Virus record (IMG/VR): IMGVR_UViG_3300033072_001141
Location: 17,794-81,793 of that record
Direction: 5' to 3' (one strand)
DNA from: a virus
Lineage: Duplodnaviria > Caudoviricetes
Length of the DNA: 64,000 nucleotides
Shown here: piece after piece, positions 1-64,000 of the stretch
Position numbering within the stretch: the stretch's first letter is position 1
How the letters are laid out: every line of letters starts with the position of its first letter
Made by a program: the position numbers and the translations under genes
The notes under the pieces: generated by a model
Seen by the model: only the letters and a program-made list of their open reading frames with translations
The model's database searches: none
What the model was told of the DNA's origin: nothing

Positions 1-131
1 AAGTCGATCAGCTCCGCCCTGGACTTGTCGTCGAACGAGGTCTCGCTCGGGCGCGGCGGATCGAACTCGGGTCGGCGGATGGCACCGTCCGCGTTCTGCT
101 GCTCGACCAGGCGCATCATCGCCGAGTACAT
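1..131 (-). CDS. Hypothetical protein, 5' part only (runs off the window)
   Basis: ATG at 131 after AAGGAGAGG RBS at the end of the HNH gene; reads MYSAMMRLVEQQNADGAIRRPEFDPP..., open to position 1. Confidence 0.65.
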   Translation of the reverse strand, partial: MYSAMMRLVEQQNADGAIRRPEFDPPRPSETSFDDKSRAELID

Positions 132-133
132 AC

Positions 134-661
134 TCACCTCTCCTTCGACTCGTGGGCACGCATCCACGCTGCGATGCGGACGTGTTCTTCTGGCGTTCCG
201 TTGCTCTTGAGCGTGTTGGCGCGACCACTGATCACCGCGATGTTGCCGCACACATAGCCCAGCGACGGCTCAATCCTATCGAGCGTGGGCGAATGGTCAC
301 GGCGTCCCTTACCACGACCCTGCTCCAGCTTGATTCCGAGCACCGGACAGAACTCCGGAACGAAGATGTCATCGACCGAGATCTCGAACGGAACGCCCTT
401 CCGCTTTGCCCTGGCACGAGCCGACAGCCAAAGCTGTCTTGCTCTCGTCCTGTGAAGCCACTCGCGGCGCCACGCGGTGTACTTCTCGTGGTTTTTCTCT
501 CTGTACTTGGCGTGCGCTCGCGATCTGCACGCCTTGCACTGGTGGCCGCGTGCCCTCCTCTCGCTCTCCGGCTTGCTCTGCTGGCAGGTCGAGCAAACGA
601 ACGTCTGCTCTTCCGCCGGCTGAACAAGACGAAGATGCGAATCGAACATGACCGTCCTCAC
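134..661 (-). CDS. HNH/His-Me finger homing endonuclease with N-terminal CxxC pairs
   Basis: CSTC..CKAC, 'ARARAKRKGVPFEI', 'CPVLG', 'SPTLDRIEPSLGYVCGNIAVISGRANTLKSN'; start may be ATG 649. Confidence 0.8.
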   Translation of the reverse strand: MRTVMFDSHLRLVQPAEEQTFVCSTCQQSKPESERRARGHQCKACRSRAHAKYREKNHEKYTAWRREWLHRTRARQLWLSARARAKRKGVPFEISVDDIFVPEFCPVLGIKLEQGRGKGRRDHSPTLDRIEPSLGYVCGNIAVISGRANTLKSNGTPEEHVRIAAWMRAHESKER

Positions 662-1395
662 TTCGCGCGGCGCGCGGGCTTCTTGGGGGCTCGACCGTCG
701 CCGCTCTTGATCTCGCCGTCGTCGGCGAAGACCCGGAACGTCCCTGACCGCTGCCCGTTGTTCACGTCCGGCGGTGCCGAGTTCGGGCTGGTCGATCCTC
801 CGCGCTGGGACGAGGTCCTCACGGCGAAGTCGATCCCGAAGCGTTCACTCATGGCGCGCGCGGGGACCGGCACGCGGCCCTCACGAAGAGAGCGGATGAG
901 CGATCCCAGCTCGGGAACCGCCCTGTTCGCCGCCGCCGCCTCCAGCCTGCTGACCCAGCCGCGCCACTCCGTCCACTGCTCGTCGGTGGACTCGAACGCC
1001 GGCACGACGATGCGGTGCTGAACGAAGCTCTGGAGAAGGTCGATGAGCTTGTCGGTGGCGGGCCCGCGCCTCCAGCGCCCCGCCTCCTTGACCGCCCTGC
1101 CCGCCACCTCCGCGAGCCGCGACACCCACCGGAGCCAGTCCACCTCCGGGTCGGAGGTGGCCGTGTCGCGCTCCATGAGCGCCGAGAGCCGCACGAACGT
1201 CCTCGACTCGCCCTTCTGGCCGGCCGCCACGATCTCCTTCGCGGACATCTTCCGGTCGTCGTCTGGAACGCCGCACGCACGCTTGAGCGTGCTGAGCGCG
1301 ATGGCGATAGCCTGCTTCTGCGGCCTCCCGGCCTTCATCTCAGTAGAGATGTTGCGGCTAACAGCGCTGGCTACGCACGACTTGTCAAGCGGCAC
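658..1395 (-). CDS. Phage protein with 'NISTEMKAGRPQKQAIAIALS' N-terminal motif, possibly virion-associated
   Basis: GTG start after GGGGAGG RBS; N-terminal motif recalled from many phage hypothetical proteins. Confidence 0.7.
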   Translation of the reverse strand: MPLDKSCVASAVSRNISTEMKAGRPQKQAIAIALSTLKRACGVPDDDRKMSAKEIVAAGQKGESRTFVRLSALMERDTATSDPEVDWLRWVSRLAEVAGRAVKEAGRWRRGPATDKLIDLLQSFVQHRIVVPAFESTDEQWTEWRGWVSRLEAAAANRAVPELGSLIRSLREGRVPVPARAMSERFGIDFAVRTSSQRGGSTSPNSAPPDVNNGQRSGTFRVFADDGEIKSGDGRAPKKPARRAK

Positions 1396-2002
1396 GGCGG
1401 ACCTCCCCCTTCTGGTTCAGTTCACGGATGTTGGCGATGATCTTCGTCCGTGCTTCAAACTTCTCTTGCCCGATCGGGCCGCCGTTCGCCGCGATGTCGT
1501 CGAACTCGACCACCAGTTCGGCCTGCCTCTTCTTGACCACGAGCATTGAAGCGACCGCATCGAGCAGCCGACGCGCCTGCGCCGACGTGACGGTCCACTG
1601 CCAACTTGTCTTCCACTTCTCGTGGGTCTTCTTCTTGCGACAGACGTGACCACCGATCTTCCGCTTGAGCCACTCGACGAGGGGATAGCTGGTGTTGGTG
1701 ACGGTCACGCGGAGCTGCGCTTTGGCTGCGTTGCCCCAAGTGAACCCAACGCATCCCTCTCCGTCGATGATGCCGGCGATGTAACCGCGCTCCGCGTCCG
1801 AAAGGACCAGCGGTCCAAGCCTGCGCCGCTGAGCGTTCACCCGCGGAACGCCAGCCTCCTTGAGAGCCGCAGACACCGTCGCGTCACCCACTCGCTGATC
1901 CTTGGCGATCTTTCGGATCGACCACCCGGCGCGGTAAAGATCCACGATCCGACCACGCCGGTCGTTGGCCATGTGCTCAATGGCGCTCTTATCCAGCGGC
2001 AC
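1385..2002 (-). CDS. LAGLIDADG homing endonuclease with N-terminal HTH
   Basis: 'GYIAGIIDGEGCV' motif; HTH-like 'WSIRKIAKDQRVGDATVSAALK'; start re-called at GTG 2002 after CAGGAGG RBS. Confidence 0.85.
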   Translation of the reverse strand: MPLDKSAIEHMANDRRGRIVDLYRAGWSIRKIAKDQRVGDATVSAALKEAGVPRVNAQRRRLGPLVLSDAERGYIAGIIDGEGCVGFTWGNAAKAQLRVTVTNTSYPLVEWLKRKIGGHVCRKKKTHEKWKTSWQWTVTSAQARRLLDAVASMLVVKKRQAELVVEFDDIAANGGPIGQEKFEARTKIIANIRELNQKGEVRRAA

Positions 2003-2234
2003 GTCGAGCCTCCTGACGGAGCTTGGCCATGTACTCCTTGACCTGGTCGGATCCGTTGCGCTCGATGTAGTCGCTGACCGCCCGCGAGAGGATGTCGCCG
2101 GGCTCGCACTTCTCATCGACCGCCTGGAGCCCGAGCACGTCCCAGACGGAACGCGAGATGAGCATCATCATGGCGTCTCCGCCACGTGTCACCTCGCGTT
2201 CGAGGGGGGTCTCGACTGGTTGGGCCTTCGCCAC
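1989..2234 (-). CDS. Small hypothetical protein, possible ribbon-helix-helix
   Basis: 81 aa; 'MLISRSVWDVL...GDILSRAVSDYIER' fits an RHH pattern. Confidence 0.5.
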   Translation of the reverse strand: MAKAQPVETPLEREVTRGGDAMMMLISRSVWDVLGLQAVDEKCEPGDILSRAVSDYIERNGSDQVKEYMAKLRQEARRAAG

Positions 2235-2275
2235 GCACCCGAATCTACCGGATGCCCGGCGCCCGGTCTACGCGA

Positions 2276-3055
2276 TCAGCGGTAGCCGCCCTGGGGGATG
2301 CGCGGCCTCAGGTAGGAGGGTAGGACCCTCGACCCGCGCATGTTCTTGCGGTCGTGGAACCGAACCCGGTTCCCGAACTGCACGACCTCCGCGAACTCCA
2401 GGCTGACCTCCAGGATGCGGGGCACGCCGTTCGGGAACCACGCCTCGTAGGTCACGTCGCACTGGGTCATGACGCACACGACGTAGTCGGATCCGTCGTG
2501 CCCGAGCCTGGTGTTCGGGAGGACCAGGATGGCCTTGGGAGGCTCGTAGGCCCGAAGGTCCGCGCCGTCGCCGTACGACGGGTAGGTGAAGTACCGGAGC
2601 CAGTTCACGGCCGACCGGATGTCCATGTCCCTGGTGCCCTTCTGGATGGCCGTCAGGAGGGACACGTCGGCGTACGGGTCGTCACGCCCCGAGGTCTCGT
2701 CGGGGGGTGCCGTGTCGGTCGTGAAGACCGCCTGGAAGGAGATCCGGCGCTCGCCGCCGTGGGTCCACTGGTAGATGGGATGCGACCCGCCAGGGATCGA
2801 CCTCGGGTTCCACTCGGCGCCCCGGCTGTCCGTCAGGCTCTCGGGCCAGTATTGCAGCGCCAGGTAGGTGTTCCTGGCCGTCTCGAACGAGTCGAACGTC
2901 GAGAGGTCACCTGTCGGCGCGTCGGCGAAGTCGTTTGCCCACGGCACCGTCTCGCCCGGGGCCGTGTCCATCGCTCCGATGAGCGCCTGAGCCAGGCGCG
3001 TCTCGTGCTGGACGTTGAGCGCCTGGGTGATGATGTTCTGCGGGACGGCGACCAC
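2276..3055 (-). CDS. Tail tube initiator (CIS-tube / T4 gp48-54 / P2 gpU-like)
   Basis: 'LQYWPESLTDSRGAEW...PIYQWTHGGERRISFQAVF...PPKAILV...VCVMTQCDVTYEAWFPNGVPRILEVSLEFAE'. Confidence 0.7.
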   Translation of the reverse strand: MVAVPQNIITQALNVQHETRLAQALIGAMDTAPGETVPWANDFADAPTGDLSTFDSFETARNTYLALQYWPESLTDSRGAEWNPRSIPGGSHPIYQWTHGGERRISFQAVFTTDTAPPDETSGRDDPYADVSLLTAIQKGTRDMDIRSAVNWLRYFTYPSYGDGADLRAYEPPKAILVLPNTRLGHDGSDYVVCVMTQCDVTYEAWFPNGVPRILEVSLEFAEVVQFGNRVRFHDRKNMRGSRVLPSYLRPRIPQGGYR

Positions 3056-3058
3056 GGA

Positions 3059-3250
3059 TCACTCCGTGATGAGTCCGCCGCGGATCGCGAGCTGGCGGAG
3101 CAGCTCGTCCTTCTCGGCCTTGTTCATCGACTCGAACGTCTTCCCGCCCGAAGAGGGCGCGGGGGCGATCCGCTCGTTCATCCTGTCCGTCGCCGCGTCG
3201 GCCTGGGGGTCGATGCCGCGGACTGGGCGCGCAGACTTGGCCATGGTCAC
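3059..3250 (-). CDS. Hypothetical protein
   Basis: 63 aa ORF coupled to its neighbours. Confidence 0.5.
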   Translation of the reverse strand: MTMAKSARPVRGIDPQADAATDRMNERIAPAPSSGGKTFESMNKAEKDELLRQLAIRGGLITE

Positions 3251-3618
3251 TCCTCCTGCTTCTGCTTCTTCCGCCTGTTGATGATGAGCGTGACCTCGCT
3301 CCCGCGCACGGAAACCTGCGCCAGCACGAAGTGCCGCCGGAAGGTGCCGATGACGATGCCTCCGATGGGCATGTGACCTGGCTTCACGTGGTCGGCGAGG
3401 ACCTCGACCGCGTTGGTCTCCGTGTTCTGCGCCAGGTAGACGAGATGGTCCCCTTCGGCGGAGCAGTCCACTTCGTAGTCGTCGTCGAGGCCGAGGTCGC
3501 GCCCGTCGGCGATGAAGGAGCCCTTCTTCACGGAGAGAACGGACCCGTTCATGGACACGTCCATGTCCACTTCGAGTCCGGTCAACGCCGGAAGCACGCT
3601 TTCCACGATCTGCATCAC
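3247..3618 (-). CDS. Hypothetical protein (tail region)
   Basis: 123 aa ORF, 4-nt overlap with the downstream gene. Confidence 0.6.
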   Translation of the reverse strand: MMQIVESVLPALTGLEVDMDVSMNGSVLSVKKGSFIADGRDLGLDDDYEVDCSAEGDHLVYLAQNTETNAVEVLADHVKPGHMPIGGIVIGTFRRHFVLAQVSVRGSEVTLIINRRKKQKQEE

Positions 3619-3627
3619 GCGCTCCGA

Positions 3628-5787
3628 TCAGGTCTGAGTCCCGAACAGGATGAAGTTGAACGTCGCCATGCGGCCGGCCACATCGACGGCGAGGCCCGTC
3701 GCGGTGTCGAACATGGCGAAGTAGTGGGCCGTCGGCGACACCTGGACGTACGCGAAGGAGTACCCGAGCGTGTTGGTCGAAGCGAACCCGACCGCGTCAT
3801 CGATCCCCACTCCGGTGGTGACCACGATGATGTGGCTGCCGCCCGCGAGCTGCCTCACCTGGGCGAAGTTGTAGCCGCCGACCACCGTCATGAGCGTCGG
3901 GAACGCCACGCCGGTGTTGGACTTGCCCCACGACTTGCAGATGTTCTTGGCGTAGAGCGTGTTCTTCGCCGTCGTCGAAGTGGGGCTCGGGTTCGACTCG
4001 GTCGTGGACGGTCTGTAGAAGTGCAGCGAGCCGTTCTCCAGGAGCATCTTCCCGGCGCCCACCTCGTATCCGCCGGGCGAGAACGGCACGCCGCCGATGC
4101 CGGCTCCGCCGAGCATCATGTTCGCGTAGTCCCACCCACGCGGAGAGTCCACGGGGATCGACGTGAGCTGGTCGAGCCAGCCCGCCGCGACGGAGCTGAT
4201 CATGTTCATCTCGAACACGCCGAAGATCGTGTTGCAGAAGGAGAACTTCTGGGCCTTCTGCGCGGCTCCGCTGGTGTTGTCCGCGTACCAGAGCGCGTCC
4301 GCGACATCCCACCTCGCGTTGATCGTGAACTCGAACCCGATGGCGGTTCCGGCGGAGGTGATGTCCTCGAACCTCGTGAGGTAGAGGCGGCACCTCTCCG
4401 TGATGCCGCTCAGCGTGCCCTCGTAGATGAGGACGCGTCGATCGCCGGTCGTGTCGCCCATGACCAGACGGGGGATCTCCGACTGGTCGGTCCCGGTGAA
4501 CCCAGAGAACTCGATCTGACCGTTCAGCAGCACGTCGCGCCAGAGACCCTGGCCGCGCATGAGGCGGAACACCTGCTCGATGACCGGAGGCCCCGCGAGC
4601 TGCGACGCCTTCACCATGAGCGCGGTTCGCTGGAGGAACTCGGCCATGGTCGTCGGCGCGTTGCTGTCGAACCCACCGCCGGGGTTCAGCGCGAGGCTGT
4701 CGAACGCCTGGGTGTCGCCCAGGTGAGCCTGCTCGAACACGTCGTCGATCGGGTGGATGCCCTCCACCCAGCACTTCACGTCGTCGAAGTAGATGGACCC
4801 CGCCGCCAGCGACGCGCCGTTGTTGTTGATGCCGACGTGCGGGCGCATCCAGACCGCGCCGGTGGGCACCTCGACCACACCGTCCACGAGCGTGTACGCG
4901 AACGACCCCGACAGCGTGTTGTCCTCGATCCACACCGTGGAGAGGAGGGTCATGTCGTTGTCGTAGAACAGCAGGGCCATGCCCTGGTGACCGCCCACCG
5001 CGATGCCTGGCCACGCGTTGCCGCGCATCCTCAGGCGCCCGCGCACGTACATGCCCGCGGAGACGCGCACGCGACGGTCGTGGATCAGCAGCCGGTTGTT
5101 GACCACGCCTGGGGCCGGCTGTTCGAGCTGGAACTCGCGGGTCCCCTCGTACGGGGCCGTCGTCGAGATGCGGTAGTTCGGCGTGCCGAACCCCGTGCCG
5201 GTCCACCCCTCGATCCCGAAGAACGACGAGAAGCCGGCAGCGAACGCGCGCTCGAATCCGCCGTTCTTGATGATCTGGTGCCAGGAGTCCGGAGCACGAT
5301 CGTCCCACGCCATCCGACGCGCGGTCGGCGTGATGTTCGCCGCCGGGATCGGACCGACGCCAGGGACGACGACGCGCCCGAGGATGACGACGAACGGCGC
5401 CTCGGCCACCGGGGCCGTGAACAGCTCGGCCTGCGTGTAGGCGCGCCAGTTCACGACGGTGGTCGAGCCGATCGTGTAGCCGACGAAGAGGCAGATGTAG
5501 ACCGTCTGGCCAGCCAGCGCGGCGAGGTCGAGCGAGACGATGCCGTCCTGCCTGACGGTGAACTGGAGGTCGTTCACGTCCTGGTAGGAGTAGATTGAGT
5601 CGCCCTCGACCGAGTCGGGGACGATGTTGATGCCGAACCCGGCGCCGGTCGTCTGGAGCTTGCCGCCCCGAACGACGCCCGAGCCGACGAGGCCGAAGAG
5701 CTTCTTGTTCAAGCCCTGCGAGACGTAGGGCTCCTTGAATCGCACCTGCGCGATGGAGTCCCCGGGGTTGTCGAGCGTCGTCGGCAT
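3628..5787 (-). CDS. Tail fibre/receptor-binding protein with carbohydrate-binding-module-like domain
   Basis: 719 aa, beta-rich; 'IIKNGGFE...GW' CBM4/9-like start; position after baseplate genes. Confidence 0.6.
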   Translation of the reverse strand: MPTTLDNPGDSIAQVRFKEPYVSQGLNKKLFGLVGSGVVRGGKLQTTGAGFGINIVPDSVEGDSIYSYQDVNDLQFTVRQDGIVSLDLAALAGQTVYICLFVGYTIGSTTVVNWRAYTQAELFTAPVAEAPFVVILGRVVVPGVGPIPAANITPTARRMAWDDRAPDSWHQIIKNGGFERAFAAGFSSFFGIEGWTGTGFGTPNYRISTTAPYEGTREFQLEQPAPGVVNNRLLIHDRRVRVSAGMYVRGRLRMRGNAWPGIAVGGHQGMALLFYDNDMTLLSTVWIEDNTLSGSFAYTLVDGVVEVPTGAVWMRPHVGINNNGASLAAGSIYFDDVKCWVEGIHPIDDVFEQAHLGDTQAFDSLALNPGGGFDSNAPTTMAEFLQRTALMVKASQLAGPPVIEQVFRLMRGQGLWRDVLLNGQIEFSGFTGTDQSEIPRLVMGDTTGDRRVLIYEGTLSGITERCRLYLTRFEDITSAGTAIGFEFTINARWDVADALWYADNTSGAAQKAQKFSFCNTIFGVFEMNMISSVAAGWLDQLTSIPVDSPRGWDYANMMLGGAGIGGVPFSPGGYEVGAGKMLLENGSLHFYRPSTTESNPSPTSTTAKNTLYAKNICKSWGKSNTGVAFPTLMTVVGGYNFAQVRQLAGGSHIIVVTTGVGIDDAVGFASTNTLGYSFAYVQVSPTAHYFAMFDTATGLAVDVAGRMATFNFILFGTQT

Positions 5788-5799
5788 CTGCTTCTCCTA

Positions 5800-6417
5800 C
5801 TACCTCGGCGGCGAGAATACCGCATCCTTTGGATCCCACCCAGCCTTGAGCCGCGAGTGGATGGTGACCGCCTTCACGCCGGAGACCTCCGACCAGCCGG
5901 CCACGCACTTCGCGACCCCGTCGATGGTCAACATGACGTTCGACCGCCGGTTCCGCTGTTGCTGGCGCCACGTCTCCCACCGAACGTTGCCAGGTTCGTA
6001 GCCCTTGTCGTTGTCGATCCTGCCGACCGAAAACCCACTCCCTGGACGCCGACCAATGTGCTCCAGGAACAGCGTGAAGCCGCCCTCGCCAATCCATTCA
6101 GCGCACACGCCGATCCCACGATCGTGGTAGTCGGCGCGATCACGGTGCCCCGGCTTCGTGCGAGCCAGCATCGCCTGCCAGGCTGCGTACTCCGCTGACC
6201 GTCTGTCCTTCGAGCTTCCTCCAGACTCTCCGTGTCCCACCGACTTGCATCTGGTGCATGAAACCCTCTGCGGAAGCTCGTACGACCGCATCATCTTCTC
6301 GGTGCCACAGTCGCATCGGCAGAGTTGACGTGTGACGCCGCTGGATCCATCGGGAAGTGACACCACCGTCCACTTCCCAAACCGCGCTCCGACCGGATGC
6401 ACAACCCTGTGTCGCAT
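5800..6417 (-). CDS. HNH/His-Me finger homing endonuclease
   Basis: 'GKWTV...CRCDCG', 'YAAWQAMLAR', 'RGIGVCAEW', 'SVGRIDNDKGYEPGNVRW..QQRNRRSN'. Confidence 0.85.
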   Translation of the reverse strand: MRHRVVHPVGARFGKWTVVSLPDGSSGVTRQLCRCDCGTEKMMRSYELPQRVSCTRCKSVGHGESGGSSKDRRSAEYAAWQAMLARTKPGHRDRADYHDRGIGVCAEWIGEGGFTLFLEHIGRRPGSGFSVGRIDNDKGYEPGNVRWETWRQQQRNRRSNVMLTIDGVAKCVAGWSEVSGVKAVTIHSRLKAGWDPKDAVFSPPR

Positions 6418-6440
6418 CCAGGCGTTGTAACTCAGTCAGA

Positions 6441-6452
6441 ACGATAGCACAA
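6441..6452 (-). promoter_or_regulatory. Putative extended -10 promoter TTGTGCTATCGT upstream of the HNH gene
   Basis: TGnTAnnnT match in an AT-richer gap; the same TTGTGCTA occurs at 34331-34342. Confidence 0.45.
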
Positions 6453-7157
6453 CTAGAAGACAATCTGGATTATGTGATTGAGCTGGACGGCGCCCGTCTT
6501 CGTCTCCAGATCGAACGTGATGTAGGCGACCATCACGCCGTTCGAGTCGAACAGACCCAGCTCGAAGAACTCGGGAGGGTTGCCGAGCTGATCGAGGTTC
6601 GCCTCGGCCGCGAGCACGATGGCGTCGATCTCCGTGATCGCCGGCAGCGACGAGAACAGGGTCACGTCGGCGGCGAGGAGCGTCTTGCGGAAGGTGAAGA
6701 GGGGCTCATCCGCCTTCCTCACCGATCGGCCCGCCAGCGTCGCACCGCCGTACCCGGCCGTCAGAGTGACCTGGAGGTTGTTGTCCACCGTGAGGATCTG
6801 ACCCCAGGTGTCCACCTCCGTGCCGGGAGTCCCGGCCGACCCGGGGGACACGCTCGGAGTGGGCCCTGGCTTGATCCAGTCGCCGACCGCGAGGTCCGCG
6901 ATGAACGACGTGCCCACCCCGGTCACGATCGGTGAGCCGTTCGTGAACGTCGCCGTGCCTCCGCCGGCCAGCTCCGCTCCTTCGGATTCGAGGTCCACGC
7001 GCGTCGCGGCGGGAGCGACGGGCTGCTTCGGAGGGACATCGACGAAGCCGCCCTCGCCGATCTTGAAGAAAGTGATCTCGGCCTGCGTGTCGCCGCGGGC
7101 GAAGACGCGCGCGAGGACGGTTCGCCAGACGTTGGGGATGATGCCCTGGACCGCCAC
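6453..7157 (-). CDS. Tail collar/fibre attachment protein (P2 gpH N-terminal-like)
   Basis: 'ITFFKIGEGG...FFELGLFDSNGVMVAYITF..TKT' pattern; follows the gpI-like gene. Confidence 0.65.
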   Translation of the reverse strand: MAVQGIIPNVWRTVLARVFARGDTQAEITFFKIGEGGFVDVPPKQPVAPAATRVDLESEGAELAGGGTATFTNGSPIVTGVGTSFIADLAVGDWIKPGPTPSVSPGSAGTPGTEVDTWGQILTVDNNLQVTLTAGYGGATLAGRSVRKADEPLFTFRKTLLAADVTLFSSLPAITEIDAIVLAAEANLDQLGNPPEFFELGLFDSNGVMVAYITFDLETKTGAVQLNHIIQIVF

Positions 7158-7178
7158 TTCTTCTGCTCCTGCTCCTGC

Positions 7179-8747
7179 TTACGGGATCGTGAAGACCGTC
7201 CCCGTCACTACCATGTGATCGGGGTCGATCGGAAGCTCGTCCGCCGGGACGATGTCGTAGTAGTACCCCAACGGGCCGTAGGCGAACACCACCGGGGATG
7301 TCGTCACGGTCAGCGAGATGTTCATCGGGATCTGGACCGGCCCGATGATGTGGACGATGTCGGTGATCCGCACGTGGACCGGCACCACCTGGAGGATCTT
7401 GCGGATCAGGCGCGTGAGAGCGCCGTCCAGGAGCGCCGTGGGGTCGGACAGCACCTCGACCGGAACCACCTCGATGCGGATGACCGAGGCCGCGCAGAAC
7501 CCGCACCCGGTCACCTCTCGGCACTCGTACTCCAGATCCATCGTGGCGCCGAACGTCGGGGCCGTCCCGGCCAGAACCTCGAACTCCCACACGCCCGGAG
7601 CGGTCTCCTCCGGCAGCGTCTCCAGCCAGAGCTGGCTGGCCGGCATCCCGGCGGCCACCGCGTACCACTGCCCGATGCCCACGATGGGCGAAAGATCTGC
7701 GCCTGGCCCCAGGGCCACCCGCCACCGCCCACCGCCCAGGTTCGTGGTCGAGAGGATCGGCGTGGCGTTCATCGTCCAGCCGATGGCCTCCTGGAGCGTG
7801 ATCCCTGGAGGCAGGCCGACCGGCGGCGGAACTGGATCGGCGAGGCTGTCTTCGACCTCGAAGGTGCCGGCCTGGTCGAACGATCCGCCGGTTCCATCGT
7901 CCGACACCTCCCAGCAGAAGGTGTCGAGCGGGATCACGTCGGCCGCGATCTCGTCGAACCGCGGGAGCATCGGCTCCACCCGCGTGTAGTACCTGCCGCT
8001 GCCCGACGGCAGCTCGAAGATGTCGGACGGATCGATGGCATCCGGGAACGGAGGCCCGGACAGCGCCCAGAGCTGGAACGGGGTCACCCTGTAGCCGGCG
8101 ATCTTGCCGAGGATGTCGTAGCTCTTCGCCGACCCCTTGAGATCGAGCCACTGGACCGCGTTGCGGACCGAGCTGCGCTGGAACGCCTCCGGCTCGTGGA
8201 AGTCCACCTCGATGCCGTAGTCGGCCCCGAGCAGTTCGATCAGGCTCGGCGGACGGAGCGTGGCGTCCGGCACGCCCGACACGGCGCTGACCGCCGGCAG
8301 CTCGGCGATGCCGGTCACCTCGACGACGTTCGGCCGGAGCTTGTGGACCGCGTTGACCTTGTACTCCCTGCCCAGCCGATCCTTGAGGATCCAGCCGAGG
8401 CTCGTGTCTCCGAGCGGGACAAACGGGTCGCTGGGATCGGGGTCTCCGAGCGTCACCTCGATGACGCGACCGACGGAAACCGCGCTGGTGATCTCGACGG
8501 AGATGTTCTCGTTGAACTGCGTGCGGACCGTGTCCGAGTCGCGCAGGTCTCCGAAGTGGAGGACCTTCTCGAAGAGGTAGTCGAAGCTCGGTCTGATCGA
8601 GTCGGCGAACTTCTCCAGGCGACCACCGCCCACGTCGATGTCGAGCTGGCGATCGATCTCGGGCAGATCGTTGAAGAGCACCTGCTTCGACCAGTTGAAC
8701 CGGCCGAAGGGTCCGTACCCGAAGGGTCCTGCTCCGAAGCCCGGCAT
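7179..8747 (-). CDS. Baseplate wedge protein (P2 gpI/T4 gp7-like)
   Basis: 'LIELLGADYG...QRSSVRNAVQWLDLKGSAKSY..LG..AGY..T' and C-terminal 'ILQVVPVHVRI'. Confidence 0.65.
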   Translation of the reverse strand: MPGFGAGPFGYGPFGRFNWSKQVLFNDLPEIDRQLDIDVGGGRLEKFADSIRPSFDYLFEKVLHFGDLRDSDTVRTQFNENISVEITSAVSVGRVIEVTLGDPDPSDPFVPLGDTSLGWILKDRLGREYKVNAVHKLRPNVVEVTGIAELPAVSAVSGVPDATLRPPSLIELLGADYGIEVDFHEPEAFQRSSVRNAVQWLDLKGSAKSYDILGKIAGYRVTPFQLWALSGPPFPDAIDPSDIFELPSGSGRYYTRVEPMLPRFDEIAADVIPLDTFCWEVSDDGTGGSFDQAGTFEVEDSLADPVPPPVGLPPGITLQEAIGWTMNATPILSTTNLGGGRWRVALGPGADLSPIVGIGQWYAVAAGMPASQLWLETLPEETAPGVWEFEVLAGTAPTFGATMDLEYECREVTGCGFCAASVIRIEVVPVEVLSDPTALLDGALTRLIRKILQVVPVHVRITDIVHIIGPVQIPMNISLTVTTSPVVFAYGPLGYYYDIVPADELPIDPDHMVVTGTVFTIP

Positions 8748-8750
8748 CGG

Positions 8751-9041
8751 TCAGTCCTGCACCAGTTCGCGGATCTTGACGATCGAGTGCGAGGAGATGG
8801 CGCCGGTGTAGTTCGGCGTCGTCTCCGTAGAGAGCGGGGTCGGATCGACCTCGGTCTTCTCGTAGTAGCACCAGCCGAAGGTGCCCGCGTCCCAGACCCG
8901 CTGGAGGTAGATGAGCGACGGCTCGGGCCACGGATCGAAGCCGCCCGCCGTGGGCGCACCGGTCGTCGTCGTCGCCACCGTGTAGAGCGGCTGGAACGTG
9001 CCACCGGTGAGCGCCTGCGTGTTGGTCCAGACGACGGCCAT
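8751..9041 (-). CDS. Small virion structural protein, hypothetical
   Basis: 96 aa, Thr/Gly-rich, within the tail cluster. Confidence 0.55.
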   Translation of the reverse strand: MAVVWTNTQALTGGTFQPLYTVATTTTGAPTAGGFDPWPEPSLIYLQRVWDAGTFGWCYYEKTEVDPTPLSTETTPNYTGAISSHSIVKIRELVQD

Positions 9042-9045
9042 GGTG

Positions 9046-10131
9046 TCACGCCAGCGGCGTCGTAGCGCCGTCCCAGAGGAGCCAGAGGCCGCCCGTCTGA
9101 CCCATCCTGGTCAGCGCGGCGTTCGTGTCGAGGTTGTTGAACCCGGCGGCACTGGAGATGCCCTTGATGAACGGACTCTCCCCCTTGATGAGGCCGATGC
9201 TGCCAGGGTTTCCGAACGGCGGGGTCCCGGTTGCCGGAACCAGGTTCGTCGAAGCCCAGTAGGCGGGCTCGACGATGTCGATGTCGTTGTCGTACGGGTT
9301 GTTGCCGCCAGGGTCGTGAACCTTACCCCCGGTCCAGTACCCAGGACGAAGAATCGTGTGTCGCTGAGCGGCATCGACCCGTGGTGCCATGTGAGCCGGG
9401 CGCCCCCACGGGCCCTGGTTCGACTGGGTGATGTCGCTGACGCTGCCGACGCCTGCGTCACCGTAGGTCCATCCGGATCGCTGATCCCAGAGCGTACCGG
9501 TCGTGGTCGTGAACGGGTTGCTGTAGCAGCCGGGCGACCAGACGATGTACGGATCGGTGTCGGATACGTGCGGGTTGACCACGCGTTCGTAGAACAAGCC
9601 GCCCACGATCGCACCCGACGAGTTGCGCAGGTACACGGCGAACGAGTAGCCCTCGGACGCGTCGCCGATGATGTAGTCCACCCTGGTGATGGTGGCCGCG
9701 TTCGACCACGAGTTGCCCGTCATCGCGAGCGATGGACGCTGCTCGCCGACCGCGATCCATGCGTCGGTCGCGGTGGGCGCAACGACTGCGCCGACGGTCC
9801 CATCACCCGATCCGGTGAAGCCGGCTCCTCGCGAGTAGAGCACCGAGATGTCGTCCGTCGCGACGCCGAACGCGCCGTGCTGGAAGAGCAGCTCGCGAAC
9901 GCCGGCCGGGTCGCGCATCCGCCACCAGGCGCGCCGGTTGGTCACCGCACCAGGAACCGCGTCGGCCACGGTCGAGTACGTCGTGAGGATGTCGCCGACG
10001 CCCGAGAACGTGCCGCCGTTTCCGTCTCCGGATCCGAGGACAGACCACCCGGCCACCTTGAGCCGCTCCTTGAGTTCGTAGAGCGCCTGCTGGGGCGAGT
10101 GGACGTTGTTGAGGCTGAACGTGAAGGCCAT
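9046..10131 (-). CDS. Putative tail fibre/appendage protein, paralogue B
   Basis: 'MAFTFSLNN...LYELKERLKVAGWSVLGSG', aligns along its length with 10141-11124. Confidence 0.6.
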   Translation of the reverse strand: MAFTFSLNNVHSPQQALYELKERLKVAGWSVLGSGDGNGGTFSGVGDILTTYSTVADAVPGAVTNRRAWWRMRDPAGVRELLFQHGAFGVATDDISVLYSRGAGFTGSGDGTVGAVVAPTATDAWIAVGEQRPSLAMTGNSWSNAATITRVDYIIGDASEGYSFAVYLRNSSGAIVGGLFYERVVNPHVSDTDPYIVWSPGCYSNPFTTTTGTLWDQRSGWTYGDAGVGSVSDITQSNQGPWGRPAHMAPRVDAAQRHTILRPGYWTGGKVHDPGGNNPYDNDIDIVEPAYWASTNLVPATGTPPFGNPGSIGLIKGESPFIKGISSAAGFNNLDTNAALTRMGQTGGLWLLWDGATTPLA

Positions 10132-10140
10132 GCTCGCTCC

Positions 10141-11124
10141 TCAGAAGATCGGGATGGTCGAGCCGTCCCACGGGATGCTCACGACGCCGAGGCCCATGCG
10201 GGTGCGGCCCACGTTGGGCCTCATGATCCCAAGTCTCGGCTGGAAGGTCCGGAAGAGACGCGACTTGCCCTTGTAGCCGCGCTCCGTCGCGAACGTGGAA
10301 CCGCCACGCCAGTACCAGACCTGGAGATCCTGGAAGAGCCCAGCGGGGTCCACCGTCTGGCGATCGTTGTTCATCGGAATGGTGGAACCGCCCTCAAGGC
10401 CGCCCCAATAGACGTTGGGGAATGCGACGAAGGCGGCCCCGCTCAGCCCCTTGCGGTACCAGCCCCGCTGGCACCCGGTCGTCTGCGACACCGCCGTCGC
10501 CGATTGCTGCACATTGGCCGCCTCGGCGAACCCCGCCGCGCCCTGGAGCGTGGTGCCGATGATCGCCGGGTCCGTGTCCGCCGGGTCGGCGTCCGAGATC
10601 ACGTCGAGGCTCAGCACCGAGGCGTACGACTGCTCGTTCGTCCTGCGGCATCCCCAGAAGAACGAGAAGCCCTCCGCCGAGTCGCCGACGATGATGTCCT
10701 CGCGATAGGTCGCGTTGGTGGGGAGCCACTGCGTGGCGCCGCTGGGCGTGTTGGTGATCCCCTGCTCGTCAGCCGCGGTGCCGCGCGTGGTCGCGTTGGG
10801 CGCGCCACCTGTGAATCCGGTGCCGTCCGACGAGTACCACGTCCTCCAGGTGTGCCCGTTCGTGTTGGGGGTCTGGAAGAGGATGGACCGCCTCGGGCTC
10901 GCCGCGACTGGCTGTCGGATCTCGAACCAGGCGTTAGCCAAGTCGAGCGTGCCGCCATAGGGACCACCCGGCGCGTGAACGTCGCCAGCGCCATTGAACG
11001 CGCCGCCGGTGCCGCTGCCCGACCTGGCAACGACCCATCCCTGTGCGACGAGGAACTCCTTGAGCAGCCAGAGAGCGTGCCCTCCGGTCGTCGGCAGGTT
11101 GTTCAGAGAGAAAGCCCAGGCCAT
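10141..11124 (-). CDS. Putative tail fibre/appendage protein, paralogue A
   Basis: 'MAWAFSLNN...LWLLKEFLVAQGWVVARSG'; C-terminal WDG.T.P shared with the neighbour. Confidence 0.6.
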   Translation of the reverse strand: MAWAFSLNNLPTTGGHALWLLKEFLVAQGWVVARSGSGTGGAFNGAGDVHAPGGPYGGTLDLANAWFEIRQPVAASPRRSILFQTPNTNGHTWRTWYSSDGTGFTGGAPNATTRGTAADEQGITNTPSGATQWLPTNATYREDIIVGDSAEGFSFFWGCRRTNEQSYASVLSLDVISDADPADTDPAIIGTTLQGAAGFAEAANVQQSATAVSQTTGCQRGWYRKGLSGAAFVAFPNVYWGGLEGGSTIPMNNDRQTVDPAGLFQDLQVWYWRGGSTFATERGYKGKSRLFRTFQPRLGIMRPNVGRTRMGLGVVSIPWDGSTIPIF

Positions 11125-11134
11125 CGCGCTCTCC

Positions 11135-12856
11135 TTACTCCTGCACCGTGAGGAGCATGACGCCCTTCACGAGGGCCGTCTCCGCGACGCCGCCCGCGTA
11201 GAGGTAGAAGTCGTACCAGTCGTCGGCGGGGATCGTCACGTCCGCGACGAGCTGCACATCTCCGAGCGCGGCCGTGACCGACCAGGTCGCGATCACTGCG
11301 CCGCCGGTGAACCGACGCAGCTCCAAGGTGGCGGTCTCGGACGGGATGGACCCTCCGAGCATGGCCGCGCTGGCCGCCAAGAGGCGCTGATTGGAAGCCA
11401 GCTTCACCGATCCGACATGGAGCGCGGTCGTCCCGACCTGCTGCTTGTCGAGGACGATGTCGCGGTACGTCGGCGTGAACAGGAACACCGACCCGGAGAA
11501 CCCGGACTGGGTCTGGAAGATGGTCGTGTCCGGGTCGGTGAACTGGACCGAGATCGAACCGAAGGCTCCGGAGACAGCGTCGCTGTCCAGGCGCGATCTG
11601 TCTCGCAGCTCGAAGTTGCACGCGCCGCCGTTGTTGAGGACCGCGGTCGAGAAGAGCCTGGACTGGCCACGGAGGACGAAGTTGATGCCGCCGGACGCCA
11701 GGATGGCGAGGATGCCGTTCGACGCGACGCCGCCGTCCCAGTCCGCGTCCTCCAGTTCGTACCTGGAGAAGCCGCTTCCGAAGAAGGTGATGGGCGAAGC
11801 GGCGCCAGCGGCGAGCTGGAGCACCAGCCTCGTCGTCCGGAAGTTGCCGGTGATGGTGGCGCCGTTCTGGATCTGGATCGTCGGCCTGCTGCCGGTGAAG
11901 GTGTTGTAGGCGCCGACCAGTTCCACGTCGTCGAGGTTGTATGGGCCTCCGGCCGAGATCACCGGGGAACCGAGCGCGTCGCTGACCCTCACGATCTTGG
12001 GCCCAGCGACCGCGCTGATCGCCGCGTAGAGCGTGGCCCAGGTGTTGTAGACGTTGCCGGTCTCGACCCCGCCCTCCTCGTACACGAAGACGGCCGTCGA
12101 GCCTCCCGGAGCCGGCGACGAGACCCACTGCGTCCCGTCCCACAGGAGCACGTCGTTCAGCGCCGGAGCGATGCTCGGATCGATGGGGTCTCCGCGCAGC
12201 GCGACGACCGACACCGCGGTGATCGGGCCAGAGATGTCTCCGCCGATGGTCACCGGCGTCCAGTTGGGGCTGACGAACGCGAGGAGCTGGTTCGCGGTGG
12301 GGGCCGTCCCGACGACGTTCGTCCCCCGGATCCTCTCCACCACGTTCGTGCCCGAGGGCCCGGTCACGTCGCCGGCCAGGGTCACCGCTCCGCCGCCCTG
12401 CGTCGATCCGATGCCGGAGACGGTGTCTCCGTTCGACATGAGCAGGCCGTTCCGCCAGAAGAGCTGCGTTCCGCGGCGGATGCAGAGAACGACGGAGTTG
12501 TCGTTCGAGAGAGCGAAGCCGGCCGACGAGACGGCCATGGAGGCGTTCGCTCCGAGCGCGCGCGCGACGTTGCCGCGCACGACCTGGCCGTCCGCGATGG
12601 TCACGCTGCCCGCTGGGATCTGGTTCAGGAAGCCCGTGTTGGGGCTGAGGAACTCGATGGCAGAGGACCAGCTCAGCACGCCGGTGCCGGAGTTCCACGC
12701 GACGGTCCCGCCGCCCATGATGAGGAGGTTGCGGTCTTCGCGCGCGGCGTAGCCCGACGCATCCATCCCACGGATGAGATCGACGAACCTCTCCCACCAC
12801 GGATCTTCGTTCTCCGATGGGTAGGACCACTGCATCCTGGGGGAGGACTCGGTCAT
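11135..12856 (-). CDS. Tail fibre protein
   Basis: 573 aa; 'LAGDVTGP/IGGDISGP' and 'DVLLWDGTQW' fibre-type repeats; directly after baseplate J. Confidence 0.6.
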   Translation of the reverse strand: MTESSPRMQWSYPSENEDPWWERFVDLIRGMDASGYAAREDRNLLIMGGGTVAWNSGTGVLSWSSAIEFLSPNTGFLNQIPAGSVTIADGQVVRGNVARALGANASMAVSSAGFALSNDNSVVLCIRRGTQLFWRNGLLMSNGDTVSGIGSTQGGGAVTLAGDVTGPSGTNVVERIRGTNVVGTAPTANQLLAFVSPNWTPVTIGGDISGPITAVSVVALRGDPIDPSIAPALNDVLLWDGTQWVSSPAPGGSTAVFVYEEGGVETGNVYNTWATLYAAISAVAGPKIVRVSDALGSPVISAGGPYNLDDVELVGAYNTFTGSRPTIQIQNGATITGNFRTTRLVLQLAAGAASPITFFGSGFSRYELEDADWDGGVASNGILAILASGGINFVLRGQSRLFSTAVLNNGGACNFELRDRSRLDSDAVSGAFGSISVQFTDPDTTIFQTQSGFSGSVFLFTPTYRDIVLDKQQVGTTALHVGSVKLASNQRLLAASAAMLGGSIPSETATLELRRFTGGAVIATWSVTAALGDVQLVADVTIPADDWYDFYLYAGGVAETALVKGVMLLTVQE

Positions 12857-12872
12857 CGCTCACTTCCCGTCT

Positions 12873-14987
12873 TCATGCTGCCGCCACCTGTCCGGTCAGG
12901 GTGACGGTTCCCTTGGTCACCACCTGCTTCGACTCGATGACGAGGTTGCCGTCTCCATCGACGAGCAGAGCGGGTCCGGTGATGCGGAAGATCGCGTACA
13001 TGATTCCGTCCACGCCCTTCTGACCGGTCGATGGATCGGGGACGATCGAAGCGTAGAGGTCGCTGAGGCGCAAGGACTTCCCGAACGGGCGGACCTGGAG
13101 GAGGCCGTCGAGCGCCTTGCGGACGTTCGAGAGAACGGTCGCCTGGACGTACCCGTCCCGGATGCCGATCGTGCCCGTGATGTCCGCGCGGACCAGGTAC
13201 GGGCCGCCGGAGACAACCTCCACCACCTGGGTGACCTCCTTCCGCTCTTCGAGGTACGCCTCCAGGCTGCGCATGAGGGCGATCGGGGGCTCGGTGAGGA
13301 AGCCGTCCACGTCCCGGGTGAGGATGGGCACCTGGACGAGGTTCGCCTGGCAGTCGGCCGCGAGGAAGGCATCGACGTGATCGAAGATCGCTTGCAGCTC
13401 GTCCTCGACCAGGTTCTCGAACTGGGTCGTGACCCTCGTGATGATGGCGGCGATCGTCGTCTGCTGCGCGGCCAGCTCGGTCGTCTGGACGGAGAGCGCG
13501 TTGGTCACGTCCACGATCGAGGCGTTCGCGTCCGCCGTCGCCTGCTCGATGTTCCCGGTCGCCGTGACGATTGCCTGGACCTGAGCTTCGACGTTCGAGA
13601 GCTGCGTCTTGATGTCGTTGAACGCCGCGTCCTTGAGCAGAAGCGTGGCCGCAGCAAGCCCCTCGTCGGCTCGCACCGACGCGTTGTTCGCGATGACGCG
13701 GATGGACTGTGCCGCCGACCGCGCGTCGATGGCGTCGCCCGCCGCGCTCGGCGTCTGCGGAGCAGTCACGATGGCGTCCAGCGACGCCTGGATGTCGGTC
13801 GTGACGGCCGTGTCGATGTCCCCGCGCGCGCCGTCGATGGCGACGCGGTTGGCCTCGGCGGAGTTGGCCAGCGCCGTCACGTCGTCCGCGACCGGCTGCA
13901 CCAGCCCGCGGATGTTGTTCAGGAGCGCCTGGAGTCCAAGGTCGTTGTCGGCTCCACGAGCCACGAACGCCTGCGCCACGGCCACGGAGCCGGCGAGAGG
14001 GTCGCTGAACGTCTGCGAGAGGCCGACGTAGTCCTCCTGCGTCACGGCGACGTTGCGGGCCTTGAAGAACCGCGGCGCGTTCGCCTTGGCGGTGGTCGTG
14101 TCCTCGGGGTCGGCTCCACCCGAGCTGGGCGCCGGGTTCGTGATGGTGAGGGGGATGGCCTGGAACATCACCACCAGAGGCGCGACCACATCGGTGATCG
14201 TTCCGTTCAACACGAGGCCGCTCTTGCCAGAGGTCGCGGTGTAGACCACCACGATGCTCGCGCCGGAGGCGGGCACGTTGCCGGCGACGCCGTCTCCGAA
14301 ACGAACGGTCGTGGGGTCCGAGTTGAAGTCCACCTCGACCTGGTTGGTCTGATCGAAGGTGATCAGGTCCGTGATGTCCCACGGCACCCCGGCCACCGTG
14401 ACCGAGACGGTGCCCTCCGCGACGAACTTCCCGTCGCCCGGGTTCAGCCGGAAGACCTGGTTCTTGGACCCGTTGGACGTGAACGTCTCGGTCCTGGTCG
14501 TGCCCTCGCGGCAGGCGATGGTCCTGGCTGGCGAGAGGGGGCCCTCTCCGGCCAGGAAGGTCACCGCCTCGGTCGCCTCGAACACCAGGCCGGACGGGCC
14601 CTCGAACTGGAAGCCGACGGGGACGGGGACGTTGAAGGCGTAGATCTGCCGGAGGTTCACCTCCAGATCCACGGAGGCGGCGATGCCGCCAGCCATCTTG
14701 TAGCCGATCTGCCGACAGAGCCGGTTGACGGCCTTCCTGGTCCGCGCCGTCAGGAGATAGCTCTCCGACGCCTGGCGATCGATGTAGAAGCTCAGCGTCT
14801 CCGCGGCCCACGCCACGATGTCGATGAGCATCTGGCCGGTCCCCGAGACGACGAAGTCGTTGAACTCGGTGACGAAAAGGGTCTGAATCCTCGCGACGAT
14901 GTCATCGACGAAGCTGAAAAAGTCCTTGCCGGCGAAGCGGGCCCTGTTGATCTGCGCGGCAGGGCTCTCGATCTGGATCGGATCCAT
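12873..14987 (-). CDS. Baseplate J / T4 gp6-like wedge protein with helical insertion
   Basis: 'KDFFSF...GQMLIDIVAWAAETLSFYIDRQASESYLLTARTR...IGYK', 'VRFGDGVAGNVP', 'GGADPE...NAPRFF..RNVAVTQEDY'. Confidence 0.85.
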   Translation of the reverse strand: MDPIQIESPAAQINRARFAGKDFFSFVDDIVARIQTLFVTEFNDFVVSGTGQMLIDIVAWAAETLSFYIDRQASESYLLTARTRKAVNRLCRQIGYKMAGGIAASVDLEVNLRQIYAFNVPVPVGFQFEGPSGLVFEATEAVTFLAGEGPLSPARTIACREGTTRTETFTSNGSKNQVFRLNPGDGKFVAEGTVSVTVAGVPWDITDLITFDQTNQVEVDFNSDPTTVRFGDGVAGNVPASGASIVVVYTATSGKSGLVLNGTITDVVAPLVVMFQAIPLTITNPAPSSGGADPEDTTTAKANAPRFFKARNVAVTQEDYVGLSQTFSDPLAGSVAVAQAFVARGADNDLGLQALLNNIRGLVQPVADDVTALANSAEANRVAIDGARGDIDTAVTTDIQASLDAIVTAPQTPSAAGDAIDARSAAQSIRVIANNASVRADEGLAAATLLLKDAAFNDIKTQLSNVEAQVQAIVTATGNIEQATADANASIVDVTNALSVQTTELAAQQTTIAAIITRVTTQFENLVEDELQAIFDHVDAFLAADCQANLVQVPILTRDVDGFLTEPPIALMRSLEAYLEERKEVTQVVEVVSGGPYLVRADITGTIGIRDGYVQATVLSNVRKALDGLLQVRPFGKSLRLSDLYASIVPDPSTGQKGVDGIMYAIFRITGPALLVDGDGNLVIESKQVVTKGTVTLTGQVAAA

Positions 14988-15493
14988 TAGGCCACCTGCT
15001 TCCAGGTCCGCCCGACCACGATGTGGTTGACGGTCTGCTCGGCCACCCCGAACTCACGCGCGAGTTCGCGCTGAGTGGAGCCCTCGCGAACCCTCGACTT
15101 GATGACCGATACCTGAGCCTCGGTCAGCCTGGCGCGAACGTGAGCGCTTCCGCGAGGTCTTGCTTCCGGCTTCGTCCTGGCGCCGCTACGGTCCCCTGCG
15201 GCGGTTCTGCCCTTGGCACCTCGGTCAGCCGCGTTGTCCGCATCGGACCCGGCGAAAAGGTGGTCGGGACGAACGCAGCCGGGGTTGTCGCACTTGTGAA
15301 GAGCGCACATCCCATCTGGAAGCGGACCGTTCGTCAGCTCGAACGAAAACCTGTGCGCCCGTACGGTCTTGCGCCTGGTGATCGCGAAGCGGCCATAGCC
15401 CTTCGATGTGGCACCAAGCCAGATCCAGCAGGTGTCGGTCTTGCTGACCTTCGACCAGAACCGGTCTTCGATGGCTTGCGTCTTGACGAACAC
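14987..15493 (-). CDS. HNH homing endonuclease with C-terminal HTH
   Basis: 'RFWSKV..TDTCWIWLG..GYGRF..RAHRFSF..LHKCDNPGCVRPDHLF.G...N' plus 'RLTEAQV..I...TQRELAREFGV'. Confidence 0.9.
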   Translation of the reverse strand: MFVKTQAIEDRFWSKVSKTDTCWIWLGATSKGYGRFAITRRKTVRAHRFSFELTNGPLPDGMCALHKCDNPGCVRPDHLFAGSDADNAADRGAKGRTAAGDRSGARTKPEARPRGSAHVRARLTEAQVSVIKSRVREGSTQRELAREFGVAEQTVNHIVVGRTWKQVA

Positions 15494-15545
15494 GGTGCCG
15501 CTGCTCCTTCACTCCCTGGACCAGGGAGCACTGCTTCTTCGACGA

Positions 15546-15914
15546 TCACGCGCTGAACGAAGTGCTCGCCCGTCGGATGACTCCTACCACCTCGAAGGTC
15601 ACATCGACCAGGATCTCCACCCCGTCCGAGGTCTCGCGCTCGGTCACCTCGACGAAGAGGATGCGCGCCCGCGGCTCTCCAGCCGAGATCGCGCGGCGAA
15701 CTTCGTGGTCTACCCGCGCCCGAAGCAGGGGCCCGGAGTTCTCGAAGATGAAGCTGTAGGTGTCCGACCCTGCGTCCGGTCGCATGACCCTGGATCCACG
15801 GGGGGTCTGGAGGATGCGGGCGATGTTGTCCGCGACCACGTCCTCGTCGGTCCTCGGAGCTGGCAGCCCGAACGCCGAACGGGTGAACGGGAAGGCAATC
15901 CCTCTGATCGTCAC
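15546..15914 (-). CDS. Baseplate wedge/sheath initiator (gp25/gpW-like)
   Basis: 'VADNIARILQTPRGSRVMRPDAGS...FIFE...AISAGEPRARI'. Confidence 0.9.
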   Translation of the reverse strand: MTIRGIAFPFTRSAFGLPAPRTDEDVVADNIARILQTPRGSRVMRPDAGSDTYSFIFENSGPLLRARVDHEVRRAISAGEPRARILFVEVTERETSDGVEILVDVTFEVVGVIRRASTSFSA

Positions 15915-16423
15915 GCCGCCCTCCAGTTACGGCCCGCCAGGGCCATCCAGATTGCCCCCTGTGACACGCCGTATTCGGCCGCAAGCGCCCTCTGCGTCAC
16001 CCCTCCCTCGACGTATCGCGATCGAATCTTCGCGACCTGCTCCTCCGTAAGCCTCGACCTTCCGTTCTTCCCCCCCGCGTTTGAGGTGCCCTTGTAAGAG
16101 GCTCGGCCCTTGGAGGCCATGTCCCTCATATTGTCTCGCTGCGTACCGATGAACAGGTGGTCGGGTCTCACGCACCTCGGGTTGTCGCAGCGGTGGAGCA
16201 CGCTCATTCCCGGCGGAAGCTCACCGTTCGTCAGTTTCCACGCGATCCTGGCCGCTCCCTCCGGTCGCCTGGATCCATCCGCCTTCGACCCAACGTTGAG
16301 GAACCCATAGCCGTTGCCGAAGTAGGCGCCATCCCACTCCCAGCAGTCGCTCGGACCGGCTCCGCAGAAGCGGACCTTCTCCCAGAACCGCGTCTCTAGC
16401 GGAGTGGTGAACCGGATGGTCAT
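15911..16423 (-). CDS. HNH homing endonuclease with C-terminal HTH
   Basis: 'RFWEKV...CWEWDG...GYG...LHRCDNPRCVRPDHLFIGTQRDNMRDM'; start re-called at ATG 16423. Confidence 0.9.
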   Translation of the reverse strand: MTIRFTTPLETRFWEKVRFCGAGPSDCWEWDGAYFGNGYGFLNVGSKADGSRRPEGAARIAWKLTNGELPPGMSVLHRCDNPRCVRPDHLFIGTQRDNMRDMASKGRASYKGTSNAGGKNGRSRLTEEQVAKIRSRYVEGGVTQRALAAEYGVSQGAIWMALAGRNWRAA

Positions 16424-16596
16424 GCCGCCGCCTCGACGGGACGGAAGGTCTTGCCCGAGAGCACCTGCCAGATGGCCATCTGCGAGACGCCGTACTTCTC
16501 GGCGAGCGCACGCTGGCTCACTCCACCCTGGCTGTACTCCGCCCGGATGATGTCTGCCTGCTCGACGGTGAGCTTCGCTCGTCCTCGCTTCTTCAC
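16420..16596 (-). CDS. 58 aa stand-alone HTH protein paralogous to the HNH C-terminal domain (absent from the ORF track)
   Basis: Translated by hand: MKKRGRAKLTVEQADIIRAEYSQGGVSQRALAEKYGVSQMAIWQVLSGKTFRPVEAAA; ATGA overlap with the HNH start. Confidence 0.75.
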   Translation of the reverse strand: MKKRGRAKLTVEQADIIRAEYSQGGVSQRALAEKYGVSQMAIWQVLSGKTFRPVEAAA

Positions 16597-16608
16597 GGCG
16601 CCCTAAGT

Positions 16609-17121
16609 CTACAGGATCGTCTGCGTGACGGGAGCCGCCGGAGCCACCACCGTCTGGATGGTCCCGCCGATGTTCGCCAGCGACAGGACCCTGGCGACGG
16701 CCTGAGCGGCCGACTCCAGCGTCATGCGACCGCTGGTGTTGGAAAGGAACTCGGAGGTCAGGACGGCAGCGATCGTTCCGACGCCGGGGGGCGGGATGAG
16801 CGTTCCCGGTACGATGACGGCAGGTCCGGGCAGCACCCAGATCGCCGAGGCGAGCGGGCTGCACGCCAGCCAGAACGCCGCGACCGCCGCCTGGATCTGC
16901 ACTGGCGCCACGTTGGCCTGGGAGAAGCCCTGGAGCGCCGCGCTGAACGCTGCCTTGGGCGCGGTGTCGAGGATGGGCCTGGCTGCCGGAACCCCGAGCA
17001 GCGATGCTCCTTGGAAGTAGTCCAGCCACGCGCGCGTGAGCGTGTCGATGGCCACGCTCTCCTGGTCCGTGCCCACCATGCGCGAGAGACCGTTCGCCAG
17101 AACTCCCGTGACGAGCGGCAT
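16609..17121 (-). CDS. Hypothetical baseplate-region protein
   Basis: 170 aa Ala-rich ORF abutting the spike gene. Confidence 0.6.
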   Translation of the reverse strand: MPLVTGVLANGLSRMVGTDQESVAIDTLTRAWLDYFQGASLLGVPAARPILDTAPKAAFSAALQGFSQANVAPVQIQAAVAAFWLACSPLASAIWVLPGPAVIVPGTLIPPPGVGTIAAVLTSEFLSNTSGRMTLESAAQAVARVLSLANIGGTIQTVVAPAAPVTQTIL

Positions 17122-17853
17122 CTACTTCACCTTGACGGTGCCCGAGAGGAAGTTCCTCCAGCGCGCCTTGATCCCCTGGAACTGCGCCGCGTTGATGGGC
17201 GTGCCCGACGGGCCCATGCCGGTGGGCACGGTGAGCGCGTTGATGGCGTCGATCAGCTCGTCGAGCAGGCCCTTGAGCGTGTCGCCGAGCACTGCCGCCT
17301 CGTTCGCGTCGAGCCCGATGTAGACGGTCTTCCCGCTCGCGTTGAACGCGCGCACGTTGCCGTCGTTGTCCATCTCGACGTAGGCGCCGTTCGCGTGCTC
17401 GATCCGCACCTTCTTGGCGTTGTCGCGCCCGTCGAGCGTGATCTTGTGCCCGTGAGGCGTCCACCATCCCCACGTGTCCGGGTCGCGGAGGTCCTCGGGG
17501 ATCTGATCTCGTCCCCAGACGCCCGCCTCCCAGACCGGCATGTCGAGCTTGCCGTTCTCGAAGGTGACCCAGACGATTGAGTCCACCGGCGGTGGCGCGC
17601 GGAACCCGTACCCGTTTCCAGCTCCACCTGGGAGCTTGGGGTACGCGATCCGCGAGACACCCTCCGCGTCGCCCACGGATGGAACGCGGACCCTGATCCG
17701 GCCCTGGTTGTTGTCGTCGGTGTTGCCGACGACGATGCCCCTGTAGACGCCGTAGTAGAGCCGGAACGACTCCAGCCCGTGCATCATGAGTTGGTCGAGG
17801 AACCGGAGGAACCCGGTGGCCGTGTAGGCGGGACCCGCACGCGTACCCATCAC
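17122..17853 (-). CDS. Baseplate spike (gp5/gpV OB-fold)
   Basis: 'YGVYRGIVVGNTD...GRIRVRVP...GYGF..PP.VDSIVWVTFENG..DMPVW'; C-terminal 'VPTGMGPSGTPIN'. Confidence 0.85.
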   Translation of the reverse strand: MMGTRAGPAYTATGFLRFLDQLMMHGLESFRLYYGVYRGIVVGNTDDNNQGRIRVRVPSVGDAEGVSRIAYPKLPGGAGNGYGFRAPPPVDSIVWVTFENGKLDMPVWEAGVWGRDQIPEDLRDPDTWGWWTPHGHKITLDGRDNAKKVRIEHANGAYVEMDNDGNVRAFNASGKTVYIGLDANEAAVLGDTLKGLLDELIDAINALTVPTGMGPSGTPINAAQFQGIKARWRNFLSGTVKVK

Positions 17854-19259
17854 CCCTCCTCTACCGGATCGACCTCGACGGCCCCTCCGCCAACTGCGTC
17901 TCCGGACGGCTCTGGCGGCGTGGATGTATTGACAACGGCTGGCGAAAAGGAGATCACGGACGACATCATTCTGGCACTGGTGGCGTTATTCAACAGCTCC
18001 AATGTCATCGTCCATTCTTCGGCGGACACCCTGTGTGTTACTTTCTGAACACCATACACACCGTCGAACACTCCTGTCCCGATAATAGTCACCGTCACAC
18101 CCGGAAACAGATCCGGGATTCCGATGGTGGTGATCGTTACCTGGATACCGCCACCCCTTATCGCAGACTCGGACAAGTGGGAGCGCGCCGCGATCAGCGG
18201 CCTTCGCGGGTCTCGCTCCGATACGTATAGATGTGTTCCTACTGTGTCATCTGTTGGATCGTGAGCTACGCGTACAGACGTGTCTTCTACCGTTGTCCCG
18301 CCCGGGACCGCGACAGACTCGCCGGTAGCAGTGGTCGTGTCGTCCTCTCGACGAACCACCACCGTGGTCGCAGTGAGATCGTCGGGACTAACGCCACCGA
18401 TGCGCACGCTGGTGGCATCGCCTGGTAGCCACGTGCCTTCCGCGGAAGTCTCGAACTCCAGGATTGGGAAGTATACGTCGAAATCAGGGTTCCCCCTCAT
18501 AACGAATCCGTATCTCGGAACAGCTCCAGTTAGTGAGTCTCGTGTCAGTATCTTTAGCGTCTGCCTCCCCTCTGTCAGCCTAGACGGCTCCATCCACGCA
18601 TCGCAGTCTGCGGACCTAACAAGGTGCTGAATGAAAAACCAGTCGGACTGATTTTGCTGAGATACAGACGGTCTTCTCTCCAAAAGCGGATGGTCCGACC
18701 TAAGAATCGACGGAGGTTCCAGGTCGATGTGTTCGTAGCCTGGGCGATCAAGGATTGATTCGATGATGTCGAGGTATGACCTGTTAGTGTACTCCGCGGA
18801 TCTGGATCCGCGGAGGGCGATGAACGCACCGCCTTCTCCGTTCAGCGTCACTGACAGCCCCTCGTCCGGAGTGATCCGGACATCGGGCCTTTGCGACATA
18901 GAGGAAATCCACGGAACAAACCTTCCGATTCTCGGATAGCCGACCTGGCACTCGATCACGTTGCCGATCCTCAGCAGAGGAGAAGCAAGCACACCCATCC
19001 CGATGTCGAATGGAGTGGCCAATGAAACAGTCACCTTACTGTTCATCCCCAGCGACACCTCAATATCAACCGATTCAACGCACGGGAGTCCAGCGATCAG
19101 GGTGTCCCCGTCCAAGCCAAGCGCGGCATCAACGATCGCAAGCGTGTCAGCCGTATGCGCACCTGGGCTGCCTGGGCTCATCCACAGTGGATACACATCG
19201 CCATCTGTGGTCACGATGCGGATAGAGATCTGAAACCCAGACGGATCGATCACAGGCAC
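17850..19259 (-). CDS. Baseplate hub (gp27/P2 gpD-like)
   Basis: 'QQNQSDWFFIQHL', 'IGIPDLFPGVTVTIIG.G.FDGVYGVQKVTH'; lies between LysM and spike genes. Confidence 0.75.
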   Translation of the reverse strand: MPVIDPSGFQISIRIVTTDGDVYPLWMSPGSPGAHTADTLAIVDAALGLDGDTLIAGLPCVESVDIEVSLGMNSKVTVSLATPFDIGMGVLASPLLRIGNVIECQVGYPRIGRFVPWISSMSQRPDVRITPDEGLSVTLNGEGGAFIALRGSRSAEYTNRSYLDIIESILDRPGYEHIDLEPPSILRSDHPLLERRPSVSQQNQSDWFFIQHLVRSADCDAWMEPSRLTEGRQTLKILTRDSLTGAVPRYGFVMRGNPDFDVYFPILEFETSAEGTWLPGDATSVRIGGVSPDDLTATTVVVRREDDTTTATGESVAVPGGTTVEDTSVRVAHDPTDDTVGTHLYVSERDPRRPLIAARSHLSESAIRGGGIQVTITTIGIPDLFPGVTVTIIGTGVFDGVYGVQKVTHRVSAEEWTMTLELLNNATSARMMSSVISFSPAVVNTSTPPEPSGDAVGGGAVEVDPVEEG

Positions 19260-19263
19260 GACA

Positions 19264-19593
19264 TCACCTTCCTTCCAAGCCGCGCGTGGGACGCCGCAGG
19301 ATCTCGGAGAAGACGCGCCGACCAGACGGGATGCGGATGGTGTCGCCGCTGTTCAGGTCGTTGGGAAGCAGCTCGAACCCGTTCGCGATGGCGATGATCC
19401 ACCACAGCTCGGGCGAGCCGTAGAACCTGGTCGCGATCTTGTCGATGCGGTCGTTCCGATCGACCTTGTACTTGATGTCGTCGGGCGCCACGTCGATCAC
19501 CGGGTACTCGGGGTACTCCCAGTGCTCGACGCCGTCGATGGTGATGAGCCTCGCGTTCTTGAGCCGGCTGGTCTCTCGTAGAGAGACGGTCAT
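19264..19593 (-). CDS. LysM/gp53/gpX-like baseplate protein
   Basis: 'YKVDRNDRIDKIATRFYGSPELWWIIAIANG...DLNSGDTIRIP'. Confidence 0.85.
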   Translation of the reverse strand: MTVSLRETSRLKNARLITIDGVEHWEYPEYPVIDVAPDDIKYKVDRNDRIDKIATRFYGSPELWWIIAIANGFELLPNDLNSGDTIRIPSGRRVFSEILRRPTRGLEGR

Positions 19594-22500
19594 CTAGTCA
19601 TCTCCTCGCCGGACCCACCAGCGCGACTGCCCCTTGCTCTAGTAGGCCCGCCGCCCCTGGCCAGCGCCGACCCGAGCTGGCGAACGGCCTCTGGGCCGAA
19701 CGCGGAGACGACCATCTCCCTGGCGATGTCGCGCGCGCGCTCGCGCCCAGTCGCTTCTTCCGCCGCGGCTGCTGCTTCCATGCGCGCACGTGCTCTCGTG
19801 CGCGGAGCGCCGATGTCCGCGCCTCCACCAGCTCCGCCGGCCGCATCCTCGACGGTGCGCGCCGCGACCGGCGGTCTCGTGTCGTCGTCCTCCGTTACCG
19901 GGGTGACCACGGTGGTCCCGGTCTCCGTGGTCGTGGTCGCCACGTCCGGCAGCGCCCCTTCGAGGTCCTGCACGTCGGTGCCGATAGCGCCCAACCGTTC
20001 TGCCGCACGCTCCAATGTTGAGTCGAGACGTTCTCCGAAGGAGTCGATCCCGGCAAGCTCGCGGGTCATGGCCGCAGCCGCTTCGGACCTCTCGCGGGCC
20101 GCGCGGGCCCGGTTCTCCGCCACCACCGCCGCCAGGGCCGCTTCCGCCGCCACCACTTCGGCGTCCTGCGCCGCCACGGCCGCCGCGCGCTCTCTGCGCT
20201 CGTTCTCGATCTCAGCCCTAGCCGCAGTGATGCGACTCTCCTCCCTGGTCACCTCGGCGTTGAGTGAGGAGACTGCCGCGTCGAGGGAGTCACCCACCAG
20301 ACCCATCGCGGATCGAAGCGGCTCAGGGATGGCGTTGAACGCTGTCTGGATCCCGCTGACGAGCGACTGGATGATCTGCAAGAACGAGATCCGGAGACCG
20401 GCCACGGTCATCTGGATGTTCTCGAAGATGGTCATGAACGAGTCGCCGGCCTGGAGGATCGGCTGCGTGAAGAACCGCCTCACCCTGGTGCCGATGAGCT
20501 GCCAACCCGCAGCAAGAGTGTCACGCGCTCCCTCGAAGGTCGTCCGGAAGTTCCGGATGGCGGAGTTGATAGCAAAGAACGACCTGACGGCGAACCGAGC
20601 GACGGACTGGAAAACAGGAATCCACCCTCTGAACCTGTTGATCGCGTCTGCCTGAGAACGGACGAACGCGTACAGGGCGGGCCGGATGAAGCGCTGCCAC
20701 ATCATCCGGAACGAATCGCCGGTGCTGATGATCTGCTCCTGAGCGCCTTCCTGGCCATCCACGAAGTCCACGGTCCACCACTCGCCGACCAGATCAAGGA
20801 TCGGCTGAATGGTCTCGGACCACAGATCCGCGAACGCGGACCCCACCTCAGAGGTCACGTCCCACGCGATCTCCGCCATCGGCGCGATCACGTCGTCCCA
20901 CGCGTCGCCCATCACTTCGAATGTCGCCACGACGAAGTCGTAAAAGTCGTAGAAGATGGCCATCACACCGCCCTGGTGGAACAGCATGGAAATCTGGTCG
21001 GAGCCGAAAACCTGCTCGAACGGCCACAGCATGATGCCAAGGATCCCGTTCACCTGGTCCATCATGCGGCTCGGCAACGACGCAATACCCTCGATAACTG
21101 AGTCCACCACTTCCTCGCCGAAAAGCCCGCCGAGGATGCCTCTCGCGATCGTCGGAATCTGCCCGATCGTCTCTGAAAAGATGTCACCGAGCAGACCGAG
21201 AATGGTTGGTACGATCTCGTCTGCCGGCATGTCGAATGCGTCTGCGAAGAAGTTCGCGATGTCCCCGTTGAACTCGCCCGTGAATAGGTTCGCGACGAAC
21301 TCGAACGCCTGGCGGAACCCGTCGCCGATGGTTTGACCGACGCTGACCCAGTCCACCGACCGGATCCAGGCGCCAATGTTGAATGCGCCTGCGGCAAGCC
21401 ATTCGAGCCCACCCATGAACGACTGCGCAGCCTCGTGCGCGATCCCGGCCCAGTCGATGCTCTCGAAGAGGTTGGAGATGTCCTCCCAGTAGTAGGTGAT
21501 CAGCCCAGCACCAGCCGCGACACCTGCAACAAGCAGCCCCCATGGGCCGAGGAATCCGACAATGGAGGAGGCGCCGGAACGCAGCCACCTGAACGCCGAA
21601 CCGATTCCAAGCTGGTTCATCGCAAGCAGCATCGGAACGAGCGTGGGTGCGATCTCGGCAAACGCGCTACCCAGTTCTCCTACGAACGGAAGCGCGTCCC
21701 GAAGGTGGCTGGACAAGGATGGAAGGTATCGGTCGGTCACCTCGGTGACCGATTCGACGAATCCTTGCATACCGTAGCGACGGACGTTCAAAAACGCCCT
21801 CGTGAGCAAACCAAGACCTCCATCGCGTGAAGCAAGGTTCCTAACCGTGCCTGCGACACGATCGTAAGCTTCCCGCTGCCGCTGCATCATGACGCGGTCC
21901 ATGTTCATGCCGCGCTGGTGCCTCGTGATCGAGTTGAGGCTTGTCTCGAACCCGTCGCGCAGCCGGTCCATCGACTCGGAGAACGTGCGCGCGGTGCCAG
22001 CTCCAGACCTGGCCATGCGGTTGAACGCGCCCTCGAACTCGCCGACCGGCTGCGTCGCCGCTTCCAGCGCCGCAGAAGCCTCTTCTCCTCCTGTCACGAG
22101 AAACTGAAATTGCTCCGGCATCTGAGCGAGTGCCGTTTGAAGCCGATTGTAGGCGGGACTAGACCTGTCCATCGTAGACACGAGACCACGCAAGCTCTCT
22201 GCGAACCTGATGGGGTCCGACATGAGCATGTTCATGGCCCCATCCACGTCCCCCGATGCGATGGCCAGTTCTTCGAGGAGCGGAGACAGTTCGGATCCGG
22301 TTCCCGTCACCAGTTCCGTCATGGCGCCACGAACGTCCGCCAATCCAGTGAATACGCCAATGGCGGCCTGAGATGCGTCCTCAAAAGATCCGCCAAGGTA
22401 CCTTTGCATCGCCAAGGAGAGACGGGTCACCGATTCAGTCGTCTGCTCGATGGAGAGACCAGAAAACCTTGCTAGCACCGGGTCCGCCGCCGAGATGATC

Positions 22501-23156
22501 TCAGGAAGCCTCCTGACCGCGTCTGCCCCGAACCCAAACGCCTCGCCGATGGCCGTCACACGATCCACCAGCGCCGACGCGCCGTCTGCCCCCAGTTCGT
22601 AGCCCTCGGAGAGCCTGGTGAGCAGGGATGCGAGCTGCTCGCCGGAGAGGATGTTCGCCTGGATGCTGCCCGCCACGGTGCGCAGCGAGATCCCGAAGTC
22701 GTCGAGGCTGTTGCCGCTTCTGGCGATCCCGGTGACCGCGGAGATCATCTCGTTCGCGTCGATGTCGAGCGAGTAGGCGAGGCCGGAGATCTCGCCACGC
22801 ATCCCTTCCACCTGGTCACGCAGCGGACCAAGTCCGACCGTCGCTCGTCTCCACGTGTTCGAGAACTCGACGCCGAACGACTCCAGACCCGTGTCGCTCG
22901 GGTCGATGCCAGCGCGATCGGCCAGGCCCTCCAGCGAGTCGCCGATCCGATCGAGCTGGGCAAGGCTGATCGCTCCGATCGCGTTGCCGAGCCGCTGGAG
23001 CGAGCTGGATGCACGGCCCGCCTCCTCCACGGAGGTGGCAACACGGTCCATGCCCTCGGCGACGTTGCCGGCGGCGCGAGACGCTCCCGCGTCCCTGGCT
23101 CCGAAGACGAAGCCGAGACCCAGGAGGCGCCCCATGCCAGAGCCAACTCCAGCCAT
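19590..23156 (-). CDS. Tape measure protein
   Basis: 1188 aa, helical, central hydrophobic segments, C-terminal coiled coil; lies between tail chaperone and LysM genes. Confidence 0.8.
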   Translation of the reverse strand: MAGVGSGMGRLLGLGFVFGARDAGASRAAGNVAEGMDRVATSVEEAGRASSSLQRLGNAIGAISLAQLDRIGDSLEGLADRAGIDPSDTGLESFGVEFSNTWRRATVGLGPLRDQVEGMRGEISGLAYSLDIDANEMISAVTGIARSGNSLDDFGISLRTVAGSIQANILSGEQLASLLTRLSEGYELGADGASALVDRVTAIGEAFGFGADAVRRLPEIISAADPVLARFSGLSIEQTTESVTRLSLAMQRYLGGSFEDASQAAIGVFTGLADVRGAMTELVTGTGSELSPLLEELAIASGDVDGAMNMLMSDPIRFAESLRGLVSTMDRSSPAYNRLQTALAQMPEQFQFLVTGGEEASAALEAATQPVGEFEGAFNRMARSGAGTARTFSESMDRLRDGFETSLNSITRHQRGMNMDRVMMQRQREAYDRVAGTVRNLASRDGGLGLLTRAFLNVRRYGMQGFVESVTEVTDRYLPSLSSHLRDALPFVGELGSAFAEIAPTLVPMLLAMNQLGIGSAFRWLRSGASSIVGFLGPWGLLVAGVAAGAGLITYYWEDISNLFESIDWAGIAHEAAQSFMGGLEWLAAGAFNIGAWIRSVDWVSVGQTIGDGFRQAFEFVANLFTGEFNGDIANFFADAFDMPADEIVPTILGLLGDIFSETIGQIPTIARGILGGLFGEEVVDSVIEGIASLPSRMMDQVNGILGIMLWPFEQVFGSDQISMLFHQGGVMAIFYDFYDFVVATFEVMGDAWDDVIAPMAEIAWDVTSEVGSAFADLWSETIQPILDLVGEWWTVDFVDGQEGAQEQIISTGDSFRMMWQRFIRPALYAFVRSQADAINRFRGWIPVFQSVARFAVRSFFAINSAIRNFRTTFEGARDTLAAGWQLIGTRVRRFFTQPILQAGDSFMTIFENIQMTVAGLRISFLQIIQSLVSGIQTAFNAIPEPLRSAMGLVGDSLDAAVSSLNAEVTREESRITAARAEIENERRERAAAVAAQDAEVVAAEAALAAVVAENRARAARERSEAAAAMTRELAGIDSFGERLDSTLERAAERLGAIGTDVQDLEGALPDVATTTTETGTTVVTPVTEDDDTRPPVAARTVEDAAGGAGGGADIGAPRTRARARMEAAAAAEEATGRERARDIAREMVVSAFGPEAVRQLGSALARGGGPTRARGSRAGGSGEEMTR

Positions 23157-23632
23157 TACGAGACCCTCCCAAAGACCGCTTCGGCGTCAGGCCATCCACG
23201 AATCAAACGCCCCCACACGCGCTTCGGATCCACGCCCGCTTCTTCGGCCCATTCGACTAGCAGCGCCGTCCTTCCTCCAATGGTCAGCGACCGACTGTTT
23301 CGCCGGTTCCGGTTTTGCTCGACGGACGTGGCCCACCGCACGTTGCCCGGCTCATACCCACGGTTCACGTCGATGCGATCGAGCGAATGCTTGGAGCTGG
23401 GGCGCCTACCGATGTGCGCAAGGAACGCCGCAAACCCGTCCGTGCCACGCCATTCGTCTGCGACCCGAACACCGCGTCCGCCGTAGAGCGCCCGCTTGGG
23501 GTGGTTCTCGTTGTGGCATCGGGCCTGCATCTCCGACCCGTACATGAGGTTGCCGGACTGGATCCGCGGCGACGTGGACAGGACGGACCACTGCCCGACC
23601 GAAGACGGAACCGCCTTGCGATGTGCAGGCAT
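23156..23632 (-). CDS. HNH/His-Me finger homing endonuclease
   Basis: 'YGGRGVRVADEW..FAAFLAHIGRRP..SLDRIDVNRGYEPGNVRWAT..QNRNRR'; paralogue of 5800-6417. Confidence 0.85.
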   Translation of the reverse strand: MPAHRKAVPSSVGQWSVLSTSPRIQSGNLMYGSEMQARCHNENHPKRALYGGRGVRVADEWRGTDGFAAFLAHIGRRPSSKHSLDRIDVNRGYEPGNVRWATSVEQNRNRRNSRSLTIGGRTALLVEWAEEAGVDPKRVWGRLIRGWPDAEAVFGRVS

Positions 23633-23671
23633 CTACCGTACCTCCATTCCGCCGCCGACACCACCAGCCAC
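23633..23671 (-). pseudogene. 12-codon mini-ORF resembling the tape-measure 5' end (MAGGVGGGMEVR*)
   Basis: GTG GCT GGT GGT GTC GGC GGC GGA ATG GAG GTA CGG TAG; its stop abuts the HNH ATG; tape measure begins MAGVGSGM. Confidence 0.6.
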
Positions 23672-23674
23672 CGA

Positions 23675-23863
23675 TCACCTCTTGCCCTTGCCCTTCGGCT
23701 TGTTCGCCGCGACGTACCTGTCGAGGTGTTCCTTCTCCTGACAGAACCGCTTCCGCCTGCCCGCCGGCATCGACATGATCGCGTCGTACGGCTGGCGGAG
23801 CCGCTCCATTAGGTAAAAGACCTCCTGTTCGAGTGCTTCCGCTGAGCCGATGGGAAGAAAAAA
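23675..23863 (-). CDS. -1 frameshift extension of the tail assembly chaperone (lambda gpGT-like)
   Basis: Open -1 frame after the slippery site: '..AEALEQEVFYLMERLRQPYDAIMSMPAGRRKRF..'. Confidence 0.7.
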   Translation of the reverse strand, partial: FFLPIGSAEALEQEVFYLMERLRQPYDAIMSMPAGRRKRFCQEKEHLDRYVAANKPKGKGKR

Positions 23864-24783
23864 CTGCGCTGCCCCAGGTCGAGACGACCGATGAACGACT
23901 TCTTGCACTTGGGGCAGTCGAAGTCGATGTCGGTCTCCACGCCCGGCTCATGCCTCATGAACTCGTCGCGGAGGTACTGCCGATCGTTCACCGGGAGGTT
24001 CTTGATGACCTGCCGGATCTCAGCGAGGCGCCGCGCCATGTTCTTGAGCATCTTCCCCTTGTCGGGGTCGATCACCTCGCTGGGCCGCACGTCCACCTTC
24101 ATGCCGTTCAGCATCGTCAGGCGGATGAGGATGCCCCAGGTGAACATCTCGTGCTGAGCCATGTCGTTCTGGATCACGGCCGAGAGGATCTGGTCCTGGT
24201 CGAACGAGGTGACGCGCCACGAGTAGTCGAAGCCCGAGTCCGGGAGCTTCCCCTCGAAGCTCCTCTGGGTCGGGTCCTCCATCTCGTACAGCTCCAGGTC
24301 CGAGAGGTCGATCTTGAAGTCCGAGTCGGCCCCGCACTTCGGGCACTCGACCCGCATGTCGTAGATGTCCTTCGTCGTCCTCCAGTGGCTCACGCGCCGG
24401 AGGCAGATGAGGAGATGCTGTCGCGACCCGGCCGGAAGACTCCGGATGGCCTTGATGATCTGCTGCTTCTCCGTGAACGTCCCGAAGCGCTCGCAGCACT
24501 GCGTGAGGACGCCGGTCATGCGGGTGAAGAAGGGGACCGCGTCGTTGGAGAGAAGGTCCTCCTCGTGACCCGTCATCGCTCGGAGCTGGACCTCGGTGTG
24601 GACGATCCCTTCGTCGTCGAGGTAGCCGCCGACGATGTGGAAGACCCCCTTCTCGGCTGCCCCGTCCGTGATCGGCTGATAGCCGTCGTCGGTGTCGAGG
24701 ATGCCGCCCTCGGCCTGCGAGAGGTACTTCGACTTCTGACCGCGCTCACCGCCGCCATCGGCGACTTCGTCCTTGCCTGCCAT
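23809..24783 (-). CDS. Tail assembly chaperone / T4 gp26-like protein
   Basis: 'LRAMTGHEEDLL', 'L..G.RQHLLICLRRVS', two CPKC motifs; start re-called at ATG 24783. Confidence 0.7.
   Translation of the reverse strand: MAGKDEVADGGGERGQKSKYLSQAEGGILDTDDGYQPITDGAAEKGVFHIVGGYLDDEGIVHTEVQLRAMTGHEEDLLSNDAVPFFTRMTGVLTQCCERFGTFTEKQQIIKAIRSLPAGSRQHLLICLRRVSHWRTTKDIYDMRVECPKCGADSDFKIDLSDLELYEMEDPTQRSFEGKLPDSGFDYSWRVTSFDQDQILSAVIQNDMAQHEMFTWGILIRLTMLNGMKVDVRPSEVIDPDKGKMLKNMARRLAEIRQVIKNLPVNDRQYLRDEFMRHEPGVETDIDFDCPKCKKSFIGRLDLGQRSFFFPSAQRKHSNRRSFT
23857..23863 (-). promoter_or_regulatory. -1 ribosomal slippery heptamer T TTT TTC
   Basis: Zero frame AGT TTT TTC; XXXYYYZ in the correct phase near the end of the chaperone ORF, upstream of tape measure. 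Confidence 0.75.
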
Positions 24784-24823
24784 CTTCTTCTCCTTCTGCT
24801 GCGCAGCCACGGGCTGCGCCACT

Positions 24824-25492
24824 TCACGCGCCCATCGAGCGCGAGAGCCTGTCCATCCACTTCTTCCGCTTCTTGCCGTCCATGGGCATCCGCCGAACCA
24901 TCGGCGTGCCGATCGGCCTCGGGAAGGCCGCAACGTTCGCGGTCGTGGTGTCCTCGTCGATCTTCCTCACGTAGACGACCTCGCCGTCGCCGACGGTGTC
25001 GTTCTTCTTGATGGTCGCCCGCCCCTTGTCCTCGTGCTCGTCGCACACCGGAACGTACGCGCGCCCCTCGGCCCAGATGAGGCTCTTGCTCGCCTGGTGG
25101 GCGCAGAACGCGCACTTCTGGGGCTTCGACGCCGTGCCGGTGAACTGCTCCGCCTCGCCGAGGTCCTTGCGCGGCTTGGCCTTCGGCCTGGGCCCCTTGA
25201 GGGCCGTCGTCCGATGCTTCTCGGACGCGTCGAAGTGCATCGGCCCCAGCGGCTTGTCGCCGGCTGTCTTGGCCCTCTTGGCCTTGTCCTTCTCGACGTA
25301 GCCCTGGATCTGACCTTCGCCGTCCTGCCCGTCCTCGCCGGCCAACTGGAGGAAGAAGACCGAGAGCGGAACGAACTTCGATCCCGGGACAGCTCGACTG
25401 GCCGCCCCCGCGCTGGCCATGCCGTACGGCGCAGCGGCGCCAGCCGTGCCGATGGGGGACGAGATCGCGCGCGTGGAATGACCGAGGGGCAC
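24824..25492 (-). CDS. Hypothetical protein, possible internal head protein
   Basis: Contains CAFC..VCDEH and 'IDEDTTTANVAAFPRPIG'. Confidence 0.55.
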   Translation of the reverse strand: MPLGHSTRAISSPIGTAGAAAPYGMASAGAASRAVPGSKFVPLSVFFLQLAGEDGQDGEGQIQGYVEKDKAKRAKTAGDKPLGPMHFDASEKHRTTALKGPRPKAKPRKDLGEAEQFTGTASKPQKCAFCAHQASKSLIWAEGRAYVPVCDEHEDKGRATIKKNDTVGDGEVVYVRKIDEDTTTANVAAFPRPIGTPMVRRMPMDGKKRKKWMDRLSRSMGA

Positions 25493-25501
25493 GTCCCGAG
25501 A

Positions 25502-25969
25502 CTACTCGATCCCGGCCGCGGTTGCCCTACGCGACTGGTATGCGCGCTCGCACGCCCGGCAGACACGCCATCCGTTTCTCCGGATCCTGGTGTTCTCCTC
25601 GGTGTACGGATGCCCGTTGGCGCAGTGGGTTCGCGCCGCCGGTTCGGAGAACGGCTTCCTCGCGGCCATGTGCAGGCGGTGCGTCCGGATCCGGTGGCAG
25701 TTCGCGCACACCACGTCGCACTTCGCGACCTCCTTCAAGATCTCCGTCTCGTTGAACTTTCCAGACGAGACGGCTCCACCGAGCGCGATGCGCTTCGTCG
25801 ATGGATCCCGATGGTCGAAATCCATGACGTACGGCGGGTATTTGATTCCACAGTCAGCGCAAGGCTTGTCCTTGAGCGCGTACAGAAACTCGCGACGCCG
25901 CGCCCTCAGCCTCCGCAAGCTCTCGGCGACCGCGGCCTTCCGCGCTGGGCTGGCGTCGTACGCGCTCAC
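25502..25969 (-). CDS. HNH endonuclease with C-terminal Cys/His finger
   Basis: 'PCADCG..YPPYVMDFDHRDP...KCDVVCANCHRIRT' plus 'THCANGHPYTEENT...RVCRAC'. Confidence 0.85.
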   Translation of the reverse strand: MSAYDASPARKAAVAESLRRLRARRREFLYALKDKPCADCGIKYPPYVMDFDHRDPSTKRIALGGAVSSGKFNETEILKEVAKCDVVCANCHRIRTHRLHMAARKPFSEPAARTHCANGHPYTEENTRIRRNGWRVCRACERAYQSRRATAAGIE

Positions 25970-26346
25970 GCGAACTCGGTCACCGAGTCCTCGACGTGCA
26001 GCTCGGCATACTGCACGACCGGATGTCGTACCGGAGGGCTCGTCCCGTGCGCCGGGAACTCGACCCAGATGTCGTACCTGTACGTTCCGGCCTGTAGCTG
26101 CGCCGTGTCCGTCGTATCGAGGGTGACGACCGCCACCCCCTTGAACGGATCCGTCACCACGATCCCGCTTCCAGTGGTCTTCGAGATCAGCACCGGCGAC
26201 CCAGCCGTCTTGCGGACGCTCATGTAGAGCGTCGCGCCCTCAAGCCTGGCCTCTCGCCCCTCCTTGGTCTTCACTCGGACGGAAAACGTCTTCGTCTGGC
26301 CCTGGACCAGACGAAGCGCGTTGAGTCTGTTCGGGGGGTGGGGCAC
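25966..26346 (-). CDS. BppU N-terminal-like structural domain protein
   Basis: 'LVQGQTKTFSVRVK...LEGATLYMSVRK...KGVAVVTLDTTDT..AGTYRYDIWV'. Confidence 0.6.
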   Translation of the reverse strand: MPHPPNRLNALRLVQGQTKTFSVRVKTKEGREARLEGATLYMSVRKTAGSPVLISKTTGSGIVVTDPFKGVAVVTLDTTDTAQLQAGTYRYDIWVEFPAHGTSPPVRHPVVQYAELHVEDSVTEFA

Positions 26347-26372
26347 AGATCACATCCTACCCGGAGGCGCGA

Positions 26373-26675
26373 TCAGCATCCAGGATCCTCGTCCTCGACA
26401 ACGGCAACCAGATCGCTGTCAGCCGCCACGAGCGCGTCCAGCTCGGCATCCTCGTACACGGCGGCCTGCAACGAGAACACGGCGTGCTCCTCGACGACCG
26501 CTTCGAGGTCCAGATCGTCGATGATGCCGATGACCCAGCCATCCTCGACGTACCCGCCGCTCGGGAACGCCGGGACGATGTCAGGCAGGACGATGTAGCC
26601 GCGGGTGGCGATCCCGTACTCACCGTCGAGCCGGCCCCTCGTTGCGATATGAAGGGGCTGGATCAGCACGATCAC
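26373..26675 (-). CDS. Hypothetical acidic protein
   Basis: 100 aa, 4-nt overlap with the upstream gene. Confidence 0.55.
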   Translation of the reverse strand: MIVLIQPLHIATRGRLDGEYGIATRGYIVLPDIVPAFPSGGYVEDGWVIGIIDDLDLEAVVEEHAVFSLQAAVYEDAELDALVAADSDLVAVVEDEDPGC

Positions 26676-27484
26676 TCCTGACGCTGAACGCGGACCGTCT
26701 TGCCCACCTCTGTCTGAACGAGGGTGATGTCGCCGGCCGTCTGGCCAGACTTGGCGACGCAGAGAGGCGCTTCTGGATCGAGACCAAGGATCCGGTGGAT
26801 CTCGGCCAGCTTCACGGCGAACTCGGTGTCCATGGCGATGGCCACCTGGCCGAGGTGACCAAGCACGATGACCTGGTTGCCCACCGCCGGAACGAACGGA
26901 AGATCTGGCTCCAGCGTGAAGGCACCACCAGCGTACGCCGCGATGCGGCGCGCGACCGCCCCAGAGGCGCTTCGCACAACCACTACCAGGCCATCATAGA
27001 AGCCGTTCGGCTGCCCGGCAGCAGTGTTGACCACGGAAGCCGTGGAGCCCGCCGTGGCCGTCAGGTTGGCCATCACGAGGGCCTGGCCAAGCAGTTCCAC
27101 ACGGTCGTCGGTAGACGCCAGGCGCTCGCCAGCCGACCCCGCCGGGTAGATGCCAGGGAGGGGTTCCGACCACACCGCGTCAGCGATGTCCTCCACGATG
27201 TCCGCCGGGAGCGGACCGACCTGCACCTCGAAGGCGTAGGTGTCCTCCTCCGGGGTGGTGACCTCGACGTACCAGAGACCGTCGGCGTTCGGCGTGAACT
27301 GAATGTAGTACCGGCCGAGACTGATCTCCGTGACGACCGATGCGACACCGGAGACGGATCCGTTGACGGCGATGTACCGGCCAAACGCTCCGTCAAGCAG
27401 ACCCGACACCGGCGTCACACCGTCCACGTCGTACGCGGGGAACTGTAGCTGGACTGGGACGCCCTGTGAGCCGAGGATCGCCAT
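26672..27484 (-). CDS. Virion structural protein, hypothetical
   Basis: Beta-rich; 'GRYYIQFTP...GLWYV', 'ADAVWSEPL'; start ATG 27484 (or GTG 27490). Confidence 0.6.
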   Translation of the reverse strand: MAILGSQGVPVQLQFPAYDVDGVTPVSGLLDGAFGRYIAVNGSVSGVASVVTEISLGRYYIQFTPNADGLWYVEVTTPEEDTYAFEVQVGPLPADIVEDIADAVWSEPLPGIYPAGSAGERLASTDDRVELLGQALVMANLTATAGSTASVVNTAAGQPNGFYDGLVVVVRSASGAVARRIAAYAGGAFTLEPDLPFVPAVGNQVIVLGHLGQVAIAMDTEFAVKLAEIHRILGLDPEAPLCVAKSGQTAGDITLVQTEVGKTVRVQRQE

Positions 27485-27516
27485 GGGCACAGCTTACCCT
27501 GACGAGGTCGCGAGCG

Positions 27517-27717
27517 TTACGCCGGCCGCTTGAAGCCCATCGTTTCGAGGACCTCCCACAGCGCAAGGTAGGCACGCCCCTCGTACTTCGTCGCCTCTTC
27601 CTCGGACGCGAACGTCATCCCATGGCTGACCAGAAGGTCGAACTTCTTGATCGTCCAGACTACGTGAAACTGATCTCTGTCCAACCGGTGCTCACTGATC
27701 CGAATCAGATCCTCCAT
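27517..27717 (-). CDS. Small hypothetical protein
   Basis: MEDLIRISEHRLDRDQFHVVWTIKKF..., 66 aa after an AGAGGG RBS-like site. Confidence 0.5.
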   Translation of the reverse strand: MEDLIRISEHRLDRDQFHVVWTIKKFDLLVSHGMTFASEEEATKYEGRAYLALWEVLETMGFKRPA

Positions 27718-27728
27718 AAAGCACCCTC

Positions 27729-29015
27729 TCAGAAGTCCGTCTCCAGATACAACGAAACAAGATCGAGTCCCACAGCAAGAGCCGTGGCGTTGTTCGTTCT
27801 CCACGCCTGAACCGCGAGCAGCGTGGTGCTAGTAGGAATGTCGGTGGTCCACGTTCCCTCTGACACGTCTCCAGTGTTGAGTCGCTCCACTCTATATCCG
27901 ACCTGTCCATCGCCACTGTTGGAGAACAGGATCAGCTCGTAAGCGTCAGCACTCAGTGTCGCTGCTGGAAAGTTGGCGCCAAGATCAACGGTGGTGGCAG
28001 TTCCGGAACCATCGTTGCGGATAAGATGGAGGTTCGTCGAGGTGGAGAGCTGGCATACGCCGAGCACGTTGGTCAACGTATTCGGCTCTACGTTGGTGGG
28101 CGCTCCGGTCGCGGTGCTCAGGCCGCAGAACATTCTCGCCCCGGACACGGTGGCGGCGTCGCTCGGTACGAATCTCATGACAAGCATGAATCCGCCACCG
28201 ACGCCATCGCCGATGTAGATCTGAGCCGCAGCCAACCTCGCACCGGCAAGAGACCCAGCCGCAGCCGCGGACACGTACCCGAGTCTACGCATGGACGTAG
28301 CCATGTTCGTCACGGCTACCGTTCTCGATGTTGCCGTTCCGGTGGCCGTTGGAGCAGCGATCCCATCGGCCAATGGAGCGATTGTAGCGTTACCAATAGG
28401 CTTCCACTCGCCAATCCTGTTTCGACCCAAAAACGGCTGTAGACTCGTGTTTCTGCCGCTTGGACCAATGGCGGCTGGAAGCACTCGACCGGCGAGACCT
28501 CTACCGAACAGCTTCACCCGACTCGCCGCTGGCGGTGCCGGCGTCGCGATTGATTGAAGCGCCAGCTCGGATCCGTCGATGAGCGCATTCCCAGCAGCGG
28601 CAGGTGACCCTGCTGACACGTACAGGATCGATCCGTCTGAGCCGCTGAACCCAAAACTCCTTTCGCCACCGTTCGCCTCGATGACCTTCCAACCCTCTCC
28701 TCTGACGTACCAGATACCGCTTCCGGCGGGAACCGCGTACGTCCTCGTGAGTCTGGTATTGGTAGTGTCGAACTGGTGAATCGTGACGTTGTGGGTGATC
28801 GAGTCGCGGTTCACGATCTCGACGTATGTGATTACCCTATTCCCGGACCCAGGCGCCGAGACAATCGTTACCGGGGTCGTTCCGTTGCTGCTTCCTCGTT
28901 CGTTGACGTACGAAAGCGTCGTCCCGGAGTCATCCACGCTGTGCGTGACGAAGTCCACCGACGTACCGGCGGCGCCGAGAAGCATTCTGAGCTGCCACGG
29001 GGACGTGAGAATCAT
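27729..29015 (-). CDS. Putative fibre/appendage protein (lower-GC segment)
   Basis: MILTSPWQ... ATGA-coupled to the upstream gene; Thr/Gly/Ala-rich, beta-rich. Confidence 0.6.
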   Translation of the reverse strand: MILTSPWQLRMLLGAAGTSVDFVTHSVDDSGTTLSYVNERGSSNGTTPVTIVSAPGSGNRVITYVEIVNRDSITHNVTIHQFDTTNTRLTRTYAVPAGSGIWYVRGEGWKVIEANGGERSFGFSGSDGSILYVSAGSPAAAGNALIDGSELALQSIATPAPPAASRVKLFGRGLAGRVLPAAIGPSGRNTSLQPFLGRNRIGEWKPIGNATIAPLADGIAAPTATGTATSRTVAVTNMATSMRRLGYVSAAAAGSLAGARLAAAQIYIGDGVGGGFMLVMRFVPSDAATVSGARMFCGLSTATGAPTNVEPNTLTNVLGVCQLSTSTNLHLIRNDGSGTATTVDLGANFPAATLSADAYELILFSNSGDGQVGYRVERLNTGDVSEGTWTTDIPTSTTLLAVQAWRTNNATALAVGLDLVSLYLETDF

Positions 29016-29968
29016 GACTTGCTCCCGAACATGAGAAGGCGCCTTGCCACATCGTATGTGGTGAGTCCTCCGCCTCCGTACGGCGTGTAACCACCCATAT
29101 CCGCCACTGGAAGCCTGACGCTGATTCCGGTTGGTGATCCGACCTTCGTCAGATTTCCCGTTCCTACGGCAGGTGTCACCGTGGCTGGCACCGTGAAGAA
29201 CGATGCGCCGGTGTACGCGAGAGTCCACGACACAACGTCGGTAGGCAACTCTCTCCTGCTCAGGGCCGTGCCAATCGCCGTTCTGAGCTGATCGTCGGTC
29301 AGGGTGCCGGACAGATAGCCAAGTCCGAAGTATCCAGACCTAGCGTCTCTCTCGTCAGTGAACGCGGTTGTCCACCCGATCCTCAGCGTACCGGCTGACG
29401 CTGGGCTCACCGCTCCCGACTGAGATGCCGTGAACTCGTGAGGACCAGGCCCGACCCACACACTCACCGTGGTCGTTCCAGCGCTCTCTGTGACCCTAAG
29501 CGCCACGGCAAAGAACGAACCGACACGAATGTTCGAGAACAGAAGGTTCTGCGGAATCTGTAGCGCCGTTTCGACGCCACCGACATAGACGCGCGCCTGG
29601 AACTGTCCGTACTGCCACCACATCTCCCATCCGGTGGTTCCGTTGATGTTCCTGGCAATCGGATGAACCTTCGACACATCGAGGTTTCTGGCCGGTGAGA
29701 AAAGCACCAGTACGATGAACTGCGTTGCCCCTGGGGCCAGCCCGGTCGTCGCGCCTTCGTAGTAGTTCGACAGCGAGTCCGTGAAGAACCCTCGGGCGAG
29801 AGGAGCCTCTCCCTCGCGAGGATCGAACACACCCGACCCGTCGCGCATCCGGAACGCGTTTCCGTTCCTTCGGATGCCACCCAGAGCAGACGGATCCGCC
29901 AAAGCATCGTCCAGGATGATGCCCTCTTCGTCCGACTCTCCAGGTCTCCTGTCAGGAGTCTGAGCCAC
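29012..29968 (-). CDS. Virion protein with LamG/ConA-like domain
   Basis: Beta-strand pattern 'FIVLVLF...GWEMWW..QARVYVGG..FFAVALRV..VSVWVG..LRIG..LTDDQL'. Confidence 0.55.
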   Translation of the reverse strand: MAQTPDRRPGESDEEGIILDDALADPSALGGIRRNGNAFRMRDGSGVFDPREGEAPLARGFFTDSLSNYYEGATTGLAPGATQFIVLVLFSPARNLDVSKVHPIARNINGTTGWEMWWQYGQFQARVYVGGVETALQIPQNLLFSNIRVGSFFAVALRVTESAGTTTVSVWVGPGPHEFTASQSGAVSPASAGTLRIGWTTAFTDERDARSGYFGLGYLSGTLTDDQLRTAIGTALSRRELPTDVVSWTLAYTGASFFTVPATVTPAVGTGNLTKVGSPTGISVRLPVADMGGYTPYGGGGLTTYDVARRLLMFGSKS

Positions 29969-30539
29969 GCTTCACGCGTCTCCTGGTCGCCTGGACCGCT
30001 CTCTTGGCTACCGGAGATGACGGCACCGCCTGAGCATCCGCCTGAGCATCCTCAGACATGGCCTCGCGGAGACGCTGCTCCTTGATGGACACTGGGGCGC
30101 GCCTTCCCTCCGGCCTGCCCTCCGACGCAGCATCGAGCACCGGCTGCTCGGATGCCTCCTTCTCCAGCTCGATCAGCTTGGCGCGTTCGGCGTCGAAGCG
30201 CTTCTTCACCAGACCCACGAGCTTCTCGGTCTGCAACACCGCTCCGCTCTTGGCGATGACGGCGTTGGTAGCCTGCGCGTGCAACGTGGTGCAGACGCCC
30301 ATGGCACGCTGCACCCACTTGGAAACAACCGACGCCGTCTCCATCGGGATTTTGCCGTCGTTGAGGTCCTGCTGTAGGTGCGGGAGGAGCTGCCCGATCA
30401 ACTTCTCCGCCGTCGCATAGGCCGCCTTGGCACCTTCCTGCTGCTGCACCTCGACCTTCGCCGCTTCGAGCTGGTCGTCGAGGTCCGCGCCGATGTCGTT
30501 GGTGACCGCGACGCGAATCTGCTGCTTGAGCACACTCAC
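29952..30539 (-). CDS. Hypothetical coiled-coil protein
   Basis: 195 aa, helical heptads. Confidence 0.6.
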   Translation of the reverse strand: MSVLKQQIRVAVTNDIGADLDDQLEAAKVEVQQQEGAKAAYATAEKLIGQLLPHLQQDLNDGKIPMETASVVSKWVQRAMGVCTTLHAQATNAVIAKSGAVLQTEKLVGLVKKRFDAERAKLIELEKEASEQPVLDAASEGRPEGRRAPVSIKEQRLREAMSEDAQADAQAVPSSPVAKRAVQATRRRVKRGSDS

Positions 30540-30557
30540 CTCATGCCTCCATCTGAA

Positions 30558-32138
30558 TCAGGTGTAGCGCGCGTACGGGACGACGCAGATCACATCGGGC
30601 GTGGCACCGGTTCCCTTGAGGGCGAACTCGAACCGGAGCTGGCCGTTGGCCAGCGACGTGCCGGGGTAGTAGTCGTTGTTCGCCGCCGCGTTCGCGCCAG
30701 GCCGGAGGAGCTGTCCGTTCAGGAACACGTCGTAGTCGGTGAGGAAGTCGCCGATGCTCATGTCGGGTAGCTGCGCGCTGAGGTTCGCACCTCCTCCGAC
30801 GCCACCCACGTCCGTGTCGGCCGCCGTGTTCGCCGTAACGGCGGCATACACCTTCGGCCGACGGCGCGCCTGGGCGATCGCGCGCAGGAGCGAGACCTCG
30901 CCGAAGGCGGTCTCGAACCTGTCCCACTCCGCCGTGGTGTCGGAGAGCTTGATGCCGGCCGTCTGCGCCCAGGTGGAGCCGGCCTGGTTGCCGTCGTCGA
31001 GGTACAGTTCGGCGAAGCCGCGCACCTCCAGGTCGCCGGCCGTCGTCGCGAGCACGCCGTCCGTGACGCCGACCGCGATGGGCCTGGTGCCGCCGGACCG
31101 GATGGTCGCGCCCGCCGCGAAGTCGTTCACGACCGCGTCGTTGTTGAACATGTCCACGTCCGTGCCGAACTGGATCTGAGACGTGCCGCCGCCGCTTCCC
31201 TCCAGGACGCGGAAGAGCAACGCGTTCGTGAGGTCGCGGATGCGCCACGCGATGCCGGCGCTGTTGAGGTCCAGGTCGGCGTTGGTGGTCAGCTCGACGG
31301 GCGTGGTGCCCTGGTTGTCGTAGGCCACCTGGCGGGTGACGGTGGATCCCGAGGGGGTGTCCACGATCGCTCCACGGAGGAAGTCCTGCTCGTTGAGGTC
31401 CTCCAGCGCCTTGCGCTCGACCGACGCGTAGTTGACCGTCCGACCCTCGATGTCGGAGACCGGACACGCCTCCAGGTCGTCTCCCGCCGCGTTGATGCGC
31501 ACGAACGAGAGCTGCGCCCTGTTCGGCGTGGTGCCCGTCATCGTGTGGCCGTCGGTCGCGGTCTCGGTCTGGAAGAGCGCGTAGACCGTGCGGCCAGAGG
31601 AAACGATGGGATCGCGAGACGCACCGTCCACCACCTCGCAGAGGTTCTTCGGGCTGATCGCCGTCGATCCGGACACCTCGGTCAGCGAGTGCGAGGTGCC
31701 GAACGAGCCGCCATGAGCTGCCGCCACCGTGCCGCGCGTCGTGACCGCGCCGACCGCCGCCGTGGTGTTGCTCGGAAGCTGGGCGAGCGAAAGGACGACG
31801 TAGTTCTGGGTCGCCGGAACCGCCACGTCGGAGAGGTTCGTGACCGTCACGAGAACGCGCTTGCGCTCCAGCGCGTGGAGGTCGTCCGCGATGGTCTGGA
31901 CGCCACGAACTGCGCCCTCGGACGGAAACACCGGCGGAGCCGTGAAGGCGTCGTACCAGTTCCCGGTCTGGAGGTCGTTGAAGTACGACAGCATCGACCG
32001 GATGTTGTTCAGGTCATCTGCGAGGCTGACCGCTCCCGACTCCATGGTCGCCGCGGGAGCCACGTTGTCCACGAAGCCGACATCCGACTGGTTCGTCGAG
32101 CTGACCTGAGCATCCTGACGAATGAAGGTGCGGGCCAT
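30558..32138 (-). CDS. Virion structural protein (fibre/whisker-like)
   Basis: 526 aa; AGGAG RBS; C-terminal 'YDVFLNGQLL..G..NDY' module shared with 32172-32858. Confidence 0.65.
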   Translation of the reverse strand: MARTFIRQDAQVSSTNQSDVGFVDNVAPAATMESGAVSLADDLNNIRSMLSYFNDLQTGNWYDAFTAPPVFPSEGAVRGVQTIADDLHALERKRVLVTVTNLSDVAVPATQNYVVLSLAQLPSNTTAAVGAVTTRGTVAAAHGGSFGTSHSLTEVSGSTAISPKNLCEVVDGASRDPIVSSGRTVYALFQTETATDGHTMTGTTPNRAQLSFVRINAAGDDLEACPVSDIEGRTVNYASVERKALEDLNEQDFLRGAIVDTPSGSTVTRQVAYDNQGTTPVELTTNADLDLNSAGIAWRIRDLTNALLFRVLEGSGGGTSQIQFGTDVDMFNNDAVVNDFAAGATIRSGGTRPIAVGVTDGVLATTAGDLEVRGFAELYLDDGNQAGSTWAQTAGIKLSDTTAEWDRFETAFGEVSLLRAIAQARRRPKVYAAVTANTAADTDVGGVGGGANLSAQLPDMSIGDFLTDYDVFLNGQLLRPGANAAANNDYYPGTSLANGQLRFEFALKGTGATPDVICVVPYARYT

Positions 32139-32159
32139 CTTTTCTCCTGCGGTTGTGGG

Positions 32160-32168
32160 AGCCTACCA
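32160..32168 (-). promoter_or_regulatory. Putative extended -10 promoter TGGTAGGCT
   Basis: TGnTAnnnT in the gap upstream of the RBS of 30558-32138. Confidence 0.35.
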
Positions 32169-32171
32169 CGC

Positions 32172-32858
32172 TCATGGAGCGGGCACGTAGTCGATCACCA
32201 GCTTGTCCGTTGAGCGCGGAGGGAACTGCATGTGGATCGTGTCGTACCCGGTCCCGATGCCACCGCTCTCCTCGGCCACGTAGTCGTTGCCTGCGCCCTC
32301 GTCGAGCAACACCCCGTTGAGGTACACCGACTCGCGCTCGTAGCCCACGTGGACGAACTTGGCGCCCACGGTGAAGATGAGGTTCACCGAGTTCTTCGTG
32401 CCGAGGACCGGCTCCCGGTATCTCCGCACGGCGGATCCATCGGGTCCGCCGAAGGCCACGTCCTGCGGCGAGACCAGCAGCTCGTTCGAGCTGGTCGCCA
32501 CCGCCATCTGCTGGAAGAAGACGGATCCGGACGGGTAGGTCAGGTCTCCGACCTTTGCCAGACGCCCATCGGTGCCTACCAGGTACGCCACACCGGCGAC
32601 GAGACCGGTGTAGATGCCCACCATCGGACCGTGGAACTGCACAACGCAGAGCGTCGGGCTGTCCTTTCGGACAATGACGCCGACCGCCGGTGGGCTGCCG
32701 GGGACCGTGATGTCCACCCTGGCGACCTGGTATCGGTTCGCGACCTTCGGCCCGGTGATGCGAACGCAGTCGCCGACGAGATCTCCGGCCAAGCAGTTGG
32801 CCTTGCCCAAGATCTTCTGCGCGCGGGGAATCGAGGCTGCGTTCACCTTCGCGGTCAT
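32172..32858 (-). CDS. Virion decoration-type protein
   Basis: N-terminal 'GIYTGLVAG..YLVGTDGRL' and C-terminal 'VYLNGVLL..G.GNDY' modules. Confidence 0.55.
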   Translation of the reverse strand: MTAKVNAASIPRAQKILGKANCLAGDLVGDCVRITGPKVANRYQVARVDITVPGSPPAVGVIVRKDSPTLCVVQFHGPMVGIYTGLVAGVAYLVGTDGRLAKVGDLTYPSGSVFFQQMAVATSSNELLVSPQDVAFGGPDGSAVRRYREPVLGTKNSVNLIFTVGAKFVHVGYERESVYLNGVLLDEGAGNDYVAEESGGIGTGYDTIHMQFPPRSTDKLVIDYVPAP

Positions 32859-32872
32859 CGGGCCCCAGCCTA

Positions 32873-33508
32873 TCAGAGCCGCGCGTCGTCGTTCCTCGTC
32901 ACGGCGCTCACGATCTCGACCGCCGCGGAAGTTGCGCGCGCGGCCACCGGGCTGACCGTCGCCAGCGTCAGTTCGGCCACATGCTCTGGCTGGACCTCAA
33001 GCTCCTGGATGGACACGTCCGAGGAGGTCGCGTCGAAGTCGGAGCCCGCCTTGTACCTCGTCGGCAGGCAGTCGTAGAGGATCCACCCGCGGCCTGGAGT
33101 TCGTAGTGCTGCCTGGAGGAACGCCGTGTCGGGGAACGAGAGATTCGAGCCTGTGACCTGCGACTGCACCTTCCAGCCGAGGAAGTGGACGATCACGAGC
33201 GTGCGCCGAATCGGCTGCCGCCCGACGATGGCCCCGGTGATCCAGTTGTAGAAGTCGGAGTCGTAGAAGCGCGCCCCCCTGGACATCGAGACCGGACCTG
33301 CCTCGGCCTTCTTCACGATCCGGCGCTTGTACTCCCAGTTCCCCGGTTGCACATCGCGCAGCTCGACGGAGATCTCCGGAGCGGTGCAGGCCGAGAAGCC
33401 GAGCGCCGGATCGAAGATGCTGAGCAGCGAGTTCCCGCTGGGTCCCGACGCATCGAAGACCCAGAACGGGAACGCCTGCATCATGTCGAGAAGCCGCGCT
33501 CTCGCCAA
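32873..33508 (-). CDS. Tail tube protein, paralogue 2 (T4 gp19-like)
   Basis: 'GFSACTAPEISVE...GNWEY...VSMSRG..FYNW...W.LYDCLPTRYKAGSDFDATSSDVSIQELEV'; TTG start. Confidence 0.85.
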   Translation of the reverse strand: MARARLLDMMQAFPFWVFDASGPSGNSLLSIFDPALGFSACTAPEISVELRDVQPGNWEYKRRIVKKAEAGPVSMSRGARFYDSDFYNWITGAIVGRQPIRRTLVIVHFLGWKVQSQVTGSNLSFPDTAFLQAALRTPGRGWILYDCLPTRYKAGSDFDATSSDVSIQELEVQPEHVAELTLATVSPVAARATSAAVEIVSAVTRNDDARL

Positions 33509-33511
33509 AAC

Positions 33512-34324
33512 CTACCGTCCTTCCGAGAAGATACCGAACTTGCGTTCGCAACGGATGCCGAGGCTGTCAGCGTAGATTGCAAGCCCAAGCGCGTCCACGT
33601 TCTGACCGAAGAACCGGAGCTGTCCGATGCCGGTCTTCAACATCGACCTCGTACCCTTCGCACCATACTCCATCGCGAGTGCCTGAGCGTCGTCGAGCAT
33701 CCGAACGCTCTTCGATGTCAGCGCGCCAACCAGGTACGACCTCGTGCGTCGCTTGTCCGCCCAGCGGTTCCACGACCCATCGGAGTCCCAGAGTCCGCGA
33801 AGGAAGTGGGTGCGGTGGCCGCCGGCCTGGGGGATGCGGATCCTCTCTGCCTTGTTGCCGTAGCTGAGGCCCAACATCTCCTCGGCCAGCTCCACCAACG
33901 TGATGCCGCCGAGGTAGACGCTGACGCAGCCCTTGCGCTCGTAGAGGGAGCCGCCGCCGCTGAGGTCGCGAACACGCTCGCACACCTCCCGCGTCCCGCA
34001 CAGATGGACCGCCCTCCGCTCGATCCACCCGTCGCCGGAGATGAGGCCCCATGCCCACGCGCTGGCCGGCGTCCACGTCGCCCAAAACTCGCTCTTGAAC
34101 GGCAAGACGCGGTTCATGCGCCCGTTGGCCGAGCGGTAGTCCTCCGGCGTCCGAAGAACCCCGCGCGCCTCTAGGAAGCGCCTTGCACGGTCGCGAGGGA
34201 ACCCTGTGACCCTCGATGCCGCCGCGCTGGAGCCCAGTTCCTCGTAGGCACGAAGGAGCGCTGACTCCATCTCTGGAGTTACCTCACGTCGGTTCCAGGC
34301 AGCGGCGCCGACTACGAACACCAC
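33512..34324 (-). CDS. Two-motif LAGLIDADG homing endonuclease with N-terminal HTH
   Basis: 'AWAWGLISGDGWI' and 'HFLRGLWDSDGSW'. Confidence 0.85.
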   Translation of the reverse strand: MVFVVGAAAWNRREVTPEMESALLRAYEELGSSAAASRVTGFPRDRARRFLEARGVLRTPEDYRSANGRMNRVLPFKSEFWATWTPASAWAWGLISGDGWIERRAVHLCGTREVCERVRDLSGGGSLYERKGCVSVYLGGITLVELAEEMLGLSYGNKAERIRIPQAGGHRTHFLRGLWDSDGSWNRWADKRRTRSYLVGALTSKSVRMLDDAQALAMEYGAKGTRSMLKTGIGQLRFFGQNVDALGLAIYADSLGIRCERKFGIFSEGR

Positions 34325-34330
34325 GCCTGC

Positions 34331-34342
34331 ATCCTAGCACAA
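34331..34342 (-). promoter_or_regulatory. Putative extended -10 promoter TTGTGCTAGGAT, 6 nt before the endonuclease GTG
   Basis: TGnTAnnnT, overlapped by a CCTAGC/GCTAGG inverted repeat; no SD before the start. Confidence 0.5.
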
Positions 34343-34346
34343 GAGG

Positions 34347-34622
34347 CTAGGACTGGGCGACGATCTCCATGGCGCGCGGAAGCGGATCCGAGCACCGAGG
34401 GAAGTGCATGGCGCTGGTCTCCGGGTACGCGGCCGTGCCGAACTCGGCGACCATCACGCCGTCTCGCCATGCGCGAGACCGGCCCGGGTACTTCCGGTCC
34501 TTTCCGCCGGGCACCGTCACAGTGATGATGTCCACGGTGACCTCGTCGGCCTCGATCACCTCTCCCGATTCGAGTCTGACCTGCATGAGCGCCTCCATGT
34601 CGAGCAGCCGCGGACGAGCCAC
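34347..34622 (-). CDS. Small protein whose first 9 codons match tube paralogue 2 (MARPRLLDM)
   Basis: Direct sequence comparison with 33482-33508. Confidence 0.6.
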   Translation of the reverse strand: MARPRLLDMEALMQVRLESGEVIEADEVTVDIITVTVPGGKDRKYPGRSRAWRDGVMVAEFGTAAYPETSAMHFPRCSDPLPRAMEIVAQS

Positions 34623-34652
34623 AGGGAGACCCCCTACGGGAGGATCCCGTGG

Positions 34653-35222
34653 TCAGACGCCGATGCGGGTGCCGTCCGGGCGGATGACGCCCCAGCGCTC
34701 GACGGCCACGTCCATCTCCATGATGCCCACGTCCGAGGTGGAGGCGTCGAGGTCGCCCGCGATCTTCACGCGGATGGGGAACGCCTCGAAGAGGAAGTAG
34801 CGCTTCGCCTCGTTGTTCGGGAACGAGGTCGCGAGGTCGTGCGGGAACGACCGGCCGGCGCGCGTCGCGTGGAACACCGTGATGTCCGTGCGGTACTCGC
34901 GACCCTCGATGGCCGCCAGGACCCAGCTCAGGAACGCCGTGTCGTTCCTGCCGACGCCGCGGGAGAAGGTGCAGTCGTTCACCGTGGGGACGCCCGGGTA
35001 CTTCTCGGTGTAGGTCTTGATGCCCTCCCGGTACTCGGCCGCCTCGACCGTGAACTCCGGGGTGGTGACCGCCGTGAAGCCCGCCTCGGACGTGTCACCC
35101 ACGCCTGGCGAGGGAACACCACCGGGCTGCATCGCGTCGATGGCCGCGAGTCCGTCGATCGCGCCAGCGCGCGCGTGGAAGCGGAAGTTGTGCAGCGGAT
35201 CCGTCGCCTGAGCCCTCGCCAT
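34653..35222 (-). CDS. Tail tube protein, paralogue 1 (T4 gp19-like)
   Basis: 'DPLHNFRF...AGF..VT.PE.TVE..EYREG...KYPG..T..D.TFSRG...FP.RV..GDLDASTSDV.I.EM.V..E'. Confidence 0.9.
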   Translation of the reverse strand: MARAQATDPLHNFRFHARAGAIDGLAAIDAMQPGGVPSPGVGDTSEAGFTAVTTPEFTVEAAEYREGIKTYTEKYPGVPTVNDCTFSRGVGRNDTAFLSWVLAAIEGREYRTDITVFHATRAGRSFPHDLATSFPNNEAKRYFLFEAFPIRVKIAGDLDASTSDVGIMEMDVAVERWGVIRPDGTRIGV

Positions 35223-35240
35223 GTGCCTGCTCCTTCTTCG

Positions 35241-35789
35241 TCAGTAGCTCGGAGTCAGAACCACGTTCCGACCGATGATGTCACCCAGGGTGGTGAACCT
35301 TCCCTCGCCCAGTTCGAGTGGGGTGGGAAGCTGGGACACCCGGTTGATGAACTCTCGGAGGGTCATGTCCTCCTCGGCCATCTCCGTAGCGATCAGGTTG
35401 TACAACGACGGCCACTTCTCGACCATGGCCAGCACGTACAGCCCGCGGTTGAGGGACCAGTGGTTGCGCGACTCGCTCCTCCACCCACCGGAAGAACGCA
35501 GCGCGCGACCGAAAGCCCTGGTCGGATCCATCTCTCGCAGGTCGATACCCTGCTGCGCGAACCTCTCCGCCGCGGACAGACCGTAGGCCGACGCCGCGTT
35601 CTCGCGGATCCATCGGCGCCAGCTCGCCTGGTCCAGACCCTCGTGGCCCATGACCATGACTGGCAGGACGCCCTGCGCCTCCTGCGCCGGCCGAGATGCG
35701 TTGTCGAGACGCACGACACGCACGATCAGCCCCTCGTCGTCCGGAGGGGCGAAGGCGAGCGCGGAATCGAGCTGCTCGGAGAGCTTCAT
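35241..35789 (-). CDS. Hypothetical protein
   Basis: 182 aa; starts MKLSEQL (compare 43382-43705 MRISEQL). Confidence 0.6.
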   Translation of the reverse strand: MKLSEQLDSALAFAPPDDEGLIVRVVRLDNASRPAQEAQGVLPVMVMGHEGLDQASWRRWIRENAASAYGLSAAERFAQQGIDLREMDPTRAFGRALRSSGGWRSESRNHWSLNRGLYVLAMVEKWPSLYNLIATEMAEEDMTLREFINRVSQLPTPLELGEGRFTTLGDIIGRNVVLTPSY

Positions 35790-35802
35790 GGTCTGAACCG
35801 TA

Positions 35803-36585
35803 TCACGCGGCTGGCCGCGCGGTCACTCGGGCGAGCATCGCTGCCGCCGCTCCGGCGGTGACGAGACGAAGTCGCTCGTCGCCGCCCAGCATGATGGGCG
35901 AGCTGATCAGGATCACTCCGCCGGCACCCGTCTGGATCGTGGCCGCCGTGCCATCTGGCAGGACGGTGGAGAGGGTGTAGCTGGCCGCGCCGGTCACCTG
36001 GAGCAGGACCCTGTCCACCCTCCACAGGGCCGGCTTGGACACGGGCTGACCGTCCACGAGCTTCTTGACTGTGAAGTCGAAGTCGAAGACGCCGCCGAAC
36101 GTCGCCTCGGGGAAGAGACGCACACCATCCACATCCACCGGCTCCGACGGAAGATTGGCACCTCCGGTCAGCGACGACACAACGAAGCCGGCGTTCACCA
36201 CCGTGTCTGGCAGCGCCGGCAGGTTACCAGCGGCACCTCCCAGCGCGTTCAGCAGGTTCACCTGGTTGCCGCCGCCGACCGACGCGTAGAGCGCGATACC
36301 CGGCGTGCGGTTGATGGCGGCGATGATGGCGTCGCGGACCGCCGATGCCGACATCGCGTCGGTGACGAAGACGCGCCTCGTCGTGGTCGTCTCCTGGACG
36401 CCGCCGGCCGGGTTCTTGTCGAAGACGAAGGTGAAGACCTCCTTCGCGCGCGCACGCAGCTTGAAGGTCTCCCCCTGCGCCAACAAGAGACCGGCGACGG
36501 TGGTGATCGTGCCCGACGAACCGCCGTTGGCTCCCGTGAACTGGGAGCCCGCTGCGATTCGCTGCTCGATGGTCAGAAAGCTCAC
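35803..36585 (-). CDS. Virion structural protein, hypothetical
   Basis: 260 aa Gly/Ala/Thr-rich; 'DAMSASAVRDAIIAAIN...V.L.N...G.AGN' fibre-type module. Confidence 0.55.
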   Translation of the reverse strand: MSFLTIEQRIAAGSQFTGANGGSSGTITTVAGLLLAQGETFKLRARAKEVFTFVFDKNPAGGVQETTTTRRVFVTDAMSASAVRDAIIAAINRTPGIALYASVGGGNQVNLLNALGGAAGNLPALPDTVVNAGFVVSSLTGGANLPSEPVDVDGVRLFPEATFGGVFDFDFTVKKLVDGQPVSKPALWRVDRVLLQVTGAASYTLSTVLPDGTAATIQTGAGGVILISSPIMLGGDERLRLVTAGAAAAMLARVTARPAA

Positions 36586-36626
36586 CTGCGTCTCCGATCA
36601 GACCGCCCCGAGGAGCGGGCCAGAAA

Positions 36627-37046
36627 TCAGACCGCGACCGCCGCGTCCGTCGAGAACACGCGCCAGGCACCGTTGTCGTAGTACACGGGAACGCCCGTGC
36701 CGGCACCGGCCCCCTGCCCCACCTTCCGTCCGTTGGTGCAGAAAGCGACGAGCCCATCGACGGCGTCCGGAGCGACCGGAAGGTCGGCGAACGCGTAGCG
36801 GGGAAGCATGTCGATCCGCATCGACCCGCGGGTTGGGGCCGCCCTGTCGGGGATCTCGTCGCCGACAGAGACGCTCACCTTGCCGGCGACGACGAGGCTC
36901 TTGAGCTGGGTGTCGCCGTCCAAGTCGGCGATGGTGAGGCCGGCCAGGACGACCGACTGCCCTGCCTTGACCTCCACCTTGGGGGTGGTCAGGAAGACAT
37001 CGTCGTCGGGGGACGTGGTTCCGAGGTTCGTGACTGTCGCATCCAT
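36627..37046 (-). CDS. Hypothetical structural protein
   Basis: 139 aa; GGAGGAG RBS; C-terminal 'AFCTNGRK...GTGVPVYYDNGAW'. Confidence 0.6.
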   Translation of the reverse strand: MDATVTNLGTTSPDDDVFLTTPKVEVKAGQSVVLAGLTIADLDGDTQLKSLVVAGKVSVSVGDEIPDRAAPTRGSMRIDMLPRYAFADLPVAPDAVDGLVAFCTNGRKVGQGAGAGTGVPVYYDNGAWRVFSTDAAVAV

Positions 37047-37070
37047 GTTCGCGCTCTCCTCCGAGGGGGT

Positions 37071-37391
37071 TCAGATCTGTCCGGACTTGCGTCCGATGTA
37101 GGCACACAGGGCCTTGGGGTCCTTCACCCCCTTGCAGCACTCCGTGAACATCTTCTCGCACGACGAGAACTCCTGCCCCGTCGCGTTCTTGCCCTTGAAC
37201 GAGCCGTCCGCGTCCATGTACTTCTTGCGGCACTCGTTGTCGCAGCTCATCGCTTCGAGCAGCGCTTCCTCCTGGAGACCCGAGGAGCGAGCGAGCGTGC
37301 GGATGACCTCGTTGAGGTCCCCGCAGCACGGCCTGGCGGCGCCCCCTTCGAGGACGCCGTTCAGCTCTTCGCTCAGCTCCCTGAGTCCCAT
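37071..37391 (-). CDS. Small Cys-rich protein (8 Cys)
   Basis: 106 aa; AGGAG RBS; directly after the sheath gene. Confidence 0.6.
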   Translation of the reverse strand: MGLRELSEELNGVLEGGAARPCCGDLNEVIRTLARSSGLQEEALLEAMSCDNECRKKYMDADGSFKGKNATGQEFSSCEKMFTECCKGVKDPKALCAYIGRKSGQI

Positions 37392-37417
37392 TCGGTCTTC
37401 TCCTGGTCAGCGGTCGA

Positions 37418-39913
37418 TCAGCCGGTCGAGCTGAACTTCTGCTGGATGCGGAAGATGATGAACTCGCCCGGCTTGTTGGGCGCGATGTAGATGTCGCAGA
37501 TGACCTCGCCCGCCTCCTCGTTGTCCGCCGTGTTGTTCGACTCGTCGCAGATGACCGAGACGGCGTCCGTGAAGGTGGTGCCGGCGAAGTAGCCCTGGTT
37601 GAAGAGGTTCCGGAGGAACGACTCGACCGAGACCTGGATGCGCTGCCGGAGCGACGCGCCCACGTTCTCGAAGACGAAGCCGTGCGTGCCGTTGTAGATG
37701 CTGCTCTTGAGGAAGTTGAAGAGCCGGCGCACCTGGACGTAGCGGAAGTCGTCCGGCGGGTTCTCCAGCGTGCGCGCGCCCCAGACCGCGCGGCCGGTCT
37801 GCGGGGTGTCCACCAGGGCGTTGACCTGGCTCTGGAAGAACGTGTCGATCTCGGCGAACTCCAGCCGGCGCTCCAGGCCCTCCGAGAAGAGCAGGCGTCC
37901 GTCCTCGGTTCCCGCGGGGGCCTTGGCGACGTTCTTGTTCGTGTCCGTGCGCGCGTACACGCCCGCGACGTGTCCGATCGGCGGGATGTTGGCGCCGCGC
38001 TCCGTGAACGGATCGGTCACGCGGATGTACGGGTAGTAGAGCGCGCCGTAGCTCGACGAGATGCCGAGCGTGAAGCGCCTCCAGTCGCGCACCTGCTGGG
38101 GCGTCATGCCCGGCGGGCTCGCGAGGATGATGAACCACTTCTGGTTCGTCTCGGCCTCGGCGATCTGGTCGCTGGCCATCGTCACGTCGCCGGCCGCGTC
38201 CGGGATGCCGACGTTCAGCAGCTCGTCGGTGGTGAGCAGCGCGTACATGCCGCGCCGATCGGACTTGAGGGCCGGGCTGGTCATCTCGGCGCGACCGATG
38301 CCCGCCACACCGTCCGACCCGCCGGTGAGGGCGTCGGAGGTGGCCGTGTCCGCCGGGGTGACACGCGACGAGATCTGGATGATCGAGCCGGGGCGCGCAC
38401 CGGTCGGGACCGCGAGGTTCGAGGTCTCCGCCTCCGAGACCGCCGCCACGGTCCGGAAGGCGATCTTGCCGGACGTGTAGTTGACCCGGTTGTAGCCGGT
38501 GGGGGGCGCCGGATCGACATCGCCGACCAGGTTGCCGTTGCCGTCGTCCGTGATCGTGCGCGAGACGCCGGCCACGTCGGTGTAGGTGATCGAGACCGAG
38601 CCCGGCTGCACCGGCGTCGCCAGCGCGTCCGTGCGGAACCCGACCGGGATCGACGGGAAGCCGTCCGGGTCGGCCGCCGCGGTCGAGCCCCAGTTCTGGT
38701 TCGAGCCGTTGCCCGAGCCGCCGGAGCGGGTGCGCAGCTTGCCGTTGAGCGACGACGGGATGACCGGCTCGTTCGCGGGATCGACCAGCGTGATGAGGTC
38801 CGACCCCTGGGTGGGATCGTTGATGGCGGTGATGACGTAGTCCGGGTCGGACGGGTCCGTCATCGAGAGGTTCAGGAAGGTCTCCTGGACCTCGCCGTCG
38901 AGGAGAACCTGCACGTCCGCGCGCGAGTAGGTCGCGGTGGAGCGCGTGAAGGAGTCCTCGTTGCCCCGGACCTGGACCTCCAGGTCGTTGCCCCACGCGC
39001 CCTTCGAGATCGGATCGATGTCGAAGGCGCGGCACGTGTAGGCCGCGAGGACCGAGTTCCCGCGGGCCGGCGTCGCGGGGACCGTGGTGGTGAACGCGTA
39101 GGCGCCCGTCGCGTAGTCGATGGTGCCGGGCGCAGCGAGGTCGGCACCGGTCAGCGCGCCAGATCCATCGTCCGTGATCGTCGAGAGCGCGCCCTCCGGC
39201 GTGTAGCTCATCGTGATCGCGGTCGCGTTGTCCGGAGCCTGCCCCGTCTCCGCCGACAGCGCCCAGTGGCCGGTCTTGTAGTCGATGAAGCCGCGCGTGT
39301 CGCCCGCGCCGTCCTTGAGGATGCCGTCGAAGGCCGGGTCCGTGTAGGTGTACGGCGCGGCGGCGACGGTCGTCGTCAGCGTGACCGTGCCAGGGACGAT
39401 CTTGGCTCCGCCAGCGACGGATACACGACCGGCGAAGTCGAGCAGGACGCTGTCCGTGGCCGGGGAGTTGTTGGTGGCCGCCGCGACGACCGGCGTGCCG
39501 AGCCGGCGCCAGGTGATCGACACCGACGACGCCTGGACCTGCGGCGCCTGCGCGAGAGACCCGGCGAACGCCACGACCGTTCCGTCGCCGGTCTCGATGG
39601 CCTCCTCGGTCACGTCGCTGGTGATGAAGCCGTCGGCCGCCACGGCGTCCGAGGCGACCACGCGCACGACGTACGCACGCCGACCGCCGTTCGCGAAGAA
39701 CGCGAAGAGGTGCAGCGGCACGCCGCTCTGGTCGGTGAAGTCGCCGAAGGTCCGCGTGAACTGCTCGAACGACGACACCAGGACGGCCTCGTCGGTCGGA
39801 CCGCGGAGCGTGAATCCGACGGTGCCGAAGGTGCTCGTGGACACGCCCGTGATGGGGGCGACGCCACGACGCCGCTCCTCGACGTAGACGCCCGGGTGCA
39901 ACCTTTCGACCAT
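37418..39913 (-). CDS. Contractile tail sheath protein
   Basis: 'HPGVYVEE...STGTFG..RGP..AVLVSSFEQF.RTFG..FFANGG.RAYVVRV'; C-terminal 'PPIGHVAGVYARTD..VAKAPAG..VWGARTL..YVQVRRL..FE'. Confidence 0.95.
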   Translation of the reverse strand: MVERLHPGVYVEERRRGVAPITGVSTSTFGTVGFTLRGPTDEAVLVSSFEQFTRTFGDFTDQSGVPLHLFAFFANGGRRAYVVRVVASDAVAADGFITSDVTEEAIETGDGTVVAFAGSLAQAPQVQASSVSITWRRLGTPVVAAATNNSPATDSVLLDFAGRVSVAGGAKIVPGTVTLTTTVAAAPYTYTDPAFDGILKDGAGDTRGFIDYKTGHWALSAETGQAPDNATAITMSYTPEGALSTITDDGSGALTGADLAAPGTIDYATGAYAFTTTVPATPARGNSVLAAYTCRAFDIDPISKGAWGNDLEVQVRGNEDSFTRSTATYSRADVQVLLDGEVQETFLNLSMTDPSDPDYVITAINDPTQGSDLITLVDPANEPVIPSSLNGKLRTRSGGSGNGSNQNWGSTAAADPDGFPSIPVGFRTDALATPVQPGSVSITYTDVAGVSRTITDDGNGNLVGDVDPAPPTGYNRVNYTSGKIAFRTVAAVSEAETSNLAVPTGARPGSIIQISSRVTPADTATSDALTGGSDGVAGIGRAEMTSPALKSDRRGMYALLTTDELLNVGIPDAAGDVTMASDQIAEAETNQKWFIILASPPGMTPQQVRDWRRFTLGISSSYGALYYPYIRVTDPFTERGANIPPIGHVAGVYARTDTNKNVAKAPAGTEDGRLLFSEGLERRLEFAEIDTFFQSQVNALVDTPQTGRAVWGARTLENPPDDFRYVQVRRLFNFLKSSIYNGTHGFVFENVGASLRQRIQVSVESFLRNLFNQGYFAGTTFTDAVSVICDESNNTADNEEAGEVICDIYIAPNKPGEFIIFRIQQKFSSTG

Positions 39914-39916
39914 GAC

Positions 39917-40459
39917 TCAGCCTCCTGCGACGTTGGCGAGCCTGAAAGCCCGCTGATCCTGGATCCGACCCACCAGCGACACGACGTTGTCTACATGCTC
40001 AGGGAATCGACGAATCCATCCCTTTTTGCCGTGGAGGTTCTGGTGGATGAACACCACGAGCTGCCTCCAGAGAGCGTAGTCGAGCGACTTCTTGCTCTGG
40101 AGCGGAAAGCGATCGAAGTGGGGAATGACCTTCTCGACGAGTGAGTCGATATCCTCCACGCGCAGCGACACGGACGGGTTGGCACCTGGAACCGAAGCCC
40201 TGCGTTTGGACGAAACGGGCTTCTCCCTGACGGTGCCGGCCCCGAAGTACGCGACCAGCTTGTCGAGCGTCCGTCTGTCGTCGGCGCGAAGCTGGACTTG
40301 CAGTCCTACGTACTGATTGAAACACCGGTGGATCCGTCCCGACTGGGCCAGCTTCTCCTTGGCGGAGTACGAGGCGTAGAAGCATCCCTCGCCATCGATC
40401 AGGCCGGTGACCCACCAGCCGAACGACGGATCGTCGGGAAGCCTCAGACGCTCGACCAT
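39917..40459 (-). CDS. Single-motif LAGLIDADG homing endonuclease
   Basis: 'WWVTGLIDGEGCFY', 'VIPHFDRFPLQSKKSLDYALW'. Confidence 0.9.
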   Translation of the reverse strand: MVERLRLPDDPSFGWWVTGLIDGEGCFYASYSAKEKLAQSGRIHRCFNQYVGLQVQLRADDRRTLDKLVAYFGAGTVREKPVSSKRRASVPGANPSVSLRVEDIDSLVEKVIPHFDRFPLQSKKSLDYALWRQLVVFIHQNLHGKKGWIRRFPEHVDNVVSLVGRIQDQRAFRLANVAGG

Positions 40460-40495
40460 GACAGTGACCTCCGTCCCAGTGGGATGAGAAGAAAC

Positions 40496-40933
40496 TCAGC
40501 GGCGCCTTCGGCGCCTTCCGCTGCTCTGCTTCTCCTGCTCCACCGGCGGACTGGCCCCTGGGCCATCCTCCGAACCTGCTTCTACTTCTGCCTGGGCAGC
40601 CTGCGATGCCGACCCTACCACATCCTGATCGACATCCGACCCATCGTCCTTGACGATCGGTTCGGCCTCGACCTGCGCCTCTTCTTCTTGGGGCGCCTCC
40701 GGAGCTGCCGGCGCTGACGCCACCGGCTGCTCTGACACCGCGTCGGACCGCGGATCGACCGGATCCGTCGTCGGCTTCGCGTCCTTCACCCGGACCACCA
40801 TGTTGGACCGCAAGAGGTGCGAGACCGAGGCGATGGGTGCCTCGAACCTGGCCTTGGGCCGGATCACCACAGATCCACGGCCGGGGATCTCGACCGGGGT
40901 GGGAGACGTGCCCTTGTAGTGCCAGGTGGCCAT
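40496..40933 (-). CDS. Hypothetical protein with low-complexity acidic tail
   Basis: MATWHYKG...; start re-called at ATG 40933. Confidence 0.6.
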   Translation of the reverse strand: MATWHYKGTSPTPVEIPGRGSVVIRPKARFEAPIASVSHLLRSNMVVRVKDAKPTTDPVDPRSDAVSEQPVASAPAAPEAPQEEEAQVEAEPIVKDDGSDVDQDVVGSASQAAQAEVEAGSEDGPGASPPVEQEKQSSGRRRRRR

Positions 40934-40935
40934 CG

Positions 40936-41640
40936 TCACCGGATCCTTGCCAGCTTCGTCCTCAGAGGTCCAGTCCTGACGGTCAGATTCGGAGAAGTGG
41001 GGGCCTCGAACGGCTCCTCGAAGTCCAGTTCGCCCTCGACCCTGACCGGGATGGTGTGCCCGTGCATCCGTTCGGCGACGCCGCCGATCTCCGCCAGGTT
41101 CTCGTAGCTGTCCACGAACGCGTGGTAGCCGCGCTTGTCGCCCTCGGAGTCGGTCAGGAACACCTGGCCGTAGGCCGGCAAGCGCCTTCCCACGACCCGC
41201 AGGATCCGATCGGCCTGCCCCCGCAGACGCGCGCGTAGGTGTACGTCGTAGGAGATGTCGAAGGGGTACGTCCAGCCCTTGATCTCGACACGGCTCGGAC
41301 CCTTGAGCCCGCCCGACGAAGTGACCTCCCGTGCGCCCTGCGCGGGGACCATGTACTCGTGGCCGCCGCCGAACCATCTCGCCATCGCCGGCTGGATCGA
41401 GCCGCGAGAGATGACGATCTGGGGCAGTAGTTCGTCCGAGAACGCGTCCTCGGCGTCCGACATGACGATCGGGACGAGACCGCTGTACTGGTCCGGTCCG
41501 GTCACGTTCGGGACGCGCAGCGCGTAGACCTCGGCGATCTCGCCATCCAGCTCGATCTGGACCTTCTCGCCTCCGATGGTCTCAGCCAGCCCGATGTCGA
41601 AGTCTTCGATGAAGACGGTGCCGGTCCGACCATTCGCCAT
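40936..41640 (-). CDS. Tail terminator/completion protein (T4 gp15-like)
   Basis: 'VPIVM..LPQIVISR...PFDISYDVHLRAR...ADRIL' pattern; position before the sheath. Confidence 0.55.
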   Translation of the reverse strand: MANGRTGTVFIEDFDIGLAETIGGEKVQIELDGEIAEVYALRVPNVTGPDQYSGLVPIVMSDAEDAFSDELLPQIVISRGSIQPAMARWFGGGHEYMVPAQGAREVTSSGGLKGPSRVEIKGWTYPFDISYDVHLRARLRGQADRILRVVGRRLPAYGQVFLTDSEGDKRGYHAFVDSYENLAEIGGVAERMHGHTIPVRVEGELDFEEPFEAPTSPNLTVRTGPLRTKLARIR

Positions 41641-41713
41641 CGGGTGACCTCACGTCAGCGCGCGCCGCCCGGAACCGATGTCCCGAGCGGCGCGACCCAC
41701 GAAGGAGGAGCGA

Positions 41714-42178
41714 TCAGCCGACGCCGCCGCCGACGTTCTGCGTGATGTCGCCGGCCGCATCGAGGCAGGCGCGAATCACCTCGGCGCCGAGCTGGGCGGT
41801 CTTGGCCGCGCCGGCCCACGCCGACAGATCCTCCGCCGAGGCCGAGTCGGGGTCGGGCATCGCGGGGATGAGCCCCTGCTCGGCCATCTCGTCGGCGACC
41901 GTCACGAGCATGTCGAGCGCGTCGTCCATCGACACGTCGCACCGAGCCGAGACCGCCATCATGGTCTGCTCGATGTAGGACTCGAACGCCTCGGCGTCCG
42001 AGTTCATGTTGTTGACGCCGCCGTCGCCACCGCGCAGCGGATCGCCCGACGGCGCCGTGTCGGGCGCGCCGAAGCTGCCACCGGTCCCGGTGTACATCTC
42101 GATGAGCCCGTGGTTCTCCGTCATCTGGAAGACGCTGAGGCCCTTGAGAAGGGCACCGTTGACTCGATGGACGTTCAT
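41714..42178 (-). CDS. Hypothetical acidic protein
   Basis: 154 aa; GGAGG RBS. Confidence 0.6.
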   Translation of the reverse strand: MNVHRVNGALLKGLSVFQMTENHGLIEMYTGTGGSFGAPDTAPSGDPLRGGDGGVNNMNSDAEAFESYIEQTMMAVSARCDVSMDDALDMLVTVADEMAEQGLIPAMPDPDSASAEDLSAWAGAAKTAQLGAEVIRACLDAAGDITQNVGGGVG

Positions 42179-42204
42179 GACCTTGTTCCTCCGCAGATCG
42201 TCGC

Positions 42205-43011
42205 TCAGGCCCGGATGTAGCGCTGGAAGCGCTGGACCTTTCGGATGTCTGAGACCTTACCAGTTTTCGCGACCAGCGGCCTCTTCCATCGCCTCTCGGA
42301 GGGGACCGCCAGCCACCGGAGGTACTTCTTGAGCTGCTGCTTGGCAAGCACCGTCTTCACGTAGCGGACGGCCGGCCTCCAGTGGGACACATGGGGTGCA
42401 TCCCCGAGACCGAACTCCCTGCGGAGGACCTCGTACGCCAGATCCACGGTGACCCTCTGGTCGAGGAGCACCTTGTTCCTTCGGAAACTCTCGATCCCAT
42501 GGGTCCTCAGCTCGGCCTCGATCCGCGGTCGCTCGGCCATCCTCATGGCCTCGATCTTCTCCGCGTCCTTGAGCGAGACCCTCCTGGAGATGATCTGCGC
42601 CACCCTCTTGGACGGCTCGTACGGGAGGGTGTCCATGGTCCACGGGTTGGACCTCCAGAGGGTCACGGCAGCCGGATCCATCGTCTTGCCCCCTGCGAGC
42701 TTGGGCTTGACGTAGAGCACGGTGCGGGGAGCGTCCGCCTGGGTCAGCCTCCTCCGGTGGGCGTACGCGGGCAGCCCGATCATGGCCACCCCCGCCATCC
42801 CGCGAAGCCTCACTCGACGAACCGTCAGGAGCTTCGCGTAGTTCGGGATGTCGGACGGCGCCATCCCTCTCAGGATCGGGAGCAGCGCCTTCGCGAGGTC
42901 GAAGGAGTAGTTCTCCTCGATCGCCTCGACGCGCCGACGCATCTCGTCCGCGAGCTTGTAGATGCGCTGGTTCTGCGCATGCTGGGTGACCTGGAACGAA
43001 AGCCCCGTCAC
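42205..43011 (-). CDS. Hypothetical basic protein (neck region)
   Basis: Start re-called at GTG 43011, coupled to the upstream stop. Confidence 0.6.
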   Translation of the reverse strand: MTGLSFQVTQHAQNQRIYKLADEMRRRVEAIEENYSFDLAKALLPILRGMAPSDIPNYAKLLTVRRVRLRGMAGVAMIGLPAYAHRRRLTQADAPRTVLYVKPKLAGGKTMDPAAVTLWRSNPWTMDTLPYEPSKRVAQIISRRVSLKDAEKIEAMRMAERPRIEAELRTHGIESFRRNKVLLDQRVTVDLAYEVLRREFGLGDAPHVSHWRPAVRYVKTVLAKQQLKKYLRWLAVPSERRWKRPLVAKTGKVSDIRKVQRFQRYIRA

Positions 43012-43409
43012 CTCTCCACCCCCGTGTGCGAGTCGATCGGCTTCCACGGGTCGTCGCCAGACTCCATGACCCGCGTCAGCACCGGCAGGTGCTTCTTGCA
43101 CACGCCGACCAGCCCGGGTCCCTTGTTCCCCTCGACGATCTTCGAGGCTGGCTGACCGCACCGGAAGCAGAGCTTCGCGATCATGTCCCGCGTGAGCGGC
43201 CCCTCGTACTCCGGGAACCCCATGCCTCCCAGCGGTCCGGCGCAAGCCTTCTTCTCGAAGGCCGCGCGACACTGGTCAAGACCTCGGTCGAGTCCCCAGT
43301 GGAGCTTCACGCACATCGCGCACGGGAAGGCGTAGCCCTTGGCGAGCGCCGACTGAACCTGGTCCTTCGGGATGGTGTAGATCACTGGCCGGCCGTGCTG
43401 TGCGCCCAC
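43008..43409 (-). CDS. Cys-rich putative Zn-binding protein
   Basis: CAMC, CFRC, CKKH. Confidence 0.6.
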   Translation of the reverse strand: MGAQHGRPVIYTIPKDQVQSALAKGYAFPCAMCVKLHWGLDRGLDQCRAAFEKKACAGPLGGMGFPEYEGPLTRDMIAKLCFRCGQPASKIVEGNKGPGLVGVCKKHLPVLTRVMESGDDPWKPIDSHTGVER

Positions 43410-43705
43410 TGCCTTCCGTACGGGCCGGGCTTGTTCGACCTGACGAAGAGGTTCGGTGGGTCCGATCCCTGGGGCGCCCCGAACTCCGGCGGCGTGACCC
43501 AGAGCTTGTAGAGCGAGGTGTCCACGTCGAAGTTCACGTCGGTGCCGTCCTCGTTGGACCTCACACGCACAAGACCGCGCTTCGGATCCACGTCCTCGAC
43601 GTAGCCGCTGGTCACCACCTCTCCGCCCGGCGTGCGCACGACGACGAGCTGCCCCACGTGGATGGAGACCTTGATGGCATTTTCGAGCTGCTCGGAGATC
43701 CGCAC
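43382..43705 (-). CDS. Hypothetical protein
   Basis: 107 aa; starts MRISEQL. Confidence 0.55.
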   Translation of the reverse strand: MRISEQLENAIKVSIHVGQLVVVRTPGGEVVTSGYVEDVDPKRGLVRVRSNEDGTDVNFDVDTSLYKLWVTPPEFGAPQGSDPPNLFVRSNKPGPYGRQWAHSTAGQ

Positions 43706-43706
43706 G

Positions 43707-44285
43707 TCAGATCCTCGTGTTCTCGGTCTTGCGCGCCGGGTCGAACGTGGTCCTCGCCTCCAGACCGATCTTCCACTGCACGAAGACCTCCGACGACATG
43801 ATGTTGCCGTCCGGGTTGGCCTTCACGATGTCCCAGAACTGGAACTTCCCCGCGCGCGCGTAGGGCTGGAGATCCCAGAACTCGATCACGTCGCCGATCT
43901 TGGGGTCGGGCGACCCGGCGTCCTCCAGCTCCTTGCGCGCGAGCCACAAGGTGGCGGTCGCCGTCTTCTTGAGGCCCTCGGAGCCCGACTGCGTGTCGAT
44001 GTCGTCGCCCTGGCTGAACTCGACGGCGCCCATCATCTGCCACGGGCCCTGGAACGACCAGTCCTTGGCCTCGGCGCTGGGCTCCCTGTAGAGGGGGTGC
44101 ATGTTCTTGGCGCGCCGGATCGAGTAGAGCTTGATGGGCGTGCCCGACAGGCGCGCCGGCTCCTGGGCGACCGAGTCCCAGAGCGGGCGCTCCACCGTGA
44201 CCTCGGCCTCGTCCGGGAAGATCCTGCGGATCCGGTCGATGCCTCCGTCTCGGTAGAGCGTGTCGAGCTTCGGCTTGCTCATCAC
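43707..44285 (-). CDS. Neck/head-closure protein (T4 gp14-like)
   Basis: 'HPLYREP...F..P.QM', 'PKIGDVIEF..FWDI'; in the neck cluster. Confidence 0.55.
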   Translation of the reverse strand: MMSKPKLDTLYRDGGIDRIRRIFPDEAEVTVERPLWDSVAQEPARLSGTPIKLYSIRRAKNMHPLYREPSAEAKDWSFQGPWQMMGAVEFSQGDDIDTQSGSEGLKKTATATLWLARKELEDAGSPDPKIGDVIEFWDLQPYARAGKFQFWDIVKANPDGNIMSSEVFVQWKIGLEARTTFDPARKTENTRI

Positions 44286-44563
44286 CGGCCCTGGAAGAGA
44301 ACGTCTCCGACGTTGACGAACCCGGGCGCCGACAGCTCTCCGGCCAGCGCCGCCTTGGTCTTGGCGAGGTTCGCACGGAGGACCGTCTTCATGACGCTCT
44401 CGGTCTTGCCCTTGGCGCGATGCAGCCTTCGGAGCTGCCTCACGACGCGCAGCCTTTCCCCGTTGCGGTTGGCGGTGACCGCCGACGCAGGCGAAGCGAA
44501 GCGACCGTCCTTCCCGTGGTAGGTCGTGCGCGCGATGATCTTGTCCTTGAAGTCCTGGTCCAT
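44282..44563 (-). CDS. Small basic hypothetical protein
   Basis: MDQDFKDKII...; 'YHGKDGRFAS' motif; 93 aa. Confidence 0.5.
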   Translation of the reverse strand: MDQDFKDKIIARTTYHGKDGRFASPASAVTANRNGERLRVVRQLRRLHRAKGKTESVMKTVLRANLAKTKAALAGELSAPGFVNVGDVLFQGR

Positions 44564-44565
44564 GG

Positions 44566-45282
44566 TCACACCGTAGGCTCGATGTCCTTGAAGATGCGCC
44601 GGAACTTCTGGAACTTCGAGGGCGGAGACCCCGGGATTCCTCCGTTGAGCGGCTGCTTCTCGTTCGCGTGCTGCATGGCCCGGCGCGCGCCCTTCTGGGT
44701 GGGCTTCACGTCCTTGACCTTGCCGTCCTCGCGGTACGGCCCCTTGAGGTAGCCGTGCTTCGTGAGGCTCGCCCGGCAGATGTTCCACGCTCCGCGGACG
44801 CTCTTCTTGCGCTTGACCTGGACGGCGAGGATGCAGTGGGCGAGCTGGGCGTTGATCTGCCCGGCCTTGTCCGCCGCCTTCTCGGCCGACTTCTTCATGA
44901 CCTTCTCCAGGCTGGCCTTCCTGCGCGCCTGGCGCTCCGACTTCCGGGCCGCCTGGTTCTTCTCCCTCGCCGCCTTCATGGCGGCACGCCGCTGCTTGGC
45001 GATGGTCGCGAGTCGCTTCTCCTGCGAGGTCTTCTCGCGACGCTTCTCGGCCGCCGCTTGGGCCACCGCCTGGGCGGCCTTCTTCTTGGCCGAGGTGGCG
45101 TCCCTCTCGGCCTCCGCCTCGTTGTCCTTGATCGCCTTGGCCACCGGCTTGGGCGGCTCCGGCGGCTCTGGCTCCTTCGGCTTCTTGGCCTCACCGAGAC
45201 GGCGCACCGCGATCTGGCCTCCCGACACCGCGTAGGTCGTCGGCCGATCTGACCTGAACAGTGCGTCGATGGAGACCAGCAC
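44566..45282 (-). CDS. Lys/Ala/Arg-rich basic protein
   Basis: Start re-called at GTG 45282; long KA-rich helix. Confidence 0.6.
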   Translation of the reverse strand: MLVSIDALFRSDRPTTYAVSGGQIAVRRLGEAKKPKEPEPPEPPKPVAKAIKDNEAEAERDATSAKKKAAQAVAQAAAEKRREKTSQEKRLATIAKQRRAAMKAAREKNQAARKSERQARRKASLEKVMKKSAEKAADKAGQINAQLAHCILAVQVKRKKSVRGAWNICRASLTKHGYLKGPYREDGKVKDVKPTQKGARRAMQHANEKQPLNGGIPGSPPSKFQKFRRIFKDIEPTV

Positions 45283-45286
45283 GGAG

Positions 45287-46072
45287 TCACCCCGTGATGA
45301 ACGGAACCGGCTCGCTGAGGGCCTTGATCTCCTCGTTGAGCGCCTCGATCTCCCCCTGAGCTTCACCCAGGAGGGTGTCGCCGTCCATGTTCTTCGACCC
45401 GCCGGCAGACGGCATCCCATCCGTGTACTTCCCTCGGACGCGCGCCAGCATCCACTTCGTCTTGGCGTGCGCGTAGCGAAGGATGATGTCCCGGTCCCGG
45501 AAGGTCATCCTCCGGCGGAAGTCGTTGACCGGCGTCACGGCCGGCGCGACTGGATCCTCCGTGACCACGACGGTCGAGAGGTAGTACGCGACCATCGCTC
45601 CTGACCGCTGCGCGTTGGGGTAGACGTGGACCGTGTTGGTCCCCTTGTCGTACTCCCACGCGGGCTCCGAGCCGACGATCCGACGGGCCGTCTCCGCGTG
45701 CTGGAGGATGAGCTTGAAGGTCCCGTAGAAGCTGCCGCCAGGTACGCCGCTGATCGAGCTGCAGGCGACCGGCACCTGATCCACGTCGATGAAGGCGTAC
45801 GGGTTGACGGTCCCGATGATGTCGAGCGCCACGCCTGGGAAGACGACCTGGAAAACCACGTCGCAGTCGTCCGGCATCACGTAGTCCACGATGCCGGGAA
45901 CGAGGTTGACGACGGCTCTCCGCTGGATGCCCTTGCGGGCCGCGTACCAGCGGAGAGCGTCGTTGAAGGCCGTGTCGAAGTGCTCCTGGAGCAGTTCGAT
46001 CACGACCGAACCGCCACCGAGCTGGAGTTTGAGCCACTCGATGGCCTCGGTCCTGTTCATGGGGTCGGTCAC
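45287..46072 (-). CDS. Neck/head-tail adaptor (T4 gp13-like)
   Basis: 'IEWLKLQLGGGSVVIELLQEHFD.AFNDAL.WY', 'YAHAKTK..L..RGKY..MPSAGG..MDGDTL..EA..EI'. Confidence 0.8.
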   Translation of the reverse strand: MTDPMNRTEAIEWLKLQLGGGSVVIELLQEHFDTAFNDALRWYAARKGIQRRAVVNLVPGIVDYVMPDDCDVVFQVVFPGVALDIIGTVNPYAFIDVDQVPVACSSISGVPGGSFYGTFKLILQHAETARRIVGSEPAWEYDKGTNTVHVYPNAQRSGAMVAYYLSTVVVTEDPVAPAVTPVNDFRRRMTFRDRDIILRYAHAKTKWMLARVRGKYTDGMPSAGGSKNMDGDTLLGEAQGEIEALNEEIKALSEPVPFITG

Positions 46073-46101
46073 GATCTACCTCCAGGATGCTTCGGTCTCG
46101 G

Positions 46102-46548
46102 TCACTCCTTGTCGCCAGCTCCGGCGTCGGAGCTGGCCCCGGGGCCAGGCGCCTCCGGATCGGTCTGACCGGTGCTCTCGGTCTTGGGATCCTCGTCGGT
46201 CTTGGTCGCCGACTCCTCGGCCGGCTTGGTGGCCGACTCCTCGGCCGACTTGCCCTTGCCCTTGCCCTTGCCCTGAGCAGACAGCTTGGCGGCGTGGGAC
46301 TTGGTGGTGGTCCCTTCCGACGTGGACGCGGGGGGAGCGGCGGGCGGGGCCGGCGGGGCCGCGGGCTTCGGCTGAGCCGCGGCGGCCGGCTCCTTGACCT
46401 CCTGGAGGAACCCCATCCCCACGAACCTCGCCCACTGCGGTCCTTCGAGGATGTCCTTGTCGAGGATGCGGCGATCGCCTCCGCCGACGTGCAGCGTGAG
46501 GTCCTTGCCGAGCCACTGCCTGGCCTTCTTGAACTTGGGGGTGCTCAT
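46102..46548 (-). CDS. Hypothetical protein with Pro/Ala/Lys-rich tail
   Basis: 148 aa; AGGAG RBS. Confidence 0.65.
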   Translation of the reverse strand: MSTPKFKKARQWLGKDLTLHVGGGDRRILDKDILEGPQWARFVGMGFLQEVKEPAAAAQPKPAAPPAPPAAPPASTSEGTTTKSHAAKLSAQGKGKGKGKSAEESATKPAEESATKTDEDPKTESTGQTDPEAPGPGASSDAGAGDKE

Positions 46549-46580
46549 GGGTCGCTTCTCCTGGAGGTGTTGTGTCCCGC

Positions 46581-46622
46581 AAAAGCGAGACGGGCGAGAC
46601 CGTTGTACCGGTCCCGCCCGTC
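46581..46622 (-). terminator. Intrinsic terminator-like hairpin after the major capsid gene
   Basis: 14-bp stem GACGGGCGGGACCG / CGGTCTCGCCCGTC (one G-U), 6-nt loop, then TCGCTTTT. Confidence 0.7.
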
Positions 46623-46653
46623 GTCGTCTACCGAGACGCGCTCGGCCGTCGGC

Positions 46654-48165
46654 TCAGAGGCCGCCGGTGATCGTCACGCGGCCGTACCACTCCGAGCGGA
46701 GCAGCTTGGTCGCGTACCGCGTGCGCATCCCCTTCCGGTACGTCTGGTCCTCGGGGTCGAGGAACGTCGGCGTCATCTGGAGGGGGACGTACGGCGAGAA
46801 CACGAACCCGGCGTCCAGGTAGCTCTGGCCGCGGAGGCCGAGCATGATCTGGTTGAACCGGAAGAACGGGTCCTGGTAGCCGTACCACTTGTTGGCGACG
46901 GGGCCGAGCTTGATGATGCCCTGGTGCGACGAGATCGGGCCGTAGCTCGGGGGAACCACGGAGCCGTCGTACGCCGCGCCACCGGGCGTCGCGGGGCCCA
47001 TGCCCGACAGCCACGGCGGCTGGTAGTCGCCGTGGGTCTGGAGCTGGACGATCTTCGCCGAGACCTCGGGGGAGGTCACGAACCAGTTCGCGGGCGCGCG
47101 CAGCGTCTTCTTGTGGATGAGGAAGCTGACCGCGCTCATGCGGGTGAGGACCGAGCGGATGTGATCCACCTCGGAGATGCCCGCCGGCACCGTGAAGTCG
47201 AACGTCGAGGTCGTCGTGGCCGAGGCCGCGAAGAGCTGGTCGAGGATGTCACGGTCCAGTTCCAGCGCGATCTCCTGCGAGATGCCGGCGACCAGCTCCG
47301 TCTCCGCGTCGATGCCGTGGAGCGAGCGCAGGTCGTCCGCCGCCTCCGCCGACCAGCGCGCCTTGAGCTTGCGCGTGCGGGCGCGGATCGTCTCGAAGTC
47401 GATGTCGATGAACACGTCCGGCACCTGACGGTTGCCTTCCGAGTCGTAGAAGTAGGTGGCCACGATCTTCCGACCAGCGCCCGCCGCCGGAGCCGCGGTG
47501 AACAGGAAGCCCGTCACCTGACCGGTCGCGTAGTTGATCGAGCCCGCCGCCACGTCACCGGTGAAGCCGCCGGAGCCGTTGTCCACGGCTTCCTGGACCA
47601 CCGTGCCGTCCGCGTCCACGTCCTGGATGGTGACCGAGTAGCCCTCGGACGCGTCGAGCGGCCGAACCGGGCTGTACTGGAGAACCACCGAGAGCGCAGT
47701 GCCGGCGCCGCCGTAGGCCACGCCGTCCGGGATCGCGAGCGTCTCGTCGGTCACCTTCTCCGAGGTGTAGTCACGGTCGAAGTTCTGGATGAGGTTCGAC
47801 CCCGCCGAGGTCGTGCCCTTCGCCTTGCCGTGCTTGTACTCGAAGTAGAAGACCGCGCCGACCGGCGCCGTCATCGGCTGCACCGAGACGACCTCGTTCG
47901 CGATCAGGTTCGGGAACACCCTCCGCAGGACGGGGAAGATGTACTTGGTGTACGCGCCCGCGTTCGCCGCGAGCGTGTCCTCCTGGAGCTGGCGCTGCAT
48001 GTCGCGCAGCTCGTTCTCGAAGAGGATCGCCATCACCTTGCGGGTGTAGGGATCCTTCACGCCACCCAGGAACCGCTGGAACTTCTGCTCCAGGAGGGCG
48101 GTGTAGGACTCGTCGCGGATGGTTCCGCCGCCCGCCTCTCGGAGCATCTGCCTTGCTTCGCTCAT
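46654..48165 (-). CDS. Major capsid protein (T4 gp23-like)
   Basis: 'RRVFPNLIANEVVSVQPMTAPVGAVFY', 'ARTRKLKARWSAEAADDLRSLHGIDAETEL..EIALELDRDIL', 'F.PYVPLQMT..DP.....KGMRTRY'. Confidence 0.95.
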   Translation of the reverse strand: MSEARQMLREAGGGTIRDESYTALLEQKFQRFLGGVKDPYTRKVMAILFENELRDMQRQLQEDTLAANAGAYTKYIFPVLRRVFPNLIANEVVSVQPMTAPVGAVFYFEYKHGKAKGTTSAGSNLIQNFDRDYTSEKVTDETLAIPDGVAYGGAGTALSVVLQYSPVRPLDASEGYSVTIQDVDADGTVVQEAVDNGSGGFTGDVAAGSINYATGQVTGFLFTAAPAAGAGRKIVATYFYDSEGNRQVPDVFIDIDFETIRARTRKLKARWSAEAADDLRSLHGIDAETELVAGISQEIALELDRDILDQLFAASATTTSTFDFTVPAGISEVDHIRSVLTRMSAVSFLIHKKTLRAPANWFVTSPEVSAKIVQLQTHGDYQPPWLSGMGPATPGGAAYDGSVVPPSYGPISSHQGIIKLGPVANKWYGYQDPFFRFNQIMLGLRGQSYLDAGFVFSPYVPLQMTPTFLDPEDQTYRKGMRTRYATKLLRSEWYGRVTITGGL

Positions 48166-48229
48166 CTTCGTATCTCCTCGGGTTCAGGTCTCTGGCAGTT
48201 GGTCTCGCGCTGCTTCTACCGACAGACGC

Positions 48230-49834
48230 TCACTGGGGGCGGGGGTTGCCCACGAGCCTGTCGAACTCCTCGTCTCCGAGACCGAGCTGCTCCAGGAGGC
48301 CACCCCCCTGGATCCCGTTGCCGTTCTTGGAGCCGGTAGAGGACTGATCCTCCACCAGGCTCGAAGCCTTGCCGCGCTGCACCCTGGTGCGGATGCGGTC
48401 GGCCGCGTCACCGGACAGGTCCGGCGACGAAGACATGCTGAACTTGCCCAGCCACGAGTCCACGTCCTCGGTGGTGACGAAGGACGCGCTCTCGGCGAGC
48501 TGACGCACCCTGGCCGCGTCGGGGCGGCCGGCGATCTTCTTCTCCAGATGGAGCTGGAGCTGGAAGCCCTCGGAGATGCGCACCGCCTCGCGGGCCTTGC
48601 CCAGGGCCGAGTCGCGCTCCTCGTGGGCCTTCGCGATCTTCCGGTCGGACTCCGCCACCTGGGCGCGCAGGTCCTCGATCTGCTTCGTCAGCTCGTCGTG
48701 GCGCTCCGCCGCCTCCTGCGAGGCCGGCTTGGCGTGGACGAACTCCTTGAGCAGCGCGCTCACCTTCTCGTCCATCTCGTCCATGGAGCGGTAGGTGGTC
48801 ACGTCGCCGATCAGGCGGATGATCGTGTCCTTGGACGGGTGGTCGCCCACGCGCCGCTCCAGGTGGAGCTGGTAGCCCGCCTTCTTGGCGAGCTTCTCGA
48901 ACTCCTGCCGCTCACGGATGGTCTTCTGGACCTCCAGCTCGCGGTCGGCGAGCTGGGCGCGGAGCTTGGAGTTCTCCTGCTCCTTCGCCTCCATGTCGGC
49001 GCGGATCTTCTCGTTCATGCCGAACGAGGAGACGAGCGAGACGATCTGCTCCACCACCGTCTTGGCGGCGGCGACCTCCGGGTCGCTCTCCAGATCGGAG
49101 CGCGCCTTGCGGTACGCCTCCTCGGAGAGGTTCTCGATGGTCTTGCGCAGCTCCGCCTGGAACGTGCTCTTGAGCCGCTCCTTGGCGCGATCCTCCGCCT
49201 CCGTGATCTGGCGAGCCACGTCGCCCAGCGACGACTCGGCGATCTCCTTGAGGAGCCCCGGGTAGTCGCGGCGGAGCGACTCGATCGTCATGCCGGACTC
49301 GGCCTGCGAGATGTGCTCCCGCTCCTCCTGGAAGACCTTCGGGTAGGCCGTCCTCGTGGCCGGGTCGGCCACGAAGTCGAAGGTGTCGAGGCGGAAGTCC
49401 TCCAGGACCTCCTCGGTCCCGTCGGGCAGGCTCTTGGTCGATCCGTAGCCGCGCGACGACACGCCGACCTGGGCGCCGGCCTGGAAGAGGCTCTTGAGGA
49501 TGCGCCCGTTCGGCGTGTCGAGGATCTGGGCCTCGCCGACGACCTCGTTGCCCTCGATGCGCAGCCCGGTCATGAGGTGCGAGACGCGCTGGAGCTTGGT
49601 GCGACCGTCGGCCGGGTGGTCCAGCTCGCCGTACGCCCGGCGAGCCTTCATGGACTCGTTGAGCCTCCCGATCTCACGGCGCCAGAGGTGCTCCTTGTAC
49701 AGGCGCTTGTTCTCCGTCGCCTTGTCCGAACGCGCGAACTGACCACGCACGACGTAGCGCGCGTTGCCGGCGCTGTCCTTCGACTCCTCCAGGCGGAGGA
49801 CGAAGGGCGCGTTCTCGATGAGGAGCTGGGTCAT
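48230..49834 (-). CDS. Prohead protease (T4 gp21-like) fused to coiled-coil scaffold
   Basis: 'NKRLY...AYGELDHP...VSHL...G.AQILDTPNGRIL..L..GAQVGVSSRGYGS...DFVADPA' then about 350 aa of helical heptads. Confidence 0.9.
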   Translation of the reverse strand: MTQLLIENAPFVLRLEESKDSAGNARYVVRGQFARSDKATENKRLYKEHLWRREIGRLNESMKARRAYGELDHPADGRTKLQRVSHLMTGLRIEGNEVVGEAQILDTPNGRILKSLFQAGAQVGVSSRGYGSTKSLPDGTEEVLEDFRLDTFDFVADPATRTAYPKVFQEEREHISQAESGMTIESLRRDYPGLLKEIAESSLGDVARQITEAEDRAKERLKSTFQAELRKTIENLSEEAYRKARSDLESDPEVAAAKTVVEQIVSLVSSFGMNEKIRADMEAKEQENSKLRAQLADRELEVQKTIRERQEFEKLAKKAGYQLHLERRVGDHPSKDTIIRLIGDVTTYRSMDEMDEKVSALLKEFVHAKPASQEAAERHDELTKQIEDLRAQVAESDRKIAKAHEERDSALGKAREAVRISEGFQLQLHLEKKIAGRPDAARVRQLAESASFVTTEDVDSWLGKFSMSSSPDLSGDAADRIRTRVQRGKASSLVEDQSSTGSKNGNGIQGGGLLEQLGLGDEEFDRLVGNPRPQ

Positions 49835-49855
49835 GGTCTGTCTTCCTCGTGGCGG

Positions 49856-50059
49856 TCAGAAGACCCGCCACCGCTTGTAGGCGAAGGGGGTCCGCGCGAT
49901 CAGTCGTCCGGGCTTCTTCTTCGGTGGCTTCCGCTTGGGTCTCGGAACGATGTCCTTGGGGATCTCGTATCCGATCAGTTCGCGTCGTCCGCTGGAGTAG
50001 GCGGTTCGCCGCTTGCGAGCCCCCTCCCCCAGCAGGAGGGAGAGGGGGATCAGCGTCAC
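49856..50059 (-). CDS. Small basic hypothetical protein
   Basis: 67 aa, Lys/Arg-rich, fills the gap in the head operon. Confidence 0.5.
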   Translation of the reverse strand: MTLIPLSLLLGEGARKRRTAYSSGRRELIGYEIPKDIVPRPKRKPPKKKPGRLIARTPFAYKRWRVF

Positions 50060-50060
50060 C

Positions 50061-50948
50061 TCAGGCCCCCGCGCCCGCTCCGGCGTGCTCGATGGCCTGG
50101 AAGAGCGTGGGCGAGCCCATGCCCTCCCAGACCTTGAGGGCCTTCGTGGTCTGGTCGAGGACGCGGCGGAGCTTCTCCTCCTGCGCCTCGGAGATGTCGC
50201 TCTCGGCGATCTTCTCCAGGTCCTCGGAGAGGTCGGCGGCGATGTCCGAGACCGAGTACATCGTCTCGGCGCTCTCCTTGTCGCCCACCGCCTCGAACAC
50301 CTCGCCGAGGTGCATCGCGAGCAGGCCGGCGTTGTAGGCCGCCTCCTCGTACGAGTTGTCGTTGTCGGGGGCGCCCGAGGTGTTGTTCAGCGCCTCGCGC
50401 AGGTTCGCGAGCGCCTGGTCGTTGTGCTGCATCACGACGCGCTTGCCCGCGGCGTGGAGCTTCGCCAGCATCTTGCTGCCGAACTTCTTGAGCTTCTTCT
50501 TGGCGCGCAGGAGGATCTTCCGGCGGTTGCGCTTCCGGTACATCCGGCTCGCGACGCGCAGGGCCGCCTTCTTGCCCTTGCGGTAGAGGCGCGCGGCGAG
50601 CTTCTGGGCCACCGACTTCCGGATCTTCTTGACGGCCCGGAACGCCTCTTCCTTGTTCGCGGCGGGATCCACGCCCGCCTGGCGCAGCTCGGCGCGCGCC
50701 TGCTCGGCGAGGGTCTTCACCTTGCCGCCCGAGGCGGCCGGACGGCTGCCTCCGAGCAGGTTGCGGTCCTCGGCGAGGCGCGACGGGACCTGGCCCTGCG
50801 GGGCCACCGGCGGTGACGCCGAGCCCGGACGGGCCTCGGCGAGCTTGCCGGTCATGCGGTCGATCTCGCCGAGGACCTTCCCGGCGTCGAGACCGACCTC
50901 CTTGAGATCCTCCTCCAGCGAACCGACCTTCATCTTGGTGCCCAGCAT
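50061..50948 (-). CDS. Putative prohead core protein
   Basis: Start at ATG 50948 after AAGGAG; very basic central helix; lies between portal and protease like T4 gp67/68. Confidence 0.55.
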   Translation of the reverse strand: MLGTKMKVGSLEEDLKEVGLDAGKVLGEIDRMTGKLAEARPGSASPPVAPQGQVPSRLAEDRNLLGGSRPAASGGKVKTLAEQARAELRQAGVDPAANKEEAFRAVKKIRKSVAQKLAARLYRKGKKAALRVASRMYRKRNRRKILLRAKKKLKKFGSKMLAKLHAAGKRVVMQHNDQALANLREALNNTSGAPDNDNSYEEAAYNAGLLAMHLGEVFEAVGDKESAETMYSVSDIAADLSEDLEKIAESDISEAQEEKLRRVLDQTTKALKVWEGMGSPTLFQAIEHAGAGAGA

Positions 50949-50965
50949 GTCTCGCTCCTTCGTTC

Positions 50966-51910
50966 TCAGGCGGCCTGCGACTCGAACCGGCGCGCCATCT
51001 TCTCGGTGAAGGCCGCCGCGAGGGACCACTCCCTCATCTGCTCAGCGATTCCATCGTGGAGACGGGCCAGGCACTTCGCGCACCCGTCCTCTGCCACTGC
51101 CAGTGCATCGTCCACGATGGAGATCATGCCGTCCAGGTCTTCCGCGAACCCGGAGGCGAACTCGACGAAGTCCGCGGTCGTCTCCGCATCGTCTGCGGAT
51201 CCACGGACCCTGTGACTCTCACCCACCTGCCTGGCGAGCGAGGTCTGGTCACGAAGCCGGCCGAGGAACTCCCTCAGCGACTTCACGGCACCGACGACCG
51301 ACTCCCTACGGCCCTCCGCCACCGACTCGTCGATGGCGTCCGCGGTGATGTTCTCGAACTGCGGCTTCGGGTAGGAGAGCCTGAGCGCCTCGGCACCGAG
51401 GAACTTGCGGATGTCCGCCTCCCTCTCGGTGACCATCTTGACCCAGTCGGCTTCCGTGAAGCGGTCCCTGTTCTCCAGGAACAGGTGCTCCACCGCCTCG
51501 GCCGTCATGGGAACGCCGCCCGTCGCGAGATCGAGCAGCTCCTTGAGCTTCTCCTCGGCCGAGTCGGAGTTGCACTCCAGCAGGTCGGAGACCGCCTCCT
51601 CGTACTTCTTGCGGATGGTGGACTGGCGGACCTCGCCCTCGATCACGGGGACATCGATCTGCCTCACGTTGGTGAGGACCACATCGCCGTCCTGCTCGGT
51701 CCACTCGCACCGGAAGAACTCGCCGTCGGTGTTCGCGACGATGGCGTGGTCGGTGTAGGTGCCGATCACGCGAACGGACGACTCGTCCTCCGCGCCGAAC
51801 AGCTCGGCGTGGCCAGCCACGGCCTCCTCGACCGCGCCCATGCGGACCTCGAACGAGCCCGCCAGGAGCTTCGCCAGGAAGTCGCCGTCCACCAGCTTCT
51901 CAGAGGCCAT
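50966..51910 (-). CDS. Putative prohead core/scaffold protein (acidic)
   Basis: Start at ATG 51910 after GGAGG; immediately after the portal gene. Confidence 0.55.
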   Translation of the reverse strand: MASEKLVDGDFLAKLLAGSFEVRMGAVEEAVAGHAELFGAEDESSVRVIGTYTDHAIVANTDGEFFRCEWTEQDGDVVLTNVRQIDVPVIEGEVRQSTIRKKYEEAVSDLLECNSDSAEEKLKELLDLATGGVPMTAEAVEHLFLENRDRFTEADWVKMVTEREADIRKFLGAEALRLSYPKPQFENITADAIDESVAEGRRESVVGAVKSLREFLGRLRDQTSLARQVGESHRVRGSADDAETTADFVEFASGFAEDLDGMISIVDDALAVAEDGCAKCLARLHDGIAEQMREWSLAAAFTEKMARRFESQAA

Positions 51911-51989
51911 TGGTTCCTCCGTATGACACTCGTTTCGTTCGCCTGTCAAGTATGGTCAGACCACATATTGTCACGTCACCACGGTCTGT

Positions 51990-53834
51990 TCACCGCAAGG
52001 TCTGCCGGATGTCGGCCAGCATCCCCTCGATCGAGGTGAGCCTCTTGGCCAGCGCCCGGTCGTTCTTCAACGCCTCGTGGAGCTTGTCCTCACCGTACCT
52101 GGTTCGGTTCTTGGACTCGAACTCCTTGCGCCAGCCCTCCCTGGTCGCGCGCATGACCTCGGAGAGCCTCTTGGCCCGGACGGCGTTCCCCTTGCGCTTT
52201 TCCTGTAGCGCCTTGCCGTACCTCCGGGCCGCTTCCTGACCAGGCTCTCCGCCCTGTTCTTCGTCCTCGCCGCCGGCCGGTTCTTCTTCGGCGCCGGCCT
52301 GGAAGTCGCTCTGCACCTCGGCCTGGGCCTGCATCGCCATCTGCTGGACGTTGGCCTCGGTCTCGCCCTTGCGGAGCTGCTCCTCTTCCCGCTCATCCAT
52401 GAGCTGGGCGGCCTCCTCTTCGGAGAACTTGTAGAGCTTCGTGAGGATCCATCGTGTGCTGACCTGCTCGCCCATTCGGGCGGCCACGTCGGCCGTCGCG
52501 CTCAGGACCTCCAGCTTCGCCAGCTCCAGGATCGCGCTCGGAACCGACATCTGAACGTCGAAGTCCAGCCGGTCGGCGTCGGCGCCGATGGCCACCAGAT
52601 GGACACGCAGGGCCTTCCGGAACCCCGAGCGCGTCTCGCGCTGGATGCGCATGACGGTGCGCGCGAACCGGATGTCCTCGGACGACAGAGACGCCCTGGT
52701 CGCCTCGCCCCCATAGCCGAGGTACGTCTTCGGCACCTTGAGGCCGGCGACGAGCTTGTCGCGGTGGTAGTCGAGCGTGTCGGTCTCGGCGTAGTCGGGA
52801 CCCTGGAGCACCTCGATGCGCGTCGAGTCCTTGCCGTTGCGGCTCGGAATGAAGAAGTCCTCGTCGTGCGCCAGCGGGTTGTGGCGCATGTCGAGCTTCC
52901 CCGTCTGGGGGTTCATGAACTTCTTCTTGATGAAGTTGTTCTTGACCTGGTTCACGTAGGCGAGACCGCGGACGTTATCCAGCTCGCCCACGTCGATGTA
53001 GAACGCGTACCGCGCGGGCGCGCGCGAGAGCTTGTAGATGAGGATCGCGTCCTCCAGGAGGGCGAGCCGCTTCCAGATCCACCTGGCCGGGTCGGCGACG
53101 CCGTGGCCGTAGACCGACCTCATGTGCTTGCCGCGCAGCCTCCAGTGGACGACCTCCCAGTCCTCGAAGACCGTCATCTCGCCAGGCGTCCGTCCGCGCG
53201 ACCTTCCGGCCGCCTGCTCCTTGGCGAGCTGGTAGAAGTCCTCCAGCGAGATATTGAACTCGCCGCGCGTGTCCTGGATGAACCCGAGGAGCTTCCCCTT
53301 CGGATCCTCGACGCGGCGAACCGTCGGCGGCGGGAGGTAGTTGATGCCGACGAGCCCCTGCTCGGCGACCACCAGCTCGCCGAACCCGTTGCCGTACTTC
53401 CCCAGCGTCCGGTTCAGCCCCCAGATGTCGTCCTCGACCTGGATCCTCTTGTGGAGGACCACGTCGAGTTCCTTGGCCACCTGACCGTTCTCGCTGGTGA
53501 CCCAGATCGACTTGCCCTCCTCCATGTCGGGCATCGTCGAGTCGTCGGCGTAGATGTCGTACGCGGAGCTGATCTCCGGGTACTCGTCCATCTCCTCGTA
53601 GTCCGCGTAGCGGGCCATGAGGTCCTGGTCGATCCGAAGGTGCTCGGCGAGCGTGTCGTAGCCGAACTGGGAGACGAGGTTGTAGGGCAGGCCGGCGCGT
53701 TCGACCGATGGCATCCCGCCCTTGCGGAGATCGGCGGCGACGAACTCGGGGGACCTGGCAAAGAACTGCCTGAGGCCCTGGCCGACCTGCTGGATGAACC
53801 CCTCGACGAGGGAGCGCTGCTTCTTGGGTGCCAC
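51990..53834 (-). CDS. Portal protein (T4 gp20-like)
   Basis: 'YEEMDEYPEISSAYDIYADD', 'LEDAILIYKLSRAPARYAFYIDVGEL', 'EDFFIPSRNG..TRIEVL.G', 'LKVPKTYL'. Confidence 0.95.
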   Translation of the reverse strand: MAPKKQRSLVEGFIQQVGQGLRQFFARSPEFVAADLRKGGMPSVERAGLPYNLVSQFGYDTLAEHLRIDQDLMARYADYEEMDEYPEISSAYDIYADDSTMPDMEEGKSIWVTSENGQVAKELDVVLHKRIQVEDDIWGLNRTLGKYGNGFGELVVAEQGLVGINYLPPPTVRRVEDPKGKLLGFIQDTRGEFNISLEDFYQLAKEQAAGRSRGRTPGEMTVFEDWEVVHWRLRGKHMRSVYGHGVADPARWIWKRLALLEDAILIYKLSRAPARYAFYIDVGELDNVRGLAYVNQVKNNFIKKKFMNPQTGKLDMRHNPLAHDEDFFIPSRNGKDSTRIEVLQGPDYAETDTLDYHRDKLVAGLKVPKTYLGYGGEATRASLSSEDIRFARTVMRIQRETRSGFRKALRVHLVAIGADADRLDFDVQMSVPSAILELAKLEVLSATADVAARMGEQVSTRWILTKLYKFSEEEAAQLMDEREEEQLRKGETEANVQQMAMQAQAEVQSDFQAGAEEEPAGGEDEEQGGEPGQEAARRYGKALQEKRKGNAVRAKRLSEVMRATREGWRKEFESKNRTRYGEDKLHEALKNDRALAKRLTSIEGMLADIRQTLR

Positions 53835-53835
53835 G

Positions 53836-55968
53836 TCACCCCTTCACGAAGGGAAGAGGAGGAGCGCCGCTGCCGCCGCTGCCTCCGGAACCTGAGCCGG
53901 GCTTCACCATACCGCCTCGGGGCGCACTTCTGCCACCTTCCTCTCCTACCATGACCGACCCACCGGTCACCCAGGACGGATCGTCTTTCTTCTCCGAGGC
54001 CGTGTCGCTCACGCCCAGGAGCGGCGGAATCGGCCTCCCGGGGCTTCGCTGCGTGACGGAGTAGATCAGGCCGCCGAGGGCATCCGCTAGATCCTTCGAC
54101 CCTCGAACCTGGTTGCCCTTCGGGCCGGTCATGGTCTTGGGGTGGTCGATCTTGACCTTCCCGCCGGAAGTTGGGACCCGCTGGAGGTTCCTCAGCTCGG
54201 CGGCGAGGTAGAGGTGCCTCTGGGTTCGGAGACGCCGCTCGTAGAGCGCGCCCTTGAGCACGTCGTACGGCTCGGTCGTCCGGTCGAGGGAGATGATCTC
54301 CGCCTCGATCCCCCGCTTCTTGAACTGCTGGATGCTGTCCGCCGACTGGTACTGGTCCATCGAGACGAAGCCGATCTGGAAGCCGTGCTCGATGAACTGG
54401 TAGATGATGGACCGCACGTCGCTCAGCAGGATCTCATCGCCGGGGGGCGGGACAATCCGGAGCAGCAGGTCGGTCTCGATGACCGGCGCCAGCTCGGAGA
54501 ACTCCTCCCCGCGCCAGTCCCTCCGAACCACCTCGGTCCAGTTCGCGATGTGGCCGATCGCCAGGCCGGTGGCATCTCCGGTGAGCGACGCGTCGATGTG
54601 GGCGTACCTGATCTGGTTCGGGTGCCGGTGGGGTAGCCATGCCATCTCGACGAAGCCACCGGCCAGCTTCCTCTCGTACTGCCTGGCGATCGCCTGCCAC
54701 TGGATCTGGAGAGGTGCCGACGGGACCCACTCCTCGATGACCGCTCCGCCGTCGTCTCGCGTGCCGATGGGCAGCGTTTCGTCCACCGCGTCGAAGATGG
54801 TGTCCGTGCGCTGAATGAACGGGCTGACCGACTCCGTGGCGACGCCAGCGATGTCTCGGAGCGAGCCGTCGATGTCGCGCTCGAAGTCGTTCCGGTAGTC
54901 GATCGGGACATCGACGATCTGGAGGCCCAGCTCCTTGTAGCGGAGGATCTCGCGCTCGTCCGCGTTGTCGGCGAGGATGCGGCTCTGCACCTTCTCGTTG
55001 CCGGCGACGACGCGGAACGTGCCGCGGGAGAAGAACTCGGGCGGCTTCACGTCCCAGGTCGCGTACTCGCGGACGAAGAAGTGCTGGTCGCCGGTGTCCC
55101 TGGCCTCCTTCACGCGCTTCTCGATGAAGGCCGTGGGCCTCTCCTTCGACGACACGGTGAGGAGCACGCCGGGAAGCCGTCCGCTCCGCTGGAAGCGCGA
55201 CTTCATTCGGCGGATGATCGACTTGTAGATCTTCTCGCCCGTGTCGGTCGCGACGAACTTGCCGCTCCGATCGACCTCCTTGTCGTTGCCCATGAAGGAG
55301 GTCTCGTCGATGAACCCGGCGAAGACGTTGAGGCCGATGATCGCCGACGAACCGGTCGAGCCAGCGACGACCTGGACCTGGTTCGGGAACTTGATTTCGA
55401 GCTGGCTGGGCGCGGCCTTGAGCGGGAAGTGCTCCTTGAAGTAGCGGCTGTGCTCGATCTTGCCGACCAGCTCGTTCACCGCGACGCGGCGCGCGACCTT
55501 CTCGGTGACGCTCAGCATCGCGACGTAGATGTACGACCCAGAGTCGATGCCGTATGCCTTCTGCGGGCTGCGCAAGCACGACATCTGGTAGACGACGTAC
55601 GCCATCGCACACGTCGCGAAGAAGCTCTTGCCCCATCCGAGCGAACCGCCGAGAACGCCCTCGTAGTAGTCGCCCTCGAACAGCTCCACCATGTCCTCGC
55701 GGAGCCTCGGCCATAGCGACTGCCCCGTCTCTCCGAGGAAGTACGGATCGGTCAGGAAGGTCTCGATGGAGACCGGCTTCCGGATGTACTCGGCCTCGGC
55801 GAGCCGCTCGTACTCGCCCGCGCGCCCGCGCACGAGCTGGTTGTGGACCTCCTCCAGCGCCTCTCGTTCGTGAGGCTGGAGCCTGGAGATCTGTTCGAGG
55901 AGCAGCTCTTCCTCTTCGTCCTCGGTCCGGACCGACCGAGGGCGGCCCTTGTCATCGAGGATGGGCAC
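53836..55968 (-). CDS. terL: Terminase large subunit
   Basis: Walker A 'GSLGWGKS', Walker B 'GFIDE', nuclease 'AHIDAS..GDATG', 'SMDQYQS', 'KIDHP...SKDLADA'. Confidence 0.9.
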   Translation of the reverse strand: MPILDDKGRPRSVRTEDEEEELLLEQISRLQPHEREALEEVHNQLVRGRAGEYERLAEAEYIRKPVSIETFLTDPYFLGETGQSLWPRLREDMVELFEGDYYEGVLGGSLGWGKSFFATCAMAYVVYQMSCLRSPQKAYGIDSGSYIYVAMLSVTEKVARRVAVNELVGKIEHSRYFKEHFPLKAAPSQLEIKFPNQVQVVAGSTGSSAIIGLNVFAGFIDETSFMGNDKEVDRSGKFVATDTGEKIYKSIIRRMKSRFQRSGRLPGVLLTVSSKERPTAFIEKRVKEARDTGDQHFFVREYATWDVKPPEFFSRGTFRVVAGNEKVQSRILADNADEREILRYKELGLQIVDVPIDYRNDFERDIDGSLRDIAGVATESVSPFIQRTDTIFDAVDETLPIGTRDDGGAVIEEWVPSAPLQIQWQAIARQYERKLAGGFVEMAWLPHRHPNQIRYAHIDASLTGDATGLAIGHIANWTEVVRRDWRGEEFSELAPVIETDLLLRIVPPPGDEILLSDVRSIIYQFIEHGFQIGFVSMDQYQSADSIQQFKKRGIEAEIISLDRTTEPYDVLKGALYERRLRTQRHLYLAAELRNLQRVPTSGGKVKIDHPKTMTGPKGNQVRGSKDLADALGGLIYSVTQRSPGRPIPPLLGVSDTASEKKDDPSWVTGGSVMVGEEGGRSAPRGGMVKPGSGSGGSGGSGAPPLPFVKG

Positions 55969-55971
55969 GGA

Positions 55972-56751
55972 TCACCCGGCCGCCCGGCCCTTGTCCTCCC
56001 CGCCCTCCGACTCCTTCTTGCGCTTGCGCTCCTCCATCCTCGCGAGCTTCTCCACGAGCGAGACGATGCGGTGCCTGGACTCGGGGTTGGACAAGGTCTG
56101 CTGCGTCTTCTCGGAGTAGCCCTTGATGTCGAGCTGCTCTCGGAACTTCTGGTCGCCATCGGTGAGACCGAGGGTCTTCTTCATCTCGATCCGGAGACCG
56201 AGCATGGCGTGCGCGACGGCGTACTCGCGGTTGAGGTTGTCAATGTAGCCGCCCTTCTCCGCCTCCATCCGGGTCAGCCTGTCGATGCGGTGCCGCTGCG
56301 CCAGGTAGAGAGCTTCCACCTCCACCAGCTCGTCGATGCCCCTCTCGACGTGGCGGTCGTAGATCTTCCTGGCGATGACGCTCGGCAGGAGGCTGCCCAC
56401 CTCGCCCGCGCGCCCGCCGCCGGGGAACTGGATCGCCTCGCCGTCGCCGTCGCCGGGCTCGTCGTCGTCGTCCTCGTCGAGCAGCTCTTCGTTCGGCGTC
56501 GTGTTGAACCAGCGCTTGCTGTCCTCGGCGAAGCGCTCCGACGCCTGCTTCCGCAGATCGTCGCGCCTGCGGAGCAAGGCGTTGGCCAGCGAGACCTGCT
56601 TGACTTCGGTCAGCGCGTTCTGGTCCTCCTGGATGAACTTGGCCACATCGACGGCGGACGTGCCCTCCATGAGCATGAGGTCCACCGTCTTGACAAACGG
56701 AAGATTCCCGATGAGAACGGGGATACTCGGCTTGTTCTTGATGTGCGTCAC
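55972..56751 (-). CDS. Candidate terminase small subunit
   Basis: Directly upstream of terL; N-terminal HTH-like region, coiled-coil C-terminus. Confidence 0.45.
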   Translation of the reverse strand: MTHIKNKPSIPVLIGNLPFVKTVDLMLMEGTSAVDVAKFIQEDQNALTEVKQVSLANALLRRRDDLRKQASERFAEDSKRWFNTTPNEELLDEDDDDEPGDGDGEAIQFPGGGRAGEVGSLLPSVIARKIYDRHVERGIDELVEVEALYLAQRHRIDRLTRMEAEKGGYIDNLNREYAVAHAMLGLRIEMKKTLGLTDGDQKFREQLDIKGYSEKTQQTLSNPESRHRIVSLVEKLARMEERKRKKESEGGEDKGRAAG

Positions 56752-56757
56752 ACCAAA

Positions 56758-56786
56758 AGGATGCCTGAGCGGTCGTTATCAGGCAA
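56758..56786 (-). promoter_or_regulatory. Putative sigma70-type promoter TTGCCT-17-CATCCT overlapped by a 7-bp inverted repeat
   Basis: -10 ends 6 nt before GTG 56751; TGCCTGA/TCAGGCA arms at 56762-56768 and 56779-56785. Confidence 0.4.
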
Positions 56787-56798
56787 GTTCCGTTGGTA

Positions 56799-57047
56799 TC
56801 ACTCGCCCGAGGACGACACCGCGAGGATGATGCCGGCCATCGCCGTCAGCTCCCCCTTGAGCTGGTCGCACGGGATCCCTTCCATGGACCCCACGGAGAT
56901 GCCCTTCGGGATGTCGCCGTTGGGGTAGACCTTGACCTCCTTGCCGTTCTCGATGATGGAGGGGTCCTCCAGTTCCCTGATCCAGTCGCTCAGTCCCTTG
57001 CGGACCTGCTTGAGACTGGCGAGCACGAACTCCCTGGACAGGTTCAT
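56799..57047 (-). CDS. Hypothetical protein
   Basis: 82 aa, ATGA-coupled. Confidence 0.55.
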   Translation of the reverse strand: MNLSREFVLASLKQVRKGLSDWIRELEDPSIIENGKEVKVYPNGDIPKGISVGSMEGIPCDQLKGELTAMAGIILAVSSSGE

Positions 57048-58369
57048 CGGTCTTCTCCTTCTGGTTCCTCGGTCTCCTCACCGGAGACCAGACTCTCGAT
57101 CCGCTGGGCGGTGTCCCACCCGTACACCACCTCGTTGGTGCCCTTCTTGATGGCGACGATGTCCACGCCGAGCTTCGCCTCGATGGACTCCAGCGCCTCG
57201 TCCGGCACTCCGTAGACCACGGTGCCCTTCTTCTGGTCGAGCGCGATGACGAAGACGCCGAAGTTCTTCTCCAGCCCCTTCATGATGTCGCGGAAGTAGA
57301 TGCGGCTGCGGAGGTCCTTCACGGTTGCCGCAGCACCCGAGTAGAACGAGAGGAAGTGGGTGGCCATCATCTCCAGGGCCAGACCCCTTCCCACCTCGGA
57401 CTTCGCGGGCCTCTTCGTCAGGTCCATCGTTTCCTTGAGCACGTCGTAGGTGGCAGCCACCGCCATCTCGATGTGATCTTCCTGTTCGCGGTCGATCTTC
57501 GCGGTCCACTCGATGCGAGTGGTCGCCCGTTCCTCCTCGGTCGGGACCGAGATGCCTTGGCGAATGTCCGCCGGATCGCCAGCCGCGTGGCTGGCCGTGG
57601 TGCCGGTGGCGACCGGAGTCGTGTTCACCGGCGCCACGTCCACCCCCTTGGAGGTGGCCTTCTTGACCGGATCGACATCCACCCGCTCGTCGGCGTCGCT
57701 CGCGATCTGACCCGAGTCGCGGCTCTCCTGGCCCTGGGCCAGATCGGGGACCTCGGACTTGGGCGGCGGCGGCGGCAGCGCGCTCTTCTCGGCCGGTCGC
57801 TGGAGCGCCAACCCCTGCCGGCGCGACACCCCGGCCTTGTCGAGCGCGACGCGCGCCACGCGCTCCAGGTCCGGCCTCGCGAGCGCGCGCGCCTCCGCGA
57901 ACCACTGCTCGTAGTTGCCGTCGTCCACGAGGCCGACGAGCACACGCGCCTTGGTCCACCCCACTTCCCGGATCAGCTCGCGGATCTTCGGAAAGTGCTG
58001 GAGGGCGCTGAACCACCACCACATCGCGACCATGTGGTGGATGTTCCGCACGTGGAAGTGGGTCTCCACGTCCACGTACTCCTCCCAGGTCTGGAACGGC
58101 TTGCCGGTCTGAGGGTTCACCCACTTGGAGTAGATGGCCTTGGAGCGGACGCTGTAGAAGAGCGCTCCCAGCTCCAACCGGTCGTCGTCGAGCCGCTTCG
58201 AGATCTCCTGGATGCGAGCGCGGATGCGGTCGGCGTTCTGGTCGGTGACGACCTCCGTCGTGATGTAGCCGCCGGTCAGCGCCACCAGGTTGCTGGTGCT
58301 TCTGTCCTCGACGACTCCGTCCACGGCGCCGTCGATCTCCTGCTCGTCGTCGTCCTTCTGCTTCGTCAT
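57044..58369 (-). CDS. Hypothetical protein with helical N-domain and low-complexity linker
   Basis: 441 aa, coupled to both neighbours. Confidence 0.65.
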   Translation of the reverse strand: MTKQKDDDEQEIDGAVDGVVEDRSTSNLVALTGGYITTEVVTDQNADRIRARIQEISKRLDDDRLELGALFYSVRSKAIYSKWVNPQTGKPFQTWEEYVDVETHFHVRNIHHMVAMWWWFSALQHFPKIRELIREVGWTKARVLVGLVDDGNYEQWFAEARALARPDLERVARVALDKAGVSRRQGLALQRPAEKSALPPPPPKSEVPDLAQGQESRDSGQIASDADERVDVDPVKKATSKGVDVAPVNTTPVATGTTASHAAGDPADIRQGISVPTEEERATTRIEWTAKIDREQEDHIEMAVAATYDVLKETMDLTKRPAKSEVGRGLALEMMATHFLSFYSGAAATVKDLRSRIYFRDIMKGLEKNFGVFVIALDQKKGTVVYGVPDEALESIEAKLGVDIVAIKKGTNEVVYGWDTAQRIESLVSGEETEEPEGEDR

Positions 58370-58929
58370 CCGAACTCCTTCTCCTCGACGACTCTCTTGT
58401 CGAAGAGGAACCGTGCTACCACGGCGGCGTCAGCTTCGTGGTCGGTCTTCACGTCGTACCCGAGGCCGTCGCGAACGACCTCGACGATCTGCTCCTTGGT
58501 CGGCCTTCCGTACCCCATGACGTGCTTCCGCCCGGTGTTCGGCGGCACGATCTCCGGGATGATCCGCAGCGCGAGATAGAGCTGGGTCTTGAGGACTCCC
58601 GCCACCTCGCCGATCTGGTGCGCCTGGAACCTGGCGTCCATCGCGTAGCCCTCGATGCCGACGTGACGGATCTTCCAGGTCTTGCAGATGCCGATGACCT
58701 CGTTGGCGACCGCAAGCATCCGCTGGATGCGGTCCGCCTCCGTGATGGGCGGATCGCTCTTGCGTTGGCGCGACAGCGGGTAGTGCAAGGTCTGCGCGCG
58801 AAGGAAGATGCCCTGCTCCGACAGCACTACCAGACCCGTGTTCGCCGGAGCGAGGTCAACGCCGAGAACGCGCCCAGAGCACTGCCACCTCGACACACGG
58901 GCACTCGCCGTACGTGCCTGCTCCATCAT
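58366..58929 (-). CDS. RuvC-like Holliday junction resolvase
   Basis: 'VLGVDLAPANTG', 'VGIEGY', 'KHVMGYG.PTKEQI', 'DHEADA' catalytic acids; start uncertain. Confidence 0.85.
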   Translation of the reverse strand: MMEQARTASARVSRWQCSGRVLGVDLAPANTGLVVLSEQGIFLRAQTLHYPLSRQRKSDPPITEADRIQRMLAVANEVIGICKTWKIRHVGIEGYAMDARFQAHQIGEVAGVLKTQLYLALRIIPEIVPPNTGRKHVMGYGRPTKEQIVEVVRDGLGYDVKTDHEADAAVVARFLFDKRVVEEKEFG

Positions 58930-59788
58930 GCGGGCAGCGAGGGACGGGTCGTGTTTCGTCTTCGAGCGCTTCGCGGAGGCCACGAACCTTCTCCTTCTGG
59001 GCGTGGATGTACGCCGCGTCGTATGCGACCTGGTGCTCCACCAGCGCCTCTTCGAGCGTGGCTGCTCCCGGGTTGAAGTACAGCAACCTGCCCGACCGGA
59101 ACGACCCGGCGTCCAGGTACCACTGGAGCTGAGCCACGTCGTTCTTCCTCGGCGCGTCTCGCACCGACGGGATGATCGTCCCGTCCCTCCTGGTGAACGA
59201 CTTGTCGAGGTTCTCGGTCGTCTTGAGGTCGAGGACCTCGATCGGGTTCGGCGCGAGATGCAAGAGGCCGTCGCTCTTGCCCTGCACGAACAGATCGAAG
59301 TCGCGGAACTCCGGCTCGACGAACCTGAACCTGGTCCACTTGCCGTTCTTGAGCGCGCACCTGCGGCACTCGGAGGGCCTTGGGACCGACGACCGGAACG
59401 AGACCGTCGGGATCGACTTCTGGTCCTGCTCCTCGTCCGAGCACGCCGCCCCGTGGATGAACGCGCACCTCGGGCACTGCCACCCGCCGAGCAGGTTGCC
59501 CATGGGGCCGAGCCATAGCTCCTGGACCACCATGTGGAGCGCTGTCCCGCGGTCCATCCTCCATCGACCCTTGAGGTCGATGTCATCGACCATCCTCACC
59601 TTGAGCCGGTGAGCCATCACCAGCGCGCGCGGGCACATCTCCGGGATCCGCGAGACGCCGAGCCACAACTTCGGCCCCGGCGGATCGTCCTCGCGGTGGA
59701 CGATGAGGCTCTCCATGAGCAGCGGCACGAGCGCACCGCGCTGATCACGCAGCTCTCGAATTTTTCCGATCAGGTCGGCTAGAGCCAT
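58856..59788 (-). CDS. Cas4/RecB-like PD-(D/E)XK exonuclease
   Basis: 'CPR', 'RGTALH', 'GKSDGLL..EVLDLKT', 'QLQWYL', C-terminal Cys cluster; internal CPRC..CRRC. Confidence 0.8.
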   Translation of the reverse strand: MALADLIGKIRELRDQRGALVPLLMESLIVHREDDPPGPKLWLGVSRIPEMCPRALVMAHRLKVRMVDDIDLKGRWRMDRGTALHMVVQELWLGPMGNLLGGWQCPRCAFIHGAACSDEEQDQKSIPTVSFRSSVPRPSECRRCALKNGKWTRFRFVEPEFRDFDLFVQGKSDGLLHLAPNPIEVLDLKTTENLDKSFTRRDGTIIPSVRDAPRKNDVAQLQWYLDAGSFRSGRLLYFNPGAATLEEALVEHQVAYDAAYIHAQKEKVRGLREALEDETRPVPRCPHDGAGTYGECPCVEVAVLWARSRR

Positions 59789-59791
59789 GGT

Positions 59792-60640
59792 CTATTGCTT
59801 CTTACCACCCAAGATGCCGCGATTCAAGAGAACCGACCGCACGTTGGCCAGGGTTGTCGCGGGGGTCGGGACCGGGTCTTCGGCGACAAGCCCCTCGGGG
59901 GTCTGTCGCACCTTCGCGCCCGGTGGTCCCCAGAATCGCAGCTCGTAGGCGGCGTAGGTTCCGTGCTCGCCCTTCTCGGCCGCGAGGAGTCTCTGCATCA
60001 CGTCCACGAGCGATCTCGTGTTCAGCAGCCACATGGCGACGATCTGCACGGCGGGATCGGGGTCGAGCAGCGACTCGTGAAACGCTCGCTCCTGGAGGTC
60101 GTTCAGCGGCTTCTGGTACCCGCGTCGCTTCGCCTGCTCCATGCACCCGAGCATCTCTCGGTGGACCAGATCCCACACGTCGTCGTCCATGAACCTGGAC
60201 GACAGGGAGATGCGGTCGGTCCTCATCCGGCCGATGGCGTCGGCCGCGTGGGCGAGAACCGAGCCCAGCACATCCTCCCCCGGCCGGACACCCTCCCACC
60301 TGGACGGCTCCCCCGGTGCATCCTCGGGTCGGATGTCGAGGACCTTCCAGAACCCGTCGCCCGCGTCCTCGGACAGGTCCTTGTCCGCGAAGACACGCTT
60401 CCTCCACGCGTCGTCGAGGTAGACCGCCAGCTCGCCGCGCGCGACGAGCATCCCCTTGAGCACGTTGTAGTTGATGAGCCGCTGGTCGTTGCACTTCTCG
60501 AACGCCATCCACTTCGACAGCCTGGTGACGTACGCCTTGTAGCGCTTGACCTCGTCGGCGGGCGGCTCCGGAAGGTCGATCTTCCGGAACGTCGGGCGCG
60601 CCAGCCTGGGATCTGGCCCGGGGCCATCCACGGACATCAC
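59792..60640 (-). CDS. Hypothetical protein
   Basis: 282 aa, coupled to its neighbours. Confidence 0.65.
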   Translation of the reverse strand: MMSVDGPGPDPRLARPTFRKIDLPEPPADEVKRYKAYVTRLSKWMAFEKCNDQRLINYNVLKGMLVARGELAVYLDDAWRKRVFADKDLSEDAGDGFWKVLDIRPEDAPGEPSRWEGVRPGEDVLGSVLAHAADAIGRMRTDRISLSSRFMDDDVWDLVHREMLGCMEQAKRRGYQKPLNDLQERAFHESLLDPDPAVQIVAMWLLNTRSLVDVMQRLLAAEKGEHGTYAAYELRFWGPPGAKVRQTPEGLVAEDPVPTPATTLANVRSVLLNRGILGGKKQ

Positions 60641-61065
60641 CCGCCACCACCGGCTCGCTCCAGGAGCGCCTGGAACGCCGTGAGCGGCAGTGCCACCCAG
60701 GTTGCCTCGGGCGCCCCTGACATCCCGCGCATGACCTCGTCGTCGAACTCGATGCTCAGGGCCGGATAGCTGTCTCTCGCGTGCGCCTCACGCGTGACCT
60801 TGGCCAGCCACTCCGCTTCGACACGGATGGACTTCTGACCGCTCGTCCGCTTGCACTCGATCACCAGCGGGAACTCGCCTCCGGCCCCAGCTCGCACATC
60901 GCCCTTCGCGTCGAATGCACCTGACCCGGGTTGTCGGCGACCTCCAACGGCCGCGGCGACCTTCTGCTCGTGTGCCTTCGGCTTCCTGCGGTTGGTCTTG
61001 TCCTTCTTCCGCTCCTGCTCGCTCCCGGCGCGAAGCAGGAACGGAACGGGTCCGTCCTTCGCCAT
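60637..61065 (-). CDS. Hjc-like PD-(D/E)XK resolvase
   Basis: 'HEQKVA...GGRRQPGSGA...KGDV...LVIECKRT..KSIRV..EWLAKV'; start re-called at ATG 61065. Confidence 0.8.
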   Translation of the reverse strand: MAKDGPVPFLLRAGSEQERKKDKTNRRKPKAHEQKVAAAVGGRRQPGSGAFDAKGDVRAGAGGEFPLVIECKRTSGQKSIRVEAEWLAKVTREAHARDSYPALSIEFDDEVMRGMSGAPEATWVALPLTAFQALLERAGGGG

Positions 61066-62630
61066 CACCCCTCCGCTGGCGCCGACTTGCCTGCGCCGAT
61101 GGCGCCCTGCGAATGCAACACGTGATCGAGCAAGGCCGCCCGGACCCGGCGCTTGAACGCCGCGTCTTCCCGCACCTTCGCGAGAATCTCCTTCTGCGAG
61201 GTCCAGGTGTAGTCGCCGATGATCTCCCGCATCTCTTCGTCGCGCGGCATGTAGATCGCCTTCTTCTTGTCGTTGACGATCAGGTAGTGCATCGCGAGCT
61301 TGAAGATGTAGTCGTCCTCCAGGACGGTGCCCTGGGGCCCGCGGTCGTTGTCGCGCATCGACTGGACGTACTCGCCCTCGGATCCGTTCGTGGCCGCGAC
61401 CCTGTTCTTCGTCGTCTTGAAGCTGATCGTCTCCTCGATCGGGATGGTCACCACCTCGTCCTTGGCGCCGTACTGCTCGGCGACCGTCTTGCGCTTGCTG
61501 CGCAGGAACTTCACCTCGGCGTGGATGGCGAAGTCCTGACCCTTGCCGCCGGGCTTCACGGTCGGGTCGCCGAACATGACGCCGATCTTCTCGCGCGTCT
61601 GGTTCGTCCACATCTGGGTCATCGGACGTGACCTCACCTCCTGCTGGATCATCGCGGAGACGAGCTTGCGGCCGGCCTTGTTGACGATGCGCGCCTGGAG
61701 GCCCTGCTGCCACTCCTCCATCGAGGCCGTGATCTCCTTCTGCGGCACGAGCTGAGCGATGGAGTCGATGACCATGAGGTCCACCTCGTTGGTCAGCGCC
61801 ATCGCGTGGCAGATGTCGATGGCCTCCTCTGCGTTCGTCGGCTTGATCAGGAGCACGCGTCGGCTGTCCACGCCGAGCTTGGCGAACCACCCCTTGTGGT
61901 ACGCGTTCTCCAGATCCACCCAGGCGATCACGAACTCCTCGTAGGAGTTGAGCTGGAGGCAGAGCTTCCAGCGCTCGACGCGCGCCGCGTACTCCTTGGG
62001 CTTCTCGGACGACTCCTTCTTGGGCTCCTCCTCGGTCCTGAACAGGCCCTCGGCGAAGCAGTCGCAGTAGCCGCTCGCCGACCACCTTGCATCGTCGCCC
62101 AGCTCGGCGATCTCCTCTTCCGACGGAGGAACGCTCTCGACCTGACCGGGGATGCGCTCGATGCGAGCCGAGACGTTCTCGGCGGACCCGTAGTAGACGT
62201 GTCCGGCCTCGGCCGACCTGGCCGCCAGCTCCATGCCCATCCCGACCAGGTAGTCGTGAGCCTCGACCCTGGTGAACACCCTGACCTCGCCGTCGTCGCC
62301 GTCGGCCATGCACAGCGACCCGCCGGTGCCGTCGCCATGGGTGCCGACGAAGACCTGCCACGCGTCACGCGATGCCGGCCGGAAGCAGTTGCGGCAAACA
62401 CCCTGGGCGATGCCGCACGTCCTGGCGATGGACGTGGTCTTGCCGCCCGACTTCTCGCCGTAGAACATCGTGATGTACCCGACGGCGACACCTCCGCCGA
62501 GCGCGGTGTCGAGGGTCAGCGAGCCGGTCGAGAGCCACCTGTCGTCCCTCAGCCTGGAGGCCACGCCCCCGACCTTCTTGGCCTTCACGGTGTTCTTGGA
62601 GAACAGGAACAGCTCCTTCTTCTTGGCCAT
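61065..62630 (-). CDS. recA: RecA/UvsX-like recombinase with about 155 aa insertion
   Basis: 'STGSLTLDTALGGG', Walker A 'GEKSGGKTT', 'WVDLE', Walker B 'MVIDSIAQL', 'GLQARI', 'WTNQTREKIGVMFGDP..PGG'; start at ATG 62630. Confidence 0.9.
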   Translation of the reverse strand: MAKKKELFLFSKNTVKAKKVGGVASRLRDDRWLSTGSLTLDTALGGGVAVGYITMFYGEKSGGKTTSIARTCGIAQGVCRNCFRPASRDAWQVFVGTHGDGTGGSLCMADGDDGEVRVFTRVEAHDYLVGMGMELAARSAEAGHVYYGSAENVSARIERIPGQVESVPPSEEEIAELGDDARWSASGYCDCFAEGLFRTEEEPKKESSEKPKEYAARVERWKLCLQLNSYEEFVIAWVDLENAYHKGWFAKLGVDSRRVLLIKPTNAEEAIDICHAMALTNEVDLMVIDSIAQLVPQKEITASMEEWQQGLQARIVNKAGRKLVSAMIQQEVRSRPMTQMWTNQTREKIGVMFGDPTVKPGGKGQDFAIHAEVKFLRSKRKTVAEQYGAKDEVVTIPIEETISFKTTKNRVAATNGSEGEYVQSMRDNDRGPQGTVLEDDYIFKLAMHYLIVNDKKKAIYMPRDEEMREIIGDYTWTSQKEILAKVREDAAFKRRVRAALLDHVLHSQGAIGAGKSAPAEG

Positions 62631-62632
62631 GA

Positions 62633-62986
62633 TCAGAAGCTCCTGCTGGTGCTCTTGCCGCTCTTCTTGCTGCTTCCGCGCACCGCCGACACCTCGGCCT
62701 GGCACCGCTCCTCGGTCCACGCTGCGCACCACTTGTCGCACGCGTCCACATCCTCGGGGTAGCAGGGCATGGAGATCGACACGTCGAAGCGCGCCGACTC
62801 GTAGTTCCCGAGGTTGAGCGTGAGCCCGTAGCCGCGCGTGACGATGGCCGGCGTCGTCTTGAAGACCGCCGGCTCGATGATCTCCTCGGTCTCGGCGATG
62901 ACCTCTTCCTGGCCGCTGCGGACGAAGCGTCCACTGATCCTGGCGATGCCCGCGTACTCTCCGGGCTTGCGCTCCGTGGTGCCCAT
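62633..62986 (-). CDS. Hypothetical phage protein
   Basis: 117 aa; AAGGAG RBS; 'TLNLGNYESARFDVSI'. Confidence 0.7.
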   Translation of the reverse strand: MGTTERKPGEYAGIARISGRFVRSGQEEVIAETEEIIEPAVFKTTPAIVTRGYGLTLNLGNYESARFDVSISMPCYPEDVDACDKWCAAWTEERCQAEVSAVRGSSKKSGKSTSRSF

Positions 62987-63026
62987 CCTCTTCTCCTTCG
63001 GCTGCTGCTTCTTCTGGATGTGGTGG

Positions 63027-63551
63027 TCAGACCTTCGGCCTGGTGGTCAGGCGGATGGCCTCGTCGAGGTCCTCTCCGGCGTAGGCCACGGGGACTCCGA
63101 GCGCCGCCCACTGCTGGCGGATCCTCTCGCGCATGTCCGGATCGACGGGGAAGAGCCGACGCTTGGAGCCGACCTCGGCGGAGATGGCGTCCATCATGGC
63201 CGGCGTGTAGAAGCGGAACCCACGGCCATCGCGGTAGGGCGTGTCGGGGATCAGCTCCTTCTTCCGCCAGTGGTTGATGGCCTGGACGCTCCGCTGGAGT
63301 CGGATCGCCAACGCGCCCACCGAGCAGAGCTGGACCTCGGTGCCGTCCGCGCTCGTCTTGATGATGGGCTTCTGGTAGCGACGGGTCTTCACCCGCGACT
63401 CCCCACGTTGGTTCCTGCGGTACTCCCGCGAGGACTTGAGCACCTTCTCGCGGTACTCGGGGTCGGAGGCGTACCGATCCCTTCGCGCCTTGAGAATCGT
63501 GTCCTTGTTCTCCTGGTAGTATCCCTGGAAATAGCCTGGCCTGTTCGCCAC
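63027..63551 (-). CDS. MerR-like HTH DNA-binding protein
   Basis: 'SVGALAIRLQRSVQAINHWRKKELIPD...RGFRFYT'. Confidence 0.7.
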   Translation of the reverse strand: MANRPGYFQGYYQENKDTILKARRDRYASDPEYREKVLKSSREYRRNQRGESRVKTRRYQKPIIKTSADGTEVQLCSVGALAIRLQRSVQAINHWRKKELIPDTPYRDGRGFRFYTPAMMDAISAEVGSKRRLFPVDPDMRERIRQQWAALGVPVAYAGEDLDEAIRLTTRPKV

Positions 63552-63582
63552 TTTGTGTAACTCCTCCGCCTTCTAACCTTAG

Positions 63583-63610
63583 ATCTTACGAGGTGAGAAG
63601 GAATAGTCAA
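63583..63610 (-). promoter_or_regulatory. sigma70-like promoter TTGACT-16-TAAGAT
   Basis: Near-consensus hexamers in an AT-rich gap, followed by a GGAGG RBS. Confidence 0.55.
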
Positions 63611-63999
63611 GTCCTCACTTCGGCCACCTTCACGCCGTTTTCCCTGTAGAAGTCGAGGCGGTAGCGCTGCGACCTCTTGGCGATGGGGACCGTGACATCG
63701 ACGATGTCGAGCGCGATGGGCTTCGGCTTCCCGGTACATCCAGACGCTCTCCATGGGCAGAGGTGTTCGCACGTCGCCGGGTCGATCTCTCCGCCGTGCG
63801 CCTGGGGCACGCAGTTACGCCTGGCCCGCCCGAACGACTGCTCGATGTCGGACATCGGGGTCGCGAAGACCAGCGTGTCCACGGCCGGGATGTCCACGCC
63901 CTCGGAGCACATCTGGTAGGTGTTCCCGGTGATGAAGATTCCACCCGCCGCAGACCTTGCCACCCAGGTCCCGTTGCGGGTGCGCGGACACCAGACCTT
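63607..63999 (-). CDS. SF2 helicase C-terminus preceded by an intein C-terminus (partial)
   Basis: Frame open to the window edge; motif V 'TYQMCSEGVDIP', motif VI 'EQSFGRARR', 'DIVD'. Confidence 0.8.
   Translation of the reverse strand, partial: KVWCPRTRNGTWVARSAAGGIFITGNTYQMCSEGVDIPAVDTLVFATPMSDIEQSFGRARRNCVPQAHGGEIDPATCEHLCPWRASGCTGKPKPIALDIVDVTVPIAKRSQRYRLDFYRENGVKVAEVRT
63922..63999 (-). mobile_element. Intein C-terminal splicing blocks F/G
   Basis: KVWCPRTRNGTWVARSAAGGIFITGN followed by Thr(+1) at helicase motif V. Confidence 0.8.
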
Positions 64000-64000
64000 G

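Follow-up and report, generated by a model that had tools for sequence, protein, structure and literature searches.

Homing-endonuclease cassettes that probably replace the first codons of tail genes without splicing in an uncultured tailed phage

We found that five endonuclease cassettes of an uncultured phage (Caudoviricetes) lie between two copies of the start of the gene that follows them, and these are probably homing-endonuclease cassettes that need no splicing and were inserted into phage tail genes at a depth of 4 to 13 codons. At its left end, such a cassette would border on the ribosome site, start, and first codons native to the host gene, which would now open the cassette's first ORF, which in four cases would be the nuclease itself, lacking any other start. 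At its right end, it would supply a new ribosome site within the nuclease's last codons, a start codon touching or overlapping the nuclease stop, and a respelled copy of the displaced codons, so that the host protein would be made whole. We base this reading on the anatomy of the cassettes, empty alleles in relatives, the movement of the respelled copy together with the insert, a bias toward in-frame fusion, and the patchy occurrence of nuclease orthologues at one and the same codon across diverged phages.

Results

Gene starts are duplicated around endonuclease genes

The window analyzed here is the whole 64,000-nt stretch at positions 17,794-81,793 of IMGVR_UViG_3300033072_001141, and relatives were drawn from IMG/VR and metagenome scans. 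A six-frame search and the DNA itself confirmed all five N-terminal twins listed by a first-pass annotation, each on the minus strand (Table 1), and a sixth twin of 13 codons lies on the same contig just beyond the window edge. The shuffle test proposed with that annotation gave an excess of neighbor matches that excludes chance, with exact prefixes of at least four residues in 3 neighbor pairs compared to 0.07 expected (65 curated starts, column shuffles). A gene set with several starts per gene proved to be a noisy null and was replaced by the curated single starts and a blind stop-to-start scan, which recovered four fused pairs across the whole contig and only ORFs of 24-47 codons on the control strand. 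The MTIR peptide alone is weak, with 4 other occurrences in the window, and this pair is upheld because of synteny. The window also holds adjacent paralogous genes with similar N-termini (starts 11124 and 10131).

Table 1. Endonuclease genes, their neighbors, and duplicated gene starts in the window
Feature	Position	Strand	Match or remark
245-aa gene, unknown function	658..1395	-	PHROG 2423
LAGLIDADG_3 + helix-turn-helix endonuclease ORF, 205 aa from GTG 2002	1385..2002	-	Pfam; PHROG 5046 E=4e-26
MPLDKS twin	starts 2002 (upstream) / 1395 (downstream)	-	
HNH endonuclease ORF, 205 aa, intergenic spacer	5800..6417	-	PHROG 374 E=2e-38
Second HNH_3 endonuclease ORF, 168 aa	14987..15493	-	Pfam PF13392; junctions compared with G001
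Baseplate wedge gp25-like gene	15546..15914	-	Pfam PF04965
HNH_3 endonuclease ORF, 170 aa	15911..16423	-	Pfam PF13392 E=9e-14
MTIR twin	starts 16423 (upstream) / 15914 (downstream)	-	
Tape measure gene, 1188 aa	19590..23156	-	PHROG 58 E=1e-20
HNH endonuclease ORF, 158 aa, own GAGG site and ATG	23156..23632	-	PHROG 3377 E=2e-39
12-codon stub	23633..23671	-	native tape-measure start + 8 codons, 3 cassette codons, TAG
Tape-measure twin, 8-9 residues with one indel	starts 23671 (upstream) / 23156 (downstream)	-	
Tail tube gene (gp19-like), TTG start	32873..33508	-	Pfam PF06841
LAGLIDADG_3 endonuclease ORF, 270 aa, N-terminal helix-turn-helix region	33512..34324	-	Pfam PF14528 E=4e-6
91-aa ORF	34347..34622	-	first 9 codons (34596-34622) = native tail-tube 5' end
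Tail-tube twin, 8/9 residues	starts 34622 (upstream) / 33508 (downstream)	-	
Tail sheath gene	37418..39913	-	Pfam sheath domains
LAGLIDADG_1 endonuclease ORF, 180 aa	39917..40459	-	Pfam PF00961 E=8e-15
MVERL twin	starts 40459 (upstream) / 39913 (downstream)	-	

All of the inserts are endonucleases by Pfam and PHROG. As proposed earlier, both LAGLIDADG and HNH enzymes take part (LAGLIDADG_1, LAGLIDADG_3, HNH_3, and a second HNH type), with family matches above or near the cut-off for PF00961, PF14528, and PF13392, as looked for in a free-standing homing endonuclease, and with E values from 1e-26 to 1e-39 for the PHROG HNH families. In every cassette, the end of the nuclease ORF overlaps the next gene's start or lies no more than 5 nt from it, and a GGAGG-like site sits in the last codons of each endonuclease ORF, in line with the Shine-Dalgarno-like ends described previously. 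Seven of the eight independent junctions continue in frame (P = 0.003), and an alternative start codon is absent in four nucleases. A GAGG motif shared by the left ends was tried as a candidate and rejected, as it occurs at only 3 of 9 junctions and at two of those is the cassette's own ribosome site.

The first-pass annotation had each endonuclease cassette open with the N-terminus of the next gene. This holds for the cassettes, but only three of the five nucleases are fused to the captured start: the tape-measure copy is a 12-codon stub and the tube copy heads a 91-aa ORF, with the nucleases starting separately. Capture of the start is not universal, since these two cassettes keep a ribosome site and ATG of their own. 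Among the targets, which had been taken as essential virion genes, the 245-aa protein lacks a known virion role.

Differences between the two copies are mostly silent, as had been claimed. Codons for the same residue are spelled differently in 25 of 36 cases, compared to a background of 32.5% taken from window and G001 orthologues (binomial P = 6e-6; seven pairs, two of them from relatives), and Arg codons switch between CGN and AGR in 6 of 7 cases versus 22%.

A relative without the endonucleases carries single gene starts

G001 is a complete 186-kb relative that is ~77% identical to the window; it lacks all of these endonuclease genes and has no HNH_3 or LAGLIDADG matches. The prediction that an empty allele joins the upstream copy to the gene body was borne out in this endonuclease-free genome at all five sites. 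Here and at the sixth site outside the window, G001 carries the ribosome site, start, and first codons only once, in a copy that runs from the window's upstream flank and upstream copy directly into the gene body. For both the tube and the gp25 site, alignments of the left and right flanks to G001 overlap by 13-14 nt, with 13 nt at gp25, and at the outside-window site the upstream copy equals G001 at 27/27 positions and the downstream copy has diverged. Presence and absence at the same site among collinear relatives, also looked for in a free-standing homing endonuclease, was thus found with G001 as well as with the pair G004/L007 and at the tube locus, where 39 of 40 other loci are empty.

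Megablast of deposited phage genomes gave no matches to 41 kb, tblastn with the sheath protein gave distant matches only (at most 32% identity), the gp25 scan yielded 3 loci only, and the metagenome scan found no near-isogenic empty partner of the window itself. Three HNH genes of G002 sit in a low-GC3 stretch that is not comparable with the tail module.

Anatomy of the cassettes

The sheath-site nuclease ORF opens with the ribosome site and ATG native to the sheath gene, has no other start codon upstream of its LAGLIDADG motif, and has as its first 14 nt (40446-40459) the native sheath 5' end; it is absent from G001, whose single sheath start matches the upstream copy at 14/14 nt. The start and first 5 codons of the sheath gene (39899-39913) form the replacement copy, in which 4/15 nt differ from the upstream copy, all silently, and the ribosome site of the gene sits in the last codons of the endonuclease ORF. 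This nuclease is intact in G003 too, and a comparison of nuclease and flank conservation gave no signal of recent transfer between the window and G003. Since the nuclease is less conserved than its flanks, these alignments suggest vertical descent rather than recent movement.

At the gp25 site, the HNH_3 nuclease carries the gp25-like gene's native start and 4 codons as a fusion and has no other start codon ahead of its conserved N-terminal motif, while the gp25-like gene has a GTG start that overlaps the endonuclease stop and a second copy as its first 4 codons. The nuclease is absent from G001, and an orthologue (46% identical) with its own stub occupies the same site in G008. The second HNH_3 nuclease, 42% identical to the first, uses the native ribosome site and GTG of the next baseplate-wedge gene with 0 codons duplicated, and its TAA overlaps the new ATG of that gene. 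The ORF of the nuclease ahead of the 245-aa gene is a fusion that opens with this gene's native start and 5 codons, and the upstream copy at 2002 also contains the overlapping stop of the preceding gene. The first 6 codons of the 245-aa gene (1378-1395) are the replacement copy, with the start 11 nt inside the end of the endonuclease ORF, and G001 has one copy at this start.

In the tape-measure cassette, the TAG of the stub overlaps the endonuclease ATG, the TAA of the HNH gene overlaps the tape-measure ATG, and the first 8 codons of the tape measure gene are the replacement copy. This HNH gene is absent from G001, which has a single tape-measure start, and is 50% identical to the HNH ORF at 5800-6417. 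The latter has its own start and no duplication, the conventional free-standing arrangement, and is also absent from G001. Aside from the cassettes, four endonuclease genes of the contig have ordinary intergenic arrangements.

The left flank of the tube site aligns with G001 through the upstream copy. The remaining 82 aa of the 91-aa ORF gave no family match in Pfam or PHROG, and this ORF contains an in-frame internal ATG at 34586 with its own GAGG site. The LAGLIDADG_3 ORF has its own GTG start in a frame other than that of the 91-aa ORF, and shares 38% identity with the G004 endonuclease that occupies this tube codon. The first 9 codons of the tube gene (33482-33508) are the replacement copy, which departs from the upstream copy at 6/27 nt and in one residue.

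A near-isogenic pair differs by insert and respelled start

G004 and the L007 contig have 2 mismatches in 10,948 nt (99.98% identical) and contrast by an 846-nt LAGLIDADG insert at tube codon 9 and 7 silent changes, which fall in the 21 nt right after the insert and are followed by 100 identical nt. Since insert and respelled copy distinguish the pair together, the respelled start travels with the cassette. The silent changes at the tube site lie 9-24 nt from the junction and leave the junction-proximal bases unchanged, a pattern that fits badly with simple protection of a 22-bp site centered on the insertion point. In G004, the nuclease has a second, older tube-like stub directly after the first, and in the distant relatives at the same sites (G004 tube, G008 gp25) both copies carry residues of their own lineage.

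Discussion

We infer that the nuclease would cut endonuclease-free alleles near the junction and that the cassette would be copied in by break repair. Divergence between the copies may give protection from renewed cutting, from deletion through recombination between repeats, or from both, and gene starts may be favored because they are conserved and require the least duplication.

The same anatomy would result if the duplication were a by-product of one-ended repair, where the recipient's broken left end is joined to the cassette without homology and the right end is copied from the donor; this account, which we regard as possible but somewhat unlikely, differs on adaptation, taking the downstream copy as a natural allele of the donor lineage and the upstream stub as serving no required function. 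It draws on the sheath gene, where the 5' end of the endonuclease-free L101 is closer to the 'recoded' copy than to that of G001, and where L101 and L004, both endonuclease-free, naturally carry GAA AGA at codons 3-4, as in the window's downstream copy. Given the resemblance to L101, the downstream sheath copy may not be a purpose-made recoding but an allele of natural or foreign origin, and we count the L101 sheath end against our main reading as well. One-ended repair would also accommodate the GAGG site and ATG that the tape-measure and tube cassettes hold just past the junction, the older second stub of G004, which is expected if every jump adds one, and the reading of an inserted gene end in fungal mitochondria as horizontally acquired (PMC3630166). 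On the other hand, the in-frame bias of the junctions and the four nucleases without another start point to use of the captured start, the AGA AGA spelling of G004's replacement copy occurs in 0 of 40 tube loci, and silent divergence between copies is twice that between the window and G001.

It is very unlikely that gene starts were duplicated in tandem first, unrelated to endonucleases, with nuclease genes settling between the copies later. No relative (G001, 40 tube loci) shows two copies of a start with no endonuclease separating them, the neighbor-pair test and the blind scan confine start duplications to endonuclease boundaries, and insert and respelled copy jointly set the isogenic pair apart; nothing direct favors this order of events, the nearest point being the adjacent paralogues noted above. 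Group I introns or inteins with in-frame nuclease ORFs, whose splicing restores the host protein, are more improbable still. Mitochondrial group I introns typically have nuclease ORFs that continue the frame of the preceding exon, and LAGLIDADG_3 matches in 746-1118-aa open frames of relatives resemble true inteins elsewhere, but a stop codon closes every nuclease ORF at or before the host gene start, leaving no frame open on both sides as an intein needs. The intron reading was dropped since the Rfam search gave no family, and thus no ribozyme, at the gathering threshold in the 64-kb window. Because the downstream host gene is complete, with a ribosome site, a start, and all first codons of its own, splicing would leave residues present twice instead of restoring them. 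That short N-terminal peptides resemble each other by chance in a GC-rich genome has next to no probability: MTIR-like tetrapeptides do occur 5 times in the window, and when each gene is allowed several candidate starts, ~1% of random gene pairs share prefixes of at least four residues, but the neighbor-pair excess over shuffles, the blind scan versus its control strand, and above all the synteny of the single-copy G001 alleles and the isogenic pair refute it.

Beyond the splicing-free cassettes themselves, we see an even chance that a wider account is true as a whole, namely that 5'-end replacement is a general, convergent colonization of the first codons of essential phage genes by unrelated endonuclease families, in which the native start would drive the nuclease, the respelled copy would be the immunity determinant, and tandem stubs like those in G004 would record successive jumps between diverged hosts. 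If so, at least six such cassettes in one phage's tail module would rewire translation of the most abundant virion proteins. The splicing-free cassettes would show homing endonucleases entering coding sequence without an intron or intein, at the place where the need for duplication is smallest, and would account for the orphan mini-ORFs and unusual starts (TTG, GTG) of phage structural genes; annotators should be warned that such genes have two candidate starts. They also suggest a link between nuclease expression and late, strong translation starts. Precise target-site predictions come from the empty alleles of G001 and L007, and pairs of empty and occupied alleles would let enzymologists define new LAGLIDADG and HNH specificities.

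Our literature search found no phage report of endonuclease cassettes replacing gene starts. Like intron- and intein-encoded homing endonucleases, the window nucleases belong to the same enzyme families and are inserted in conserved coding sequence of important genes, but they have no ribozyme or protein-splicing context and need no splicing. Bonocora et al. 2011 reportedly described the T4 mobA and gene 60 cassette as a gene split with ribosome hopping over a 50-nt gap. That cassette, like ours, places an endonuclease in coding sequence together with its own splicing-free device for saving the host product, but the device in the window is a replacement ribosome site, start, and first codons.

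Compared to the seg and mob genes of T4-like phages, the cassettes share HNH-type nucleases outside introns and a patchy distribution among relatives (PMC2988022). Starts of free-standing endonuclease genes in these phages often overlap the stop of the preceding gene, which led to the suggestion of translational coupling (PMC2988022). T4 endonuclease genes are intergenic or split a gene (mobE in nrdA, mobA in gene 60), whereas those in the window are inserted within the first codons and a duplicate 5' end keeps the host gene whole. Since the review of T4-like homing contains no word beginning with 'duplicat', duplication goes unmentioned there (PMC2988022).

The closest likeness is to the mORFs of fungal mitochondria, which form gene hybrids in Allomyces macrogynus atp6 and in Glomus atp6, atp9, cox2, and nad3, and whose mobility is attributed to cutting of ORF-less alleles (PMC3630166). 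In both systems, an intron-free endonuclease ORF (LAGLIDADG or GIY-YIG in mORFs) lies within a protein gene with one terminus duplicated, the insert's copy has diverged while the native copy matches close relatives, and the ORF is often in phase with its host (PMC3630166). In mORFs, it is the C-terminus that is duplicated in mitochondrial DNA, and the copy in use comes from the insert and precedes the nuclease, with the native end left idle after it (PMC3630166). In the window, by contrast, the N-terminus, ribosome site, and start are duplicated, with the native copy starting the cassette ORF and the host gene relying on the copy from the insert; these cassettes occur in a phage, and HNH enzymes are also involved. 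Since the N-terminus and translation start are duplicated and the genome is that of a tailed phage, the cassettes are, by analogy, mORF-like in their apparent workings and fall outside the mORF class, of which they appear to be a 5'-end mirror image.

Nuclease cassettes between twinned gene starts

The window (66% G+C, all genes on the minus strand) covers positions 17794-81793 of a viral contig from IMG/VR that is 81.8 kb long and an estimated 43% complete. The tail module of a distant T4-like myovirus occupies window 1-41 kb, and we found no close relative of the window among deposited phages. The first-pass annotation had proposed that five endonuclease cassettes, LAGLIDADG and HNH alike, open with a copy of the next gene's N-terminus. 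We found all five N-terminal twins, and family matches for both enzyme classes among the five inserts (see table), but the tape-measure and tube nucleases start separately from the copied N-terminus. The tape-measure twin is a 12-codon mini-ORF whose closing TAG overlaps the nuclease's own ATG, which has its own GAGG site, while the tube twin heads a 91-aa ORF without a family match, with the LAGLIDADG ORF starting 22 nt later in another frame. The 82 residues after the captured tube stub (34347-34595, minus; GC3 0.81; no Pfam or PHROG match) possibly belong to a passenger gene that the cassette carries, and this stretch is absent from the homologous tube-site cassette of the relative G004. 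Every twin-site nuclease ORF stops at most 5 nt from the next gene's start, or overlaps it, and a GGAGG-like site lies inside its final codons, matching the Shine-Dalgarno-like ending that had been described. GC3 of the five inserted genes is 0.76-0.82, compared with 0.85-0.96 in their neighbours.

Endonuclease inserts and tail genes in the window
Feature	Position	Strand	Twin starts, upstream/downstream	Basis
LAGLIDADG_3 + helix-turn-helix endonuclease	1385-2002	minus	2002/1395	family match
HNH_3 endonuclease	15911-16423	minus	16423/15914	family match
Second HNH type endonuclease	23156-23632	minus	23671/23156	family match
LAGLIDADG_3 endonuclease	33512-34324	minus	34622/33508	family match
LAGLIDADG_1 endonuclease	39917-40459	minus	40459/39913	family match
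Sheath	37418-39913	minus		
Tube paralogues (n = 2)	tail module, 1-41 kb	minus		
Tape measure	19590-23156	minus		
Baseplate hub	tail module, 1-41 kb	minus		
gp25-like wedge	15546-15914	minus		
gp6-like wedge	12873-14987	minus		
Fibre-like genes	tail module, 1-41 kb	minus		

A sixth twin lies outside the window on the full contig (G000 4332/3817), where an HNH_3 ORF and the next gene open with a 13-codon twin. The HNH_3 gene at 14987-15493 captures a start only, using the wedge gene's native ribosome site and GTG with no codons duplicated, and its TAA overlaps a new ATG supplied to the wedge gene. The HNH gene at 5800-6417 occupies an ordinary intergenic position with its own start, as do three more HNH or endonuclease VII-like genes in G000 1-17793. 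The 11 endonuclease-like genes of the contig thus comprise six duplicated starts, one start-only capture and four conventional genes. One HNH gene of G000 with its own start (L041:14463-15086, minus) directly follows the preceding gene's stop; its final residues and stop region show a short, weak resemblance to the C-terminal end of that preceding gene in the relative G001, a possible case of C-terminal duplication as in mitochondria.

Exact prefixes of at least 4 residues were shared by 3 neighbour pairs among 65 single curated starts, whereas 2000 column shuffles averaged 0.07 such pairs and never gave more than 2, a result in favour of the pattern by the shuffling check that the first-pass annotation had suggested. 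As a peptide alone, MTIR was not significant; synteny carries that pair. An annotation-blind scan of the whole contig for ORFs that end no more than 30 nt from a second start whose N-terminus resembles their own yielded the four fused pairs, one tandem-paralogue pair and two weak matches, while the control scan of the non-coding strand gave three ORFs only, of 24-47 codons. The tandem paralogues are adjacent 327- and 361-aa genes with similar N-termini (9046-11124, minus), unrelated to endonucleases.

Empty alleles in relatives

Relatives were retrieved by scans with the sheath and tube proteins. G001, a complete 186-kb genome with terminal repeats, is collinear with the window at about 70-82% identity and has no match to HNH_3, LAGLIDADG_1 or LAGLIDADG_3. 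Compared with G001, the window has seven insertions, and all seven are endonuclease genes. At all five twin sites, G001 holds a single copy of the ribosome site, start and first codons, whose left side aligns with the upstream flank and upstream copy of the window and whose right side aligns with the gene body, which is the junction that the first-pass annotation had predicted for an empty allele. Both at the tube site and at the gp25 site, the left and right alignments overlap by 13-14 nt in G001. For the sheath, G001 agrees with the upstream copy at 14/14 bases and with the downstream copy at 10/14; at the 2002 site, the upstream copy includes the preceding gene's overlapping stop codon, as does G001. 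For the sixth twin, G001's single copy equals the upstream copy at 27/27 junction-adjacent bases, and the downstream copy differs at nearly all wobble bases. Three other readings were rejected: an intron (no Rfam match at threshold in the window), an intein (a stop codon ends every nuclease ORF) and a duplication older than the insert (the two copies never occur together in a relative lacking the insert).

Where G001 encodes a membrane protein of about 180 aa, the window has a 7-codon mini-ORF (12855-12885, minus), which apparently consists of the first three and last four codons of the membrane-protein gene and keeps the stop-start overlap with the next gene.

Among 40 tube loci retrieved, 39 were empty and only G003 had an insert, a different 218-aa LAGLIDADG gene with no full upstream copy, adjoining a tube start spelled with AGG codons. 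That gene (L040:6666-7322; 94%-sheath relative) begins 4 nt past the preceding stop, so close that no intergenic spacer is left, and the greater part of the upstream copy is missing as well. In G006, a close relative (tube 83% identical), the tube gene is directly followed by an HNH_3 gene in the opposite orientation (L090:1135-1707), a third kind of arrangement in which start capture cannot occur. Elsewhere, HNH_3 genes with their own ribosome sites lie between a major capsid-like gene and the next gene in G008 and G010 (L088:1240-1806 and L089), with a lower-GC spacer that is promoter-like in look. LAGLIDADG_3 matches within 746-1118-aa open frames (G005:C1:6422-6667, G006:C1:160024-160236, G007:C1:63125-63370 and 73948-74160) probably represent inteins within large proteins encoded by this phage group.

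The respelled gene start belongs to the insert

Over 10,948 aligned bases, G004 and the near-isogenic contig of L007 show 2 differences; beyond this stretch, G004 carries an 846-nt insert at tube codon 9. The encoded LAGLIDADG_3 nuclease shares 38% identity with the enzyme at the tube site of the window. The upstream tube copy of G004 is identical to the empty allele, while the downstream copy has 7 changes in the first 21 nt, all silent; they affect the start codon and also switch CGN to AGA twice and TTG to CTG once. The following 100 nt are unchanged. Since lineage divergence cannot explain this difference, the respelled 5' end is part of the inserted DNA. The gp25 site of G008 is likewise occupied, by an HNH_3 gene that shares 46% identity with its counterpart in the window and has its own 5-codon twin, in which 4/4 non-start codons are respelled. 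The G004 and G008 twins encode their own lineage's N-terminus, not the window's.

Across seven pairs, 25/36 same-residue codons were spelled differently, compared with 32.5% at conserved residues of 33 window-G001 orthologue pairs (P = 6e-6), consistent with the earlier remark that the differences are mainly synonymous; the twin copies are therefore about twice as diverged as two genomes roughly 77% identical. Arginine codons switched between CGN and AGR in 6/7 cases (background 22%) and leucine codons switched class in 3/6 (background 8%).

Codons 3-4 of the sheath gene read GAA AGA in the endonuclease-free L101 (80% identical in the sheath) and in L004, just as they do in the window's downstream copy. 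Because they share this spelling, the downstream sheath copy may be a natural allele from another lineage, or a leftover after nuclease loss, rather than a newly selected spelling. The sheath 5' end of L101 (L101:8001-8030), a 191-kb groundwater phage, has 3 differences from the window's replacement copy and 7 from G001; it may represent a naturally resistant allele, a donor lineage or the trace of a lost cassette.

Probable use of the captured start

The reading frame continued from the captured start at 7/8 independent junctions (P = 0.003). In the nucleases of the sheath site, the gp25 site and the twin outside the window, no ATG, GTG or TTG follows the captured start ahead of the first conserved motif, and the sole alternative in the 2002 nuclease is an internal ATG that is poorly placed. 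Each of the tape-measure and tube cassettes retains a ribosome site and an ATG of its own, a few bases past the junction; here, the tape-measure stub is predicted to be translated and then terminated, and the tube stub to be read through in frame.

Proposed route of insertion and known systems

Insertion anatomy, empty sites, carriage of the respelled copy and the patchy distribution of orthologous nucleases at fixed codons emerge from the sequence comparisons, and the structural interpretation of the cassettes is supported. Going by established homing biology, the nuclease would cut empty alleles near the junction, and repair from an occupied genome would copy the cassette in, with homology from the flank and native copy on the left and the gene body on the right and the heterologous respelled segment carried inside the insert. 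Divergence between the copies should lower deletion by repeat recombination and may block re-cutting. At the tube site, the silent changes lie 9-24 nt left of the junction and junction-proximal bases are unchanged, which argues against a simple 22-bp site centred on the junction; as a guess, the extra helix-turn-helix domain could extend recognition leftward.

As to origin, the cassette structure would arise in a single step from one-ended repair if the left end were joined without homology, and this would also explain a second, older tube-like stub in the G004 LAGLIDADG ORF. This stub directly follows the captured one (L028:2036-2100), agrees at 6/8 residues with tube N-termini from other lineages (L047 among them) and is preceded by ATT at the ATG position. 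It looks like the relic of an earlier host, which suggests that stubs may accumulate over successive jumps.

A T4 review (PMC2988022) and an ICP1 survey (PMC10448857) describe intergenic or gene-splitting nucleases and translational coupling, with no duplicated gene start, and we found no phage report of duplicated-start cassettes in literature coverage largely outside subscription journals. The value of the window lies in the density of the pattern, with six cassettes of four nuclease types in one tail module, and in the clean empty alleles available for testing them against. The nearest described design is a fungal mitochondrial mobile endonuclease ORF that inserts near a gene's 3' end, brings a diverged replacement C-terminus and strands the native one (PMC3630166). 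The phage cassettes are its 5'-end mirror image, with the additional feature that the stranded native start would drive the cassette.

Follow-up and report, generated by a model that had tools for sequence, protein, structure and literature searches.

A putative homing endonuclease cassette that exchanges the translation start of a conserved gene in a T4-like phage

In the genome of an uncultured T4-like phage, we found a LAGLIDADG-type nuclease gene lying inside the coding sequence of a conserved phage gene, here called gene B. We consider it likely, with a probability of roughly 80% that covers the proposed origin and homing, that this gene belongs to a mobile cassette exchanging the start of gene B. 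In this cassette, about 0.7 kb long, the endonuclease body would precede a foreign ribosome binding site (RBS), a start codon and the first 31 codons of gene B in a version that we designate B2; it would have been placed after codon 33 of the resident version, B1, which is the type normal for the phage clade. The endonuclease would now be initiated from the resident Shine-Dalgarno sequence, start and first codons, at the place where gene B overlaps the stop of the upstream gene A, and gene B would be kept whole because its translation begins at the start that the cassette brings, which lies within the final codons of the endonuclease. If so, a selfish nuclease can live in the translation start of an essential-looking phage gene and leave that gene alive, taking its expression signals and delivering a spare.

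Twin start sites around an endonuclease gene

The window, by which we mean the whole stretch of 64,000 nucleotides analyzed, carries this locus on its minus strand (Table 1). The original prediction held that the endonuclease and gene B begin with twin sites, each with its own RBS, and both sites were confirmed on that strand. In site A, GGAGG (2013..2009) is followed after a 6-nt spacer by GTG CCG CTG GAT AAG AGC (2002..1985); in site B, GGAGG (1406..1402) is followed after a spacer of the same length by GTG CCG CTT GAC AAG TCG (1395..1378). MPLDKS therefore forms the N-terminal residues of both the endonuclease and gene B, each from GTG. The two sites differ at five of the 18 coding bases (CTG/CTT, GAT/GAC, AGC/TCG), every difference being silent, as had been claimed, and from GGAGG through AAG 21 of 26 bases are identical, a direct repeat that brackets the nuclease ORF.

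Each site is at the same time the end of the preceding gene. Site A lies inside the last codons of gene A (ending ..RRAAG, TAA 1991..1989), where CTG GAT AAG gives the TAA stop in the other frame. Site B was correctly placed by the original prediction inside the last codons of the endonuclease ORF (ending ..RRAA, TGA 1387..1385), where CTT GAC gives the TGA stop. GAT AAG is found at the matching place in all A-adjacent junctions of the relatives, and the same CTT GA overlap seems to be implied, from two reading frames, by the C-termini of two homologues of the endonuclease, P0004 (..DAA) and P0005 (..RRAA). Folding of the RNA of both start regions gave no hairpin hiding either RBS (z -1.1 and +2.5), and a promoter and terminator scan of 500-2400 returned nothing bearing on the nuclease. 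At the DNA level, 600-3100 matched none of the 50,697 phage records searched.

Synonymous variety at the twin codons is the norm among homologues. The silent differences between the twins are an old divergence between two alleles of gene B, older than the insertion, and two of them have a role in the other frame, where they make the overlapping stop codons. The AGC/TCG serine switch was also considered as a deliberate recoding and was discarded, homologues having TCG, TCT, TCC, AGC, Thr or Arg at this place.

The assignment to the LAGLIDADG family was corroborated by profile, model and fold matches. In a PDB profile search with the ORF and its homologues, I-MsoI and I-CreI were hit along their whole length (E 4e-16 to 1e-8), and the endonuclease matches phrog_5046 (4e-26) as well as 11,480 library proteins at E<=1e-3; in Pfam, LAGLIDADG_3 (22.2 bits vs a cut-off of 22.5) and HTH_23 both fall just below the cut-off. 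The AlphaFold model (pLDDT 81.5) has one alpha-beta-beta-alpha-beta-beta-alpha core per chain, with its elements at H69-82, E83-87, E97-104, H106-116, E119-123, E133-137 and H140-153, and the top Foldseek matches to it are I-CreI and I-MsoI (TM 0.66-0.72 on the target), at an identity of only about 19-20%. The motif, Y-I-A-G-I-I-D-G-E-G at residues 74-83, aligns with that of I-MsoI and I-CreI, and D80, G81, E82 and G83 are invariant in an alignment of five homologues. The acidic residue of the motif is Glu, not Asp; Glu occurs at this position in some characterized members of the family. On the basis of the profiles and the model, ORF 2002..1385 is predicted to be a single-motif homing endonuclease of the I-CreI/I-MsoI type with an N-terminal helix-turn-helix (HTH), and is presumably homodimeric. 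An intein or a group I/II intron as host was set aside, the ORFs being separate with a stop and an RBS each, and Rfam at E<=1 over 1-4000 detected no intron or other RNA family.

Table 1. Features of the locus and its surroundings, in window coordinates
Feature	Position	Strand	Basis or remark
Gene A, 81 aa	1989..2234	-	Last codons and TAA overlap the resident start of gene B, now apparently used by the endonuclease
Site A, resident A/B junction: GGAGG, 6-nt spacer, GTG, codons 2-6	1985..2013	-	Sequence read; junctions of relatives
Putative B1-type relic of the resident gene B start, in frame with the endonuclease ORF	1967..2002	-	Alignment; P0004/L051 comparison
Predicted LAGLIDADG homing endonuclease ORF, 205 aa from GTG 2002 (alternative ATG 1972)	1385..2002	-	Profiles, model, fold search
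Endonuclease, HTH	1859-1963	-	
Endonuclease, LAGLIDADG core	1406-1816	-	
Endonuclease, motif	1754-1783	-	
Site B, putative cassette-borne junction: GGAGG, 6-nt spacer, GTG, B2 codons 2-6	1378..1406	-	Sequence read
Putative imported B2-type 5' segment of gene B: RBS, start, codons 1-31	1303..1406	-	Mosaic identities, alignment
Gene B, 245 aa, conserved phage gene	658..1395	-	phrog_2423 match over the N-terminal 45 residues
Second nuclease gene (endonuclease VII / HNH type), between B and C	134..649	-	phrog_3322 at 2e-37
Gene C start; gene runs off the window	1..131	-	RBS lies within the final codons of the preceding nuclease gene

Relic, mosaic and empty sites of gene B

The origin of the twins is best seen in the homologue P0004, which is 70% identical to the endonuclease of the window. 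Its residues 1-33 are identical to residues 1-33 of gene B in L051, a complete endonuclease-free phage, and then continue in frame into the nuclease. The corresponding stretch of the window has codons 1-6 plus about six codons aligning with B1 codons 28-33, which amounts to a 21-codon (63-nt) in-frame deletion relative to P0004. Downstream of the nuclease, gene B is a mosaic: the gene B product P0017 agrees with that of L051 at 47% of residues in the swapped segment but at 100% beyond it, P0031 and P0016 share 47% in the N-terminal segment and 98% in the rest, and gene B of the window shares 47% and 88%, respectively, with P0016. Between the window and P0017, the B2 segments share 73% of residues, in keeping with the 70% identity of the nucleases. 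P0004 and P0017 are probably neighbors, as both have a longest contig of 9,220 bp and both are Logan-only. In the alignment, the B1 and B2 types converge between A and I of ..AIALS... The N-terminal domain of gene B also stands alone, as proteins of 45-57 aa in about 45 other viral contigs, and MPL.K is the conserved N-terminus across the whole family of this domain. Judged from these comparisons, the upstream twin appears to be a shortened relic of the resident gene, and the downstream twin appears to have been imported with the cassette, up to codon 31.

Empty-site alleles, which the original prediction expected in relatives, were found in six of them (L051, L058, L059, L054, L055, L065), where gene A abuts or overlaps a B1-type gene B with nothing between. 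The closest endonuclease-free sister is represented by P0028 and P0030, each on a single 36,291-bp contig; its gene A, 84% identical to that of the window, has the same ..RRAAG end and its B1 gene starts with GTG, matching site A in both frames. No homologue of the endonuclease was detected throughout three complete relatives of 186-198 kb, and protein-pattern scans of IMG/VR, both with the single nuclease sequence and with a profile of 3 sequences, revealed no other copy. The presence of the endonuclease at this locus is therefore sporadic: the site is occupied in the window and apparently on the P0004 and P0005 contigs, and empty in the six relatives. Because the deep relatives are all of the B1 type and empty, the polarity is that of insertion rather than loss, although within any single pair a gain looks the same as a precise loss.

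We propose that the enzyme cuts B1-type genes near codon 33/34 and that the cassette is then copied into the cut gene by double-strand-break repair, for which the relic together with gene A would provide homology on the left and the remainder of gene B homology on the right. Carriers would be immune, since their site is split and B2 is unlike B1 in this segment. The first cassette of this kind probably arose when a one-sided, illegitimate repair joined a cut B1 end to the 5' region of a nuclease gene located upstream of a B2-type gene; in the window phage, the relic would have been trimmed in frame to its 6+6 codons. The expected cut site is thereby narrowed to a few codons around B1 codon 33/34, making a phage LAGLIDADG enzyme directly testable, and the L051 phage and the P0004/P0017 contig would form a natural recipient/donor pair with identical flanks. 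In nature, the empty site takes the form of a complete B1-type gene, e.g., L051:5001-5765; joining 2002-1985 to the sequence after 1378 would give an artificial B1/B2 chimera, because the twins belong to different alleles. A palindromic target after the B1/B2 boundary was considered and dropped, the 16-bp near-palindrome seen there in L051 not being conserved in the other empty sites. With the cassette, a conserved N-terminal domain of 31-33 residues would be swapped for a 47%-identical version, so that homing would alter a protein and not just DNA.

We regard as possible, but rather unlikely, a variant with the same origin in which the upstream MPLDKS is a dead scar, 2002 being untranslated and the endonuclease starting at ATG 1972 (MANDRR..). 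The start at 2002, as originally proposed, is better supported. It is used in the public gene call (205 aa, P0003); the ORF list of the window, which missed it, simply stretches the endonuclease frame up to ATG 2116. It has GGAGG 6 nt before it, whereas no comparable Shine-Dalgarno sequence precedes the ATG that is indeed present at 1972. The HTH begins only at residue 14, and the gene call of P0005, which starts three codons further in than ATG 1972, has no relic, which suggests that the enzyme can dispense with it; yet the frame from 2002 has stayed open across the 63-nt deletion and that of P0004 is open through all 33 codons. The overlap with the stop of gene A also fits translational coupling, as for the seg and mob genes of T4 (PMC2988022).

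It is improbable that the nuclease has ceased to be mobile and survives from an old invasion in a domesticated role, such as that of an HTH regulator or an exclusion nuclease, or in decay. The relic of the window is eroded and its gene B is only 88% identical to the nearest empty sister, which indicates that this insertion is not recent, but the ORF is intact and its catalytic motif invariant. Moreover, the P0004 copy would lie in a background 100% identical to an empty phage if P0004 and P0017 are taken as neighbors, and from this L051-identical background we infer recent movement of the nuclease family.

There is very little room for a model in which the insertion merely duplicated the A/B junction, as a target site or in tandem, and the copies then drifted silently or were recoded by selection where they stood. 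Such a model, in the form of an 18-nt target-site duplication later recoded, is implied by the original prediction and has to be abandoned in favor of the 5' ends of two alleles, B1 and B2, in which 53% of residues differ over codons 2-33. The direct repeat around the nuclease ORF and the silence of all five coding differences are what a duplication would leave, but past codon 7 about half of the residues differ, the relic of P0004 is 33 codons long, and the synonymous variety at the twin codons is usual among homologues. The divergence cannot postdate the insertion in place, since the rest of gene B is 98% (P0031/P0016) to 100% (P0017/L051) identical.

Chance, or a convergence forced by the shared stop/start overlap, can practically be dismissed: the frames are coupled, ..RAA-stop in one being the same bases as M-P-L in the other, and GGAGG at 6 nt needs no explanation beyond an efficient RBS, but at least five of nine first residues are shared by random pairs of ORF starts of this genome with a frequency of only 2.7e-4, 21/26 repeats at a spacing of 300-1500 nt number 0-2 per simulated window, the conservation of MPL.K makes the upstream copy homologous rather than convergent, and, decisively, homologues have much longer versions of the same twin, P0004 agreeing with gene B of L051 at 33/33 residues.

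Similar layouts at other loci

The layout is not confined to this endonuclease. In another phage, L052, the same A/B junction likewise holds a nuclease gene, in this case of the HNH type, with the first codons of gene B present on either side of it. At least four more nuclease genes of the present genome start with twins of the next gene. The first ~10 codons (649..620) of the second nuclease gene twin the start of gene C; this gene is absent between B and C in L051, L052, L058 and L059 and has no homologue in three complete relatives.

We tentatively suggest, as a reading that is less likely than not, that start-swap homing is a general and so far undescribed way of life in this T4-like lineage, with at least five loci. 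Nucleases would capture the resident Shine-Dalgarno sequence, start and first codons of late virion genes, their own synthesis being slaved to translational coupling, and each would bring a foreign replacement start; the retained twins might, in addition, endow the nuclease with an N-terminal signal. If true, such elements would drive the turnover of N-terminal alleles in structural proteins. The recurrence within one genome, together with another nuclease family in another phage, suggests that annotation pipelines routinely miss this layout.

Comparison with known systems

I-CreI and I-MsoI share with the endonuclease described here the fold, the motif and the length of the catalytic core. 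Both come from group I introns in organelle rRNA genes, and neither is known to carry an N-terminal HTH.

Among phages, the Seg and Mob nucleases of T4 offer a partial parallel. Their ORFs overlap the end of the upstream gene, and translational coupling has been suggested for mobE, segC, segF and mobA (PMC2988022). As here, these nuclease genes are wedged beside conserved genes of T4-like phages, but they are of the GIY-YIG or HNH type and lie between genes, whereas ours is a LAGLIDADG gene inside a gene. Free-standing endonucleases of T4-type phages cleave nuclease-free relatives and co-convert the flanks, and one-sided illegitimate break repair has been proposed as their route to new sites (PMC2988022). 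According to the same review, mobE lies inside nrdA of Aeromonas phage Aeh1, a case of "genes in pieces" (Friedrich et al., 2007, cited in PMC2988022). As far as described there, this too is a homing endonuclease gene inside a phage coding sequence with the host function kept, but nrdA is split into two polypeptides, whereas gene B would stay one through its replacement start segment. Duplication of a neighbor's coding end is absent from this review of T4 mobile elements (0 occurrences of "duplicat"; PMC2988022), and we found no phage precedent in the literature for a nuclease layout that swaps a gene end.

The closest published kind are the mORFs of fungal mitochondria, which form gene hybrids in atp6 of Allomyces macrogynus and in atp6, atp9, cox2 and nad3 of Glomus sp. 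(PMC3630166). There, as here, a LAGLIDADG ORF (in mORFs also GIY-YIG) sits in a conserved gene, with a divergent foreign gene end joined in phase, and many of the differences between the copies are synonymous. The gene remains whole through the cassette-borne copy of the interrupted end, as we found for gene B. In both systems, the displaced native end remains adjacent and groups with close relatives, like the P0004 relic with gene B of L051, and the inserted end is foreign. In all described cases, however, mORFs replace the 3' end and thus the C-terminus, whereas here the 5' end with RBS and start codon is replaced, a mirror image. Unlike in mORFs, the displaced piece is fused to the N-terminus of the nuclease, for which it would supply the translation start, and the setting is a phage genome with overlapping stop/start junctions rather than a mitochondrial one.

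Twin gene starts and the two types of gene B

The source record, an 81.8-kb IMG/VR virus estimated to be 43% complete, represents an uncultured T4-like phage of high G+C content. It encodes gp25 as well as gp19-like and tail-fibre-like products. Within its initial 6.4 kb, the window contains three nuclease genes. Every window gene treated below lies on the minus strand.

Features discussed in the text, in window coordinates
Feature	Position	Strand	Remarks
Tube-like gene	3055..2276	minus	
Gene A	2234..1989	minus	81 aa
Site A, resident gene A/gene B junction	1985..2013	minus	
LAGLIDADG endonuclease ORF	2002..1385	minus	205 aa
Site B, cassette-borne junction	1378..1406	minus	
Gene B	1395..658	minus	245 aa
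Second nuclease gene	649..134	minus	endonuclease VII/HNH-type; phrog_3322, 2e-37
Gene C	131..	minus	runs past window end
Further HNH endonuclease gene	5800-6417	minus	phrog_374, 2e-38
Tail-fibre-like gene	5787..3628		
HNH_3/gp25 region	14987-16423	minus	one HNH_3 gene starts at 16423
gp25	15914..15546	minus	
gp19-like region	32873-34622		
91-aa ORF	34622..34347	minus	
Two-motif LAGLIDADG_3 gene	34324..33512		
gp19-like tail tube gene	start 33508		

According to the original prediction, the endonuclease and the gene downstream both start with MPLDKS, each behind its own GGAGG, with fully synonymous recoding. The twin starts are borne out: both are GTG codons with GGAGG upstream across a 6-nt spacer, the next five codons (2-6) specify identical residues, and the 5 of 18 bases that differ are indeed all silent. 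From GGAGG through the Lys codon, sites A and B share 21 of 26 bases, and the likeness extends to the other frame, where gene A ends in ..RRAAG-stop and the endonuclease in ..RRAA-stop. Because start pairs drawn at random in the genome have 5 of 9 residues in common at a frequency of 2.7e-4, only about 0-2 repeats of 21/26 bases are expected at such spacing per window, and far longer twins are present in homologues, chance is excluded as their origin, as judged from these sequence comparisons. RNA spanning the cassette-borne start of gene B (1355-1445, minus) is much less stably folded than its shuffled versions (z = +2.5), as would suit an open translation-initiation region.

Residues 1 to ~36 of gene B belong to phrog_2423, a small domain common among phages, which begins M-P-L-x-K in every case; the gene B N-terminus is therefore ancestral, and the endonuclease copy is the odd one. 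The N-terminal ~36-45 residues (1258-1395; phrog_2423) also occur as stand-alone, Lys-rich proteins of 44-57 aa in about 45 other viral contigs (L002-L050). Full-length gene B homologues fall into two types over their first 31-33 residues: B1 (..GTQHVA, then the common ..IALS) in P0016, P0018-22, P0024, P0025, P0030, L051, L058, L059, and the deep relatives L055, L063, and L065, and B2 (..KQAIA) in the window, P0017, P0031, P0023/L052, and P0026. The N-terminal segment and the rest meet at an abrupt boundary, which conflicts with the phylogeny of the remaining gene B protein. The N-terminal segment is 47% identical in each of the pairs P0017/L051, P0031/P0016, and window/P0016, against 100, 98, and 88% for the rest of gene B; between the window and P0017 the values are 73 and 71%.

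The silent differences probably do not amount to recoding, since the six-codon copies derive from B1 and B2, old alleles in which half of the later residues are unlike. Both kept the family-wide N-terminus while in a working gene B, so that silent differences are expected and no recoding after insertion is required. Among homologues, the first six codons vary through all sorts of synonymous alternatives, and Thr or Arg also occurs at the Ser position. In the other frame, two of the five differences have consequences: at site A, CTG GAT AAG yields GGA TAA of gene A, and at site B, CTT GAC yields GCT TGA of the endonuclease. From the C-termini of the homologues P0004 (..DAA) and P0005 (..RRAA), read in the overlapping frames, an identical CTT GA arrangement would follow for their putative cassettes.

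The endonuclease and its probable mobile cassette

Pfam detects HTH_23 (residues 14-48) and LAGLIDADG_3 (70-148) in the endonuclease ORF, each slightly below cut-off, and PHROGs assigns it to phrog_5046 (4e-26). A profile combining the ORF with four homologues aligns to I-MsoI and I-CreI across their entire lengths (E 4e-16 to 1e-8). The AlphaFold model (pLDDT 81.5) has an N-terminal three-helix domain followed by the expected helix-strand-strand-helix-strand-strand-helix core, with I-CreI and I-MsoI as best Foldseek matches (TM 0.66-0.72). Profile and model mark it as a single-motif LAGLIDADG enzyme that carries an additional HTH, and cleavage by it is predicted. With 11,480 matches, the family as a whole is very large; close relatives are confined to one 50%-identity cluster.

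The homologue P0004 is 70% identical to the window endonuclease. Its residues 1-33 are identical to residues 1-33 of the B1-type gene of L051, a complete 186-kb relative, and continue in frame into the HTH. P0004 and the B2-type P0017 are both Logan-only, with a longest contig of 9,220 bp for each, from which we infer that they are neighbours. If so, an L051-like phage would have gained, after B1 codon 33, a block comprising the endonuclease body and a new RBS, start, and 31 B2 codons. The window has the same architecture with a shorter relic of the displaced B1 5' end, in which codons 1-6 lead directly into six codons that correspond in the alignment to B1 codons 28-33, after an in-frame deletion of 21 codons. 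Between the two cassettes, nuclease bodies (70%) and B2 segments (73%) have diverged in step, which would fit a unit with its own history.

Four features favour GTG 2002 as the endonuclease start: a GGAGG 6 nt before it, its overlap with the gene A stop (suggestive of translational coupling), a frame that stays open across the 63-nt deletion, and its use in the public gene call. Coupling via overlap has been proposed for T4 mobE, segC, segF, and mobA (PMC2988022). Initiation may instead occur at ATG 1972, although this codon lacks an RBS comparable to that of 2002. The P0005 gene call is without the relic.

Empty junctions and other nuclease genes

In six relatives with the order tube-A-B-C (L051, L058, L059, L054, L055, L065), the end of gene A adjoins or overlaps the start of gene B with no gene between, and every readable start is B1. 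The overlap in L051 is 14 nt, equal to that at site A, and the gene A stop is a TAA within the gene B codons GAT AAG. No endonuclease homologue was found anywhere in three complete relatives, nor another copy in IMG/VR. The closest endonuclease-free sister, known from proteins only (P0028 and P0030, each from a contig of 36,291 bp), has a gene A C-terminus ..RRAAG and a B1 with GTG start, in agreement with site A in both frames.

In L052, a complete 198-kb genome, the same junction holds a Pfam-HNH gene (4288-5010) encoded in the opposite direction. On one side of it lies a relic, nine codons long, of a B2-type start that continues to supply the gene A TAA, and on the other a rebuilt gene B start. 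This is a second nuclease family at the hot spot. Between genes B and C of the window, the second nuclease gene, which L051, L052, L058, and L059 lack, as do three complete relatives, starts exactly at the expected start of gene C. Its first codons, about 10 of them, twin the gene C N-terminus, and gene C restarts with its RBS inside the last nuclease codons.

Elsewhere in the window, gp25 is flanked by two related HNH_3 genes, one on each side; gp25 and the upstream HNH_3 gene (start 16423) both begin M/V-T-I-R behind ..GGCGGC, one having CGG for Arg and the other AGA. The 91-aa ORF and the gp19-like gene share 7 of their 9 first residues, with the LAGLIDADG_3 gene between them; this is probably a further start-swap cassette, in which the part bearing the relic has become an ORF of its own. 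Outside the window, before its start (G000:C1:3817-4332, minus), a 13-codon N-terminal twin, confirmed in the DNA, is shared by an HNH gene and the gene after it, with most wobble bases unlike. The further HNH gene, upstream of the tail-fibre-like gene, has no N-terminal twin.

Proposed homing and comparison with known systems

A single-motif LAGLIDADG enzyme would recognize roughly 20 bp. Because the P0004 genome keeps B1 codons 1-33 whole, the target would not be entirely inside them and should therefore span the insertion point, covering B1-specific codons about 29-33 and common codons from 34 on. The cassette would divide this site in a carrier; four of the twelve bases directly before the boundary differ between B2 and B1. 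In a mixed infection, a B1 phage would be cut and then repaired from the carrier, with gene A and the relic as left homology arm and the gene B body as right arm. The element probably arose by one-sided repair through microhomology, as described for T4 (PMC2988022); this would have linked a severed B1 end to the 5' region of a nuclease gene with a B2-type gene downstream of it.

The review of T4 mobile elements covers overlap, coupling, and illegitimate repair and does not describe duplication of neighbouring gene ends (PMC2988022); our literature search found no phage account of such gene-start swapping. The closest described system is the fungal mitochondrial mORF 'gene hybrid', in which an endonuclease ORF brings a foreign copy of the C-terminal part of a gene and the native part is displaced (PMC3630166). 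The present cassette would work in the same way, whereas here the 5' end is exchanged, the displaced piece gives the nuclease its translation start, and the genome is that of a phage.

Follow-up and report, generated by a model that had tools for sequence, protein, structure and literature searches.

The closest known parallel to the phage locus described here is found in fungal mitochondria, where mobile endonuclease ORFs (mORFs) replace the 3′ end of a gene. Such "gene hybrids" are known for atp6, atp9, cox2 and nad3 of Glomus sp. (PMC3630166) and, in work cited by the same paper, for atp6 of Allomyces macrogynus. Like the element studied here, an mORF is a LAGLIDADG (or GIY-YIG) ORF that lies, with no intron, within the coding sequence at one end of an essential gene. 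It brings its own version of the gene end that it displaces, one that has diverged mostly by synonymous changes and reads in phase with the rest of the gene. The native end, which is closer to the sequence of relatives, is retained beside the element, and several genes per genome are hit. The layouts are reversed, however. In mORFs the 3′ end is replaced: the inserted C-terminus precedes the ORF and the native one has been pushed downstream. Here it is the 5′ end, so the phage element must also bring signals for translation, namely a ribosome-binding site and a start codon. Additionally, and unlike in mORFs, the native piece that was displaced still has a live start, which drives the first ORF of the element, and the host is a phage rather than an organelle. 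Because the layout is a mirror image, we regard the phage cassette as mORF-like in its working but not as a member of that group.

Among phages, the T4-like group carries free-standing seg and mob genes that move by "intronless homing", and in Aeromonas phage Aeh1 mobE splits nrdA (PMC2988022). These genes share many features with our locus: they are phage-borne and intron-less, lie beside or within essential genes, are present in some relatives and absent in others, and have co-converted flanking markers and translation that is coupled to or restrained by neighboring ORFs and hairpins. They differ in lying between genes or overlapping the end of the upstream gene, with no duplicated, re-spelled downstream start described in PMC2988022, and their enzymes are GIY-YIG and HNH rather than LAGLIDADG. 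The LAGLIDADG enzymes encoded by group I introns and inteins, with I-DmoI and PI-SceI as examples, belong to the same family as ours and likewise invade conserved coding sequence, but they depend on RNA or protein splicing, whereas the host gene here has no splicing element and is kept whole through duplication.

We think it very probable that a free-standing LAGLIDADG cassette invaded the 5′ end of a tail tube gene, here called tube gene 2, with neither an intron nor an intein. The duplication, the empty sites, the foreign first ~48 bases, the endonuclease family and the lack of intron or intein features are the established parts of this reading. The cassette, of about 1.1 kb, lies after codon 9 of the gene and holds a passenger ORF, the endonuclease gene and a replacement start, in that order. 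Such an element would represent a third route into an essential gene besides introns and inteins, in which the endonuclease carries a spare gene beginning together with translation signals. The T4 review (PMC2988022), the ICP1 study and full-text literature searches yielded no account from phages of duplicated, re-spelled gene starts beside endonuclease genes, which is no proof of absence.

The duplicated start and its empty sites

The DNA analyzed, a 64-kb stretch that we call the window, comes from an uncultured, high-GC phage of about 190 kb. All genes of the tube/endonuclease locus lie on the minus strand. The upstream neighbor, tail tube gene 1 (34653..35222, 189 aa), and tail tube gene 2 (32873..33508, 211 aa at full length, counted from a TTG) both encode gp19-like proteins. 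They match PF06841, the T4 gp19-like tail tube protein family, with 55.7 bits (E 5.8e-15) and 43.4 bits (E 3.7e-11), respectively, above the cut-off of 28.2 bits, and both also match phrog_4542, "tail tube protein".

The beginning of tube gene 2 is present twice, just as a reading of the sequence alone (the sequence-only reading) had stated. The upstream copy, at 34622-34596, is GTG GCT CGT CCG CGG CTG CTC GAC ATG, and the downstream copy, at 33508-33482, is TTG GCG AGA GCG CGG CTT CTC GAC ATG. They agree at 21 of 27 bases and 8 of 9 residues, with a longest common exact run of 9 nt; one of the six differences falls in the start codon, four are synonymous and one exchanges Pro for Ala. The repeat is not due to chance: on both strands of the whole window, no other 27-mer agrees with the tube-2 start in at least 19 positions, and a score of 21 was not reached in any of 200 shuffles. 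About 40 relatives keep the N-terminal motif M-A/S-R-x-R-x-x-D-M/L-x-Q..FW, which indicates that the first nine residues of tube protein 2 are under constraint and that their displacement therefore made a replacement necessary.

Two complete relatives of 186 and 198 kb (L005/G001 and L008/G002), whose tube protein 2 is 83-86% identical, have an empty site, in which tube gene 2 opens 30-31 nt past the end of tube gene 1 and reads GTG GCT CGx CCx CGT CTT CTx GAC ATG ATG CAG. The spacer, the start codon and Pro4 of these sites are those of the upstream copy in the window. Because the relatives have its spelling at this position, we take the upstream copy (34596..34622; GTG, MARPRLLDM) to be the native start, codons 1-9, now displaced upstream. 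The 30 nt in front of it (34623..34652) are the native spacer of tube gene 2 with its ribosome-binding region, and they align with the empty-site spacer of G001 and G002 (CCGTAGGGGGTC motif). Around the insertion point, the sequence restored by the downstream copy is only a few bases away from that of the empty sites. A collinear blastn comparison with G002 and G001 puts the inserted cassette, which neither genome has, at 33497..34595. Homology to either genome breaks at 34596, exactly after codon 9, and the flank coordinates overlap by 15 nt in G002 and 26 nt in G001, the overlap being the duplicated start.

Among 40 related loci, 38 have tube gene 2 directly adjoining tube gene 1 and nothing intervenes, which indicates that this adjacency is ancestral. 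The sole relative with a gene between the two is L004, which is about 90% identical to the window in DNA, 99.5% in tube 1 and 96% in tube protein 2. At the same junction it holds a different LAGLIDADG gene, of 218 aa and with 33% identity over 116 aa, and its tube-2 codons 1-16 have yet another spelling. No upstream exon remnant accompanies its endonuclease gene. The site is thus polymorphic, empty in G001 and G002 and occupied by another endonuclease gene in L004. These comparisons uphold the proposal of the sequence-only reading that the insert is a mobile two-gene element whose first ORF captured the native tube start and which supplies the TTG that the tube gene now uses. With tube protein 2 or the endonuclease as query, no match was found in cultured phages.

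Genes and signals of the cassette

The endonuclease gene (33512..34324, 270 aa) is a free-standing LAGLIDADG homing endonuclease gene by its matches to PF14528 (E 4e-6, above cut-off) and to phrog_4645, "endonuclease". An N-terminal helical region is followed by two LAGLIDADG motifs, LISGDG at about residues 92-99 and LWDSDG at about residues 178-183. Both are conserved in an alignment with P0003, P0004 and the L004 enzyme, and the acidic residues are present, that of the first motif being D or E across the alignment. The gene is intact. Monomeric two-motif LAGLIDADG enzymes have a tandem alpha-beta-beta-alpha-beta-beta-alpha fold. The model of our enzyme has low confidence (pLDDT 57.5) but places its secondary structure in the expected order, and LAGLIDADG enzymes account for all of its top fold matches in the PDB, with I-DmoI ranking first (TM by target ~0.5), although the E-value of that match, ~5e-3, falls short of the threshold of 0.001. 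The closest relatives of the enzyme, at 27-34% identity, lie in front of gp25 in other phages; we found no start duplication beside them (in L054), so duplication is not obligatory in this enzyme lineage. No endonuclease relatives were found in IMG/VR.

Tube gene 2 is predicted to start at the TTG, with the ATG codons 9 and 10 lying further in frame. Read from there, its N-terminus is (M)ARARLLDMMQAFPF, with Ala4 and Phe13. The putative new translation-initiation region (33509..33524) includes GGAAGGA at 33518-33524, within the last codons of the endonuclease gene, whose stop codon, TAG, is at 33512-33514. This region folds worse than 193 of 200 shuffles (z +1.46) and is therefore likely to be accessible. 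The ribosome-binding site, the TTG and re-spelled codons 1 to ~16 make up the last ~65 bases of the cassette. We delimited the replacement start and its re-spelled codons (MARARLLDMMQAFPFW; 33461..33508) by divergence from L004: within its first 48 bases, tube gene 2 is identical at only 33 positions (69%), compared with 90-100% in most later blocks, and four of the eight residue differences fall within residues 4-14. By this measure the first ~48 bases are foreign in origin, and a foreign tract in the flanking target gene is what co-conversion leaves. Neither exact nor degenerate copies of the re-spelled start turned up in viral and metagenome contigs, so no donor was identified. Similarly, the collections searched hold no second copy of the cassette, the endonuclease, the passenger ORF or the re-spelled start; as the cassette is a singleton in them, there is no direct sign of its recent mobility.

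The sequence-only reading had kept an intron in reserve, with the nine upstream codons as exon 1. A self-splicing group I (or II) intron carrying a LAGLIDADG ORF would join these codons to ATG CAG GCG at 33481. Group I introns are a frequent home of LAGLIDADG genes, the 34596-33481 join is in frame and the last base of the insert is G, but we now consider such an intron very unlikely. No Rfam intron family matched in 32500-35500 on either strand (cmscan, E up to 10). Immediately before the putative 5′ splice site stands a G instead of the U that group I introns have almost universally at this position. Additionally, ~96% of the insert is coding: only about 35 of its ~1100 bases lie outside ORFs with strong codon periodicity, too few to accommodate a ribozyme core. 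Splicing would make a second in-frame start, a ribosome-binding site and synonymous re-spelling unnecessary, and the L004 endonuclease gene occupies the same place without any exon remnant upstream.

Returning to the cassette, its first gene is an orphan passenger ORF (34347..34622) of 91 aa from the captured GTG. The arrangement is the one first noticed, with the upstream start copy heading this ORF and the LAGLIDADG gene (33512-34324, PF14528) following it. The native GTG and the nine tube codons run in frame into the ORF, whose codon-position GC of 0.66/0.48/0.87 is the coding pattern of this genome. Its own ATG, at 34586, lies 12 codons in from the captured GTG, gives 79 aa and has its own GGAGG (34592-34596) 5 nt upstream. 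The passenger and endonuclease ORFs are in different frames with stops between them. A search for homologues of the passenger ORF among 5.8 billion clusters and among 1.8 billion representatives returned only the ORF itself, and it has no Pfam match (E up to 5) and no PHROG match. Structure prediction gave no usable fold (ESM Atlas TM <0.5, AlphaFold pLDDT 42). We also rejected two candidate origins for the ORF. It shows no similarity to the longer endonucleases P0003 and P0004, whose detached N-terminal domain it might have been, and as a candidate diverged piece of a tube gene it matches in the nine captured residues only.

Might the 91-aa ORF instead be an ordinary resident gene that shares nine residues with tube gene 2 through an old local duplication, the endonuclease having landed in an intergenic spacer? 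Its codon-position GC, typical of this genome, would suit a resident, and a conserved core gene next to tube genes lacking the endonuclease was what the sequence-only reading had named as evidence against a captured start. We found the reverse: the tube genes are adjacent in 38 of the 40 loci, the only gene between them in any relative is the other endonuclease of L004, and the ORF has no homologue in the databases searched. The exact end of empty-site homology after codon 9, and an ATG and GGAGG belonging to the ORF itself, also speak for capture, and we give a resident gene very little credence.

Other nuclease genes of the window

Four other nuclease genes in the window are accompanied by a start duplication, at sites that are empty in G002. 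The duplicated starts precede the sheath gene (MVERL), the gene at 658-1395 (MPLDKS), the tape-measure gene (a 12-codon leader) and gp25 (MTIR), and the junctions at all four are in-frame or coupled.

These sites bear on the possibility that assembly produced the duplication, by joining co-occurring strains with and without the endonuclease at a shared CTCGACATG. The contig is metagenomic and the cassette a singleton, as a chimera would be, but the 9-nt longest exact run between the copies is far under assembler k-mer sizes and four more sites on the same contig have the same layout with in-frame or coupled junctions, making a chimera highly improbable. Least credible of all is a split-intein "fractured gene", in which the 91-aa ORF would be extein-N plus N-intein and tube gene 2 would carry the C-intein: although such genes with a free-standing endonuclease between the halves are known (PMC2677866) and residues 11-28 of the ORF loosely resemble intein block A by eye, there is no Hint or intein Pfam match (E up to 5), the ORF is out of frame with the endonuclease ORF and stops intervene, no C-intein-like end (terminal His-Asn, then Ser, Thr or Cys) precedes the tube body, the ORF model has no confident fold, and trans-splicing would not require the complete native N-terminus that is repeated before the tube body.

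With five or more such sites in this genome, start capture combined with a re-spelled replacement start could be a general, intron-free strategy by which free-standing LAGLIDADG and HNH endonucleases enter essential structural genes of phages at their first codons; we hold the odds of this broader reading to be about even. The upstream junction would then mark the cut site, left by repair that is homologous at one end and non-homologous at the other, and the captured start would be reused to express the element, in some cases directly and in others by way of a leader or, as here, a passenger ORF. Five events in one 64-kb stretch, and a rival endonuclease at the same junction in a sister phage, suggest that the process may be routine in some phage lineages. 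For annotation, orphan mini-ORFs or fusion ORFs whose first few residues recur at the N-terminus of the next gene product may flag endonuclease insertions as well as miscalled starts, such as that of tube gene 2 with its predicted TTG. The filled, empty and alternatively filled alleles also offer a natural target set for mapping new LAGLIDADG specificities.

Proposed route of invasion and expression

For the free-standing cassette at tube gene 2, we propose that the enzyme cuts insert-free alleles near codons 9-15 and that the cassette is copied in through repair of the break. Left homology would be provided by the nine native codons together with tube gene 1 and the spacer, and right homology by the tube-2 body. 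On first arrival, the left end may have been joined by a non-homologous or microhomology event, leaving the native start behind. As the cassette brings its own start and re-spelled codons, full-length tube protein would still be made. Re-spelling, as in AGA GCG near the start and GCG TTC at codons 12-13, would shield the carrier from its own enzyme, a form of self-immunity that we find plausible, and would also limit deletion between the repeats.

The passenger ORF, together with a downstream hairpin, may couple translation of the endonuclease to the strong tube-gene start. The sequence-only reading had placed a promoter-like motif between the two inserted ORFs; this was not confirmed, as a sigma-70 consensus scan of 32800-35300 found no site. 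The only terminator-like match lies within the endonuclease ORF and is not above chance expectation. Instead, folding predicts a hairpin with a 6-bp stem, CCUAGC/GCUAGG (34333..34351), across the passenger stop and the AGGA before the endonuclease GTG. By likeness to the T4 endonuclease genes (PMC2988022), we infer a regulatory role for it. The surrounding 34290-34380 folds at -40.6 kcal/mol (z -2.2), and five of 200 shuffles fold equally well.

Duplicated start of tail tube gene 2

This part of the window has genes on the minus strand only. Read in their own direction, they are the tail sheath (37418-39913), four small genes, tail tube gene 1 (34653-35222, PF06841), a 30-nt spacer, a 91-aa ORF (34347-34622), a 270-aa LAGLIDADG ORF (33512-34324, PF14528) and tail tube gene 2 (32873-33508, PF06841). 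The 91-aa ORF starts GTG GCT CGT CCG CGG CTG CTC GAC ATG and tube gene 2 starts TTG GCG AGA GCG CGG CTT CTC GAC ATG. These two copies agree at 21 of 27 bases and eight of nine residues; the six differences are one start codon, four synonymous changes and one Pro/Ala exchange. No further 27-mer on either strand of the whole window matches the tube-2 start at 19 or more positions, and 21 matches were attained in none of 200 shuffles, so the duplication pointed out in the sequence-only reading is real.

The window belongs to an 81.8-kb IMG/VR viral contig with an estimated completeness of 43% and a GC content of ~66-69%. Searching with tube protein 2 identified 40 related loci in IMG/VR and no relatives among cultured phages. 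Two of the loci, L005 and L008, belong to genomes that are complete and have terminal repeats, G001 (197.9 kb) and G002 (186 kb), respectively; another locus, L004, is a fragment of 11.5 kb whose DNA is ~90% identical to the window. In G001 and G002, tube gene 2 begins 30-31 nt past the tube gene 1 stop, behind the same spacer motif as in the window, CCGTAGG(G/A)GGTC, and reads GTG GCT CGx CCx CGT CTT CTx GAC ATG ATG CAG. The window's upstream copy (34622-34596) matches these starts in where it lies, in its start codon and in Pro4. It is the native tube-2 start, and the DNA between the copies is an insertion. In collinear blastn alignments, window segments 34596-39925 and 32900-33496 become neighbours in G002, where the subject coordinates of the two flanks overlap by 15 nt; in G001 the overlap is 26 nt. 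The DNA at window 33497-34595 is thus additional. The overlap itself is the duplicated start. This comparison with empty sites supports the original proposal of a mobile insertion with a captured tube start.

Among the other readings, an assembly chimera that produced the duplicated start is very improbable: the longest identical run between the copies is only 9 nt, and the same layout repeats elsewhere on the contig. The intron proposed as an alternative in the sequence-only reading was rejected. No Rfam intron matched at E values up to 10 on either strand, and non-coding sequence makes up only ~35 bases of an insert of roughly 1100. The base preceding this insert is G, not the U that comes before group I introns at their 5' splice sites. 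Splicing also needs no second start codon, ribosome-binding site or synonymous re-spelling. The sequence-only reading would have been refuted had the 91-aa ORF proved to be a conserved gene residing between the tube genes. That resident-gene reading is itself refuted, as the tube genes are directly adjacent in 38 of the 40 loci and a homology search of sequence databases found no homologue beyond the ORF's own record. An intein or split intein fails because no Hint domain or C-intein was found and the ORFs are separated by stops and a frame change.

In more distant relatives (L006, L007, L009 and L012-L015, at ~3945-4000), a conserved element of ~55 nt lies between the tube genes, just before the ribosome-binding site. 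It consists of a small hairpin within an outer stem, GGCCCA / UGGGCC, and a few of its pairs show compensatory changes. This element, which may be a translational or processing signal, is missing from the window's clade.

Contents of the cassette and a rival allele

Past the nine captured codons, the passenger ORF has GC fractions of 0.66/0.48/0.87 at the three codon positions, the coding signature of the genome. Because an ATG (34586) twelve codons into the 91-aa ORF has GGAGG upstream at 5-nt spacing, the passenger probably initiates independently as a gene of 79 aa, its in-frame fit with the captured start being due either to chance or to selection. It has no family match in Pfam or PHROG, and its structure models gave nothing usable. 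The promoter-like motif previously proposed to follow it was absent from our promoter scan. A hairpin at 34333-34351 (z -2.2, folding against shuffles) covers the passenger stop codon and the AGGA before the endonuclease GTG. In T4, hairpins of a comparable kind restrain endonuclease genes, as does coupling to ORFs upstream (PMC2988022), and by analogy this hairpin would restrain expression here. The endonuclease itself has a helical N-terminal region and two LAGLIDADG motifs with their acidic residues present (LISGDG, LWDSDG). Its nearest relatives, just 27-34% identical, are located before gp25 genes on other phage contigs. Its AlphaFold model is of low confidence; the best PDB matches are all LAGLIDADG proteins, I-DmoI first.

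The last codons of the endonuclease gene contain GGAAGGA, followed by its TAG stop, one codon, the TTG and the re-spelled tube-2 codons. This replacement initiation region folds worse than 193 of 200 shuffles, as would be expected for an open initiation site at the TTG. Over its first 48 bases, tube gene 2 is identical to L004 at 33 of 48 positions, compared with 90-100% in most later 48-base blocks, and four of the eight residue differences between the two proteins fall within residues 4-14. The re-spelled stretch is foreign and short. Some 40 relatives, including ones with only 35% overall identity, retain the N-terminal motif M-A/S-R-x-R-x-x-D-M/L-x-Q..FW, which explains why an insertion after codon 9 can persist only if the nine residues are resupplied.

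L004 carries a different LAGLIDADG gene between its tube genes (L004:3352-4008, 218 aa), whose product is 33% identical to the window's endonuclease over 116 residues. It begins 4 nt past the tube-1 stop and at its end runs into a tube-2 ATG start that is spelled in a third way. No remnant of the native tube-2 start was found in L004. Two sister phages thus carry rival endonuclease genes at a single junction, with a separate version of codons 1-16 in each, and the same junction is empty in two further relatives. Homing endonuclease genes whose flanks are co-converted are expected to show this pattern.

Recurrence at other genes

Four other sites in the window, all on the minus strand and all empty in G002, share this layout. 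At the sheath, a 180-aa LAGLIDADG_1 gene (39917-40459; PF00961, E 8e-15) starts ATG GTC GAG CGT CTG (MVERL) behind the native sheath upstream region, and the sheath (start 39913) restarts MVERL as ATG GTC GAA AGG TTG, with its GGAGG in the last codons of the nuclease. G001 likewise has an empty site here. An HTH-bearing LAGLIDADG gene (1385-2002, GTG start at 2002) and the 245-aa gene downstream of it (658-1395) both begin MPLDKS, with Ser as AGC and TCG, respectively. At the tape-measure gene (23156-23671), a 12-codon leader (from 23671; VAGGVGGGMEVR) retains the native start, and its stop overlaps the ATG of a 158-aa ORF (23156-23632) that is HNH-like by motif only, with no Pfam match. The tape-measure gene restarts re-spelled as MAGVGSGM, and the junction reads ATG GAGG, like that of the tube-gene site. 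Finally, an HNH_3 gene (start 16423), preceded by a 58-aa HTH ORF (16420-16596), shares MTIR with gp25 (start 15914). Within 14987-16596, two HNH_3 genes bracket gp25; the second (14987-15493), the sixth nuclease gene, lies between gp25 and the baseplate-J-like gene, has no start duplication, and is missing from G002 and found in G001. The tube-gene site differs from the other four in that the captured start heads the passenger ORF, not the nuclease itself.

We also observed other fillings in G001. The site of gene 658-1395 holds ~720 nt with no clear ORF. At the tape-measure site (L052, ~G001:C1:113900-114800), a 274-aa ORF starts MGMGGAGAV and the tape-measure gene starts at an internal MSRLLGLGF; this may be a further captured start with a shortened replacement.

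Proposed mobility and related elements

We propose that, when phages co-infect, the enzyme would recognise the conserved 5' coding end of tube gene 2 in those that lack the insert, with the cassette-bearing genome serving as template for break repair. Homology on the left would come from tube gene 1 together with the spacer and the nine native codons, and on the right from the tube-2 body. The re-spelled codons would move with the cassette, making the carrier a poor substrate and lowering repeat-mediated deletion, as the longest identical runs between the copies are 7 and 9 nt. At first arrival, the right break end would have recombined homologously, while the left end, at the cut, would have been linked to DNA upstream of the cassette by a non-homologous join. 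Such a one-sided event best explains the retained native start; L004, lacking the native remnant, illustrates a fully homologous event. No second copy or donor of the cassette was found in IMG/VR or in viral and metagenome contigs.

Among described systems, those that come closest are mobile endonuclease ORFs in the mitochondria of fungi, which insert in the 3' ends of atp6, atp9, cox2 and nad3, supply a divergent but largely synonymous C-terminus and leave the native one downstream (PMC3630166; PMC7487136). The phage case is their mirror image, at the 5' end. Unlike the fungal elements, it must supply a new ribosome-binding site and start codon, and it gains a live start to exploit. Duplicated gene starts of this kind are not described in the T4 review (PMC2988022) or the ICP1 study. 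We conclude that the cassette is a new variant of a selfish element known in kind.

Compared with those of the window and G002, the sheath protein of G001, a 926-aa open frame, contains ~88 additional residues inserted in frame after residue 111 (G001:C1:129480-129745; L045/L046), and this insertion looks like a variable surface domain. LAGLIDADG_3 has zero matches in G002, and the sole match in G001 (G001:C1:160024-160236; L047) lies inside an 815-aa open frame and may be an intein-borne endonuclease.
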